The translations under genes and the position numbers were made by a program. A stretch of 63,877 nt of DNA, the filler included, from Kipferlia bialata (Eukaryota): the NCBI GenBank assembly GCA_003568945.1. It is 4 parts of 4 records of this genome, joined end to end, with 100 filler letters (N's around TTAATTAATTAA, not from the genome) between each part and the next. Parts side by side here need not be neighbours in the genome. Positions count along the whole stretch, not along the records: positions 1 to 22,298 come from BDIP01000297.1; positions 22,399 to 44,691 come from BDIP01000298.1; 2 more parts are not named here. One strand, 5' to 3'. The first letter of the stretch is position 1, and every line of letters starts with the position of its first letter. The notes beneath the pieces were generated by a model, which had not been told where the DNA came from, did not search any database, and was given only the letters and a program-made list of their open reading frames with translations. Shown here in pieces: positions 1 to 63,877 of the stretch.

Positions 1-246
1 TGTATATATATATAGTGTATGACTGAAGCAGACAGTGGCTGTCACAGGTACAGAGTATATACATATGTATATATATATAGTGTATATAATATGATATATA
101 TATATATATATATATATACGAGAAGCACACAGTGGCTGTCACAGGCCCCTACTACCCCTCTGCTGTGCTTGACACTCTATATATACATAGTGTATATATA
201 TATATATATATAGTCTATATATATAACTGTATACCCCTAACCTCAG

Positions 247-3200
247 TGACCCTTGACATCTCCGACCCCTACTACCCCTCTGCCGTGTTTGACACTCTGC
301 CGGTGCCCACATCTGACCAGGGGGCACCTAGAGGAGTATCCATAGGTATATACAATACACACATATATGTATTCATATATATTGGAGATAGAGAGAGAGA
401 GAGATATTGTCTGTGCCCACATCTGACCAGGGGGGTATCATTATAGATATGTGCATTATGTGTAGATATATTATATGTACCACCTGTATGTATTAGACAT
501 ATGTATTAGACACATGTATTTATTGTATATGTGTGTATAGAGGGGGACATAGAGACTCCTAGCCAGGGGGCACCCAGGGGGGACAGTATAGATTCAATGT
601 ATGCATATTTGTTGTTGTAAACACTTACTAGGCCTAGTAGTTGTATATATATCCTTGCTCACCCCCAGCCTCTGTCTCCCTATCATATCCCCATGCACTA
701 TATTCATTCATGTATAGGTGTAAGTCCATAGTATGTATAGTGTCACATCTCACCCCCAGCCTCTGTCTCTCTGTCATATCCCCATGCCGCTGTGTCGCTG
801 GGTGTGTATGGAGTGGCCATGTACACACACACCGCCAGCACATCTACACAAGCATCGAGTAATCTACGCGATTATGACACTGCCTGGGTGGTTGAGACTG
901 TCCTCACCCATGCCTCCTGCACCCCTGACTCTGCCGTCCCATACTGCTATGGGGACTATGGCACCAATGTCTCTGTGACACGGGGGGGAGGGGCAGTGTT
1001 CCACAGTGATGAGTGCATTGAGCTGGAGGTATATATAGTACATATAGTATATATAGAATATATACACATATATATATAATGGTATGTATATATATGTACC
1101 AAGTGTCACAGTGACACAGGGTATGCAGTATGTGCATATGTATATACGCTGCATACTATAATACTATCAGTGTATATACACACATACTGTATGTCATCAA
1201 TTGTGTAACCCCAGAACACTGATGATGACTTTGAGCAGTAACGGTGTATATTGAACATACATGAATATATAATAATGTATAATATGTATATGTATATATG
1301 TATACACATCATAAAGGTGTGATACCAATGCTGACACCAGAGCACTGACGATGACTTTGAGCAGTACGGGTGTGTCATCACGGCCAACAGGTACCGTATG
1401 TGTGTATATACACTATATATAGTATGTAGCATATGGTGTATATAGATACATATACTATATAGGCATCTGATGCATTGGAGTATGGGTGTGTCATCACGGC
1501 CAGCAGGTATATGCATTGTATATATATATATATATATATTCTTATATACTATATATATATATATATATATACTATATGTATATGTCATCACGGCCAGCAG
1601 GTATGGAAGTATGTATATATATATGTAGTATGTATAGGGATAGGTATGGATGTGTATGAAGGTACACATGTATCTCTGTCAATCTATAGATACTATATTG
1701 GTGTGTGAACCATAGAATAGTATGATGTGCTGCAAAATTGCAAATCTGAGGGAAACTACCAGAGGTGAGATGTGTACCATATAATGCAGTGTTATGTATG
1801 CTATTCTCTTTACTGACCTCAGGGACACCAACAGTGGCCAATGGGTCATGACTTGTGTTGATAGAATGTGTATATATATACCTTTAGTGTGTATATAGGA
1901 TGTATGTAGTAGGTATGTATATATATATATATATATATACCTTTAGTATCTACTATACTCCTGACTGGCCAGTGGGCCATGACTGGTGTTCTATATGCAC
2001 TGTATATAGTATATATTTACACATTATGTATATGTGAACGCGTACCCAGTCTAGGGACAATGTTCTATATGCACTGTATATAGTATATATATATAAATAT
2101 TTCGTACCCACTCTAGGGACAGCAGTGGAGAGTGGGCCATGACTGGTGTATATATACACTATATATACACTATATATATATATATATGGTATAGTATTAG
2201 TTACCCACTCTAGGGACAATGTTCTATATGCACTGTATATAGTATATATATATATGTATCGTACCCACTCTAGGGACATCAGTGGAGGGTGGGCCGTGAC
2301 TGGGGGTGTGCAGTCCATGCTGTACAAGCTACTGATGGCTGATGGGACCGACATGCTGATGTACTTGGATGAGGGGACAGTGCTGGCTGGGGTGGGGACA
2401 GCAGGTATATACTAGTATATATACTAGTACATGTGGGTACATGGATGTGTGTATGATTATTTGTATACACCTCCTGACCCCCCAGACATATATGGCGCCG
2501 TGGCCCTGTCTGTCCAGCCTGATATATATATATATATATAGACATATACATATATATATATATGTATAGATAGATATATATAGACTGACCCAGACATATA
2601 TGGCGCCGTGGCCCTGTCTGTCCAGCCTGATGCACCCACCCTGCCTGTGTCAGTGTATGCAGCACCAGCCAGTATTGCATTAGGTATAGTATATAGTGTA
2701 TATAGGAGGGTCTGGAGGGTCTCATTCAGTCATGTCTCTCTCACACACACTCTCTCTCTCTCGTTATATATGTATTCTATTAGTATACTTACACAAGACA
2801 CACAGAGTCTCTGTCTATATGTGAATATGAATGCATATCTCTAACCCCCAGGCCAGTCCATGCTGGAGGGTCTCAAGCTGTCCTTCTCAGACAGTGCTGG
2901 ACAGGCAGTGTATGACCCGAGTGCCACGGTGATAGTGACCATTCCAGGTATATACTGTTACTGTGTCCCACTATACAACAACCATGTTCACTTGGTATAT
3001 ACTCGTTTGTATATCCTTGCCGTGTATGACCCATCTGCCACCGTGATAGTGACCATTCCAGGTATACATATGATATATATTACTCATACTATATGACTCT
3101 AGGGACTGTGTCTGAATAGTGTGTATACTATATACTCTCTTATATGTGTGTATGACCCATCTGCCACAGTGGAAGTGACCATTCCAGGTACGCTATAAAT

Positions 3201-4495
3201 ATTCTCTAGCTATTTGCCATTTGTGTATGCGTATAGTGGACTCTACTCCTAGGTTCCACACACCCCATACACCGTTCTTACGCTCATGTGTGTGAAGATG
3301 TGTGTATATATGTACATATTCCCTTACATATACCCTCACTCCAGGCGGCAACGCGTCCAGTGACAATGTACTAACCCCACAAATAGAGAATCACATGTAT
3401 ATTTATGGACACACACATATATATACATGGATCTAGGTATTTATATATGCCCATATTCCATGACCCAAGGTGGCACCTCGTCCAGTGACATATATATATA
3501 CATATACATATACATATATATATATATATCATGTGCCCTGACCCCTCAGGTGGCACCTCGTCCAGTGACTCTGTCCTCTACGCCCAGGCCGACCCTACCC
3601 TGCATGCATACACAGTGCCACCTCTGGTATGATATATATAGAGAGATAGAGAGGGATAGAGTAATACACATACACACACACACATATATATATATATATT
3701 TAAATCTATATATATATACATATGCATGCACAGTGCCACCTCTGGTATGTGATGTATAGAGAGACAGGGAGATGGATAGATGGGCAGATGGATAGTTGTA
3801 TAGATAGACAGATACGCAGTGCCACCTCTGGTATGTGTATATATGTCTATATATGTGTATGTTGACTGTGTGTATATTGATATAGCTTGATGGCTGTTGT
3901 CGTGATGCAAGTTTCTATACTCTAGATCCACTGTCTACAATACCACGTTTCTCTCTCGATCTATGAATACCTCTTCTCTCACCCCTTAGATCCTTGACTA
4001 CACCTCTGTCAACAGTCTGGGTGCACAGGTGGATCTGGGGGTCACCTTCTATGGGGTCACAGGTATACATGTATGTATATGTATATATATATATATACAT
4101 TGTAGTGGAGTGCCATGTATATGTATATATATGTATGTATATATATATAGTGGTCACCTTCTATGGGGTCACAGGTATATACTATATAGTATACTATCAC
4201 TGTATATATAATATACAGTGATATACTGTGATATACATCTATTGGGAGAGGTGGATCTGGGGGTCACGTTCTACGGAGTGACAGGTGGGTGTGTATACAT
4301 AGGGTGTATTCTATGGAGTGACAGTATTGGTCTTTGGGGTATACTACTCTCTGACAGGTATAAACTATATAGTATACTATCACTGTATATTATATATACT
4401 GTATATACATCTATTGGCCTTTGGTATATACACTACTCTCTCTAAGCCTCTATATATAGTCACTTATACTCGGCACTGAGTCCATCTATACGTTC

Positions 4496-4530
<35 letters not shown>

Positions 4531-4955
4531 ACATGTATACTAACCACAGGCACTGAGTACATCTGTGACCTCAGTGTCCAGACTGACCTGACCTTTCTCT
4601 CTCTCTCTTTCTCTCTCCCTCCCCCCCTCTCTCTCTCATATACCTTACTGCTGCTTACCCTCCAGGCACTGAGTACATCTATGACCTCAGTGTCCAGACT
4701 GACCTCACTGTCTCCCTCACCACCACATGTGGCAAGACAGGGGGGGTCAGCATATACCCCTTGTACCAGGGTGGGTATATACACACTAGTGTAGAGTGAA
4801 TACTATATACGCTGTACTCTAGGATATATCTTCTACATGTGGCAAGACTAGGGGTTGTGGCAGTATATCCACTGTACCAGGGTGAGATGTCTGTACTAGC
4901 ATGTTGCATCTGTATTGTCTCTCACGCATTACCTCAGACTCCACCGTATACTCTG

Positions 4956-4999
<44 letters not shown>

Positions 5000-6365
5000 C
5001 TAATCGCTAGATAGCTCTCTGGACTCCACACCCACTGTCTACTCTCTCTCTCTCTCTCTACCATTCCTATGCCCCTGACCCCTCAGACTCCACCCTTGAC
5101 TCGACACCCACTGTCTACTCAGTCACCCTGACCAATGAGTACGGGGCAACAATAATGGATGGGAGACAGGTATGTGGGGAATGTGTTATATACACGCATA
5201 CTATCATGTCTGTCATGTGTATATATAGGTGTTGCATGGTATACCACTCTATATAGTTATATAGTGATATATATGAATAGTTATATAGTATACCACCGAC
5301 TAACCCCATTGTCCTGTCTACTATGTGTGGTTCACTTTCTATGTTACTCTTGAGGTGTACTATATACTATATGCTATATACTATATACTATATACTATAT
5401 ACTATATGAGCACTATGGCCACTAATCCACCAGGTCCAGATAGGCCTGTCTGACTCTGCCATGTGTGACATGGCATGGGATGCAGACACACTGGCATACA
5501 GTGCCACCCTCACATGCACAGGCAGGGGATGTTCATGTATACATGCTGCTGATGATTTCTACGTTGATCTTCCCACACACACCCTCACCCTCCAGACGGT
5601 GACTCTCTCCACGTGGCTGTGTACTATGCTGGGTCATCATACAGGGTGGAGGAGAGGTATGGGCATTTATACTGCACTATAATATAAATATACAGAATAC
5701 ATCATGTGATTATTATGTGATAGAAGCCTCTATACAGTTGGGAAGGGTTCATTGTTACTACAGATCCACTTCTCTCACGTCACTTCTTTAGTGTAACTCA
5801 CACTCAGCGGATATACATTTTATATATATATATACGACTATACTCTATATGTGTATTTACTTAGATTATAGTGTATAGTATAGAGTGTGTATAGTTCACC
5901 CTAGGCTCCACTACTCCTCCCCCGTGACCTCTGCCCGTATATATATATATATATATGTATATGTATATGTATATATTTATATATATATGTATATTGATTA
6001 TAGTATATATAGTCTATATATACTACGTATACTCACTCCCAGGCTCCACTACTCCTCCCCCGTGACCTCTGCCCGTGTGTCCCCTGATAGCTGTCAGCTC
6101 TACATGCCCACCACATTCTGTGCACACCTGTCAGACAGTCAGGGTAAGTACTACATGTATAGTATATATATATATTGTTGTATTAGTATATATTGTCCGA
6201 TAGTCAGGGTAAGTATTATTATTCATATGTATCCATTGGATGAGTATACATGTATGAGTATACACCCTGTGCACACCTCTCAGATAGCCAGGGTAGGTAT
6301 GTGTATAGTGTATATATACACATTCTGTATCTATATATATTATACATATACATTATACATTGAGG

Positions 6366-6407
<42 letters not shown>

Positions 6408-9278
6408 TTGTCGATTAATCCTCTTTTAGTAGTGTGTATGTTGTGTATCTATATTCTAGCAGTACCAGGCCACATGATCGGTGGTGACCTTGCCTCCCCA
6501 TCCACACTCCTGTATAGTATATGTATATATTCATATACATACAATAGTATAATATCATCAGTTATGTATGTCAATACAAATATAAATATAGATTCATAAC
6601 CCCAGGCCGCATGATTGGGGGTGACCTTGCCTCGCCCTCCCTCCAGTTCAGTACCAGTGGGCAGGCACAGACAACAGAGGCAGAGGTGTGGATGTATATA
6701 CATATACATATATATATACATGTGTATATATATGATATATATATATAATATACTATACATGCTAGTACAAGGGGACAGGCACAGACTACAGTGGCTGAGG
6801 TGAGTATGTATATACATATACATATATATACATGTGTATATGTATGATATTCATTATATATACATATGGTGGATATATATACATATACACATATATATAT
6901 TTACATGTGTATATATATGATATTTATTATATATACAGACAACAGTGGCTGAGGTATTTTTGTATTCTTATATGAGAAGATGTTTTCTCTACACTGGCGT
7001 GTTGGATTTCCATGTTCTGACTATTTCATATACTCATCTTCCATAATGTAGATATATATACATACTGATCCATCTCACACTTCCAGTGGGATGAGTATGC
7101 CCATGCCTACTGTGCTATTACCTGTACTCTCCTCAGTCATTAGTGCATTATATATATATATGCGTACTGTATCCCTCTAACCTCCAGTGGGATGAGTTTG
7201 CCCATGCCTACTGTGCCATACTGGTACCCGAGCACAGCCACACGGATGATGCTGATAGTGTGCTCTCTATACAGGTATGGACATATGTAAATTATACTGT
7301 GTATAATATTACTCATCTCTCCAGGTCCGGTACGATGGAGATATGTATATATTATTGTCTATACTACTATTATATACTATATGTATATATATAAGTCTAT
7401 CCTACTCAGTGTTCAGGTCCTGTACGAGGGTGTAGTCAGTGAGTGTCTCATCTATAGCATACAGTATATAGACATATGCTTTGAGTCACAGATACTTAAC
7501 ATCCAGGTCCTGTATATATATATATATATATATCTGCATATATTCTCCAGACCTCCGACTTGGAGCAAAAAGCCAGTTTAGTTTAGAATGTTATACTTAT
7601 CTCTCCAGGTCCTTATATATATGTATATGTATGCATATGCTCATCTCTCCAGGTCCTGTACGAGGGTGCAGTCATTGGCCACAGTGATGTGACAGTGTAC
7701 GATGCACTGGAGGGGGTGTCAGTGCACACACCGTCAGGTACGACACTCTACATATATACACACATATATATGTATATTCTATGCCCTTTTGCCCAGCCAA
7801 TGACCCCTTCCACTCTGGTGCCATGTGTACTCTTCTAGTATATACACATTATTGCCTATGTATATACCCATTTCTATTCAATTGTATGTACCGTATATAT
7901 GTATACTAACCTCCAGCCAATGACCCCTTCCGGTCTGGTGCCATGTGTGCCCACTCAGACCTGATGTTCATAGTGGACGCAGCCAGTGCCAAGGTATACA
8001 TATAGTATTAGTATATGTATATGTATATAGGTGTATATTAATATATACATATATCTGTAACCATATCTCTATATATGTACATGTACCATATATATATATA
8101 TATATATCATATGCAGCTAGTGCCAAGGTATACATGTATACATATATACATGTACCATACATATATATATATATATATATCTGCCTCTTAGGTCCGTGTA
8201 TAGGGTCTCCACCCACACCGACCCAGTCTTCTACACCCTTATGTATCTATCACATATGTACATGTATACTATATATCCAACCCCAGGTCCGTGTGTACCG
8301 TGTCTCCACCCACACCGACCCTGTCTCCTACACCCTTCTGTCAGAGGCTGACCTACTGACAACGGAGGGGTCATACAGTGAGTATGATACTGTCAGGTAA
8401 GCATTACCTTTGAATAGTGACTCTCTCTCTCTCTCTTACTCTAGCATATCCTATGACCCCTCCTCCTCCTACCTCGCTGTGGGTATCTCTCTCTATATAT
8501 ATATCCCTCTCGATATATATCTCCCTCTCTCTACATATATACCCATCTTACCCTAGCATATCCTATGACCCCTCCTCCTCCTATCTGGCTGTGGGCAGGT
8601 CAGGCATGGTAGGGGACAACGGGGCATACATGTACAGACTGGACGATGGAGGTAAGAGCTTATGCAGAAATGTATATATATATATATATGTATATGTATT
8701 GGCATGGCAGGGGACAAACGGGCATACATGTACAGACTCGATGACTCAGGTACCGATGTATATCCTAGCCACACACACACACATATATATATATATATAG
8801 TACACAGTGTATATATAGTAGTTGTGTGGGCATGTGGTAGGGGAGTGCAGGCTGGACGATGGAGGTATGGACTGCTACACTCATACACAAGTGTATGACC
8901 TCCCCTATCTTCATCTGACCCCTAAGCCCTCCACCTCGTTGTGCGTCTATCCCACTCTGTATATATACAGTGTATACACATATATATACTTATCTATGTA
9001 TTTATGTATATATAATATCTCTCACCCTCTAGCCACCCTCCACCCCGTTGGGTGTCTTGGTCACTCCGATTATACATATAGTGTATCTTTATATGTGTAT
9101 ATATATACCTATATGCATATACAGTATCCTTACCCCCAGCCACATTGCATCCTGTTGGGTGTCTGGCCCACTCTGATGGTAACAGCCACGACTCAACTGG
9201 GCTGGTGGCCATGGAGAAGGGTACGGTATCTATGATATATAGTCATGCATATAGTATAGATATTGATATATATATATG

Positions 9279-9311
<33 letters not shown>

Positions 9312-11863
9312 ACTGGGCTGGTGGCCATGGAGAAGGGCATGATACAGTACATGACAGACACATACATATATGTACAGATTCATATATATATATGTACATA
9401 TATACATACATATATACATATATGTACATATATACATATATGTACAGATACATTCAGAGACTGCTTGTATGTACAATATACGCATACTCTCACTGACACC
9501 AGGTGTCCTAGTGATTGCCATGTCATACTCTGTATGTATCAAGTGTATATACATATATATATGATATGGTATATATGTTATATACATATATATATATACT
9601 CTCACTGATATCAGGTGTCCTAGTGATTGCCATGGACAACGGGGCCACCATATACGGCCTGGAGGATGGGGTATGGGGACTCAAGCAGGTGCTGTACCAT
9701 ATTGCATAAATAGATATATTTATATATATGACCATACTTGTACCTATATCTTAATAGGGTATAGTATATACGGCCTGGAGGATGGGGTATGGGGACTCAA
9801 GCAGGTATCACTACTGAGCTATGCTCCATATGTATATATATAGAGGTGTATGAATAGTGCTATTGTATTTACGGACTGGGGAAGCAGGTATGGTCATAGT
9901 TACAATGATTAGTCATGTATTGTACTGGTAAATGTATGTGTGGAGTCATAGCAATGCCCTAACCCCCAGGAGATTGTGGTTGACCTGGGCCCGTACTATG
10001 TGCAGCCATGGGTGGACACAGATGGGGAGACAATTGTGATAGGTATATATATACATGCACATATACATATATATATATAATATACATATATGCCATGGGT
10101 GGACACAGATGGGGAGACCATTGTGATAGGTATGGACATATATTGAGAGAGAGTGTGTATATGTATACAAGTATGTATGTATATGAATGGTATAGCCATG
10201 GGTGGACACGGACGGGGATACTATAGTGATAGGTATAGTAGGGATCATATATAGGTATATATATGGTGACTTCTATCGGTGTAGAGTCACAAGACTCAGT
10301 ATCGGTATGAATAAATAGATACACACTTACACCAGGTGTCACGTACTACCACCATGTGCTTGTGTACAGTAGGGACGCTGATACACACATGTGGGCACTC
10401 AGCGATACGGTATGCGTTGGTGCAGTACACTACATATTGTGATTAGACACATTCTCTTGTGCCTCTTGTTGTATTGACATGTGGGCACTCAGTGACACGG
10501 TGAGTGTATTGAGAGTGCACTCTTTCTCTTTCTCTCTTTCTCTCTTTACAGTATAATATATGTTGTTGAATACTCTTGCACTAGTGTATGAATAGTCATT
10601 CGTGAATACACATTTATGTTTGGGATAGTGGAGTCTTACCTGTCTTACCCTCAGTTGGTTGACCCCTATCTGACCTGGAACACAGGCTATGGGGAGATAG
10701 TGGCAGTGGACAGGTATACATAGTGCGTGTATACACTAAATATTGTATTTGATAGTTAGATATATTATATATAGTATTATATATAGCACAGGCTATGGGG
10801 AGATAGTGGCGGTGGACAGGTGTGTATGTATACTATGTATGTATAGTATGTATACTATGTATGTATAGTATATACTGATATGTATAAATATGATATGATT
10901 GTGTGTGTATTCCATGATCTTTATATGCAGAGATAGTGGCAGTGGACAGGTACTGATATATATATACAAATATATATACATATATATATATATGTGTGTA
11001 TGTATAGTATGATTGTGTGTATGCATATCGACATATGGAGAGATAGTGCCAGTGGCCAGGTGTGTATATATACTATATATAGTATATACTGATATGTATA
11101 TATATGATATGATTGGGTTTATACATCATGATGCATATATGGCGAGATAATGGCAGAGTCATACACTGATACATGTATATACAGTCAGTGAACACTACAA
11201 TGCAAAGATATATTATTTATATGTGTACTGCTGACCATCCAGGGACATCATACTTCTAGTCACCATGCCCATTTGTAGTATTCATGTACTATACACACAC
11301 CTCTATATTCTAACTATTCGTGCATATATATATACATGTATGTAGTATACTGACCATCCAGGGATATTATTCTTGTCACCAACCGCTATGCCCCTCTGGC
11401 AGCATGGGTTATAGTCATATATATTCATATATATATCCATATATATTCTTATGTATATTATGTACATATAGATGTAGACATTGATATAGATATATACTTA
11501 TGTATATTATGTACATATAGATATAGACATTGATATTGATATATACTTATACTCAGGGACATCATCCTGGTCACCAACCACTATGCCCCCTCTGGCAACT
11601 TTGATATCACAGGGCCTCCCATGTATGTGTACACTAGGGATGCAGACTCCCTAAGTAAGGGAGAGAGAGAAAACGAGTATCTTAGAAAGGGAGGGAGAGA
11701 TGGAGAGAGTGAGACTGACGGTGACTGCGGGTGGACCCTTACCACCATGTATGTGGGCCCATCCAACAACCAGTTTGTGTACTCTACCATAGAGGTGGAG
11801 GATGGGACCATCCTGATCACGGACAAGTATGGGTGGGAGGTATGCGTATATATGTATATATAT

Positions 11864-11903
<40 letters not shown>

Positions 11904-13465
11904 GGACGATCTTGATCACTGACAAGTATGGGTGGGAGGTGGGTGTGGCATGTATATCTGATACTGAGATGGATATATATATATATATATATGTATGGGT
12001 GTGTGTGTGTGTGTGTGATGACCGACACTGCTATCAATAGCAATAGCACAAGAATAGTACTCACCCCCATGTCCATGTGTACACTCCTATTTGTATTGAT
12101 AACTGTAATACGTAGGTGTATATATATTATGAAGTATATATTATATCATATATATATATATATAATAATACGTAATATGTTCCACTGACCCTCAGATCCA
12201 TGTGTACACCCTGTCTCCAATGGACAACACTCTGGTGCAGGTGGGTGTATATATACATAGTATATATATGTATAGTGCCCTGTCTCCAATGGACAATATA
12301 TATATGTGTGTATATATATATATAGTATATATATAGTATATGTATATAGTATGTACACTCTGGTGCAGGTAGGAGTAAGGACATTTGTGTATGTACTAGT
12401 GTATGTATATACGAGTGTAAGTATGTACACCCTGGTGCATGTAGGAGTATATATATACATATATATGTATTCACATATATGTATACACATATATATAGTA
12501 TTAATATATATATACATATATTTTATGTGCATGGTGCAGGTTTAGGTGAACGTAGCCAATAGGTGGCATGTACACATTCAACAAGACACTGGTACTGGAA
12601 GGAGTATAGTTATAGTATAGTAGCACGTACCCTAATGAGTCGGAAACTCTATTCATTATCTGTATACCCTTTATTCAGATTGAATGACACGACACTTTAC
12701 TATTCTTTGTCAATGTATTGGTGCCATATACATATGTATCATCATTCCGATATATATATATATGTATATGTATAATGCCAGGTCCGCACCCTGTCGTACG
12801 ATGGCTCAGAGCCAGGCCACTCCACATACACATACTTTGGACACCAGGCTGCATTCAGCGGGGAGACGGTGTATGCAACAGGTATATATATACTTGATAA
12901 TGTATAGATAACATATATCATCTGTTTACTATGCACTATATGTTTTGCGGCGTTCAGGTGGGAATACAGTGTATGCCACAGGTATGGGTATATATATATG
13001 TACTATATATATGTACTATATATATGTACTATATATATGTACTATATATATGTGTTATATGTATAGTACTATATGTATAGTACTATGTAGTATACTCTGG
13101 AATCCTAAGTCCGGCTTAGCCGATACCAAATACTGTACACTGTTTACATATTCATTGTATACATATATATGTATTTTCCTAACCCCATATATATATGTAT
13201 ACTATATCCCATATCTATATGTATACTATAGACAGTGTAGCTTCCTGACCCCATCGCTGTCTTCACCGAGACCCTTGATGCCCCTGTCTCTATATTAACT
13301 AGTGTATACACTGTATAGTATATACTATATATATATAGTACTGCATGCATCTAACCCCCAGCCGTACTGACCGACACCGTTGACGCCCCTGTGTCCATAG
13401 TCACACTGTACAGTGGACCCAGCACAGGTATATATACATATATATTACATGTACATATATATATA

Positions 13466-13496
<31 letters not shown>

Positions 13497-15533
13497 GCTG
13501 GATACAGTGGACCCAGCACAGGTAAAGAGAGTGATGTAGTGTATACATACACACACACATATATATATATATATGAAGAAAGAGAGACATATCCGTCTCC
13601 CGCCACCGTCCATTTCACAGACACAGTTGTACTCTCTCTCTCTCTCTCCATACATATATATTGATAGAGTCTATCTAATATCAGCTGTCGTGTCTGACAT
13701 ATCCGTGTCCCCCTCCACTGTCCATTGTTCAGACCCATCTGTCACATTCACAGTGACACTACTAGACGAGGATGGGGATATAATCCAAGAGGTATGTATA
13801 TATATTTGTGTGTGTGTGTATGTATATACATGTGTATGCGTGTTCAGACCCATCTGTCATATTCACAGTGACACTCCTAGACGAGGACGGGGATGTGATT
13901 CAGGAGGTACTAGTATATGGATATTGATACTAGTATATGGATATCATACTCTATATCATAGAAGATTGATATATTGATACTAGTATATGAATATATGCAT
14001 AGGGTACACGGTGGTCTCACCCCTAGGACCTCACCTCCCGCCTCACCTTCAACTGGATGTGCACCATACTATATACACACAATATATATATTTACTATAT
14101 ACTGTATAATACTGTCACAATATATATATGCTATATACTGTATGCTCTATAGTAATGACCTAACCCACCAGGACCTCACCCCCCGCCTCACCTTCAACTG
14201 GATGTGCACCATACTATTTACACGATATACACTACATATACTATACACTATATACTATATACAACACTAGTGCCCCCTAACACACTAGGATCTGACCCCC
14301 CACCTCACCTTCAACTGGATGTGCACGATGTATGACCCATCGAGTGTAGTATACGACACAGAGATATGCACATACACTGTGGTGTATGGTGATGCAACAG
14401 GTATTGTAGACATATACATTTGTATATGTGTGTATATATGATATAATTGTGTATACATGTATGACCCATCGAGTGTAGTATACGACACAGAGACATGTGC
14501 ATACACGGTGGTGGATGGTGATGCAACAGGTATTCATTTACTATGCATTCACTGTCTATACACTGTATACACACAATATATGACCCAAAGAGACTGTCAC
14601 AGGTTGTGTACACATGTAGCTGTGTATAGTGCATGTAGTATAGCGTATAGTACCTATTTCTTTCCCTTGCATTTCTACCTCCCACCACAGTCTTTGAGAT
14701 TACATATACGCACAAGTGAATACATATACTTAGATACGTTGCACATATATATATGTACCCCCCCCCCCCAGTCTGCACTGCCAGTGTGGGCGTGTCTCTC
14801 TCTCTCTCTCTATCCATATATATATACTCTACCCACTGTATACACACATACACACTCATATGCAATAGTCATAGTGTATATGTGTCTATATACATGGTAC
14901 ACATACCTATATCATAGAGAGTATACATATATATATTCTTACATGTATATATGTGTCTATCTCCCACCCCAGTCTGCACTGCCAGTGTGGGCACCACCCA
15001 CATATATACATATATGTATAATGAATGCGCATACGACGAGTATCATTCCCCTTGTACCCTCATTATCTCATACCCCAGTCTGCACCGCCTATATCATAGA
15101 GTGTATATATATATATATATACACTTATATGTATATATGTGTCTATCTGATACCCCAGTCTGCACCGCCAGTGTGGGCTCCAGCTACTTTGGTGTGTACA
15201 TTGAGAGTCAGACAGCAGAGGGGTTCAACCTGTCACAGAGCGGGTGAGTATAGTATATATGCTATTATTATATATGTATATATATGTGTGTGTGTGTGTG
15301 TGTGTATGTGTATATGTCTATGGAGCTAATGGGTTCAACCTGTCACAGAGCGGGTACGGAGATGTGTCTATATATGTCTGTAGATTTGAGTGCTAGCTGT
15401 GAATGTGTCTAGTAATCTCACCCTCATTACCAAGGTCCCCTTGCCTGTGGGGTAGACTGATGTATCTCTTTCTCTCTCTACATATACTTATATTGACTCT
15501 CTGTCCACAGTTTCCATGCCTGTTGAGTTCAGT

Positions 15534-15571
<38 letters not shown>

Positions 15572-17650
15572 CCTATATCTAACCCCTAGTGCCCGTATCC
15601 CCATGCCTGTTGAGTTTGCTGATGTCTCTCATGTGTCACTGCTGGACGGGGATGTGTACTATGGGAGTGGAGACCCATTATTCATAGGTATTATATATGT
15701 ATGTATATATATATGTGTGTGCGGGTATGAATGAATATATATTTACTGAGGGAGTGGAGATCCATTGCTCATAGTACGTTATATATTTGTGTGGTATATG
15801 TATACTATATATACTCGCCACAGGCATATACATCTATGACTCCCTTGGCTCCCCCATCACAGATGGCAGAGTATATACAGAGTATATATACAGTATATAC
15901 ATATATTTATACATATATACAATATACTATATATATGTGTGTACTGTATATTCTCACCACAGGCATATACATCTATGACAGCATGGGTTCTCCTATCACA
16001 GATGGCAGAGTATATACAGTATATCTATATATATATCACGGCTGGCAGAGTATAATCCTCTATACTAAGTATATATACTAACCCCAGGCATCTATGTCTA
16101 TGACAGCATGGGCTCCCCCATCACAGATGGCAGGGTGGTCAGGACAGGGATATCCCTCGAGGACTTCACAGTGGCCACATACCTATACCCAGGTATGAAT
16201 ATATTTCATATAGTACATATATATAAATATACTATATTCCATATTCATACTATGATGTCTTCAGTTTAGTGTATACCCGTACATGTGTATGCTCACCCCA
16301 GGCCATGACTACTATGCATACTATGCAGGTGACGTTGATACATGCCGGGCAGTGACACTCACAGTATATGTGGCACCGGACAGACACACGAGGTAATGTA
16401 TATATGGAAGTATGTGTATATATATATATATATGTGTGTGTGTATGTATTATATGTATTAATATACACTCACTGTATATGTGGCACCGGACAGACACACG
16501 AGGTATCTCTCTCTCTATATATATGTATATTTATATATATATAATAGATAGTGAGGATGACTGGTATGTCATACGTACGGTGTACGGTGTGTACTATCAT
16601 TATATGTACATCTACTATCTACACTCTAACCGCTAGTGAGGACCGAAATGCCCTTTACCACACCTATGTATTCACTACTCATATATAGATATGTGTGTAT
16701 ATGTATATATATACTATACAGTGTATACTCTACACCATCCTCACCCTCCAGTGAGGATGACTGGGATGCCCTCATTCCTCTATTATCCTATTAGCACATC
16801 AGGCATACTCTTTGCACTCTCTCTCTCTCTATATATGTGTGCTGTATACAACCTCTTACCCCCAGTGAGGATGACTGGGATGCCTTACCACACCTCTGTA
16901 TTAACTATATATATGTATACAAGTATGTATGAATATGTATATATATGTATTCACACTCTATACACCCCTCTTACCCCCAGTGAGGATGACTGGGATGCCC
17001 TGATACCATACCCAGTCCCGGTGCAGGTATATATGTGCATAGATATATAGTGTATATACAGTGTATATTAGTATATATTATGCTCTATGTGGATGTATTG
17101 ATGCCCTGATACCATACCCAGTCCCGGTGCAGGTGGGTAGATGTATCTACATGTATATATATGACTATGATATATATGACTATGGACAGTGACGCCTCAG
17201 TACTCTATTCAGTGTTTAGTGTGCACTATTTATGTCAACTTCCTCGTATATATATATATATATATATACATATATGTATATATTTGGACCCTCATGGATG
17301 TCCCTCACCATACGTCTACACGGATGTGTCCTCCGTGGGTGGGAGATATACATATGTACATATATATGTGTGTGTGTATATATATCAAGATATATAGATC
17401 AAGATGCACTATACATTGTCCTAGCCATGTGATCCTAACGCCAGGTCTACACGGATGTGTCCTCCGTGGGTGAGAAGATATCATTCCCTTATATTGCATA
17501 TGTATGTATACCTATCTATATATATATACATGTATGTGCCTTACTCTAGGTCTACACAGATGTGTCCTCTGTGGGGGTCTATCCCCCAATGGTGGCCATA
17601 GGGCACACGACAGACTTTGTACTCACAGGTACGGAATATATACATATTTA

Positions 17651-17693
<43 letters not shown>

Positions 17694-18256
17694 TAAACAT
17701 ATGGTGTCAATGGTGGTCATAGGGCACAGGACAGACTTCACTCTCACAGGTACAGTGGATATATTCATATATTATATGATGTATATGTACACATGTGTAT
17801 ATATATGTATATATTGTGTATACGCCACAGTACAGACTTCGTACTCACAGGGACGATGTCACCTGGGGTGTGACATGTACTCTTTTCATATTATATATAT
17901 ATATATATATAAGCATGGCTCCAATACCAGGTTACGACTCTTGTAACAACGTGGTCCCTGTTGACATGTCCATGTCCGTGGCGTGGTGGCCTGAGACAGA
18001 GGGAGTTGCCCTGTCTAAATGCACCTTCAACACACCCGAGATAGGTTAGTGGATGTCAATATATATGTATATATACATATATATATGTATGTATGTATAT
18101 ATACACATTGTACATATAGTGCCCATGAGACAGAGGGGGTGGATTCATCGAAGTGTGTGTTCAACACTCCTGAGATAGGTTGGTGAATAGTGTGTGGTTC
18201 AACACTTTTGAGATGTCAACTAGCCAGTCTCTCTCTCTCTCTCCCTCTCTCTCTCT

Positions 18257-18303
<47 letters not shown>

Positions 18304-19114
18304 ACACACACACACACTCTATATATATATCTATATGTATATGTATGTGTATCCCAATCTAATTCTAGGCGATGTCAACTACTCTGTCACCATGGACATA
18401 CCAGTGGACAGGGTCAATGAGAGGCCAGTACTAGAGGTAGATATGTATATATGTATCAGTATACTTATACATATGTGCATATGTATGTACTTATTGTATA
18501 TTGATGGATATACCAGTGGACAGGGTCAATGAGAGGCCAGTCTTGTAGGTAGATATATGTATATATATACATATATCAGTATACTTATACATATACATAT
18601 GTATGTGATAGTATATACACTATAGTCAATGAGAGGCCAGTCTTGGAGGTATGCATTTACTACTGTGTCACTGTACATATGTGTATATATATGTGTGTGT
18701 GTGTGTGTAATTAGTTGTATATACATATATATGTGGATGTGCCAGTGGACAGGGTCAGTGAGAGGCCAGTACTCGAGGTGGGGTATATCAGTGTATCTAT
18801 ACATATGTAAATAGGTATATATATGTGTGTGTTAGAGTGTATATATACATATATGTGTGGATATATACATATATATGTGGATGTGCCAGTGGGCAGGGTC
18901 ATTACAATAGGTATACACCATTCCCTCTCTCTGTCGTAGGATATATGCCCATATACATTTATTTCCCCAGATGTACCCCTCTGACCCCATCATGGTCACT
19001 CCCTCTCTCTCTCCATATGTATATATGTATATATCATATATATATATATACATATCTAACCCTAGATCCATACCAAGCCACCTAGCGGTCCTGTACCCGA
19101 CCCCATCATGGTCA

Positions 19115-19155
<41 letters not shown>

Positions 19156-19664
19156 GTATACACACCTCACCCTAGATCCATACTGCCCCACCTAGCGGTC
19201 CCACCCCTGACCCCATCATGGTCACCCTCTCTATGACACTGGGCACAGTCACAACGGCAGATGTACACCCTACTGAGGTGTGTCTATATATATGGAGAGA
19301 ATACAGCTCTGGTGACACCCTGACCATCACATAGATAGATATATATGCTTATATATCAACTGTTAGACTCTATTATATATATAGTCATTCATGCTGAGTA
19401 CTAATACCTAGGTAACCTCCTGTTCCGGTGACACCACCCTGACCATCACATATATTAATGCTTATATACATATATATATATATGTAATGACTTAGTAATC
19501 TAACTCACAGGTCACCTCCTGTTCTGGCGACACCACCCTGACCGTCACCCCCTTCAACGAGAGTGGCACTGTGATGATAGACACAGAGGCACAGCTCAGC
19601 GTGTACTTTGAGGATGAGCCTGAGGAGAGGTATGTATATAGATATATAAAGACTGTATATACAT

Positions 19665-19708
<44 letters not shown>

Positions 19709-20579
19709 GGCACAGCTCAGTGTGTACTTCGAGGATGAGCCAGAGGAGAGGTATATATATGCATAGATATACTATATATATATACTTTTACATGTTATAG
19801 AGAGAGAGAGAGAGAGAGGCATTGAGGATGAACCAGAGGAGAGGTATAGGGCAGTTCAAGATTCATGAGTGAGTATAATTAGTGTATGTATGTTTATTGC
19901 ACTTACTCCTAGGTACCTTACCCCTCTGTATGTCAATCTATCTTACCATACACTCTCTTGTATATATTTTCATACATATTTTTACCCTCAGGTACCTAGC
20001 CCGTCTGTGTGAGACCTGTCATACTATAACATCTGATATGCATATGATACTGATACTGACCCCCAGGTACCTTACCTTGCCCGTCCACGTGTCGATCTCT
20101 CCATGATATACACTATGATGTCTATATACACCATGATGTACTAATCCCATTGATAGTGACCCTCAGGTACCTAGCCCGTCTGTGTGAGACCTGTGTGCCT
20201 CTGTCATACTACGTCACAGTCGGGGACTACTGCGGGGTCATGTACGTTAGTATGTATCAGTTCTTTCTCTCTATATATAGATAGATATAGATAGGTAGAC
20301 CATATTCTATATGCCACAGTCGGGGTCTATTGCACTCCAATGTGAGTTGCTGTTGTGTGATACATATACAATGTCTGTATATGTATAATGGTATACGCTG
20401 TCATACTATGTCACAGTCTACTGTGGGGTCATGTGAGTAGTTGTGTTGTGTGTACTGTTCTGGTGTACTCATCTCTCTTGCTGCTCAGGTGTCTCCTCTA
20501 CATTTCTCTCTCTCTACATATATGTTATGTTACATTTTTTGCATATTCCAGGGACCGAAACCTAGTTGTGCTCGCAGTG

Positions 20580-20614
<35 letters not shown>

Positions 20615-21160
20615 CTCTAGGCACCGCAACTTGCTGCTCAGGTGTCTCCTCTCTCTCTCTATGTATATATACATATGAGTATATCGCTAACGCTAGGGAC
20701 CGTAACCTAGTTGTGGCTGTTGCCTCCCAGACCACCCCAGTGTCAACACTCACAGTCACAATGGGTATGTGTTGCTATATCTATATATATGACACATATA
20801 TGTGGTGCTATACACTATATGCTACATAGATATCAGGTACCATATATAATGCTACATATATATCATGTGCCATATATATGAGTATACATATATGTTGCCT
20901 CCCAGACCACACCCGTCAATATAGTGAGAATGAGTATGTGTATACCATTGTATACCATTGTATCTTTGTAACAGTCTATGTTTATGTAAAGTGAGAGAGA
21001 TGGTATCTATATGGTATGTATCCATTCACCCACAGTCACAATATATATATATATTTGTGGTATTTGATGCTTCATATGGCCTTGCAAATTGGTATACACT
21101 GACCTCAGTCTACTTTGCCCTGGATGTATTATATATATATATATTATTGGTATATACATT

Positions 21161-21191
<31 letters not shown>

Positions 21192-22058
21192 TCACCCCCA
21201 GTCTACTCTGCCCCCTGGTGGTACTATGCCCTGGTTGTGTGTCTGGGCATGGTCACTGCCATGGGTATCCTATGTTACAGAACTAGAGGTAGAGGCGTCT
21301 CAATATATATATATAGTATAATTAGTAGATATGTAGTACATGCATACATGTATATGTGTGTGTCTGGGTCTGGTCATTGCCATGGGGGTCCTATGTTACA
21401 GAACTAGAGGTGGGGCTATATATATATATGTGTGTACATAGTATAGTAGTATAATTATATCTATAGTGAGTCCTGTGCTACAGAACAAGAGGTAAAGGCG
21501 TCTCAATATATATATATATAGTATAATTAGTAGATATGTAGTTCATGCATACATGTATATGTGTGTGTCTAGGGCATGGTCATAGCCATGGGTGTACTGT
21601 GCTACAGAACCAGAGGTATATATATATATGTATATGTCAACAGTGTCTTGTGCTATATTGATATATAGTATATATATAGTCCATGGGCGTCCTGTGCTAC
21701 AGTACTAGAGGTGGGGCATCCCTATAGTATATATAGTGTATATATATATTACCTATAGTATATATAATCCATGGGGGTCCTGTGCTACAGAACCAGAGGT
21801 GGGGCTACATGTATATGGGATATTGGATATCATATATATTGGATATATATTGGATATCATATATATAGTATATATATAGTCCTTGTGTCCTGTGCTACAG
21901 GACTAGAAGTGGGACCTCTCTATCATATATATAATATATTAATGTAGTATATAGCATAGTACCTATATATGTCTCACCCCTCAGGCAGGGGTGGCTACAC
22001 CGCTGTGTCCAGGGACAAGTGGGCACGGGAGCAGGAGAGAGAGACAGAGAGAGAGTAG
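247..22058 (+). CDS. Large multi-exon type-I membrane/surface protein, 5'-partial, with putative FG-GAP/propeller-like and Ig/filamin-like repeats, a C-terminal TM helix and a short tail
   Basis: The exons checked join in phase at GT..AG. Examples: 247-346 VTLDISDPYYPSAVFDTLP; 760-1028; 11557-11839 DIILVTNHYAPSGNFDITGPPMYVYTRD; SVSPSTVHCSDPSVTFTVTLLDEDGDII. TM exon 21202-21288 reads YSAPWWYYALVVCLGMVTAMGILCYRTR. Last exon 21985-22058 reads GRGGYTAVSRDKWAREQERETERE*. Not every junction was verified, and the domain names are by-eye inference. Confidence 0.75.
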
Positions 22059-22253
22059 AGCACTCTCAAAATTGTTGTATTTACAAATAGATTAATCTAA
22101 TAGTGATCCAATCTCTGCAAAACAGAGTAGAGAGATTGTGATGTATAAAGTTGCCAGTATCTTTGAGTGTTGTAGTATTGTAGATCATAAGGCCCAACGT
22201 ACGTTTGTAACTGTGGTAAGTATCGATGACTATACGAGTTAATAAGGTAAAAG

Positions 22254-22298
22254 TGTACGAAGTGGGATTCGAACCCACGCGTGATAATTCACATCAGG
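22254..22298 (-). tRNA. 3' part of a type-II tRNA (probably tRNA-Leu), truncated by the contig end
   Basis: Minus strand reads CCTGATGTGAATTATCACGCGTGGGTTCGAATCCCACTTCGTACA. It shows a long variable-arm hairpin, a perfect T-arm (GTGGG-TTCGAAT-CCCAC) and an acceptor 3' strand followed closely by TTTT. The anticodon is not visible. Confidence 0.7.
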
Positions 22299-22398
22299 NN
22301 NNNNNNNNNNNNNNNNNNNNNNNNNNNNNNNNNNNNNNNNNNTTAATTAATTAANNNNNNNNNNNNNNNNNNNNNNNNNNNNNNNNNNNNNNNNNNNN
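22299..22398. other. Artificial contig linker
   Basis: 44 N + TTAATTAATTAA (stops in all frames) + 44 N. Confidence 0.97.
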
Positions 22399-22453
<55 letters not shown>

Positions 22454-22505
22454 ATATATATACCTCTCACCCTCAGTCCCTCTCTGACACTGCCACTGAT
22501 ATGGC

Positions 22506-22548
<43 letters not shown>

Positions 22549-22562
22549 CCTCTCACCCCCAG

Positions 22563-23076
22563 TCCCTCTCTGACACTGCCACTGATATGGCCTCTCTGGC
22601 TGTACTGGTGGATGAGAGCGGGGCAGCAACAAATGCAGCAGGTATAGTCTTTCGTATATATGTATGATACTATGTGTATTGTAATGACTTGTCTCTCTGG
22701 CTGTACTGGTGGATGAGAGCGGGGTAGCAACAAACGCAGCAGGTATTCATTGGATTCTTTTGGTTCATTCCTCTCTCTCTCTCTCTATATATACTCATCT
22801 AACTTCAGGTGTCTGCATTGCCCTCCAGGCATCTTCCTCTTGATATATACGTTAATATTTATATATGTATGTATTGACATCTTTATATGTGTATCCCTCA
22901 CCTCAGGTGTCTGCATTGCCCTCCAGGCCTCCTCATCTGATGAGACCCAGGACAGGGAGAGGGAGAGGGAGAGAGAGAGGCAGGGGGAGACTGGAGGTGC
23001 AGGCATGGACCCAGAGCAGGCAGAGAGACTCATGGCGATGCTCGGAGCAGTACTTGCTAAGGTACTATCTCCTTAA

Positions 23077-23123
<47 letters not shown>

Positions 23124-26100
23124 ATTCTAGGGTGGCCTTGGTACCAATGCCATTGCATCCTTGATGGACCAGCAGACAGGGGCTAGGGGAGGTACATTAT
23201 ACTATAGTATATACATATATATATAAGGATATATATATATATATGTAGTGTATAGTGTTATGCCATTGCATCCTTGATGGACCAGCAGACAGGGGCTAGA
23301 GGAGGTACAGATATAGTTGCATGTATATATATGTACTATGATTTCTGGTTATAACACTAGTCTTCTCAGAACCCCCACGTTTCCTTTCTCTCACCAATGT
23401 CACTGTGTATATATATATTAATGTTAGTATATTAGAACCTGACTCCAGCTGACCAGGACCACACCTCTGATGTGGACAGGGAGACCAACGCCAGAGAGAC
23501 CATATCTCGGTACGAAACCCCATGTCACATATCACATGAATCATTTTCTTTGTCAAACATCTTATTTTCCATTCTAACTTGCAGTGGCTTCCAGCAACGC
23601 CGCACACAGTGTCTGGCTGCACTCAATGACCAGGTAACACCCTTCTCATACCATTATCTCTTGTTTTCAAGGAGGGTCTTTGACCCTATATATTATATCG
23701 TTATTGGTATTGGTCTCAACATGTTATATGTACTCCTTAGAGGAGGAACTACCCCAAGGGTCTCTGGCTAAATAGTATATATAGTATTCAATATTTAGTG
23801 TGTATTGCTGACTACTAAACCCTAGGAGGAACTGGCCCTAGGCAGGGTCTAGTCCTCGGCAGTAAATACATATGTAAACTAACCAATTAACTATATACTC
23901 AACCCTAGGAGGAACTGGCCCTAGGCAGGGTCTCCGGTCAGACCAGGGATGAGCTCATGGCTAGATTCAGTGCAGAGAGGAGCAGGTACACACCTACACT
24001 ATACACCGTACACCGTACACCGTACATCGTCTAATTACCTAGGCTTGAGGAGGCACTTGCTGAGGAGGGCGCCCAGCAGAGAGCATACCTTGAGGTACGC
24101 TGTAGTGTTATAGTACTGTACGAACTAGTTCGATCTGAACATACTTAGTATGAATGCTTCTATGCCCATACAGTATTCTCATGCATCAGGCCCAGCTTGC
24201 TGCCAGAATTCTTAATATTTGTTATATTTGTTTTGGATCACTGTGTTTGTCGTGTGTTCTCGTGTGTTAGGGTCAGTATAAATATGAATAACACATATAG
24301 TGTTCTCATGTGTCAGGCCCAGCTTGCTGCCAGAAGGAGGCGGAAGGAGGCCCAGCACAAGTTGGCTCTCGAGGAGGTAAGTGAAATTCATATGCTAATA
24401 CTACAAAGTCAATATCACACGATGAACATGTGATACATGAAAGTGTTGAGAATTTGTATATATCATCCACTGACCACGTAGGAGGCCGAGGTTGAGATGC
24501 AGACCAGGCACACCGAGGAGAGGCAGGCCATCGAGGAGGTATGGGTATTAGACTCTTTCTCCTAGTGTTCAACTTTTGTAACCGTTAGGACATTGCCAGA
24601 GATGCCTCTGAGCTGGGTGCCGAGTTGGAGAAGAGCCTGGCCTCAGACGAGGAGCAGAGAAGGTGAGTATTCCTAATGGTATTCTGATTGTATTCTCTCT
24701 TAGTTTCTGTATCAGTATCAGTTCAATTACCTTTACCTTCGAATTGTGTATGTGTGTTAAACACACTGCATTTCCAATCCATACCACTATTGAGTCTTGT
24801 TTACCCCTAGATCCCATTATTCTATTAACCCCAGGCGTGACATGGGTGCCGAACAGCAGCAGGAGGCAGCCACATGCCAGAACGACCAGGAGAGAAAGGC
24901 TCTGCTGAGGTACTGTCTCACTGACTCATATACTCTCCTCTGTATATAACCTCCTCAGTATTTGGAAAGTACTTTACTTTACTTTCCCCCTTATTGTCAG
25001 GCAGCACGAGAAGGAGAGAGAGTCTCTGGAGGCCAGGCTGGCCAGGGAGAGAGAGAGGCAGAACGCCCTGCTGCAGCAGAGGCTGACAGCTAGGTATTTT
25101 CTAATACAAGTATAATTACAATTTTCGTAATAGTGATATGTTGTGTGCTTATCACAGGCGCCGCCGTCTCCTTGCCGAGCACGACATTGAGTCCAACAAC
25201 GACATGTTTGCACACGTCCAGAAGAAGCAGGTTTGTAACACTACCAAACTCTCTTTCTCTCTCTGTGTACTATCGTAATGTGTACAGCACCTGTGTCTGT
25301 ATGTCCTCACACCAGGAGCTCCAGACTGCTATTGCCGAGATCAGTGCCGATGAGCATGAGCAGCAGGTATTGCCATCTCTCTCTCTCTTCATGTCTACCT
25401 AGCTTGTCATAGAGCGGTGTCATACTTATTAATTTGTTCTCTCTCTCTCTCTCTCTGTCATATTCTTCCTATACATGTCTAATCCCTAGGCCCTAGCCGA
25501 TGCCCACCAGGAGCAGTGCCAGGCCAGACAGACAGCACTAGAGCAGCAGGTACATACTATGTATATACAGTATATATAGTTACACAAAAGAAATCTGCCT
25601 TTGGTGGGAATCGAAGCCAGATCTTTCGGAGAACCGTCTCACCCTTAGAAGCAGACTCTTGCCCAGGCTGTGGCTAGGAAGGGTACTCTGACCTCTGCCA
25701 ACGAGATGCTGCTGTCCCACATGTCTCACTTGGAGGTATGGTAGATATTTGTTATACATAGACTCTTTTTATACATGCACTTGCCCTGTGTGTATGTATT
25801 TGTTTGGTATGCTGTATACATGCATTAACCCCAGGACCTTGACGCTGACAGGGCCAGGGAGAGGGAGAGGCAGATGGCTGAGCTTCAGAGGAAGATTCAG
25901 GTAACAACTCCACTAGTCCAAGTACAAGTACACTCCATTGCATGTATATATATAATTGCCCTTGCCTACACTGCGTTTACTAGTTTACTAACCCCTGTCC
26001 AAGCGCCGCCACAACCTCGCCAGCCAGAACAGAAAGGGTGGTGTTGCCACTGCTCAGGCCCTTGATAAGCTGAAGGTACCCCTCCTATATATATTATGGT

Positions 26101-26236
26101 TATTTGGTCATTGTTATAGTGTCTCCACACGGAATCGAACCCACGCCAGGCCAGTGAGGAGCAGGGCATGCAGGCTGCACTGGAGGAGGAGAAGGCTGGT
26201 GCCGCACTCGAGCAGGAGACCGCCCTGGCCAAGGTA

Positions 26237-26287
<51 letters not shown>

Positions 26288-29200
26288 CTAGCCCCCTTTT
26301 CACCCCCAGAGAGCTGCCAATGAGGAGCTCAGGGCCAGGCGCCAGCTGAGGCAACAGGTATATATCCCTGTTTGTTTATGTTTGTATATATGTTACTGTA
26401 TTCCGCTTATTAGTAGGTCACCACCTCCTCTGGTGCTGAGAAGGCCAGACTGGTACAACAGGCCACAGAGAGACTGGCATCCATCGAGAACCAGGTACCG
26501 TCCATACTGAACATCTTTTGTATTAATATGTATCGACATATATATATATGTATGTATACCTATTGACCCTCAGATGGACGCCGAGCGTCAGCGCACCCTT
26601 GCCCAGCTGGCTCAGAGACTGGAGGCCAAGAAGAGGTTTGGACATACAGTGTATTATAGGATACTAATGGCACATGTATGATGAGTGGGTGTATGTATTT
26701 GGGCACCTAACCTTACCTCTAGGCGCCAGCAGATTCAGATTGAGCAGCGCAGGCGCAAGAGACAGATTGGACTGGATCAGGTGCGCATACATCAAACTAG
26801 ATTTGGTTGACTTATGTTTCTTTGTAAAGCTTTTCTCACTCTCTAAGTCCAGTCCTCATCCATGGCCGATGCCTATAGTTCTCTCTCTCTCTCCCTCTCT
26901 CTCTATATATATGTATTTGTATATTTGTATATATATACCCTAACCATCAGGTATATTCCTCTTTCTCTCTATATATATATAAATATGTATATACATCCTT
27001 ATGTCAGGTCCAGTCCTCCTCCATGACTGATGACCAAGTGGCCGATGAGACAGTCGAGACAACATACGACCCAGAGGTATAGTCATATATATACATATAT
27101 GTATGTATATAAGCTCTGGGGTTCTCATCGTCTCTGACCCTCTCTTCTCACTCTTCAGCTTGTATCCGAGGTCGCTGCTGCTCTCGACAAGGCCCAGGCC
27201 CAGGTACTGCATATTCTATCCATATTTATCATTCATTCATGTCTTCTCTCCCTCTACACCCTTTTCTCCAACCCTCAGGTTGCTCAGGAGGTGCAGGAGG
27301 AGCCTGAGAGCGACGATGAGGAGGTACGGTTATCTCTCTCTCTATCTCTCTCTCTCAGCCTACACCCTTATTCTGACTTTTTTAGGAGGCCCTCAAGCAG
27401 CAGGAGAGAGAGAAGGAGAGAGAGAGACAGATGCAGCAGGACGAGGAGGAGCTTCGTAAGGACAGCCTTGAGGAGAGCAGGTAATGTGCAGTGTTTCTAA
27501 TTATTGATAGGAGAGGGAATCGAAACCTGACCCTCAGGCGCTCCAAGGCTAGGCTAGAGGCCCAGATGAAGGCTGAGTTGAAGCGCCTCGAGTCTCAGGG
27601 GCAGGGCTCCGAGGATCTGCTGCTCGCTCATGAGAAGAGGTACTGTCTCTGTCTCTCCCTATCTTAGTATTCCATCTTGTGTTCTACTGTCTCAATTGTG
27701 TGAATTGTCCTAACATGCCAGGCAGAAGGAGTTGACTGCCATCATGGAGGAGGAGCAGGCCAGACAGGCTGAGCTACTCGAGCAGAGACTCGCTGCCAGG
27801 TATCGTTAGTATGAAAGAGCATGTGTCCTCATTATGTATGTTTATTCTTTACGTGACTAACCCTAGGCGCCGTCGTAAGATGCTCGCCGTTCAGCGCTCT
27901 GAGCGTGAGAGGAAGAGAGAGAAGGAGGCAGCCAAGGAGGAGGAGAGAGCAGCGGCAGCCAGAGACAGGTGTGTACATGACTCGCATTCATTCACTTATA
28001 CATTGATATATGACTCATTCATTTACATCCCAGGTCTGCCGGTGCCGAGAAGCAGGCCATTGTATATTTCATTTCTTGTATTCCAATTGTGTATGTACAT
28101 ATATATATGTATATATACTATTATTCTATCAACTAACCCCTCCAGGTCTGCCGGTGCCGAGAAGCAGGCCATTGTGGCAGCCCTCGAGATCAGGTCTCCC
28201 AAGGCCGGACAGGCCTCAGGAGGTAAGTATGTACACGTCACGTACATGTTATACCATGACCAATATATGTATATATACAATTTGTAAGTGTAAGTGTTAC
28301 CCCAGGCTCCTCCTCTGCCCAGACCCAGGCTGTATCCGATGTAGTCGAGATTGCAATGCAGAGAAGGTATAGATTTATATATATAGATATATCTCTATAT
28401 ACACTCTTTACATGAATACAAATATATTAATATTTTCATGAACTAAGTAGTTATAATATGTGTGGAGTAGTGATAATAGTATTCTTCTGTCTCTCACATC
28501 AGGCACAGTGTTGAGCTCCAGGACCTGATCCAGACTCACGCCACTGAGAAGAAGACAGTCGCAGCAGCTGCTAGGGATGAGGTAAATAGTCTGATTATAT
28601 ATGTATTGTATGATTATATATGTATTGTATATCATATTGTATATGCTGTGTATATACCCATGCCACTGAGAAGAAGACAGTGGCAGCAGCAGCTAGGGAT
28701 GAGGTATTGAAAACCTGAAAGATATATACATATAACATTCAGGCCATGCATATACTATATTCAGTGTATTAGAAGAGTGTTAGAGTGTCCTCTTAACTCC
28801 CAGGTCATTGAGCTCTATGAGAAGAAGAGAGAGGCCATGTTTGAGAGGTTTGGCAGGGCCATCTCAGAGCTCTTCCAGGGGGCTGGTGCCAGGTACTTCT
28901 CTCTCTCACACGCACACTGCTGCTTGACGATAGTGATCCCGTCTCTCCTCTGTTCTCGTTTTGGTACTATGTCCCTTTCTTTGCCTCACCACCAGGGCTG
29001 ACCTCTCTGAGATTGAGAGGAACAGACAGGCACTGCTCAAGAGCCAGGTATGAAGGAGCCTTATGTTATATCATATCCCTGTTACTTGATATCGTTACAT
29101 ATATATCATGCATGTATGCATCTTTTACTTCAATCTCAATGCATATTTAACCGTAGGCCGCTGAGACTGCCACCCTTGAGACCGGTCTGGAGACTGCCAC

Positions 29201-29433
29201 GTCAGATGCAGTCAGGGAGGCACTCGCCGATCTAGACTCTAAGCAGGTGGGGTATATATATATATAGAGAGAGAGAGATGCAGTGAAGGAGGCACTGGCA
29301 GACCTGGACTCAAAGCAGGTATTGAATATATATATGTATATATATATTTATAGAGAGAGAGAGAGAGAGATGCAGTGAGGGGGGTACTGGCTGATCTAGA
29401 CTCCAAGCAGGTGGGGTATATGATATGATATCA

Positions 29434-29469
<36 letters not shown>

Positions 29470-32400
29470 TTGTCTTACCCTAGGCCCAGCAGCGTTCCAG
29501 GCTCTTCAGACAGCAGGCCAGGGACAGGAACGCAGCCATCAAGGTGGGTCTCTCTCTTTCTCTTATCCAGCAGATTGCCCAAGGGCCATATCTATATATA
29601 TAATTGTGTATAGAAATGCAGCTATCAAGGTGGATAGATATCTGATATAGACCTAGGGAATCAGTTATCTCTTTCTCTCTCCCTCTCTCCCCCCTCTCTC
29701 CCACATTCTCTCTCTCTCCCATTCTCTATCTCCATCTTACCCTAAGGAGCTCTTCCCTATCTTCGCTGTGTCCTCAGACTCTCTCTCTCTCTCTCTCTAT
29801 CTCTCCCTCTCTTATATCTAGGAGCTCTTCCCCGACTTTGCCGAGTCCTCCGACTCCCGAGAGGCCAGGAAGAAGAGAGAGCTGGCACGGTTCAGAGAGG
29901 CCATCAAGGCGGAGAAGGTACACATGTATATTTACATCATGTGTGTATAGATAAACCGTTTACATGTCTTATGGGGCCTCGGTCAGCCCTAAAGCACTGG
30001 AGCTGGAGAGAACTCTATCCTGTATGTTCCTATATGTCAAATACTCTATCATATGTATGGTATTTGTATTGCGTATGTAGTATTTTCTTGAACACTCCCC
30101 CTCACCCCCAGACCCAGGAGCTGGAGAGACTGCACAAGGAGAGGCAGGAGGCATTTGCCCAGGTATAGTGATAATATATATGTATATATATATATATATA
30201 TATATCAGTATAGTAGTATAGTGTATAGTATGAGAGGCAGGAGGCATTTGCCCATGTAGCATATATATATAGAGAGTCTACTCTCTCTCTGTCTCCCTCT
30301 TACTCTTTAGGAGCAGCGCCACATGCACCAGGAGCTGTACAACACTAGTGCACAATAGTATAGTGTATTGGCATATTATCCTTTTCTCTCTCGGTCTTAC
30401 TCTTTAGGAGCAGCGCAACATGCACCAGATGTTTTTTTTTCTCTCTCTCCACATGCACCAGGAGCTGATCCAGATCCAGTCTGCATACGAGGCAGAGCAG
30501 GCCGCACAGAACCAGCAGGTATTATATATGTATAGATAGAAGGATAGATAGATAGAGAGATTGTATGCATGTGCTATCTATGTAATTATATATATATCCA
30601 GTCTGCATACGAGGCAGAGCAGGCAGCTCAGAACCAGCAGGTATTATACATACTATATATGAAAATACCAGCAGGTACAGTGTAGTGAAGAGTATACTTC
30701 ATATACATACACTACATACTCTTTTAATACCCTTACCTCAGGTCTCAGCAGCCGAGGCCAAGCTCACACACCAGCAGGGCAAGGTATGATACTGCTCCTA
30801 CGTTCTCTCTCCGTTAGTATATATCTATCCATTTTCAAAATGTTCACTATTTGTCTACATCTCTCTCTCTCTCTCTCCCTCTGGCCCCCTTTTACCTTAG
30901 GTCCTTGCCAGGCAGAGAGAGCAGCAGGAGAGGCAGCTCGACAATGCAGTCACCAAGGACCAGCGCCAGGTACATATACCATATACAATATCCAGTTACA
31001 ATGTACATGTACTATATAATGTATTTATAGAGAGACCAGCATGAGGTATACATATACTAATATGTAAAAATGTACATACATCTCTTGATATTGTTGACAA
31101 GGGACCAGCGTACCCATTCTCTCTCTCTCTCTCTCTCTCTGTATCTCTCCTTCTAGCCCCTTATGTCAGGCACTCCTCAGAGAGTTTGAGGCCAACACCA
31201 CCCAGCTAGAGTCTGCCCTGACCTCTGAGAGGGACAGACAGATGGCACAGTTGAATGCCAGGTATATATGTATATATATATGTATATATATATGTATATA
31301 CATGGTGAGAGAGAGAGTGTGAGTCTGCCCTGAGCTCTGAGGGGGACAGGCAGATGGCACAGCTCAATGCTAGGTACACTTTGGGTACTACTGAATATGC
31401 TATATGTGTATGGTGTAAATAGTTCCTTATATGCTGAGAACACTATTTCCTCTAAACTAGATGACATTTACTATTAATGTGTTACTGGAATACACTCATT
31501 CAAATATACATACCCAACCCTCACCTGTATATATATATATATATTTATATATTTATATATATATACCCACCCCTCACTCTAGGCTCCAGGCCAGGCGCGA
31601 TGCCAAGAGGAACGCCAAGATCAAGAAGGTTGGTGGAACACATTTGCAGATAGTCTCTCAGATTTCAAGACGCAACAAACTGTTCTCAAGAGGTGTTTTA
31701 TATGGTATGGAGTCACTTGACCTCACTCAAGTAGTATAATAGTATATTCTTATATACTTATTCTCTATCACTATCCCTCGAATACTTACCCCTAGGCCCA
31801 TGCCGAGATGAGCGACATTCTCAAGAATCATATAAGTATTCTCTTCTATTGTACGATGATTCTAACTTAACACTATATAGTATTCTAACCCCTAGGCCCA
31901 GGCCGAGATGGGCGACAGACTGAAGCAGCAGAGATTATATATGTATACATACATGTATTCAATTACATATATATATATATATATATATGCGAATATGTAT
32001 ATATATTTCGATTCTTATGCTAGGCCCAGGCCGAGATGGGCGACAGACTCAAGCAGCAGCGGGAGGCTGACCTGGAGAGAGAGAGGCAGGAGGAGAGGGA
32101 GAGGGAGGCCCAGCTTGATCTTGACGTCAGTGACACTGATAGCACAGCCCCAAACACGCCACTCAGGAGGTATATACATGTATAATCACTCAATACTAGT
32201 CTGTCTTAAGCATCTCACCCCAGCCGTGAGGGTCCCTCCAGCCGCATCCCCAACACACCCCACATCGGGGGACTGCCCAAGGTATAATCCGATATACTTA
32301 CATATATATGCGTGTATGTAAATATATGTCTACATATACATATCAATATGTCCCCAACACACCCCACATCCGAAGACTGCCCAAGGTAATGCAACTCATA

Positions 32401-32708
32401 TGTATCTTCATTACGTGTATCTCTTATATATCGTATGTTTCTGTCATTATTATGGCCCCTTATTCCAGAACCAGTTTGAGACCCCTGTCCCTCAGCGCAC
32501 TGCCACAGAGGGAGAGAGAGAGGACGATGAGTACAGTGCCTCTGAGCCATCCCTGGAGTCCGAGGATGAGGGTGAGTACAGTGAGGGAGAGGGAGAGGGA
32601 GAGGGTGTGTCCATGGACTCAGTCTCTCTTGATGCTCTGCTGGAGATGCTCAGTGAGCACCCCTTGTTCGCACAGCTGCTTGAGGTACTCAGGAAGGGAC
32701 AGGAATAG
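22563..32708 (+). CDS. Long multi-exon coiled-coil protein, 5'-partial, function unknown
   Basis: In-phase exons include SLSDTATDMASLAVLVDESG, MDPEQAERLMAMLGAVLAK, AQLAARRRRKEAQHKLALEE, LLEQRLAARRRRK and IELYEKKREAMFERFGRAISELFQG. The last exon ends EHPLFAQLLEVLRKGQE* (TAG at 32706-32708). Composition is E/Q/R/A/L-rich. Confidence 0.8.
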
Positions 32709-33118
32709 GCGCCCTTGGCCTGCGGAGCATGTTTTGTGTGATGGGTATTCTGTTTGTACAGATACCCTGTTAGTATTCAGTAATAGATTCAGTATTTAGG
32801 CTTTCCATCATCCCGTCCCTCTGTGGAATCTACGGTATGACTTCCAGTACACATTCTAGGCATAGTACACAGAAATTCTATGATAGAATAGCTTTTTAGT
32901 CTAGTCGTGAATATAAGAAACATCTAGTATGATGTGTTCAAGTTAGATATTCAGCGTATGATCTCACAGTCTACTTGATATATAGCAATTTCAAATTGAA
33001 TTTATGTTTGTTGCTGACTGTACTGTTTCAGCGATTGTGAAGAATATGCTGAAGAATCAACTCTTGAGAAGTGACTTCCCTGAAGTCACCCACATTAGTG
33101 AGTGACACCTCACCAACA

Positions 33119-36100
33119 TTACCCGCAGTCCCTGTCGATATCCAGGTAGAACACCTGGGCTTAGGGCTATAAAAATATAGATTATTGCGTAGAATACCAT
33201 TATTCTATATTCTATTCTATCTCTATATATATGAAGCCCTACCTGGGCTGGTGTGGCACTAAGCTTACACCCCATTATGCAAATCAGTGATTATATTTTA
33301 ACTATAGAATTACTCTTATTCTACATAGAATACGTATTATTCAATATAGAAGACGCATTATCTCTATATATATGAAGCCCTACCTGGACCGGGGTGGCAC
33401 TACACCCCTTATGCAAATCAGTTACTCTATTATAGAATTACTCTTATTCTATATATAGAATACGCATTATTCTATATAGAATACGCATTATCTCTATATA
33501 TATGAATCCCTACCTGGGCGGGGGTGGCACTGACCCACAGTGGGTACACTCCATCTCCCTCCATCAACTGTGGCCTCTTAACCAGTATGACGTCCCCCAG
33601 CCAGACCTGTGTCTCTCCGGTCACTGTGTCATATGCCTCATATCTGTGACATTAGTGACCGAAGAAAGGATACAGCATATATAGTATGTATCATACATAC
33701 TGTGTGTATGTATATGTCATAAGCTACATACACTGCAGGTTCCACTCTAGGGTTGGGCGCCGTGCTGCGTCGTTGCCGAACAATCATCCGACCCACTGGG
33801 ACGGCACCTGATGCATACTTTCCAGTGAAGCTGGTGAGAGTCTCCCCACTCCCAAATGACATGTGCTCTCTCCATCCGTTAGGGATACTGTACGTTGCCA
33901 ACAGTATGTTCCGGCAGAACACGTAAAAGACACCCTTCAGTACACACATTTGGTGGGTTACAACGTCACGGGATGATAGGAATGGGCCGGCCTCTCTCTT
34001 AGAGTCTGAAACGTAGCGCCAGGTGCCGGTAGCCAGATCGAGTGTATAGTGCACAATTACACTTCGACCGTCCCAAGCAGTACCCTCTCTGTGCTCCCCG
34101 AGGCTGTGGAGCTGGTCTTCTAGCACAAACAGTGGCTCCATCTGCTTTGTCCAGTCTGTCTCCCTCTCTCTCTTGCGTGCATGACTCTCCCCGTCTAGGG
34201 GCTCTTGTGGTGTGGGTGGGCATGGGGGTAGCTTTCTCCAAGTGTGTGTGTCGAGGGAGAGAATGTAACTCTGCCAGGGAGTGCCCCACTCATGCTTAAC
34301 TGGACACAGGGAGAGAATGATCTCACTCCCAACACGCAACACACGGTGCGCGGTCCCTACATATCTGCCCAAAGGTAGCACCATTCCGGGTGGCAGAGGG
34401 ATATACTCCCTACTGCGCTGAGACCTGGTGTCTCTGTCACCTGTTGGTAGGATCATAATAGTATAGTTAGAGTCTCTCACTTAGAGATACAGGATGAGTC
34501 ATAGTATAATACTTACATTTCTCTTCATATAACTGGTGTCTCTGTCACCTGTGGGTAGGCTTTCAAGTATTTAGATATAAGCATGTATTGAATGATATGA
34601 TCTAAGAATAGAATACTATTCTAGTCTATTATGAATCACTAAATCTCATCAACTATCTAAAAGCCTACCTGTAGGGGGCATGGTGATGACACATAGCATC
34701 GTTGCATCCGTTGAGCACCGTTCACTAATTCTGAATAGGCCCTGACCTGGGCCGAGTACGTAGAGTAGTTCTTCTCTGGTACAAGTAGGTTGTGGCACCT
34801 GTGGCACAAGTAGGCGGTGAAGCGACACATCTGGGAATGGGATACCTGATGTTGAGCTGAATAGATGTACACGTGCATTCACATACGCCAGAACATATTA
34901 CTGACACTTTTCGAAGTGTATCGAAGACTAATTCACGATACTTGTACATATCCGAGGGGAAGATTACCTTTGTGTAGTCTCATCATGACAGGGCACTTTG
35001 GGTGATGGCTATTAAGGGTGACAGTGTCTCCTCTCAGTCCCCGCTTTCGACTGAATCCTCGGAGCCTAATGGTCCCTCTCCTGGTGTCATGTCATAACAT
35101 AGATGTCACTTTTAACTGCAGAAGTATGTCTTTTCTATCTCACAGAGGAAAAGTCGACTTTGTGCTTGTGTATAGCAATTCGTCTTCGGTAGTACAGAAT
35201 CAGTACCTGCTGAAACCAATACTTACGCTTGCTCCTTCCCAGCAACAAGACATACACTCAATGGTACCAGCTATCGGTGAGAATTCACATATAACATACG
35301 ATATCCTATACCGATGTCTCTAACAATGTTATAGCTGAAGTTGACACCCCACTGAGAACTGCTACTTCACACATGATACACATCTGAATACCTCCCACGT
35401 TGTTGTGGATGGAGTCGTCACCGGTTACATCCCATGTGCCTCCTGTCAGCTGTGATAAGTACATAATTGGATAACATTAGATAGTATTAGATACCTAGGT
35501 AAATTAGATATAGCCATATGTGGAGCACATACTCACATTGGAACTAACATACTAATCAACGGCTTCGTACAATACAAGAACGCCGCAGTTCTACTATTCA
35601 ACTGGCTACAATACTCACCTCATCCATCCTCTCAAGTAGACTGTTCATACTCAAGAACTTCTCGTCCCAGAGAGACATGGGGATAAGAGAGCAGTGCTGG
35701 GAGCTCTGCTGAAGACAGGGGTCTGATACTGCATACAGACAGGAAGGGCTATGTTCGTATGAGGGTGGCCTACTGTAATTAGCATTCCGCATCAACTAGT
35801 ACACATAGACACACAATCATTTGTGGTTATACATACACATACACTACATGGTATATAAACCATATATATTAGCTTTACAGTCCTACCTGTCAGTATACCC
35901 ACTTTGGAACTGCCCCAATGTGTATCCGGCTGCAGTAGAGGAATACTCGACTCTGTCATTAGTAAACACCCATCAGTATACGATGGACACTAGTCAAATG
36001 TGTGTGAATCAAGAACATAGTGCATACATTTAGTTTGTAGTGTCTATATATGCGATGAATATATACAGCACTGTTGACTACAGCACGATGTGACTCACCA

Positions 36101-36642
36101 CCAATTGTTATAGGCAATATACAATACATACTTAGTTGTCCCTAAGAAGTATGCTCTATGCCGCCTCAGTCTCTATATAGAGCAGTAGTAGGTATACCGT
36201 GTATATGTCTATGTATAGGACTTGCCTACCTAACGTGTCTACAGCTACAGACAAGGACCTTGGGTCCTTCCTCAAGCTCTATTCTTCTGCTCCTGTAGAT
36301 CTCATTCTCATCTAATGAGTCATCGTCCCACTCACCACATGATTCAGCATTGACAGCGGCTACAGTGTTAGCAAGGTGGGTGATTAAATCCGCTAGTGTA
36401 TGGAAGGTCTCATCCCAGAAAGAGAAATAGATCTATATCAGAAGAATCACCATCTTCACTATATTCATTGTATACTATGTATATTCAAGTATACCTGTTA
36501 GATCTGCTAGTGTAGGGAAGGTCTCGTCCCACAGAGAGGCAGGGAGGCCAGAGAGGGCATGGGCTTCAGGTGGGATATGTAGAGCCGCAGCTCGGTTTGA
36601 CACCGGGCCAGGGTGCATTCTACTGACATGTGCAGGACCCAT
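33119..36642 (-). CDS. Multi-exon protein with a C-terminal kelch/galactose-oxidase-like beta-propeller region
   Basis: Likely ATG at 36642 (MGPAHVSRMHPG...SLWDETFPTLADLT). The long exon within ORF 33638-34480 has the motifs SYILSLDTHTWRKLPP, HYTLDLATGTWRYV and MCVLKGVFYVF. Terminal exons read YEAYDTVTGETQVW...SATPAQ|VFYLDIDRDCG*. Middle exons (35000-36200) were not fully resolved. Confidence 0.6.
33170..33530 (-). repeat. Tandem ~130-140 bp repeat, each unit being an exon 3' end + GT donor + intron start
   Basis: ACCTGG (donor on the minus strand) recurs at ~33241, 33382 and 33512 with similar flanks (TCTCTATATATATGAA.CCCTACCTGG; the spacers share ATGCAAATCAGT and TATAGAATTACTCTTATTCTA). 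Confidence 0.8.
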
Positions 36643-36980
36643 TGCCGACTACAAAGAGACAGTAAAGTGTTGAAATTGGCCAGCTCTTCTCTGTTGGATT
36701 CTGTTGAATGCTGATTGGGAGACTACTATTTTGAAGAGGAGGGATGCGAGGTTTGAAGTATTCGATAGCCTCTCAGTAAGGGCCCCTTACGACCCCTTTA
36801 CTGTAGACGGGTTGTAGATATCTAAATACAACAACTAACAACTGTAGTATAAACTGTAGTGATTCATCTATGGGCGGGAGGTCCCAAATACAATACAGTC
36901 TTTTTTACACATCAAAGGAGGGACACACTAGCCTAGCAATGTGACGCCACACTGTGAAGCGGCCTTTCATGTGCCTCTCT

Positions 36981-37018
<38 letters not shown>

Positions 37019-37022
37019 ACCC

Positions 37023-37297
37023 TTAATACTGACCGAGCTGCTCCATGGCACTGAGCCAACGACGGTGCACAAACTCCTCAACACCCCACCTGACATATTA
37101 GGAGTGTAACAGGGGAGTACATTAACAACTGAAAAGGAGAGAGATTATAGACAACGATACTAAGAGTATTACTCTTAGTATTGCAATAGGAGGAAACGGC
37201 TAGGTAACTCAAATACACAAACTATATAAATGTACTATGGAACTATATTCTTCCAGGTCGTATCAGAATATGGAGAAGGGGGAATGATGAGAAAGGG

Positions 37298-37329
<32 letters not shown>

Positions 37330-38887
37330 CAATTCCTGATGAGTGAGAGGTCTGAGAACAAAGAATAGAGACATATGGGACGTAGGAGAAAGGGTTAAGA
37401 GAGAGAGAGAGAGGAAGAGAGAGAGAGAGCATTACCTGATGAGGGTGAGGTCTGAGGTCTCACCGGTGACAGGGTCAGTGACAGTCCTAGAATTAGACAT
37501 ATACAGAGAGAGAGAGAGAGAGAGACAGAGACAGAGAGAGAGCAAAGGTGACATATGAGATACCTCACTAGGGGGTCTGTCATGGATGTGTCAAACTCAT
37601 CCATGGAGAAGCCATACACGAGGGGCCACCAGAGGTCCTAGGGGTGAGGGTATATACATATATATAGAGAAGAAGAGAGAGAGAGAGAGAGAAGCCATAC
37701 ATAAGGGGCCACCAGAGGTCCTAAAGGTATGAAATAGAATTGTCTCAATACGCACTTACTATACCAGACCCATATAGTGTATCAGTTTGTATCATGGCCA
37801 AGAAATACAGCACAATACGCCAAACCCATTCACCGTAGGTCCAGTAAATGAAACATCAACTCTACAAATACCTTGGCGATGTATGGTCTATAATATATAT
37901 ATACATATACTATTTATGGATTGTTCCATACCTTTGCGATGTAAGGTCTGACGAACTCGTGGATAGTGTCAGCTCTGAAGGATGAGAGGTACTGGTCAAG
38001 AGAGAGAACGACAGAGAGAGAGAAAGAGACTAATAGAGTGAGAGAGAGAGAGAAATCGATGGTCTGAGGGGGGAAGAGAGAGAGAGAGAGAGAGGGCACT
38101 AACCTGTTGAGGAAGGGTCCAAAGACTGACATGCCATTGTCAAGGACAGCAGTGAGGTAGCTGGGCGTTAGGATCATCATAGAGAGCGACCTGCGAAACT
38201 AGGCACCATACACATCGGCCAACCTTCACTATACCTGTCGAATGTTGCCTTGAGCTCTGGGTGCTGCCACACACACATATACAAAGAGTAAGGTAATATA
38301 CATATATAGTATAAAGAGTATATATACTATATATAGTACATAAAATGCAATATCCACCTGTCGAATGTTGCCTTGAGCTCCGGGTGCTGCCACACACACA
38401 TATACAAAGAGTAAGGTAATACACATATACTATATATAGAGTATATATACACTATATACAGTACATATACACAGTGTAATACCTGTCGAATGTAGCCTTG
38501 AGCTCTGGGTGCTGCCACACAGACACATAAAGAGAAAGACTATATACCACATATATATAGTATATATTATATAAAGAGTATATATACTATATATAATGCA
38601 TGTACCTGTCGAATGTTGCCTTGAGCTCTGGGTGCTGCCACATCATGTTGGCCATGGGTCTGGTACCTCCTGAGGTATTAGAGGAATATGTGTATACATA
38701 TAGAGAGAGAGACAGAGAGAGAGATAGTATGGATGCTGCCACATCATGTGGGCCATGGGCCTGGTGCCACCTAGGGTTATATATAAATATACATATATAT
38801 ATACATATATAAATATATATATAGAGAGAGAGAGAGAGTATGGGTGCCGCCACATTATGTTGGCCATGGGTCGGGTGCCACCTGGGG

Positions 38888-38932
<45 letters not shown>

Positions 38933-40599
38933 ATATTAGCCATGGGTGTGGTGCTTCCTGGTATCAGAGGCTCAAATATACACAATTAGTAATATATACA
39001 TATATAATGAGGGAGAGAGTAGAGGCAGTACCTAGTACGCTGCCTGCACTGAAGTCTGGGGTGCCCCACAGGTGCACATCTCTCTCTCTCTCTCTCTTTC
39101 TCTATCTGTCTATCTATATATATATACATGTACACACCTAGTACACTACCAGCAGCGAAGTCTGGGGTTCCCCACTCGTGCACATCCATCTCACTCCAGT
39201 CCACAAACCTGGGAAATAAGGGGGTAGGGAGAGAGAGAGAGAGAGAGTCCGGTGGTCCAACATAGATAAAAACAACTGTATCAAGACTATGACTCACTAT
39301 CGGTAGTATTTCTAAAGGCGCCAGCCATACATACACTTATCCGTACCATGTTGTGTCGTAGGGGAAGTTGATGGCGTTTCCGAAGGAGATGCTGGGGTTA
39401 GACTGGTGGCATACAAATGTAGAGATACGGATGAACTGATAGAGAGAGAGAGAGAGAGGTCCGAAGGAGATGCTGAGGTGAGAGATTGGGGGGATAACAC
39501 ATGTATATAGAGTAAGAACCAGAGAGAGAATGGGGTAGAGTGTAGCAACATAGTATAACTAGCAATATACATACACTCGGCAGTGTCTATATAATACCTA
39601 AAGTCAAAGGGCAGGTACTGATCCAGGTCCCTGTCGTGGTCATTGTACATGCGCCAGTTGTTGCCGTTGAAGCCATAACCATCAACCTATGGGGTTAAGA
39701 GAATATGAAGAGAGCAAGAGACAGAGAGATGACAGAATAACAGTAAGTAACAGAGAGTATACAGCCAGGTACTTTGATCTGAGCATGGGATGTATCCACT
39801 CTAATATGGACTATATACACATATATATCTGAGTATGCATACATAGTACCTGCGAGGTAACCACTTCCAATACCATGGCCCTGATGAAGCCATCGAGGTT
39901 GAATGCATCAGTCATATATACTATATATAGTATATNNNNNNNNNNNNNNNNNNNNNNNNNNNNNNNNNNNNNNNNNNNNNNNTAGTATATACACATATAT
40001 GTATAACTATTATATACATATACAGTACCTGAGAGGTTACAACCTCAAGCACCATTGCCCTGATGAAGCCATCGAGGTTGAATGCATCAGTCAAGGCATC
40101 GATGGAGTCACTGTCAGTGTATGTCTCATTGCAGAGTCTAAAGACAGTCACAAGATCTGGATATAAGGGTCTAGAGAGCGAAAGAGAGAGAGAGAGTCAC
40201 TGTCAGTGTATGTCTCATTGCAGAGCTTGAACACAGTCACAAGGTCTGGATATAAGGGTCTATTGAAAGAGAGAGAGAGAGAGATGCACTTACCCTCGTA
40301 GGGCTGGGGATCCAGGGTGGGGTCATCCTTGGACATCAGCTCGTAGACGTGCCAGTACTGGCCTGGTATAAGCATAAGAACAAGAGGGCGCGGGTTCGAT
40401 TCCCATTGCCGTATAAAAGGGTGGTAAGAGAGATAGAGAGAGACGTACGCATGTAGTAGTTCTCCATGTTGCGGTAGGTGTCGGTGTCATCGTCGATGTA
40501 CTGGGGTGAAAGGATGTAGGGGGGAGGAGAGAGAGAGAGAAAAACAATCTTTAGAATAGGATTCTTTCGAAAGAGGTGACGAGGGAGCGGAAGAAGGGA

Positions 40600-40632
<33 letters not shown>

Positions 40633-42375
40633 GATAGAGAGAGAGAGAGACTCGTACCTCCATGGATGCAGGTGCGTGTGTCTTGTAGGCGTTGCCCTTG
40701 TGGTTGCCATATCTAGAAGGTAAATAAGGGTGTAGATGGAGAGAAGGTACACAATCATTATCATATCCTTGTGGTTGCAATATCTAGAAAAAATGAAAAG
40801 GGTGTAGAGGTTGCAAAAGGGTCTAGAGGGCAAAAGAGGAGATAGCGGTAAAAGAGTACTAAATGGTTAGGGTCTAGAGGAAAAGTTACTGAGATAGTGA
40901 AACTAACAATGAACAATTATAGAATTATAGAAATAACAACAGAAAACAATTGTGATAATAGCAGCATCTGAAGGTATAAGGGGTATGGATTAGAAGTGAC
41001 TGTACGTACCTGCTCTTGTAGAAGTTCTTGTCCACTGGCTCCTGGGAGTGAGAAGAGAGTGCAAAGAGGCACAAAGAGTGAAAGATAGAGGAATATACGA
41101 TGCACTGAATCTTGATAGTTCTACGCACCTGATCTGCACCAGACCGTGGTTGACCTAAAACAACACCATCATATAGCACATAATGAAGTATCGATACACC
41201 ATACGTATATCAATACGCACCTGGATCTGGACCAGACCGTAGTAGACCTCGTTGATCCACAGACCGGCATAGGAAACACGGAGGGAGGGGATGGCTGGAC
41301 ATAAGGGTCTAGAGAGAGAGGGAGAGAGAGCGTTATGATGCAAAGACGTTAGGGTCATGGAGGGAGTTGTGATTGGAATGTAAGAAATGTATACTCACAT
41401 AGGCTCTCTGCGAGGTCGTATGACATTCTATCTCTGACGAGAGATGGGTCATCAGACTGGGCCTGGCACACAATCTGGTGTCAATAAAGGGTGTAGAAGG
41501 AGAGAGAGCGAGAGAGAAAGAGGGATGGGTCATCAGACGGGGCCTGGCACACAATCTTGTATTAATAAGGGTGTAGAAGGAGAGAGAGAGAGAGGGTAGG
41601 GGGTCATCACACTGGGCCTGACACACAATCTGGTGATAAATAGGGGTGTAGAAGGGAAAGAGAGAATGAGAGAGAAGGTCTTACCTTCTTGAGTCCGTAT
41701 GGCTGCTGTGTGTCGACGTACTCATCGAACTTGATGGTGAAGGACTTCTTGGCATTCATCCTGTCAATAAGGGGTTGGAATTTATACAAGATAATCTTTA
41801 CTGCATACACTCAGAAATGTACTAGTATATGGACATGAATACTCAGTAATTTGATGAAGGACTTCTTGGCACTCATCCTGTCAATTAGGGGTTGAAACAA
41901 GTGTCCACAATCAACTAGAGTATTCAAGCAATAAACAACATGGACTAAAGTATACCTCGTGGAGTATCCATGCAGCTTGATGGCCACCTGCAAAGTTATA
42001 CATATATACACATACATATATGCATATATGCATATATGCATATATCCCCATGTATATGTAGCCATATCCATACATATTCACCTCGTGGAGTATCCATGCA
42101 GCTTGATGGCCACGTTGTTGTACATACATACACACACATATATATACATATAGTATATCCAAATATATATATGTATATATATATATATGTATATATGTAT
42201 ACCTTGTGGAGTATATACATACAATATATAGTACATAGTATATAGTATATAGTGTATACATGTATATATATATATACCTTGTGGAGTATCCGTGCAGCTT
42301 GATGGCCACGTTGTTGAGTTCGAAGAAGACATTGCCGTTGTCGAAGGAGACACATGGGGTTAGTAATGTATATAC

Positions 42376-42424
<49 letters not shown>

Positions 42425-43473
42425 TTGCCGTTGTCGAAGGAGACGCATGGGCTCAGATACAGAGAAAGAGAGAAAGAGATAATGAAGAATACACTACCAG
42501 AGGTAAATACCAACACATACAAGTCACTACTACATTCTTGATGCTGGGTAGTAGTCGTCATACTGGATATCAAGGCAAATATGTGTCTGTTTATCTACAT
42601 ATACATATACACTATAGGGAATATTTATATTTCGTTATATATTTGTATTCATACATATATATGTATACATGTCTACATACTTGATGCTGGGTAGTAGTCG
42701 TCGTACTGGAAGTTGGCAGGGGCATACATCTCTAGGGTTAGAGAGTGGGGGAGAGAGAGAGAGAGAGAGAGAGTAAACTCACCGTTCAGCACATCCTGCT
42801 CCATGTAGACATGGATGTCAGTATTATTAGTATCAGTATCATCACAAAGATAGAGAGAGAGAGAATATACTCAGTATCAGTATCAGTATCACTCACCGTC
42901 CAGCACGTCCTGCTCCATGTAGACATGGAGGTCAGTATAAGTATCAGTATTAGCATCAGTATTAGTATCAGTATTAGTAACTATATCATCATAAAATAGA
43001 GAGAGAAGACACTCACCGTCCAGCACGTCCTGCTCCATGTAGACATGGATGTCGGCAATGACAGACACGTTGAACAGAGGGTGGTTGAACCCATAGACAT
43101 CCTCTGAGAGTTAGAAGGACCTGGGTTCGAATCCCACTTAGGCACACAAAAGAATAGGGTTGAAGACAGGGTGGTTGAACCCATAGGCATCCTCTGAAAG
43201 TGAGAGACAGATTAATAGCGTGGAGGCAAATGAGGTTCGTGGGTACGAATCCTATAGGCACTACTTATACCTGCAAACACTGGCCAGTCAGAGTGGACTG
43301 ATATGGGCAGCTCTGGGATGGTAGGGATAGCCATGTCACAGACAGAGCCGGTCCATCCTGCGTCGCAAAGACAGCCTCTGACAATAAGGGGCTAGGTGGA
43401 GAGAGAGAGAGACAGAGAGAGAGACAGACCCGGTCCACCCTGCATCACAGAGACATCCCCTGATATTAGGGGT

Positions 43474-43508
<35 letters not shown>

Positions 43509-44073
43509 TGGCCATGTCACAAACAGAGCCGGTCCACCCTGCGTCGCAAAGACATCCTCTGAGAATAAGGGTGTAGAGAGAGATAGAGAGGGGGGGATGA
43601 TCATGTCACAGACAGAGCGGAGGGGTGTAGCGGGAGAGAGATCTACAAAGACACCCTCTGGCAATAAGGATGTAGACGAGAGAGGGAGAGAGAGAGCCAG
43701 GTCACAATATTATTTATATATACATGTATATGAGTATACCTGTCTCCTGTGAGTGTACCGTGCTGGCAGAGACTGTCCTAAACACACACATATATATATG
43801 TATATAAAATAAATATATCAACAGGTAAACATATATATACCTATCTCCTGTGAGTATACCATGCTGACAGTGGCTGTCCTCACTTTGGTACATTATATAT
43901 ATACTAATGAACACGTATCACACATATATACATGTTTGTACTCATACACACCTATCTCCTGTGAGTGTACCGTGCTGGCAGAGACTGTCCTCAGTGGGGA
44001 TGGAACAGTCATAGCCACCCCATCCGTCAAGGCAGGCACAACCTAAGAATGAGATACTAGTAAAACAATATAG

Positions 44074-44109
<36 letters not shown>

Positions 44110-44265
44110 ACAGTCATAGCCACCCCAGCCGTCTAGACAAGCACAGCCTACTATTAGAGAGATGCCATACATATATAAGACGGAGAGAGAGAGAGTATGG
44201 AGCAGTCATAGCCACCCCAGCCGTCTAGACAGGCGCAACATACTATTAGAGATGGCATAATGTAG

Positions 44266-44303
<38 letters not shown>

Positions 44304-44540
44304 TGTAAATACTAATAAAGAGAGAGAGAGAAAGGCCTTGTATTAGAGACTCAGTCAGAGATGGGAAATATTAATACAGTAGTATCTAGTATTACTCAGT
44401 GTAAAGAGAGAGAGAATGTCATAGCCACCCCAGCCATACAGACATGTACATCCAATTACTAGATGTGTGTATATATATATACAACATTATACTCACCTCT
44501 CTGTCCAGCACAGACTCCATGGCCAACATGGCTCATGCAG
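37023..44540 (-). CDS. cotH: CotH-family protein kinase with N-terminal EGF-like Cys-rich modules, 5'-partial
   Basis: CotH motifs lie in successive exons: NVAIKLHGYSTR, AKKSFTIKFDEY, DPSLVRE, PSLRVSYAGLWINEVYYGLVQIQEPVDKNFYKSRYGNHKGNAYK, FNLDGFIRAMVLEVV, DGYGFNGNNWRMY, QYLPFDF. The end reads WGVEEFVHRRWLSAMEQLGQY*. The N-terminal exons read CMSHVGHGVCAGQRGCACLDGW.GYDCSIP and CQHGTLTGD. Confidence 0.85.
39936..39982. other. Intra-scaffold gap inside a CotH intron
   Basis: N run with no linker motif, between (TA)-rich flanks. Confidence 0.95.
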
Positions 44541-44639
44541 CTGAGATTAGATATATATATATATATAGAGAGAGAGAGACAGAGAGAGACAGAGAGAGAG
44601 AGAGATGCCATGGCCAACATGGTTCATACAGCTGGGGTC

Positions 44640-44691
<52 letters not shown>

Positions 44692-44791
44692 NNNNNNNNN
44701 NNNNNNNNNNNNNNNNNNNNNNNNNNNNNNNNNNNTTAATTAATTAANNNNNNNNNNNNNNNNNNNNNNNNNNNNNNNNNNNNNNNNNNNN
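44692..44791. other. Artificial contig linker
   Basis: N44-TTAATTAATTAA-N44. Confidence 0.97.
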
Positions 44792-44850
44792 TTTTTTTTT
44801 TTCCCCCCCCCTTTCCCCCCCCCCCCCCCCCCCATATCCTTACCCTATAG

Positions 44851-46051
44851 GTTCATCCTCAACCTCTGGGACACAGCTGGCCAGGAGAGGTTCAAGAGCC
44901 TCACACAGGTTGGGCATTATCACTGCATCTGTACATATACTTCGACTCCTGGGTACAGTCTCTTTTGCCCCTCCTCTACCTATTTGAAGTGACATGCTTC
45001 TATCTGATCTGCGGCATTCATGAACCACTCACCTCTAGCTGTACTTCCGTGGTGCCAAGATTGCTGTCCTGGTGTGTGATGTGACTGAGGCCGCCTCTTT
45101 TGGGGCCAACCTCACATTCTGTACGATACTTGTATGTTTACTATATATGGGGCATTTCCTTGTCTATGACTCAGATTATGTCTCAGAGCCAGGGCCACCG
45201 GTACTCTCTCTCTCTGATATATACTTTTATACATATACACCCACACCCAGGGTATGATGCCCTCAGGGCTGCCACAGACGAGTGTGCTGTCATCCTGGCC
45301 GTCAACAAGGTGGGCATCAATATACATAGTATAGCATTAGGAAGACACAGACACTCTCTCTTCTCTCTTTCTCTCTTTCTCTCTCTCTGGATACCCCCCC
45401 CCCACCTCAGTACGACCTGATTGAGGGCAGACCCGGCATGAGGGACATCGATGAGACTGCCATCGAGGCATTCTGCCAGGAGAGAAACAGTACGTATCAC
45501 TTGCCATATTTCATATACCCACATATATCAGTGCGTTACCTGCAAATAATGTGTCATAACTGCGATACTGTGCCTCACCCCTCACCCCAGTCTCCTGGTT
45601 CTACACCTCTGCCAAGAGTGGCCTCAACGTCAATGAGCTGTTCGAGGGTGGGTCTATGTCCTGTCTTGATATATATATGTATACACTACGAATGGATATC
45701 CTGTCTTGACATTCTGTTTCATTACGTCTATATACCTGTGTGCTACGTATTCACCCCAGGCGCTGTGGAGAAGTATCTCGACACATACAGACCAGACCTC
45801 TGGAACGGCAAGTACGTGTCTCTGTCTCTGTCTATCTAGAATATGTATAGTGGTATGTATATATATAGGTATATTTATGTACCACTGACCCAGGGCCTGT
45901 TCCCTGCTCTCTCTCTCTCTCTGTCTCTTTGTAGTATTTGTATGGCATGTATATGTATACCTCCGACCCCAGGGCCCGTTCCCTGCCCTCCCAGGTGCCT
46001 GGGGGTGTCAACCTGAGTGCACAGCAGAGTGGAGGGGGGTGCCCTTGCTAG
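44851..46051 (+). CDS. Rab-family small GTPase, 5'-partial (P-loop exon is off the contig)
   Basis: Spliced product: FILNLWDTAGQERFKSLTQ|LYFRGAKIAVLVCDVT...|...VILAVNK|YDL...|WFYTSAKSGLNVNELFE|...|SGGGCPC*. G3, G4 and G5 motifs and a C-terminal CXC prenylation signal are present. Subfamily not assigned. Confidence 0.92.
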
Positions 46052-46625
46052 GAAGAGTGATGGCAAGAGAGAGAAGATGTGTGTATGATACTGTGTGTGG
46101 GGAAATAGATACTATATTGACATGTTCACTCTTATCTTACCTAGCATATACACGACAGTTCCACACACAACCATGAATTGCTCATTGCGTTTATTGTAAT
46201 TACATCATCAAAGACACTGCTTAAACTGGTACTGAGGTGGACACCTGTCCCACCCCTCTGTCACCTCTCTCTCTCTCTCTCTCTGTCAAACACACGCTGG
46301 GGACAACTGTCAGGGAGATTCCCTCTCTCCCTCTCTCCAAGTGCCCTGCCCATAATACACATCACATACACCACTCTGGCCCAGGGACCCTCTCTCTCCC
46401 TATGCCCCCCGGCCACAGTGTCAACATCCTGTCTGAAGAGTGTACACACCCACTGACACACTAGCATGAGTGCTAGTGGTAGCTATAGGGGTCACCCATC
46501 TCTCTCTCTCTCTCAGATACCCCTCAGGGGGCAGCCAGGAAACATACTGAATCTCTTCTCTCTCTCTCATGTTGGTCACGTCAATCAAAGTCTCTCTCTC
46601 TCTCTCTCTCTGCCTCACTGTCTGT

Positions 46626-48577
<1,952 letters not shown>

Positions 48578-48751
48578 GGCTGGTATCTTTTGCTGAACTG
48601 GGTGTGACTTGTGGGTCGTTCTGGGGGTAGAGCAGTCAGGTTTGGCTTGAAAGAAATCGGATAGTCGGAAACTCCGACCGGTTTCTGCGTGGCTGGGCAA
48701 ACCAGTATCGCTATGCCTTCTGGCCATTCGCTATACACACTGGCCCGCGAG
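48578..48751. promoter_or_regulatory. Compact divergent (putative bidirectional) promoter between GSK3 and the cyclophilin gene
   Basis: Head-to-head ATGs at 48577(-) and 48713 or 48752(+). The spacer is microsatellite-free and contains the inverted repeat GTCGGA-AAC-TCCGAC (~48664-48678). Confidence 0.6.
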
Positions 48752-51700
48752 ATGTCCAAGGTCAATGTGTTCCTGGAGGTGAGCCAGGGAGGGTCGGTGC
48801 TTGGACGCATTGAGGTCGAGCTCCGGTTTGACGTGTGTCCAAAGACATGCGAGAACTTCAAGTGAGTGGCTCAAAGTACACTTCTAGTCTCGAGTGCATT
48901 TCACCCCTCCAAAGGTAACATAGTAGCCAACTGACATCAGGTGTCTTTGCACTGGTGAGAGGGGTGGCAACCTCCACTTCAAGGACAGCCCCCTCCACCG
49001 CATCATCCCTGGGTGAGTGATACATACAGGATGTGTATGAGTGTTTGGGTGGGCAATAGGTTTCCTCCCAATGCTATGTCGTACTGCGTCTATCTGCAAC
49101 ACTGACATTGACTATCCTCAGTGTGAGCAGTGTGTAGTATGTGTGGAGTGCCGCCCTACCTCTCATTCACCTCATACTCCTCACCCCTAGCTTCATGATC
49201 CAGGGAGGTGACTTCACCACTGGCGATGGAAGGGGCGGGGAGTCCATCTACGGAGGACGCTTCAAGGATGAGAACTTCACCCTCAGACACGACCGTACGT
49301 GTAATAATAATGGTGGCTCATGTCTCTGTCTCTGTTTCTGATACCAGGCCCAGGTGTGCTGTCCATGGCCAATGCCGGCCCCAACACCAACGGCAGTCAG
49401 TTCTTCATCACACTGGCACCCACACCACACCTCGACGGTACGGTAATGCACCCCCCCCCCCCCCCCCCTATATACCCCCCCCCTCCCCCCCCCCCCCCCC
49501 CCCCCCCCCCCCTTCTGTCTGATACCAGGCACCTCTCTGTCACTGGCGACTGTCTCAAGACATTCTCGGGGACAGGCCGGAGGAGCCACAGGGATGGGCC
49601 GCTGGCTAGGTGCGCTGCCTTCTGTCTATCATTATTACCATTACTATTGTGCACTTGCCTGTTCCACTCTCTTCTGCCTCTATCACTCTCTTCTCTCCTA
49701 TGTATCTTCAGGGCCGTATTTCACAACAGGACTTTTATATATGTGTATATTCATAAGTAATAATGTCTATATTCATCTAGTGTATTCGTGCCCCCTCACC
49801 CCCAGGGCCATGTTCCACTCCCCCACAGGCATCTGTGTCACATCCGACAACTCAGTCCTGGTGGCAGACAGTGGCAACCACGTCGTCAGGTAGCAGCAGC
49901 GGTGGAGATGGGACTCTCTCTGTTGACGTTGGCACACACACTTATATATATATAACCACCACCCCCCACCCCCAGGATGATCCACCCCTCATCCGGGTCT
50001 GTGTCCACTCTGGCCGGTAAGGCAGGGGCCAGTGGCTATCTGGACAGCACCGACCCCAGGCACGCTCAGGTAGGCAGAGGAATATTGTATGGTCCTAGAC
50101 CCTTCATCTATCTCTCTCTCTCTCTCTCCCCCCCCCCAACCCCAGTTCTGCCGCCCCGAGGGTCTGTGCATTCTGGCAGATGGGTCTATATTGGTGGCAG
50201 ACAGTGGGAACAACTGCGTCAGGTATCAGTTCACACTTGTTAACAGTGCATGAATATACCTGACTTCCCCCCTCACCCCTAGACACATTGCAGCTGGTAC
50301 CCTGGCCGTTACCACTGTGGCCGGGTGCCCCACCCCGGGGTATCAGGACGGAGAGCCGAGCGTGGCACGGTTCGCAAGGTGCGGAGGGGTACTCATATAT
50401 GGCATGGTGTGTACTGTTCTCCCGTTCTACAATTGCCTGTATATATCTGACCCAGGCCGTCTGACGTTGCTGTGTGTTGGGACGGGTCTGTGCTGGTGTG
50501 TGACTGTGAGAACAACACAATCAGAGTCATCACCCCAAGGCTAGACAGGGTGTCCACCCTCACAGGGGGTGGGGGGGGGGCCAAGTGGGGGATGAAGAAC
50601 GGGGACCTCAGGTGCATGATGAGTTGATGATGAGTTGGGGCAGGGGTGCTCGGGTCTATATGTGTACATACTTCCCTATTTGTATTGTCGCCGTCTATTC
50701 GGCCTTGCTCCCGGCTTCTCTGTTTAACCGTATACTAACACCTATAATAGTGTGTGTCTCTCTATGTTCCTTCGGTGTTCTGTGCCCTCACCCCAGCTCC
50801 TCTCTCTTCAACCTGCCCCGCTGTCTGTGTGTGTCTGGTGACTCCGTGTTCATATCAGACAGTGGCAACAACTGCATCAGAGTGCTGGCCAGGTATGGGG
50901 CCATGCATGAGTGTGTATATAGAGAGTGTAGGCATGGATATGGCCTAATCCCCCCACCCCCCTGACCCGTCAGGAGCAGCAAGCCCCTCGACTTTGGCGG
51001 CCCCTCCCCCTCTGAGGATAGTATGGGGCATGACCCCATGTCCATGTCCAAGGGTATGGGCATGGGTGTATCTAGGGGTACAGGTGGGTACCCCGCCAGT
51101 GGCAGTGGCAGGGCGTCCACCTTCCAGACCTCCCTGGATGCAGAGACCATCCGCCAGAGGGAGAGGGACGATGCGTCCCAGTATGCCCAGCTGCACAAGG
51201 TGCCCACCCCCTCGACCTGGGCTGGGTATGGGGTACAGGCCCTGGCCCCCCCTGTGCACACCATGCACCCCACACAGGGGTCTATGGCAAGGGGTATGGG
51301 GGGGGCAGAGGTGGGGGTGAGCAGGGAGAGGTCCAGGCCGTACGGTGCCTACGGAGCATCCTCCTCCTCCACTGGCCTGGGTGCCACGGGTGCCATGCCT
51401 GTATACAGGGAGAGAGAGAGAGAGAGAGAGAGAGCACAGGGGGCAGAGCCAGACCCCCTGTCTGTGTCGACAGGGGCAGGGGGCAGGAGGCAGGGGAGGG
51501 TCCAGCCCGCATTCTCCCTCATACCCCAGACAGAGGAGACACATGCGCCTGCCCCAGTGTACTACAACAGTGCCCATGCTACAGCGGGGGAGAGAGAGAG
51601 AGAGGGAGAGGGTGCATTGTCTGTTGATGCTGGTCTAAACACCAGTGGGTACCAGAGGCAGCGGTGGGATGCACCTGGTAGTGCAAGGAGGACAGGGGGT

Positions 51701-54482
51701 AGTGCTAGGGGGGATTCAGAGAGTACGTGTCGGCTACTATCATGTTGTTACTCTGAATACTGTGAGTATATATATACTGTCTAAGACTCCCTGTTCACCC
51801 TTCAGACTCTGCCCCTGTGTCCAGAGCACAGACTGATGGACAGAGGCCTGATGGACCGTCCACCCAGTCCTATATATATGCACGGCCTGCCTCTGCCTCC
51901 AGGGGTTCAATGGGTGGGGGGGAGAACAACACCTTCCGCCAGGCAGTGTCTGCCTCCTTCCTCGACACACCCATACACCCACACGTAGACACACATGCAC
52001 CCCCTGAGACACACCAGGTGGACAGGTACGGCACAAGTGTGCAGGACCATGCCCCTGGTATGACTAGTATGACTGGCATGGCTAGCATGATGCAGCCCAG
52101 GGAGAGGGCAGGGGAGAGGCGGGTCAGCTTCGACGCAGCCACCTTGCGGGCTGATTCCCTAGGGGGCAGGGAGAGAGACAGGGCGGCCGAGAGGGAGAGG
52201 GAGAGAGAGGTCGAGCACCTGAGGCACAGTGAGGAGGCGGAGGAGAGAGAGAGACAGGCCGCCAGAGAGAGAGTGGACAGAGACATCGAGAGAGGGAGAC
52301 AGATGGAGATGGATAGAGAGAGGGAGAGAGAGGCTGCGAGGCTGGAGGAGGAGAGAGAGAGAGAGAGAGATCAGCCGGTGGAGCAGCAGGACACAGGATT
52401 TGAGACCAACGCAGGATTTGGATCGGAGCCCCTTTGGGACGGAGAGGAGGAGAGGGAGAGGGAGAGGGAGAGAGAGAGAGAGGATGGAGGGGGAGAGGGG
52501 GAGAGGTATGTGGAGACTGTGGGAGACCTGGACCTGGGTGAGTCGAGGTACACTCCCATGGGAGACGGGGCAGGGGGGGAGAGGGATACCCGTGTCCCCA
52601 TTGGTTATGAGAGTGGCTATGAGACTGGGCCTCTGGAGGCACAGAGCCTGAGGGGGAGTGTGGGGGTGGTCCCTGCCCATGATAGACCCCCCTCCCTACC
52701 CCCCTCCTCCACCTGTGTATGCCTGTCCACCCTGCTCCAGTCACTCAACGACAGACTCACAGGTCGGGGGATAGGGTTCATGTGTATACCACAACATGTA
52801 CCTCTATACATATTAGTATGTACTATTTACTTCTATTTAGCTCCCCCCCCCCCTCTCTGACCCTCCAGAGGATACCTCCTCCCACAACCTTAGGCCTAGG
52901 GACATCGCAGCCATACAGTCGCTGCTGGCCCTGGCAGTTGTAAGGGTATGTGGTGGTGATGTATGTACACTATACCTGCTCAACAGACATACTGTGGTAT
53001 AGTTATGCCTTACATTATACGCTATGTATATACCGCCGCTGATACCAGGCCCCCTCCGCCGGAGGGTCTGACCTGTCAGAGTCCCAGGCATATCACTCGT
53101 GCAGAGACACACTCCTCAAGGTAAGGCACCTACACATCGGTGTGGGCTTCTATGGGAACTAATACGCCTCTACATACCCTCACCGCCAGGACCTGCTCTC
53201 CCTGTCCCCGCTTCTCTTCAACGCCCCCCACCGCTCTGTATCCTCTCTCTCCCTCGCCACCACGCGTCGTGAGAGGGATAGAGACACTGACCCCGAGAGC
53301 AGGGTCACCAGCGACATCCACAACAGGAGGGGGTACTACCGTGCCGTGTCGCAGTCCATGCCTGCCCTGTCCGGGTGTGTGTCCACCAGAGTGATAGACA
53401 GGGACGACCTCGGCCTCCCTCTGCCCTTTCTGGGCCCCAGGGGTGCAGAGGGCGTGTTTGTGATGGACGAGACCATGGACGGATACCACACCCAGAGGGC
53501 GGGGGCGGCCCTTACATACAGGTGAGGGCATTGGTCGTGGGATAATAATCCGCTCTCCCTTTCTTCTTCTATCCTTTTTCATTGGAAACGCATTTTACTG
53601 GTTGTGATGGGCTCTGTCTCTCCCCCTCACCGTCCAGGGTACTGACTGATGTCATTGTATCCCAGAGCTCCCTGGATAGACTATCAAGAGAGGGGGAGAG
53701 AGAGAGGGGTGTGGAGCTGGTGGTCAGGCAGGGCCGGGGTCTGTCTGGGGCAGTCATACACAAGGTAGGAGGACTGGTAGTCGTGGCTGTACATATACCA
53801 CGACCCCTACCCACTCACAAACACCGTCCCCCTGACCCCAGTCCACCGTACCCATGTCCTCTCTGGTGGCCTCGGACAGTGCTGTGTCAGTGCCTGTGGA
53901 CATATCCATCCCGCTGCCCTCGAGGTCCATGTCTAGACCACAGTCCAGCACTACCAACAGCATGACGGGGGAGAGGGACGCACCAGACACGGGGGTCACC
54001 CTGCCATCCCCGGAGTTCCCACTCAGGTAGGTGGTCCTTAATATATAATAATAGTCACTGTACATCCATACTCCCTATAGTAGACCCACCCCAGGCGCCG
54101 CCGTGCCACAGACCTGCCTTCATCGTGTCAGGCTGCCGCAGCTGGGTGTGTGGTGTACGAACTGCCCTTCACCCTGTATGCCTCTGTGTCTAGGGGACAG
54201 GGGGTCAGTGCTTCCAGTGCCCACCAGGCAGCTGGGGTGGTGTCCCCCTGCACCCATACCCTGTGGCTCGTGGCACCCTCGTCCGTGCAGCAGCTGGCAA
54301 CATTAAAGGTAGGGGTATATATACCCAGTGGACTTGGTGATGAATAGTAAGTGTGTATTTGTATGTACTTATCCCAGGAGGCCCTTAGACGCCAGAGTGA
54401 GGCTGTTAGAGGCCATTCGAAATCCATCCGGTCTCTTGCCCAGTACACCTGCACTGCACAGTGTGTGGAGTACCAGCAGTGA
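48752..54482 (+). CDS. Cyclophilin-type PPIase domain followed by NHL repeats and a long low-complexity C-terminal region (probably one gene; junction uncertain)
   Basis: Cyclophilin part: [10 protein letters not shown]...[26 protein letters not shown]...[68 protein letters not shown]. Four NHL-type units follow: [59 protein letters not shown] and [19 protein letters not shown]. Long exons lie at ~50973-51723 and ~51806-52761, and the end reads QCVEYQQ*. An alternative in-frame ATG lies at 48713. The splice phase across the poly-C tract at 49450-49512 does not match. Confidence 0.7.
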
Positions 54483-54632
54483 ATGAATATGTAACAACTA
54501 TAGACAGCAGTCAGATCAATAGATATGATGGCATTCCCTGTTTGTTGCAATCGGTCCTCTCACCTGTCGCTTCATGCTGTGTTGTCTCCACACTCACCAA
54601 TACATACCCAGTCACACTGGCTTGTCATAGTC

Positions 54633-54868
54633 TAGATTTGTGTTGAATCTATAGCCTCCGGTAACCGGAGTTTGGCTGCAACACACAGTACATATTGAGC
54701 CTGTTGTGGACTGAAGACCACCAAGTCCATCCATAGGTATAATATGTCACGCAGAGGTGTCTAAGTAGTACTCAGTGAGTTACTCACTGAGTACAGAGAT
54801 TTGAGTAACGTCATGTTACTAAAATGCACTGCATAATGCAGTATGCAATGCATACTATGCATTATGTA
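54633..54868. repeat. Cluster of short inverted repeats (potential hairpins)
   Basis: TAGATT..AATCTA; CTCCGGT-A-ACCGGAG; perfect GTACTCAGTGAGT-T-ACTCACTGAGTAC (54768-54794); AGTAAC..GTTACT; bulged CATAATGCAGTATGCA-A-TGCATACTATGCATTATG. Confidence 0.8.
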
Positions 54869-55859
54869 TTTCGTCTATGACTCTTAGACAAGAGGACACT
54901 TTCAGTAGTGTAATAAGGTGGAGCTTAGAGTGTCGTTTACTAGGTGTCGGACATTCCCATCAGAGAGTGGTATATGATAAGTTCTGGAATATCCAACCTG
55001 GAGCTATGACACAGATTTCACTTCCCTATGAGGAATCTCCATGGAGGGTGTTTCTTCAGCACGTACCTATTGGTGCCGTTAACTGCGTGTTGGACAATCT
55101 AAGACTTAGAGTCTAAGAGGGTTCCCGACCAACTCTTGAAGTCGCCATGTCCTAGTCGTACAACGTACGAGTAATGCTGGACTCTTCAAGTTTCTGCGCG
55201 ACACACTGTCACTTGATATAGTGGATACTAATGGGAGACATCTAGAGGCCAGTGTCAGCTTTCGAGGTTTCATTAGTAGGTTAGAGGTTTCATTCTGCGA
55301 AAGCACACTCTAGCTGAGAGAGAGATAGAAATCAATGTGTTGATGTTCCAGTGGTACAGTGCCACTCTATTAAGGGTCTTTCAATCACAGGAATCCGTTG
55401 GGATTGACAAGTCTCAATGATTCTCAGCTGAATGTCAAAGTTCCGTTACACAGAGGGTCCTAGTCGGGACTCCCAACGGTCAGGTATCCAATGACGTAGC
55501 AGACAACTGATTTGTGCGACTTGTTTACAATCATACATCATCTTTACCTACACTAAACTCCACAATTATTCTTTTAATCGACAGCAGGGCTGGTAAAGTG
55601 CTGCTGGGAGGTTCTAGAACTAGATATTAGCTCATGAGTGAGACAGACGCGTCGGAAAGTCTGTACCCAGGAGAGCTGATCGTTGTTTCTGCACATTTTT
55701 ACTCCTGGCTGCTTTTGAATCCGTCAATACATATGGATATAGAATCTAAACATTAGACACAGATACTGTAGTAGATGCACTAAATGTGTTAGTTCCCCAC
55801 ATGCAACAGTCGGATCCTCGGTTAATCTACACACATGTGGTATTGTGCCAATACATGAC

Positions 55860-55910
55860 TATATCAAGACATGTATATCGAGACATGTATATCGAGACAT
55901 GTATATTGAG
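55860..55910 (+). repeat. 14-bp minisatellite, ~3.6 copies
   Basis: TATATCAAGACATG, TATATCGAGACATG x2, TATATTGAG. Confidence 0.9.
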
Positions 55911-56093
55911 GAAGTTGTGAAGACTGATCCAATGGGAAATCATATCACACTCTACATCTCTGTCCATACTTGTATATATTGATCAGTGACGAAATATATT
56001 GAATGTGTCCCAAGTGGGATTCTCTACAAAGGCGCACAGCGACGGATACCATTGGATACCATTGGATACAGACATGAAGGACTGTGCTATTCT

Positions 56094-58353
56094 CTACTTG
56101 CCCCACTTCCTGTATGTGAGTGGAGGGGATATACGTAAGGGTATACGTGAGGGTATGTAGTTGTGGAATAGAAGAGAAGAAGGTGTGGGTGAGTGGGATA
56201 TTAGTAATACAGTGCGTATGCGAGAGGGATAAGTACACGTTCATGAATATCACGATAGTATAGTACACAGTGTAAGCATAGTATAGTACCTAGTGTATGC
56301 AGGGGGCAGGGCCGCCATGGCCTGTGCCGAGGGTGTCAGCACGTGGATGCACTCGGACTGCTCAATGGGACCCACCCAGGCTGTCACACCGCGCATGTCC
56401 CTGGGGGTGAGGGGTGAGACACACACACATTCATATGACACCAACTCATCGTACACCACTCCACCCCATACCTTATGAACTTTGTGTCGCACTGGGTGAC
56501 CCCCCTAGCCTTAGTCTTTGACTTCTTCTGCCGCACCACTCTGACAGACACCACCCCCGTGGAAGTGGCGCCAATCACCGACGGACACCCGTGGGTGTGT
56601 CCCTGTCCCTGGATGGGCCTGTGGACAGCCAGCACCCCATGCCTTCTGGCCACGAGGGCAGGGTCTGAGGTGGTGGTGGAGGGGGTCCATGTGCATGTGG
56701 CCAGGTCGAGTATGCATATCAGACCGTCCATGGCAAAGGACATGGCACGGGTCTCAGACACCACCACGGTGTGTGACAGGGTGGATGGGGTGAATGTGCC
56801 AATGTAGTCGGGCAGGCAGGGCACAGGGACGGGAAGGCGCTTGCACACAAGCATCCCGCAGGCCATATCCTCCTCCTCCTCCTCCCCCTCGCTCTCTCCC
56901 TCCGCAGCGGCAGAGGGGGCAGAAAGGGTGTAGACAGAGACAGGGGATGTGACGCTGCTGGAGGTGACCGCCAGGGTGTATGTGCCGTCCCCCATCTCCA
57001 TCGCATCGACGTGTCTGACGTTGCACATACCATCTCCCAGAATGGCCTCGGAGGCAGAGTCCGAGCCCTGCCCATCGTTGACAGAGGCCCTGAAGAGCAG
57101 AGAGAGCAGAGGCAGGGCTCCCAGGGCAAGGCCAAACACATCTCCCGAGGCAGTGCCACACACCAGCATGCCGGGGTTGTAGGTATCATCCGCCACGCTC
57201 ACAGACACGCTCTCGCCCTCTGCCTCGCCACCCAGGGGGGACGATGCAGTGAATACGGCGTAGGTGACTGGGGGCAGCTCGATGTCAACAACGGAGCAGT
57301 GCTGGAACCCGTCCTCGCCCCAGTGGAACCTGACCAGCCTAGAGGCCGTGGGGGTGGACAGGAGGAGGTACTCGGAGGTGGGGGACAGGGCTAGGCACAC
57401 GACACTGCGGGCAGGGACGTCAGAGATGCCTAGGATCTGGCGGTGAGGAGTGCATTCAACGGTATAGTGTGGGTGTGTATACATGACAGTATAGTATGTG
57501 TATGTATAACAGTCCATGAGCATGTCCCACCTTCTGGGGTGCCTGTATGGGCTCCTCCTCGTCCCTCGCTGGGTCTCCCTTCCTCTGTACCCTGGGGGCA
57601 TTGGAGGGGTCGGGGACTCCCCACACAGACACGCCCTGGGGGTTGGGGGGGGGGGATACATACACACTTAGGGAGGGAGGGAGGGAGAGAGAGAGGCACC
57701 CACCTCTGTATCCACAACCGCCAGACACCTAGGGGTGGGTACAAGGTCATTTCCTGGGGTGGTCAGGGGAGGTCAACAACATGGAGTATCTATACATTCC
57801 CCCACACACACATCACCCGTACCGATGGGGCTTCTGCCTGGGCTGCAGGAGTGGTGCTGATGGAGGGGTCTGTCCAGGGTACGCACATCGGGCTTGATAG
57901 GGAGGGACACGCAGTCGGCAAAGGACTGGGATGAGATGAAATAGTAGATAGAAATGGGATAGTACACGATGTGTATAACACACTACACCTCACCTGAATC
58001 AGGACCTCCCCGCTGACACCCCCTGAGAGCACAAGCCTCACAAGGTCATCCTTGTCGGTCTGGATCTTGCCCTGGGTGTCAGAGATACTTACAGACATAT
58101 GTATATATACGTATAACACAAAAGTATGCGTAATCCACACAACATACACCCAACCCTCCTGATGCTTATACGGCCCTAGTTAGCAATATACAGCAACACT
58201 TATTATAACTCATACTATCCCCCCCCCCCCCCACCTTCTTGATGCCTATTCTGCCCCTGGGTCTGATGAACTGTCTGGGTGACACGGCCACAGCACACAC
58301 CTCGTGGGTATGGGGGCGGTGCAGGGCAGACAGAGACAGATCGCCCTGGGTGC
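56094..58353 (-). CDS. UTP4: WD40 beta-propeller protein, UTP4/cirhin-like (SSU processome), 5'-partial
   Basis: HRPHTHEVCAVAV...LVLSGGVSG resembles the Utp4 HTHDVRA...SGGVD segment. Also VVCLALSPTSEYLLLST..SRLVRF. The C-terminus HVLTPSAQAMAALPPAYTR|KWGK* resembles the Utp4 end (LPP...KFG). A large exon lies within ORF 56384-57667. The orthology call is from remembered motifs. Confidence 0.6.
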
Positions 58354-58408
58354 CTGCCAGTAAGAAGGGGGGGGGGGGGGGGGGGAGAAAAAAAAATAAA
58401 TAAAAAAA

Positions 58409-58508
58409 NNNNNNNNNNNNNNNNNNNNNNNNNNNNNNNNNNNNNNNNNNNNTTAATTAATTAANNNNNNNNNNNNNNNNNNNNNNNNNNNNNNNNNNNN
58501 NNNNNNNN
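58409..58508. other. Artificial contig linker
   Basis: N44-TTAATTAATTAA-N44. Confidence 0.97.
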
Positions 58509-58559
<51 letters not shown>

Positions 58560-58585
58560 TCCCACGAGGGGAGAGACATATATAC

Positions 58586-59133
58586 CTGGCAGAGCTCCTC
58601 TATGAAGGGCGTCACTAGCTTGTTGTCCTCAAGGGACAGGAACTGGAGGTGGGGCAGGCACCCTAGCTCGGCTGGGGGTCAGGGTGTACAGGGGTATACA
58701 GTACAGTCTTAAGTGATGGGGAGGGGGGAGGGGGGAGATAGAGAGACCGCACCTGGGAGTTGTCCACTCATGCCAAACTCAGGGAGATAGAGCCCCATGA
58801 CCTCGTTGTCCACAGTGCAGTAGACACCTTCCTAGGGGTGAGAGGGGGGGGATGGGGGGGTATACAGTCAACAACCACGACGTCATCGATAATTTCTGAC
58901 AATATCTCAGGTAGATGTGCCACGATACGTACCCACTGGCAGACGTCTGGACTGACCAGCCACGTGTCCTGGCCCTCAATCCAGAGGGGGCCGTTGGTGC
59001 TGAAGTACAGGGCCTCCAGCGCATCACGCTCAGAGACCCCGTCACAGGCAGGGTACGGAGGGCCAGTCTCAGCTGCACACAGACACAGCGCTGCAAGAGC
59101 CGCGAGAAGCAAGGCCAGTATGCGCAATGACAT
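58586..59133 (-). CDS. Secreted/surface leucine-rich-repeat protein (signal peptide + LRR N-cap), 3'-partial
   Basis: Signal peptide MSLRILALLLAALAALCLCAAE. Then ERDALEALYFSTNGPLW..W...DVCQW|EGVYC...VMGLYLPEFGMSGQLP|AELGCLPHLQFLSLEDNKL. Three exons join in phase. Confidence 0.88.
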
Positions 59134-59537
59134 CTGGCTGTGCTTGTTCAAGAGAGGAAGCGCATCGGGCACATGCGTACAGTAACTCGAGGTATTGGTC
59201 AACAGTTACTATGGGTTCCCTCAACAGTAACACAGACCCATGATGGTGTCTGGTATACAGCTTCATACGATGATGTACTGATATAGAGTACGACAACTCA
59301 TTAGATCTGGGTACTGTTTTTGCTCTGTATACCCTTAGTCTAGGCCTTCTTCTCTAAGGCTTCGCGTTCATCTCTTACTAACAGTCACCTACCTAGGGAT
59401 ACTATCCTCATCCCTCTTTATTATACACCCTCCACGATTGCGATAATTCGGTGTGGCTCACAAAGAGCCACTGCACAAACAACAAGAATCCCATTCAAAG
59501 TCAAAACACATTCATATACACATACATATACTCATCT

Positions 59538-62500
59538 CTACATGGGCAACCCCGTGACGTAGTTGATGGCCGTGTCTGGGTCGTGTTCATCCGTCTTCAC
59601 AGTGCACAGCAGCTGCTGGCCAACATCTAGGGTAAGAGACAGGAGAGAGAGTGTCAAGTGTAGTACCATATGCATGCATCTCCCCACCTTGCCCCCCTCT
59701 GAGCAGGGGCACCCCGTACTTGTCATTAAAGGCATGGATCAGAGTGACCAGGGCGGCGTCGGCCCTGGGATGAGTGCACTCTTGCCTATAGAGGTGGGGT
59801 GAAGAGAATTGCCATACATAGTAACCACACCTAGTCTTGGAGGGCCCCTTCATACCACTGCGTCTGTCCAGCAGGTCTAGCAGCCTGGGGGTCAGAGGGT
59901 AGTTCTAGTGGTCTAAAATGGAAGGCATCACATACATACACATCAGACAGACCACAGATAGTGCCCCCCACCTAGACCTGTCAGCCAGGAATGCCACATG
60001 GGCTCTGTACAGCCTGACCAGGGACGGCCAGGGGTCGTTGAGAAGGGGGGCATTCATGCAGAAGAGATAGTCAACCTGAGGTCGGGGAATAGGATGGGTA
60101 ATGGTCACTGTCCATGTCTTGGGGACCCTCATATCCCAACACGTAGATCAGGGCAAAGATAACACCCATATAATAGTACACCACCCTACCTGGATGAGGA
60201 AGTCTGCGGTCTCTCCCTCGTTGACCTCTAGCTTGGCCCATGCCTTGTGCACGGCCCTCCTTAGCTCCACCACACTTCTCTCTCTCTCCCTGCGGCACTC
60301 AGCCAACCTCTCCTTCTCCACCTCTGGGTCTGCATCAACTGGCCCTTCCCTGTCCCTTATGGCCCTCTCCTGCCACGCCTCAGTCTGCCTCAGCACATTG
60401 GACAGCGTGGTGGTGAGGTAGGAGAGGGGGCCGGGGCGCCTCACAGGGAGCAGCCTCAGACAGGGGGCAAAGTCCAGTCGCTGCCCCTGACGTCAGTTGA
60501 ACGTAAGGAACATATATTAATAGGATAGGAGTACATGGCTGAAAGTAACATAGATACATACATGTATATACATATACACGGTGGCACCCCTGACCTTGGC
60601 TGTGTTGGGGTTGTCGTTGTCAACCACAGACACAGGCATGGTGACAGGGGTGGGGGGGGACAGGTACCCGAAGGGCGAGGTGCGGGAGGGGCTCTCAGCA
60701 ATGCCTTCCGCAAGTTGCCTCTCCCTCTCCCTCTCTCTCTCCATCTCCCTCTCTCCCAGTGTGACCAGGGCCCCAGTCATACTCTCTGAGATGGCCTTGG
60801 ATATGGCCTCAGGTACACCCCTGAGAGTGGCAGAGTGGCTAGACAGGGTCTCCTCAATAACCTGGGTCAGATAGAAGCTGGATGCTGTCATACTACTACA
60901 CGACAAAGAGACAGACACCCACCTCCATCTTGGGTAACAGGGACTCAATGATGTCCTCAGTCACATTGGACAGCAGCTCTCTGTGCTTCTCCAGAGCATC
61001 CCCTCCCTCTGTCCCCTCTACAGTCTGACACTCAGCGTCTACAGACGACACATGGTCACTGCCCACACACTGATCAACACCAGCCTCTCTCTCCCTTGCC
61101 AGCTCTCCCTCAGCCTCTTCCAGTCTAGCTGACAGGTCGCTAATCTGGCTGCGAGCCTCCCTCTCTCGCTCCCTACCCTGCTCCAGGCTCTTGACGGACT
61201 CGGCAAGCTCTGACTACAGGGTGAGACAGATGTCGAATGCATATAGTGAATACCACAAAGCCCATATACCCCCACCCCACCTCGAGCCCTGCCCTGTCGA
61301 CCAGCCCCTGGGTGACCCTCCTCATCTCTACCTCCAGCTGGGCACCAACAGCTGGACCCAGGGTGCCCTCCAGCGCTGCCTCGAGGCCTGACCCCAGACA
61401 GGCAGACAGGGCAGATGGGAGGGAGGTGTCCAGAGCAGAGGTAACAGCAGCGTCTACGTGCCCCTCCAGCACCTTATCCACCACAGACTCCATCACATCA
61501 AACATCTTGACCTGGGGTGAGGGGGAGGGGGGGTGATACCAATCGCGTAGATAACCAATAGTAGTGCATGCACCTGGATGCTTCCGCTGACACTAACAGC
61601 AGCAGATACAACTGCGGCCACTGCCTTGGTGAGTGTGTCCGGAAGGGCCTCCAGCACTGACAGCCTCTCCAGCGTGGTCAGACCCACCGCCACGCTCTCT
61701 GCCACCGTCTCGCACAGCATCGTCTGCATGTCCAGCCTCTCTCTCTCCTGGGTCTCCTTTGCGGTAGTCAGATGCCGGTCTATGCCAGCCTGGACCGATG
61801 TGGCCACGCTCTCCCTCACACTGATCAGCAGACCCTCCTTGAGCGCTGCCACAGTGTCTGACATTGCAGAGACGAGGTGGTGCGACAGAGACGCGTCTAT
61901 GCACGTGTCAGCCGTCGTGGTCAGGGAGGAGGAGAGAGCGGAGGAGAGGTGGGCAGAGAGAGACTCGGACAGAGTGTCCGAAAGGGTCCCGGTGATACTC
62001 GTCAAGAATCTCTCCCTCTCTCCCTCCCTCTCTGCCAGACGCCTCTCCCTCTCTCTCTCCCTCTCCACCTCCTCCCTCTCTCTCTCCTGTGCCTGGTCAG
62101 GTGACACAGTCAGAGCGGTCACACGCGCCATGAGCGTTGCATTCTCCTGACGGAGAGTCTCAATCTCCTTCTCCCTCTGCCTCTCCCGAGTGTCAGCTCT
62201 CTCTCTCTCCCTGTCGGCCTCTCTAGTCAGACTGGCCACCTTCTCTGCGCCTCTCTCTCTCTCTCGGGTGAGCTCTAACATCAGTGACTGCACCTCTCTC
62301 TCCCTCTGGGCATCTCTCTCCCTGTCCCTCTCCTCAGAGTGCTCTGCCTGGGCAGATAGCAGAGCCAACTTGGACTCCAGCGCCTGTGGTGAGATAAGGA
62401 ATGCATAATTGTGCGTCACAAAGACTGGACTGAGTAACAACTATGATTTCAATCCCAATACACTCACCTCGGCCCGTTGTACTACAGAGGTGTTGGCCCT

Positions 62501-63823
62501 ATCGGCCTGTTCTCTCTCCCGTATCCGCTCCGCCTTCGACGCTGCTAGCTGGGCCCTACCTGTAAGTACCACTGCATACATAAGATTAGAAGACTCGAAT
62601 TGAGTCATATACTCTCTCGTTTGCACTCCTACACACAGCCTGCCACCCCATACCTCAGGTCAGCCACTTCGTTCTCTAGCTCTTCCACGACCCTGAGTCG
62701 GTCTCTCTCCCACTCGGGGTCTCTGCCTACATCCGGCTCTGTCGCGAGGAACCCCACCTCCTCCGCATCCACCTCTCCCTCCCCCTCAGTACCCTCCGGT
62801 CCTAGCAGGGCTCTCTCCCTGGCCCGCTCTCTCTCCCTCTCGAGCTCTACCCTCAGGGCTAGGATCTCCTGCTCACGGATGTCTCTCTCTCTCTCCCTCA
62901 TGTCTGCCTTCACAACCTCGTCGGCCCTTTCTCTCTCCCTCTCTGCCCTCTCTGCAGCCACGGCAGCTCTCTCTGTGGCCATCCTCTGAATGGCAGACCT
63001 CGCATACGCAGTGACCTGGGATGAGGGATGAGGCAACGGAGGTCGTGTATATATATATGGGGGGAGTGACATATCCTGACCTTGAAGAGGGGGTCGTCCT
63101 CTGGGGACATCTCTGTGCCTATGGATACAAGGGGCACTATGACGGGGCGGGAGGCTGGGGGGTGAGAGACAGGGAGCTGATAGGCAGAAATGACCTCAAA
63201 GTAGACCCCCTAGGGTGCACGTGTGAAACATCGAAGGAAGAGTGTATGTCCCTCCGTGCCACCCCCTCTCTTAATGTATACACTGCTCTCCATTCCCCAC
63301 CTGGGTGTATGCGTCTGGTGGTGGGTGCCTCGGCTGATATGCAGGCAGCCCCCTCCCTCGCCCTCTCCTTCTCTCTCTCTCCTAGGGATGCGGTGTACAC
63401 TTTGAACCTGGGGTAAGGCACACAGAGGGAGATAATTACATAGTGAAACCAGGGCTACACACTATACACCACTATCATGTCTCCCCACCTGTTAAGGCTC
63501 TCCTCCACGTCCCCTATCTCCACTGTGTCCATCCTATCCACTAGGGCCTTGGTCTCAAACACACAGTCATAGGTAGGGGGAGGGGGGATGTTGTAGCGTC
63601 CTGGTGTTGGAACAGACATAGTAATAGGAGTATAGTGGTATGTATGCCGCAGATCCTCATATGAAGTCCGTATAACGATACTAGAGAGAAGTGTGAGAGG
63701 AATGGGGAGACAGACACCCACCTCCCCGCATCCTGGACATGGCTAGGGAGACACTGCGGGAGAGGGACACGGTCCTAGAGCCGGGGGCATCAGCGTCTGC
63801 AGAGGCATTGGCTCTGGTGGTGT
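59538..63823 (-). CDS. Multi-exon coiled-coil/alpha-helical protein of unknown function, continuing beyond the window
   Basis: Long exons lie in ORFs 62629-63072, 61493-62440, 61173-61505, 60517-60948 and 60148-60444. The final exons read VDYLFCMNAPLL... and DVGQQLLCTVKTDEHDPDTAINYVTGLPM*. Confidence 0.75.
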
Positions 63824-63877
63824 CTAGGGTTAACATTTGAAAGGGGGGGGGGGGGGGGGTGGGAAAAACACAAAGCC

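What the first reader, a model, noticed from the sequence alone, without database searches (positions are those of the whole stretch)
1..44650. Polarised 'exon echo' arrays: exons flanked by half-copies of themselves that keep their splice sites
Seen: in the surface-protein, coiled-coil, kelch and CotH genes, many exons sit in the arrangement [acceptor + 5' part]n - full exon - [3' part + GT donor]n, on either strand and in gene order. Examples: exon 3550-3626 has 5' echoes at ~3344 and ~3470 and 3' echoes at ~3725 and ~3815. The exon at ~4667 has 5' echoes at ~4472 and ~4550. The exon at ~16980 has four upstream GTGAGGA echoes (~16551, 16636, 16751, 16865). The CotH exon ending ~38605 has 3' echoes at ~38481, 38376 and 38234. 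Dozens of cases are visible. Inference: a recurrent duplication process centred on exon/intron junctions is inflating these introns. The spliceosome would have to reject many intact decoy acceptors and donors, implying strict exon definition, or else use them. I do not recall this described as a genome-wide architecture.
Basis: partly seen in the sequence, partly recalled or inferred. Interest (0 to 1): 0.9.

Follow-up and report, generated by a model that had tools for sequence, protein, structure and literature searches.

The report
Fossil exon ends stacked in introns
In three genes of the free-living protist Kipferlia bialata, most exons are flanked by short copies of their own ends that keep the splice signals yet were skipped in the RNA checked; the copies differ from the exon mainly at silent positions, so they are likely leftovers of once-working gene versions that DNA break repair would have pushed aside.

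Summary
Observation confirmed. The window is Kipferlia bialata. In three modelled genes (113 exons) there are 156 exon fragments in the adjacent introns against 1.7 expected. Polarity is perfect: 57 upstream 5' pieces, 70 downstream 3' pieces, none reversed, none whole, 29 internal; 51/57 keep AG and 64/70 keep GT. In the 7.4 kb laid, DNA contigs carry exon and echo together at full depth, and 6 of 13 shown RNA splice joints jump intact decoys while none ends on one. New here: echoes differ from their exon like coding alleles. Differences are 5.8/5.6/20% by codon position. The ratio of positions 1+2 to position 3 is 0.29, against 0.56-0.60 simulated for a neutral copy. Changes private to an echo are also silent-biased, and near-identical donor echoes share no intron flank (0/13). 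Units repeat every ~112 bp. Best reading (inferred): a break in an exon is repaired by copying from a diverged homologue and end-joined, leaving the old exon end as a decoy. Not uniform: 1 echo in 59 exons of the other two scaffolds.

The parts
247..22056 (+). Gene 1: 44-exon model of a large protein with a C-terminal hydrophobic stretch (surface protein by inference); 5' end lies before the window; 104 echoes, 41 of 44 exons
3347..3830 (+). Type array: 5' echoes 3347-3372 and 3470-3489, exon 3550-3626, 3' echoes 3722-3744 and 3812-3830
16552..17132 (+). 5' echoes 16552, (16637), 16752, 16866; exon 16981-17026; 3' echo 17100-17132 (33/33 identical, unrelated intron flank)
21202..21908 (+). Exon 21202-21288 followed by six 3' echoes; the nearest shares the exon's letters where the five farther ones share other letters
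22563..32711 (+). Gene 2: 47-exon coiled-coil-like protein; 19 echoes, at both ends of the gene, 16 of 47 exons
   Evidence: Open frame to a stop; six introns match RNA joints
30519..30741 (+). Intron spliced in RNA across a GT-bearing 3' echo (30596-30640) and a short one ending ~30674
30970..31169 (+). Intron spliced in RNA across a GT-bearing echo at 31029-31047; exon and echo on one DNA contig (30596-31107)
31629..32023 (+). Intron spliced in RNA across two AG-bearing 5' echoes (31796, 31896)
32282..32468 (+). Intron spliced in RNA across 3' echo 32351-32385; both exons and the echo on one DNA contig (32075-33227)
33155..33513 (-). Kelch-like gene intron spliced in RNA across two GT-bearing 3' echoes (33401, 33260)
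   Evidence: weak Kelch Pfam hits
34441..34668 (-). Kelch-like gene intron spliced in RNA across one AG-bearing 5' echo (34548); on one 3.7-kb DNA contig
37436..44540 (-). Gene 5: 22-exon EGF-like + CotH-like protein; 33 echoes, 15 of 22 exons
38235..38952 (-). CotH exon 38669-38606 with three upstream and three downstream echoes
45894..45911 (+). The single echo found in scaffolds 3-4 (last exon of a Rab-like gene)

Best explanation
The echoes are real partial copies of exon ends lying in the neighbouring introns and skipped in the RNA checked; they are likely formerly working exon ends from diverged alleles, which break repair would have displaced. Inferred steps: (1) a double-strand break falls inside an exon. 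(2) One end invades the homologous chromosome, where only exon sequence is alike, and copies through the splice site into the intron. (3) It is released and end-joined to the other end instead of annealing, with TA/TC/AG-rich filler made at or after the joint. (4) The newly copied piece completes the exon and the old piece becomes an echo: acceptor side upstream, donor side downstream. (5) Later events add new echoes next to the exon and push old ones outward; unequal exchange between units extends some arrays. (6) The arrays are likely tolerated because the spliceosome pairs the closest acceptor and donor across the exon (exon definition), and copies that would enclose both sites are purged. 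No function of the echoes is implied.
For: Shown. Polarity 127 of 127 end-anchored echoes. Differences at codon positions 72/1241, 71/1257, 250/1252; pN/pS 0.24. 0-fold/4-fold ratio 0.236, bootstrap 0.18-0.31 over 72 exons, and below 0.35 for each base. 236 of 393 changes synonymous vs 42% expected if the echo were neutral and the exon fixed only silent changes, p 9e-13. Neutral simulation through the same detector gives 0.56-0.60 vs 0.287 observed; stable over thresholds and in all three genes. In 34 exon/near/far trios, exon-private and near-echo-private changes are alike (0-fold 9 and 10 of 455; 4-fold 12 and 15 of 113) while the far echo has 24 0-fold changes. Identity falls with rank (rho -0.21, p 0.018). 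C>T+G>A 114 vs T>C+A>G 108, so no decay bias. 0 of 13 near-identical donor echoes share the true intron flank. Spacers are TA-rich (GC 0.23-0.32 vs 0.35-0.46 in echo-free introns); 9 of 10 (AG)n runs lie just before a 3' echo and 24 of 68 (TC)n runs just after a 5' echo. DNA contigs bridge exon and echo at depth 429-457 vs 456 for a 3.8-kb contig; 6 of 13 shown splice joints skip intact decoys, 0 use one. Known. Failed SDSA plus end joining gives tandem duplications (PMC8654963, section 12). Fornicates lack Rad51A and Ku and carry two Dmc1 (PMC8516963, passages). Dmc1 tolerates mismatches (PMC8682777, abstract start in listing).
Against: No donor allele was seen: the laid 7.4 kb shows only 2 changed letters and 2 small indels in the DNA run, so high allelic diversity must be past, or hidden below 90% likeness or in collapsed contigs. 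Silent divergence of ~0.25 would need a very diverse population or a hybrid. The tight unit length (median 112, IQR 99-125, independent of echo length) is not explained, and worm duplications of this type have a median of ~1 kb. There is no divergence gradient within echoes. Acceptor flanks are partly similar (18 of 51 at p<0.05, 3 of 8 near-identical ones), as a self-duplication would give. The echo-private ratio of 0.31 rests on 61 changes and its interval reaches about 0.5 (my estimate). The DNA run may be the assembly's own sample. RNA evidence is one contig per joint, and 4 joints were not shown.
Confidence: 0.5

Rival explanations
1. The donor was a paralogue or a homeologue of a hybrid ancestor rather than an ordinary allele; the copying and joining steps are the same.
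For: Explains the same silent bias and the large silent divergence and the near-absence of heterozygous letters now.
Against: No second copy of gene 2 exons at 90% or more likeness appears among the listed differences (85 loose ends not shown). Six-echo arrays show more than two letter classes. Gene 2 has the same ratio as the family-like genes (0.21 vs 0.28 and 0.15).
Confidence: 0.2
2. Plain tandem duplication from the sister chromatid across an exon-intron junction, then neutral decay.
For: Gives the polarity and locality directly. Some flanks are alike. 13 of 35 neighbouring echoes share a broken end. TA-rich spacers could erase flank similarity fast.
Against: Predicts a ratio of at least ~0.5; observed 0.24-0.29. 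Echo-private changes are silent-biased, p 8e-6 against no bias. No AT-ward bias.
Confidence: 0.1
3. Whole exons were duplicated, both copies coded for a time, and one was later cut back from the side that selection allowed.
For: Also predicts polarity and silent bias. Unit length is about one exon-plus-intron period minus ~50 nt (exon median 76, intron 85).
Against: 0 of 156 echoes are whole. No residual similarity beyond the broken end (n=117). Echo-bearing exons are not enriched for lengths divisible by 3 (22/70 vs 20/37).
Confidence: 0.07
4. Echo sites are used in minor isoforms or nested splicing, and the echo sequence is kept by present selection.
For: Echo sites score nearly as well as true ones (medians 6.1 vs 6.9 and 6.15 vs 6.7); 45 of 127 outscore their own true site. 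Contigs drop rare forms.
Against: 0 of 13 shown joints use an echo site and the RNA run shows no changed letters. Only 8 of 115 intact echo sites would give an in-frame, stop-free insert; 41 of 115 are multiples of 3, as by chance. 40 of 71 echo introns are one-sided, and some inner gaps are 17-28 nt.
Confidence: 0.07
5. Assembly artefact: haplotype pieces strung together through microsatellites.
For: The pieces look like alleles. The unit length is near a short-read length. The published assembly of this species is short-read SPAdes (PMC5874029, methods). One exon start at 30408-30462 looks broken.
Against: Separately built contigs hold 94% of sampled words and bridge intron-to-mid-exon joints with 0-1 changed letters at undiminished depth. 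A haplotype has exon, not intron, beside a mid-exon position, so such joints cannot come from path switching (inference).
Confidence: 0.06

Closest known systems
Human F7 intron 7 minisatellite (PMC1557585, abstract read)
   Same: Tandem copies spanning an exon-intron boundary give silent donor pseudo-sites; the most upstream donor is used.
   Different: One locus, 37-bp units with identical sites, donor side only. Here 156 copies on both sides of exons, ~112-bp units, allele-like divergence, and acceptors where the last site wins, which first-come scanning cannot explain.
Human CBS 844ins68 (PMC1334203, passages read)
   Same: An insertion at exon 8 creates a second splice site, and splicing yields mostly normal mRNA. 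That it duplicates the intron 7-exon 8 junction is recalled, not from the passages.
   Different: A single polymorphism whose skipped copy holds a missense change; here differences are mostly silent and echoes are stacked.
Tandem duplications from failed SDSA plus polymerase-theta end joining in C. elegans helq-1 mutants (PMC8654963, abstract and section 12 read)
   Same: Proposed route: an extended end is joined rather than annealed, duplicating what was copied.
   Different: There ~100 bp-10 kb (median ~1 kb) in repair mutants. Here ~112 bp, fixed in a wild genome, with a template inferred to be a diverged homologue.
[quoted passage not shown]
   Same: Local tandem duplication of exon sequence with splice motifs.
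   Different: Those create a new intron inside an exon; here existing introns lengthen and no site is added to the mRNA.
Tandem (mutually exclusive) exon duplication (general knowledge; 10.1101/2025.08.16.670673, listing only)
   Same: Diverged coding copies side by side with silent-biased differences.
   Different: Those copies are whole and used; echoes are half exons with one splice site.

Membership tests
Junction-spanning tandem duplications with silent decoy sites (F7/CBS type) | Local head-to-tail copy that includes an exon end and its splice site | tested here: met
Junction-spanning tandem duplications with silent decoy sites (F7/CBS type) | Authentic site used, decoy skipped | tested here: met
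   6 of 13 shown joints skip decoys, 0 use one; one contig each, 4 joints not shown
Junction-spanning tandem duplications with silent decoy sites (F7/CBS type) | Copy is a self-copy, with intron flank as alike as the exon part | tested here: not met
   0/13 donor and 3/8 acceptor near-identical echoes share the flank; silent bias
Failed-SDSA/end-joining tandem duplications | Direct tandem orientation | tested here: met
   140 direct pairs under 500 bp; the 3 inverted hits are palindromes
Failed-SDSA/end-joining tandem duplications | Microhomology or templated insertion at the joint | tested here: inconclusive
   Microsatellites abut broken ends, but the donor sequence is unknown
Failed-SDSA/end-joining tandem duplications | Dependence on strand invasion and polymerase theta | not testable with these tools
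   No genome held; needs genetics
Tandem or mutually exclusive exon duplication | Whole copy with acceptor and donor | tested here: not met
   0 of 156
Nested introns / stwintrons | An inner intron must be removed first | tested here: not met
   40 of 71 echo introns hold only one kind of decoy; inner gaps down to 17-28 nt; intermediates themselves not testable
Intron gain by proto-splice duplication | New intron between the two copies is spliced | tested here: not met
   No shown joint starts or ends at an echo
Haplotype concatenation artefact | Contig breaks and halved depth at echo joints | tested here: not met
   7.4 kb only, possibly the source sample

The most novel reading that the evidence does not exclude
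Kipferlia keeps a readable, ordered archive of its own extinct alleles inside introns. Dmc1-only, NHEJ-free break repair swaps in exon ends from diverged homologues ~110 bp at a time and stacks the old ends as decoys, supplying about two thirds of the intron DNA in affected genes. A reduced spliceosome with ~85-nt native introns and no detected U1-70K, U2AF35 or SF1 still defines exons strictly enough to ignore about one intact decoy per intron.
Probability: 0.35. Interest if true: 0.88.

Novelty: new variant of a known kind. Interest (0 to 1): 0.72.

Why it matters
It is a new route of intron growth that leaves a datable record of recombination and past allelic diversity in a single genome. 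It also gives hundreds of natural controls for an old question, how a spliceosome chooses between equally good sites: 45 of 127 decoys outscore their own true site. Short-intron protists are generally expected to pair sites across the intron (general knowledge), yet here the longest intron is chosen, in a species where a published survey found no U1-70K, U2AF35 or SF1 (PMC6679479 supplement table; non-detection may reflect divergence). Gene models for this species may also mistake echoes for exons, as my permissive gene finder did.

Tried and rejected
No whole genome is held, so no genome-wide count or paralogue search was possible. Protein searches with a gene 2 exon and the kelch frame found nothing. 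The metagenome scan with a gene 1 exon gave one 18-residue match, treated as chance and not used. The Atlas look-up failed on frame and was not repeated. No tRNA or tmRNA genes were found. Earlier-findings look-ups held nothing on this genome or pattern. Only contigs exist for both runs, so rare isoforms and heterozygosity cannot be read; run X2 was listed as a guess at RNA and is taken as RNA because it has GT-AG joints absent from X1. Rejected after testing: erosion of longer copies (no residual similarity); a refresh gradient from the splice site (none); base-composition or CpG cause of the third-position excess; detector bias; frame-preserving use of decoys. One negative inner-gap value caused by an internal hit was dropped. 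Nine nearest-echo distances of 170 or more were left out of the length correlation (83 of 92 used). Four aligned columns at each echo end were left out of the substitution counts. Literature: ten searches found no description of this architecture in Kipferlia or elsewhere; subscription journals are not covered, and only one supplement (PMC6679479) was read.
Full report
Setting. The window is four scaffolds joined by N linkers, with one further gap at 39936-39982. A GSK3 exon in scaffold 3 is 100% identical to a protein named Kipferlia bialata KIPB_002254; I assume the other scaffolds come from the same assembly. The species is a free-living fornicate with 124,912 GU-AG introns, a diploid k-mer profile and a short-read assembly (PMC5874029; parts 1-2 of 6 and passages read; the word 'duplicat' does not occur in its main text). 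I built exon models with a small gene finder and hand curation: gene 1 (44 exons), gene 2 (47) and gene 5 (22) read as open frames. Six gene 2 introns match RNA joints; the rest are predictions. Gene names rest on weak Pfam hits or on inference.

Observation. Aligning each exon to its two adjacent introns gave 156 hits at score 24, against 1.7 expected from distant introns; six further hits fell at other offsets. Of these, 57 are upstream and reach the exon's 5' end, 70 are downstream and reach its 3' end, none is reversed, none is whole, and 29 are internal; 51 of 57 keep AG and 64 of 70 keep GT. Median length is 30.5 nt and median identity 0.92. In all 31 introns with both kinds, donor echoes precede acceptor echoes. 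Intron length climbs with echo number from 85 to 588 nt; the 110 introns total 29,821 nt against 9,350 at the echo-free median. Scaffolds 3-4 have one echo in 59 predicted exons and about a tenth of the TA runs per kb. The polarity itself follows from geometry: a tandem copy with one breakpoint in the exon always leaves acceptor pieces upstream and donor pieces downstream (inference).

Real DNA, skipped in RNA. Two runs hold the region. Laid on 29480-36900, the DNA run gave contigs with 0-1 changed letters that bridge exon and echo: 30596-31107, 31580-31955, 32075-33227 and 33198-36900, at depths 457, 402, 442 and 456. The second run gave 13 shown GT-AG joints (15 rows, two from repeats; 4 more not shown). 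Six cross intact decoys, nine decoy sites in all, and none ends on a decoy.

The echoes were once coding. Differences from the exon fall at codon positions 1, 2 and 3 at 5.8, 5.6 and 20.0%; pN/pS is 0.24. A copy that decays neutrally beside an exon fixing only silent changes cannot go below about 0.5. The 0-fold/4-fold ratio is 0.236 (0.18-0.31), holds for each base and outside CpG, and a neutral simulation through the same detector gives 0.56-0.60 against 0.287. In 34 trios the nearest echo has as few private 0-fold changes as the exon (10 vs 9 of 455) and as many 4-fold ones (15 vs 12 of 113); the farther echo has 24 0-fold changes. On a two-phase model, 51-89% of the divergence accrued while both copies were coding. 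Changes are balanced between GC and AT. Similarity stops at the donor: none of 13 near-identical donor echoes shares the true flank, while acceptor flanks are partly alike. Spacers are TA-rich, and (AG)n runs precede 3' echoes as (TC)n runs follow 5' echoes, which is the same repeat when read away from the splice site on the two strands. Unit length is about 112 bp regardless of echo length.

Mechanism (inferred, 0.5). A break inside an exon; invasion of a diverged homologue by the end that has exon homology; copying through the splice site; release and end joining. The new piece works and the old piece becomes the echo, nearest youngest. The route is shown in worm helq-1 mutants with a larger size range (PMC8654963, section 12). 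Fornicates lack Ku, DNA-PKcs and Rad51A and have two Dmc1 (PMC8516963, passages), and Dmc1 tolerates mismatches (listing). The link to Kipferlia echoes is my inference. Against it: no donor allele is visible, and the fixed unit length is unexplained; it may be a repair tract or a selected minimum spacing filled by microsatellite growth. Tolerance: first-come scanning explains donors (PMC1557585, abstract), but decoy acceptors are transcribed first and still lose, so pairing across the exon is the likely rule, helped by the contrast of exon GC 0.53-0.60 and spacer GC 0.23-0.32. Using a decoy would be harmless in only 8 of 115 cases.

Comparison and novelty. Single-locus analogues exist (F7 IVS7; CBS 844ins68, passages; an FGG junction duplication that causes disease, title only). 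The echoes work like these in splicing but fail the self-copy feature. They are not whole-exon duplicates, new introns or nested introns. Ten literature searches found no account of the architecture. I file it as a new variant of a known kind, interest 0.72; the ordered archive of extinct alleles read by a reduced spliceosome (supplement table) is the novel case, probability 0.35.

Noticed in passing
window 25607, 26131, 27516 (+ gene); 40392, 43123, 43241 (- gene); 22265: Seven tRNA T-arm-like fragments (12 strand matches vs 0.71 expected; tRNA label recalled, ARAGORN finds no gene). Six are in introns, antisense to the gene; five lie 7-30 nt before a true acceptor and one before an echo acceptor. 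Possibly a SINE-like or captured piece.
   Followed up: partly
window 42680-42354 (- strand): A CotH-gene intron ends in AT, not AG, before an exon needed for the open frame; its 5' echo at 42444 also has AT. Possible non-canonical GT-AT intron, not covered by RNA here.
   Followed up: partly
window 30311-30518: No intact full exon: two AG-led starts (30311, 30408) are followed by a T/CT run and the rest of the exon.
   Followed up: partly
window 44792-63877: Scaffolds 3-4 (Rab-like, GSK3, cyclophilin fused in my model to a beta-propeller-like and a long low-complexity region, and others) have short, TA-poor introns and almost no echoes: the genome seems to have two intron regimes.
   Followed up: partly
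window 24400-26800 within gene 2: Echoes cluster at both ends of gene 2 and are absent from a central run of about 15 exons.
   Followed up: no
window 34850-36900 (- strand): A further spliced gene with RNA joints at 35449-35619, 35772-35887 and 35952-36230 and repeated protein motifs; not identified.
   Followed up: no
window 54768-54794, 37157-37181, 2410-2429: Three short palindromes of 20-27 bp.
   Followed up: no
window 2910-2947 vs 3019-3061 and 3148-3187; 16088-16136 vs 15824-15872: Serine codons switch between the AGY and TCN families between exon and echo, a two-step silent change typical of long coding divergence.
   Followed up: partly

Follow-up and report, generated by a model that had tools for sequence, protein, structure and literature searches.

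The window, by which we mean the whole stretch of 63,877 nucleotides that was analysed, comes from Kipferlia bialata, a free-living fornicate protist, and consists of four scaffolds (1-22298, 22399-44691, 44792-58408 and 58509-63877) with a single genuine gap inside them, at 39936-39982. We built exon models for four genes, with one open frame each. Gene A (247..22058, plus strand, 44 exons) codes for a protein of 1384 aa with a hydrophobic stretch close to its C-terminus and without a Pfam match, and our model is identical to public model P0004 at 1384/1384 aa. Gene B (22563..32708, plus strand, 47 exons modelled) codes for a coiled-coil-like protein, the exon borders given being those of our model with its open frame. 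The third gene belongs to the CotH family (PF08757; 37023..44540, minus strand, 23 exons modelled) and has an EGF-like N-terminal part; it shows 43% identity to the Chilomastix homolog P0002, with which the model is collinear, and it includes public model P0001 exactly. A protein kinase gene (46626..48577, minus strand), GSK3-like by its motifs, served as a control.

When each exon was aligned, ignoring frame, to both of its neighbouring introns, with a score cut-off that let through 48 of 10,230 pairings of unrelated exons and introns, we found 158 partial exon copies in 72 of the 111 introns of three genes. These copies, hereafter echoes, number 104 in gene A (40/43 introns), 20 in gene B (16/46 introns) and 34 in the CotH gene (16/22 introns), while the nine introns of the kinase gene hold none; all echo counts refer to these three genes within one window. 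They have a strict polarity: 71 are copies of an exon end lying downstream of it, 57 are copies of an exon start lying upstream, and 30 are internal. The reversed arrangement was never seen (0/158), nor was a copy touching both exon ends (0/158), and in all 24 introns holding both kinds the exon-end echoes come first. The 30 matches that lack a splice-site anchor, some of which are chance or repeat matches, were excluded from the main counts. Echoes have a median length of 33 nt and the median unit is 112 nt long, with no bias to multiples of three (45/35/48 by length modulo three); at 47 of 128 echoes the far end adjoins sequence with a dinucleotide period, such as makes up 21% of intron positions, and a single exon can have up to six different echoes. 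Gapped (11) and stop-bearing (3) matches are found in gene A, and there are none among the 54 matches of genes B and CotH.

The spacers between splice sites and echoes have a 5th percentile of 44 and a median of 74 nt; these lengths resemble those of echo-free introns (50-120 nt), and the core running from the last echo GT to the first echo AG is never shorter than 48 nt. The GC-richer scaffolds (44792-63877) contain one close direct repeat as against 138 in the first 44.7 kb, and echoes are nearly lacking in a run of 15 introns halfway along gene B (24377-26780). The density of echoes may follow either intron AT content or expression.

Exon 14 of the CotH gene is flanked by echoes on both sides. 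The exon in use (40029..40156, minus strand) agrees with P0001 and is matched by a spliced contig with 0 other letters. Its 3' echo (39850..39914, minus strand) consists of the exon end followed by GT, and the codon alignment of 39914-39850 with the exon end at 40093-40029 showed eight differing letters in seven codons, all of them silent, the same 21 residues (peptide TDAFNLDGFIRAMVLEVVTSQ) being encoded by both, as the original prediction had it. A TA-rich spacer, within which lies the 47-N scaffold gap (39936-39982), separates the exon from this echo. On the other side, the 5' echo (40194..40243, minus strand) carries AG and then the exon start, with four codons that differ, one of them R/K.

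Other pairs that had been singled out in the original prediction mostly stood up as well. In gene B, the exon at 29157-29246 is followed by two 3' echoes (29276-29318 and 29368-29410; 29157..29410, plus strand) with a common breakpoint, and the stretch 29277-29318 differs from the exon end at seven letters, six silent and one R/K. The exon at 11557-11839 lies between a 5' echo (11362-11401) and a 3' echo (11897-11938; 11362..11938, plus strand); all three differences in the latter are silent, whereas the former, for which only silent changes had been listed, does have four of these but also one replacement and a 1-nt deletion. Both differences in the echo at 30596-30640 are silent, and an AGC/TCC serine switch relative to the exon is indeed present at 15824, in the first of two 5' echoes (15824-15872 and 15963-16011) that have a common end point upstream of the exon at 16088-16192 (15824..16192, plus strand). 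Some echoes had been said to carry stops, and a stop codon does lie inside the echo at 1217. Six 3' echoes follow the exon at 21202-21288 as a mosaic array (21202..21907, plus strand).

We also noted several unusual junctions and fragments. A CotH intron (42680-42354, minus strand) starts with GT and ends with AT, with no AG close to its end, and the 5' echo at 42444, whose flank differs, likewise has AT. Across this intron, which is likely a non-canonical GT-AT intron, our model keeps its collinearity with Chilomastix, and P0001 begins one exon further on. At 30311-30518 (plus strand), two exon-start copies (30311 and 30408) are absent from the modelled exon 30462-30518, whose start may have moved to an internal CAG, or which may read through 33 nt in frame from 30408. 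At 120-178 (plus strand), a copy of the preceding exon's end is fused to a piece of the next exon (247-345), in a junction like those between echoes. In gene A, the exon at 5434-5536 has a possible GC donor at 5522 (plus strand), 15 nt upstream of its GT donor and, like it, in frame, and a 21-nt AG-GT piece resembling a mini-exon (20621-20641, plus strand) is similar to the start of the exon at 20697 and absent from the public model, with a partial copy upstream at 20477. A degenerate tandem unit of about 135 nt occurs in three copies at 33190-33531; they may have come, as echoes, from a minus-strand gene outside our models (about 33100-35500), within which an echo-like pair (34425/34533) was also seen. 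Finally, short fragments that look like the T-loop of a tRNA occur in introns or at scaffold ends (around 22262, 25610, 26130 and 27515, and at 40390-40410, 43125-43140 and 43240-43255). ARAGORN called no tRNA gene, and the fragments are possibly relics of a tRNA-derived element.

The original prediction held that echoes differ from their exons mostly at silent sites. Over the 158 matches, the differences at codon positions 1, 2 and 3 number 82, 81 and 292, and in the 128 splice-anchored echoes 121 of 2829 0-fold sites differ (4.3%) as against 164 of 723 4-fold sites (22.7%), a ratio of 0.19 (exon-bootstrap CI 0.145-0.24; gene A 0.22, gene B 0.14, CotH 0.15). We relied on these counts rather than on dN/dS, which at 0.16 scores multi-hit codons leniently. 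In our neutral null the echo mutates everywhere and the exon at silent sites, and the same detection is applied; 400 runs, covering four mutation spectra including a strong AT bias, two ages and two exon constraints, gave mean ratios of 0.48-0.61 and never a value below 0.39. Similarly, third positions account for 66.9% of the observed differences (257/384), compared with a null mean of 42-50% and a maximum of 54%. The silent excess is thus real against a simulated neutral expectation, and it is stronger than the original prediction had put it. The null implied by the accompanying argument, that a decaying copy should accumulate mostly non-synonymous changes, asked too little: silent sites change in the exon as well, and third positions already make up 42-50% of neutral differences on average.

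Several trivial causes were rejected. Alignment trimming is ruled out by using nt 16-30, counted from the splice site, to choose the echoes and only nt 1-15 to score them, which gave ratios of 0.13-0.19 with 10/104, 6/86 and 3/69 matches dropped where the near block was unrelated. Mutation bias is ruled out by the four spectra, and the 4-fold spectrum is flat (73 transitions and 91 transversions). Counting shared differences only once leaves 56/59/223 unique events by codon position, and repeat-induced C>T mutation is ruled out by the symmetric direction of change (96 AT>GC and 94 GC>AT). The 30 unanchored matches had a higher ratio, 0.45-0.55.

Ordinary neutral decay with the exon alone protected, or else an assembly artefact joining two haplotypes, therefore has to face the absence of any simulated value near 0.19. 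Our weakest result, an untrimmed scan in 24-nt windows that has no null of its own, did reach 0.39 at its loosest threshold (range 0.28-0.39), its ratio being inflated since spacer is counted for echoes shorter than 24 nt, and the focal echo adjoins a gap across which no contig was found, the contig comparison having begun at 40026 and run upward. DNA contigs were compared over 40026-41995, part of the CotH gene, the locus being found in one sample only. Those of 971, 425 and 418 nt hold exon and echo together with 0 other letters at depths of 421-448; in this second assembly of a DNA run, echo and exon stand on single contigs (records 4, 7 and 8) with 0 differences and even depth. The contig carrying the focal echo (X1 record 1; 690 nt, eight other letters against the exon) has a depth of 466, like that of neighbouring contigs, and other echoes share single contigs with their exons. 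Moreover, a haplotype mis-join would not yield echoes that break off in mid-exon against spacer DNA. We consider decay or artefact extremely improbable as the source of the pattern.

The splice signals of the echoes have been kept. GT follows 64 of the 71 exon-end echoes and AG precedes 51 of the 57 exon-start echoes, and a branch-like motif accompanies 63% of echo acceptors, compared with 81% of real acceptors and 9% of other intronic AGs. The median acceptor strength is 8.2 bits for echoes and 9.5 bits for real sites, and the echo site is even stronger than the exon's own at 22/71 donors and 18/57 acceptors. The flanks, in contrast, have not been kept: the exon's own flank is the best match for the echo flank in only 10/71 exon-end and 13/57 exon-start cases, and in seven exon-end echoes of at least 20 nt that are identical to their exon, flank identity is 0.31 against a background of 0.33. 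The 4-fold difference stays at 0.21-0.25 in every class of flank similarity. Conversely, two spacers in the array of exon 21202-21288 are 66/68 identical, while the exon-like parts beside them are 14-15% apart, with 3/21 differences (all silent) and 8/53 plus a gap. Since flanks are diverged at identical echoes and spacers are alike beside differing cores, the cores must have been exchanged independently of the spacers. Each junction of an echo has the look of a working one with a history of its own.

The silent bias is also present on the echo branch itself. Changes private to echoes comprise 47 silent ones in 431 sites (0.109) and 40 replacements in 1498, very similar at silent sites to those seen on the exon alone (22/192, or 0.115, with 9 replacements in 656). 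Echoes of the same exon differ from each other in an 18/20/99 pattern by codon position, and the echo pairs with a common breakpoint (18 of 49) show 11/10/41. GC3 is 0.645 in echoes and 0.647 in exons, as against a GC content of 36-40% in introns, and in the CotH gene amino-acid changes fall on residues common with Chilomastix in only 3 of 24 cases, these residues making up 98 of 255 covered codons (p=0.005). From the private-change counts we estimate that about 85% of the echo branch would have been under exon-like constraint. The conservativeness of the amino-acid changes is weak (BLOSUM -0.38 vs -0.61 to -0.72, p 0.03-0.09), and the correlation between pN and pS is weak or null (rho 0.10). 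Along the echoes, the gradient expected if decay were greater far from the splice site was not significant (0.044 vs 0.050, p=0.54); in bins, decay climbs from 0.027 to 0.063 and then falls.

Echoes could alternatively be snapshots of the exon taken over time, the exons themselves changing silently far above the neutral rate, for instance under selection to differ from their decoys. Such a process would yield silent differences between echoes and a symmetric direction of change, and silent counts are indeed overdispersed (chi2 194.5, 127 df). However, judging from the ratio of 0.19 and the comparison of flank classes, silent substitution would have to proceed at some 5-20x the neutral rate; exon-alone and echo-private silent rates are equal, and branch points that look functional within unrelated flanks are left unexplained. 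We therefore regard snapshots as very unlikely, and the suggestion in the original prediction that echoes are earlier states of the exon fails as a sole account, since the changes private to echoes, and those between echoes, show the same silent bias as those that separate echo from exon.

Could the echoes be used directly? Minor or stage-specific splicing, or a programmed collapse of the DNA, would bring echo letters into mRNA and so expose them to selection. The near full strength of the echo splice sites, the missing gradient of constraint and the lack of gaps or stops in genes B and CotH all agree with this. A 2029-nt contig of run X2 (record 9), presumed to be an RNA run, proved to be spliced and contains exon letters only across seven CotH exon pieces including exon 14; the echoes lying between these pieces are skipped, the 5' echo at 40194..40243 among them, and the first 585 letters fit 561 nt of nine downstream exons plus a tail of about 25 nt, so that there is no room for the 65-nt focal echo. 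It should be noted that assembled contigs drop minor forms and variants. In addition, an insert that is open and in frame would result from only 9 of the 128 choices of echo site, an exact copy-choice splice is possible in 3/128 echoes against 5.7 expected, and neither the unit lengths nor the gapped and stop-bearing matches of gene A fit a translated product, while the DNA contigs carry the uncollapsed form where programmed collapse is concerned. Rescue by recursive splicing or re-splicing was rejected: exons ending in AG (39/49 with an echo, 64/71 without, p=0.12) and exons starting with GT (12/44 with, 13/76 without, p=0.24) are not enriched. RNA structure hiding the decoys was also rejected, predicted pairing being alike for real and echo sites (p about 0.4). 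Direct use thus appears quite unlikely, and the alternative offered in the original prediction, that echoes are still expressed, finds no support in this single spliced contig, which covers seven CotH exon pieces, may lack minor forms and contains no echo allele.

Taking together what was observed directly, namely the anatomy and polarity of the echoes, their silent bias and kept splice signals, the mosaic arrays and the skipping in one transcript, we lean towards the view that echoes, half-exons with a splice signal, are fragments of other working alleles rather than decayed copies. By a slight preference, we propose that they start as tandem duplications of a junction and that diverged alleles in working order then overwrite them, time and again, with their own exon ends. 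The first echo would come from the duplication in tandem of roughly 110 nt, one break lying in the exon and the other in dinucleotide repeats of the intron. Only layouts with one complete exon would survive, so that exon-end copies come to lie downstream and exon-start copies upstream, a polarity that we observed and for which this filter would be the cause. Splicing picks the sole AG-GT pair that encloses the whole exon, as seen for the seven CotH exon pieces. When diverged haplotypes meet, an echo would pair out of register with the other allele's exon, because exon-like sequence is the only good homology between them, and conversion or unequal crossover would overwrite the echo, sometimes together with the donor's splice flank, the array expanding or shrinking in the process. 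It is as exons that the donors would have taken on the coding signature, and the echo itself need not be under selection. It is the birth of echoes, the identity of the donors and the diversity required that we infer here.

A toy population model of such inter-allelic refresh (100-250 diploids, 10 loci, whole-echo conversion, 3/27 replacement sites tolerant), with theta of 0.25-0.3 and refresh at 100-200x the mutation rate, gave p4 of 0.20-0.25, p0 of 0.03-0.04 and a ratio of 0.15-0.17, as compared with observed values of 0.23, 0.04 and 0.19. The fit would imply a silent diversity of about 20-25%. Several points weigh against overwriting by other alleles: the model needs a silent diversity at least as high as the highest value in the literature compared, the expected gradient of decay along the echoes is not significant, and the flanks have diverged far beyond silent sites, so that either microsatellites must turn over fast or the flanks must be old and the cores refreshed. 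As for donors, none was found in the DNA contigs over 40026-41995, in protein candidate searches or in two metagenome scans for a relative, in which none of the 28 and 55 pattern matches was confirmed. The original prediction that echoes are pieces of other functional versions, swapped in, thus remains the best-fitting reading, with its donor allele not found among these sources.

Exchange might instead have been confined to one chromosome, the copies being kept coding-like by second-order selection through occasional conversion or collapse into the exon. Mosaic arrays do show exchange among units, and such selection would also keep GT and AG. When we modelled it, however, none of the 15 settings (theta from 0.02 to 2) took the ratio outside 0.47-0.81, because exchange fast enough for selection to act also erases the silent differences, and we find this account highly improbable.

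The main rival to overwriting by other alleles is that the donors were diverged working copies within one lineage, either the homologs of a long-asexual or hybrid diploid or paralogs, later lost or homogenised, with DNA or spliced RNA/cDNA as template. Its signature would be the same as that of the favoured explanation. With an RNA or cDNA template, identity would stop at the splice site, as it often does here even for identical echoes, and the genome paper reads two k-mer peaks as diploid (PMC5874029). On the other hand, no Kipferlia paralog was found among 1200 candidates for P0001 (205-653 aa only) or among 68 candidates for one gene A exon, both clusters being single-member, and no variant exon contig was seen over 40026-41995. 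Nor did we see a second haplotype in the DNA contigs of that interval, weak evidence given that contigs drop variants. Three states occur at 8 of 279 multiply covered third positions, which with up to six different echoes per exon indicates many donors, and an RNA template leaves the branch points in unrelated flanks unexplained. Diverged copies within one lineage are therefore an unlikely source.

More speculatively, at most junctions of AT-rich genes exon ends and echoes may belong to a single pool that recombines, the echoes being rewritten at about 100x the mutation rate from other working alleles (as DNA, or as spliced RNA stopping at the splice site) and swapped back into the working slot. 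A single genome would then serve as a library in which the exon ends and splice junctions of the species are stored, and would record cryptic sex and a silent diversity of more than 20% in a fornicate; we advance this extension as a doubtful one.

If echoes do stem from other alleles, the population diversity and recombination of a protist known from one culture could be read from a single genome, and the silent diversity implied, about 0.2-0.25, would equal the highest eukaryotic value in the literature compared. The spliceosome of this organism, in which few proteins are recognisable (87 of 174 searched; PMC6679479), tells the true site apart from as many as six decoys that nearly equal it and have a like exon context on either side. 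This offers a natural setting in which to weigh exon definition against intron definition, the organism's basic introns being short. Padding with junction copies is also a route of intron growth distinct from that driven by transposons. Lastly, silent-biased divergence of an unexpressed copy is usually taken as proof of expression, and here it is present in copies that the one spliced transcript compared leaves out.

Silent partial copies that look coding and can serve as conversion templates are known from pseudogene-cassette systems such as chicken immunoglobulin genes, trypanosome VSG genes and Borrelia vls, which diversify protein sequence at few loci. The Kipferlia echoes differ from these in that their differences are mostly silent, they occur in unrelated genes and no switching was seen. 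Amino-acid diversity of the kind cassettes provide is lacking, given the low 0-fold divergence beside the 4-fold one and the avoidance of conserved CotH sites. The idea that introns act as an archive or cassette reservoir of exon variants can accordingly be kept only as that of a passive record, the function of a reservoir being unsupported since mostly silent variants give no new protein.

Our literature search, which mainly covered work outside subscription journals, found no description of such echoes. In the main text of the Kipferlia genome paper (PMC5874029), which counts 124,912 introns and describes k-mers in a diploid pattern, the terms 'duplicat', 'heterozyg' and 'polymorph' never occur. 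Intron gain by tandem genomic duplication, in which an exonic AGGT supplies both new sites (PMC3265369, PMC3443670), likewise involves duplicated exon sequence and splice-like sites. However, it makes a new intron, whereas in Kipferlia the padding goes into introns already present, splicing passes over the copies, and such a splice would be possible in only 3/128. Mutually exclusive duplicated exons (PMC9013439) are also intronic homologues beside the gene's own exon; as described there, they are whole exons with both splice sites and are often expressed, while echoes have one splice site and a median of 33 nt and are absent from the one assembled spliced contig. The repeat-bridged introns of the zebrafish AC/GT type (PMC4691745), in which complementary repeats at the two intron ends bring the true sites together, offer little parallel, GA and CT runs occurring together in 2 of 111 introns here.

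For the regime that allelic donors would require, a precedent exists in Schizophyllum commune, which combines a synonymous diversity of 0.20 (PMC4576712) with crossovers concentrated in its conserved exons (PMC4209137). Those crossovers are in-register and allelic and the abstracts of these reports describe no junction echoes, while the diversity in Kipferlia is a model inference. The nearest anatomy is that of the 37-bp VNTR in intron 7 of human F7 (PMC1557585), whose unit spans the exon-intron boundary, so that the true donor is followed by unused copies; there the 5' pseudo-sites, though functional, go unused and the most upstream site is used. According to that report, F7 involves one locus, the donor side only and identical pseudo-sites, whereas in Kipferlia both sides and most introns of three genes are affected, a coding-selection signature is present, and the likeness between units in their intron part breaks down, as the few best matches to the exon's own flank show. 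The Kipferlia echoes are thus junction-spanning tandem duplications at very high density, and their coding signature is not one that neutral decay produces.
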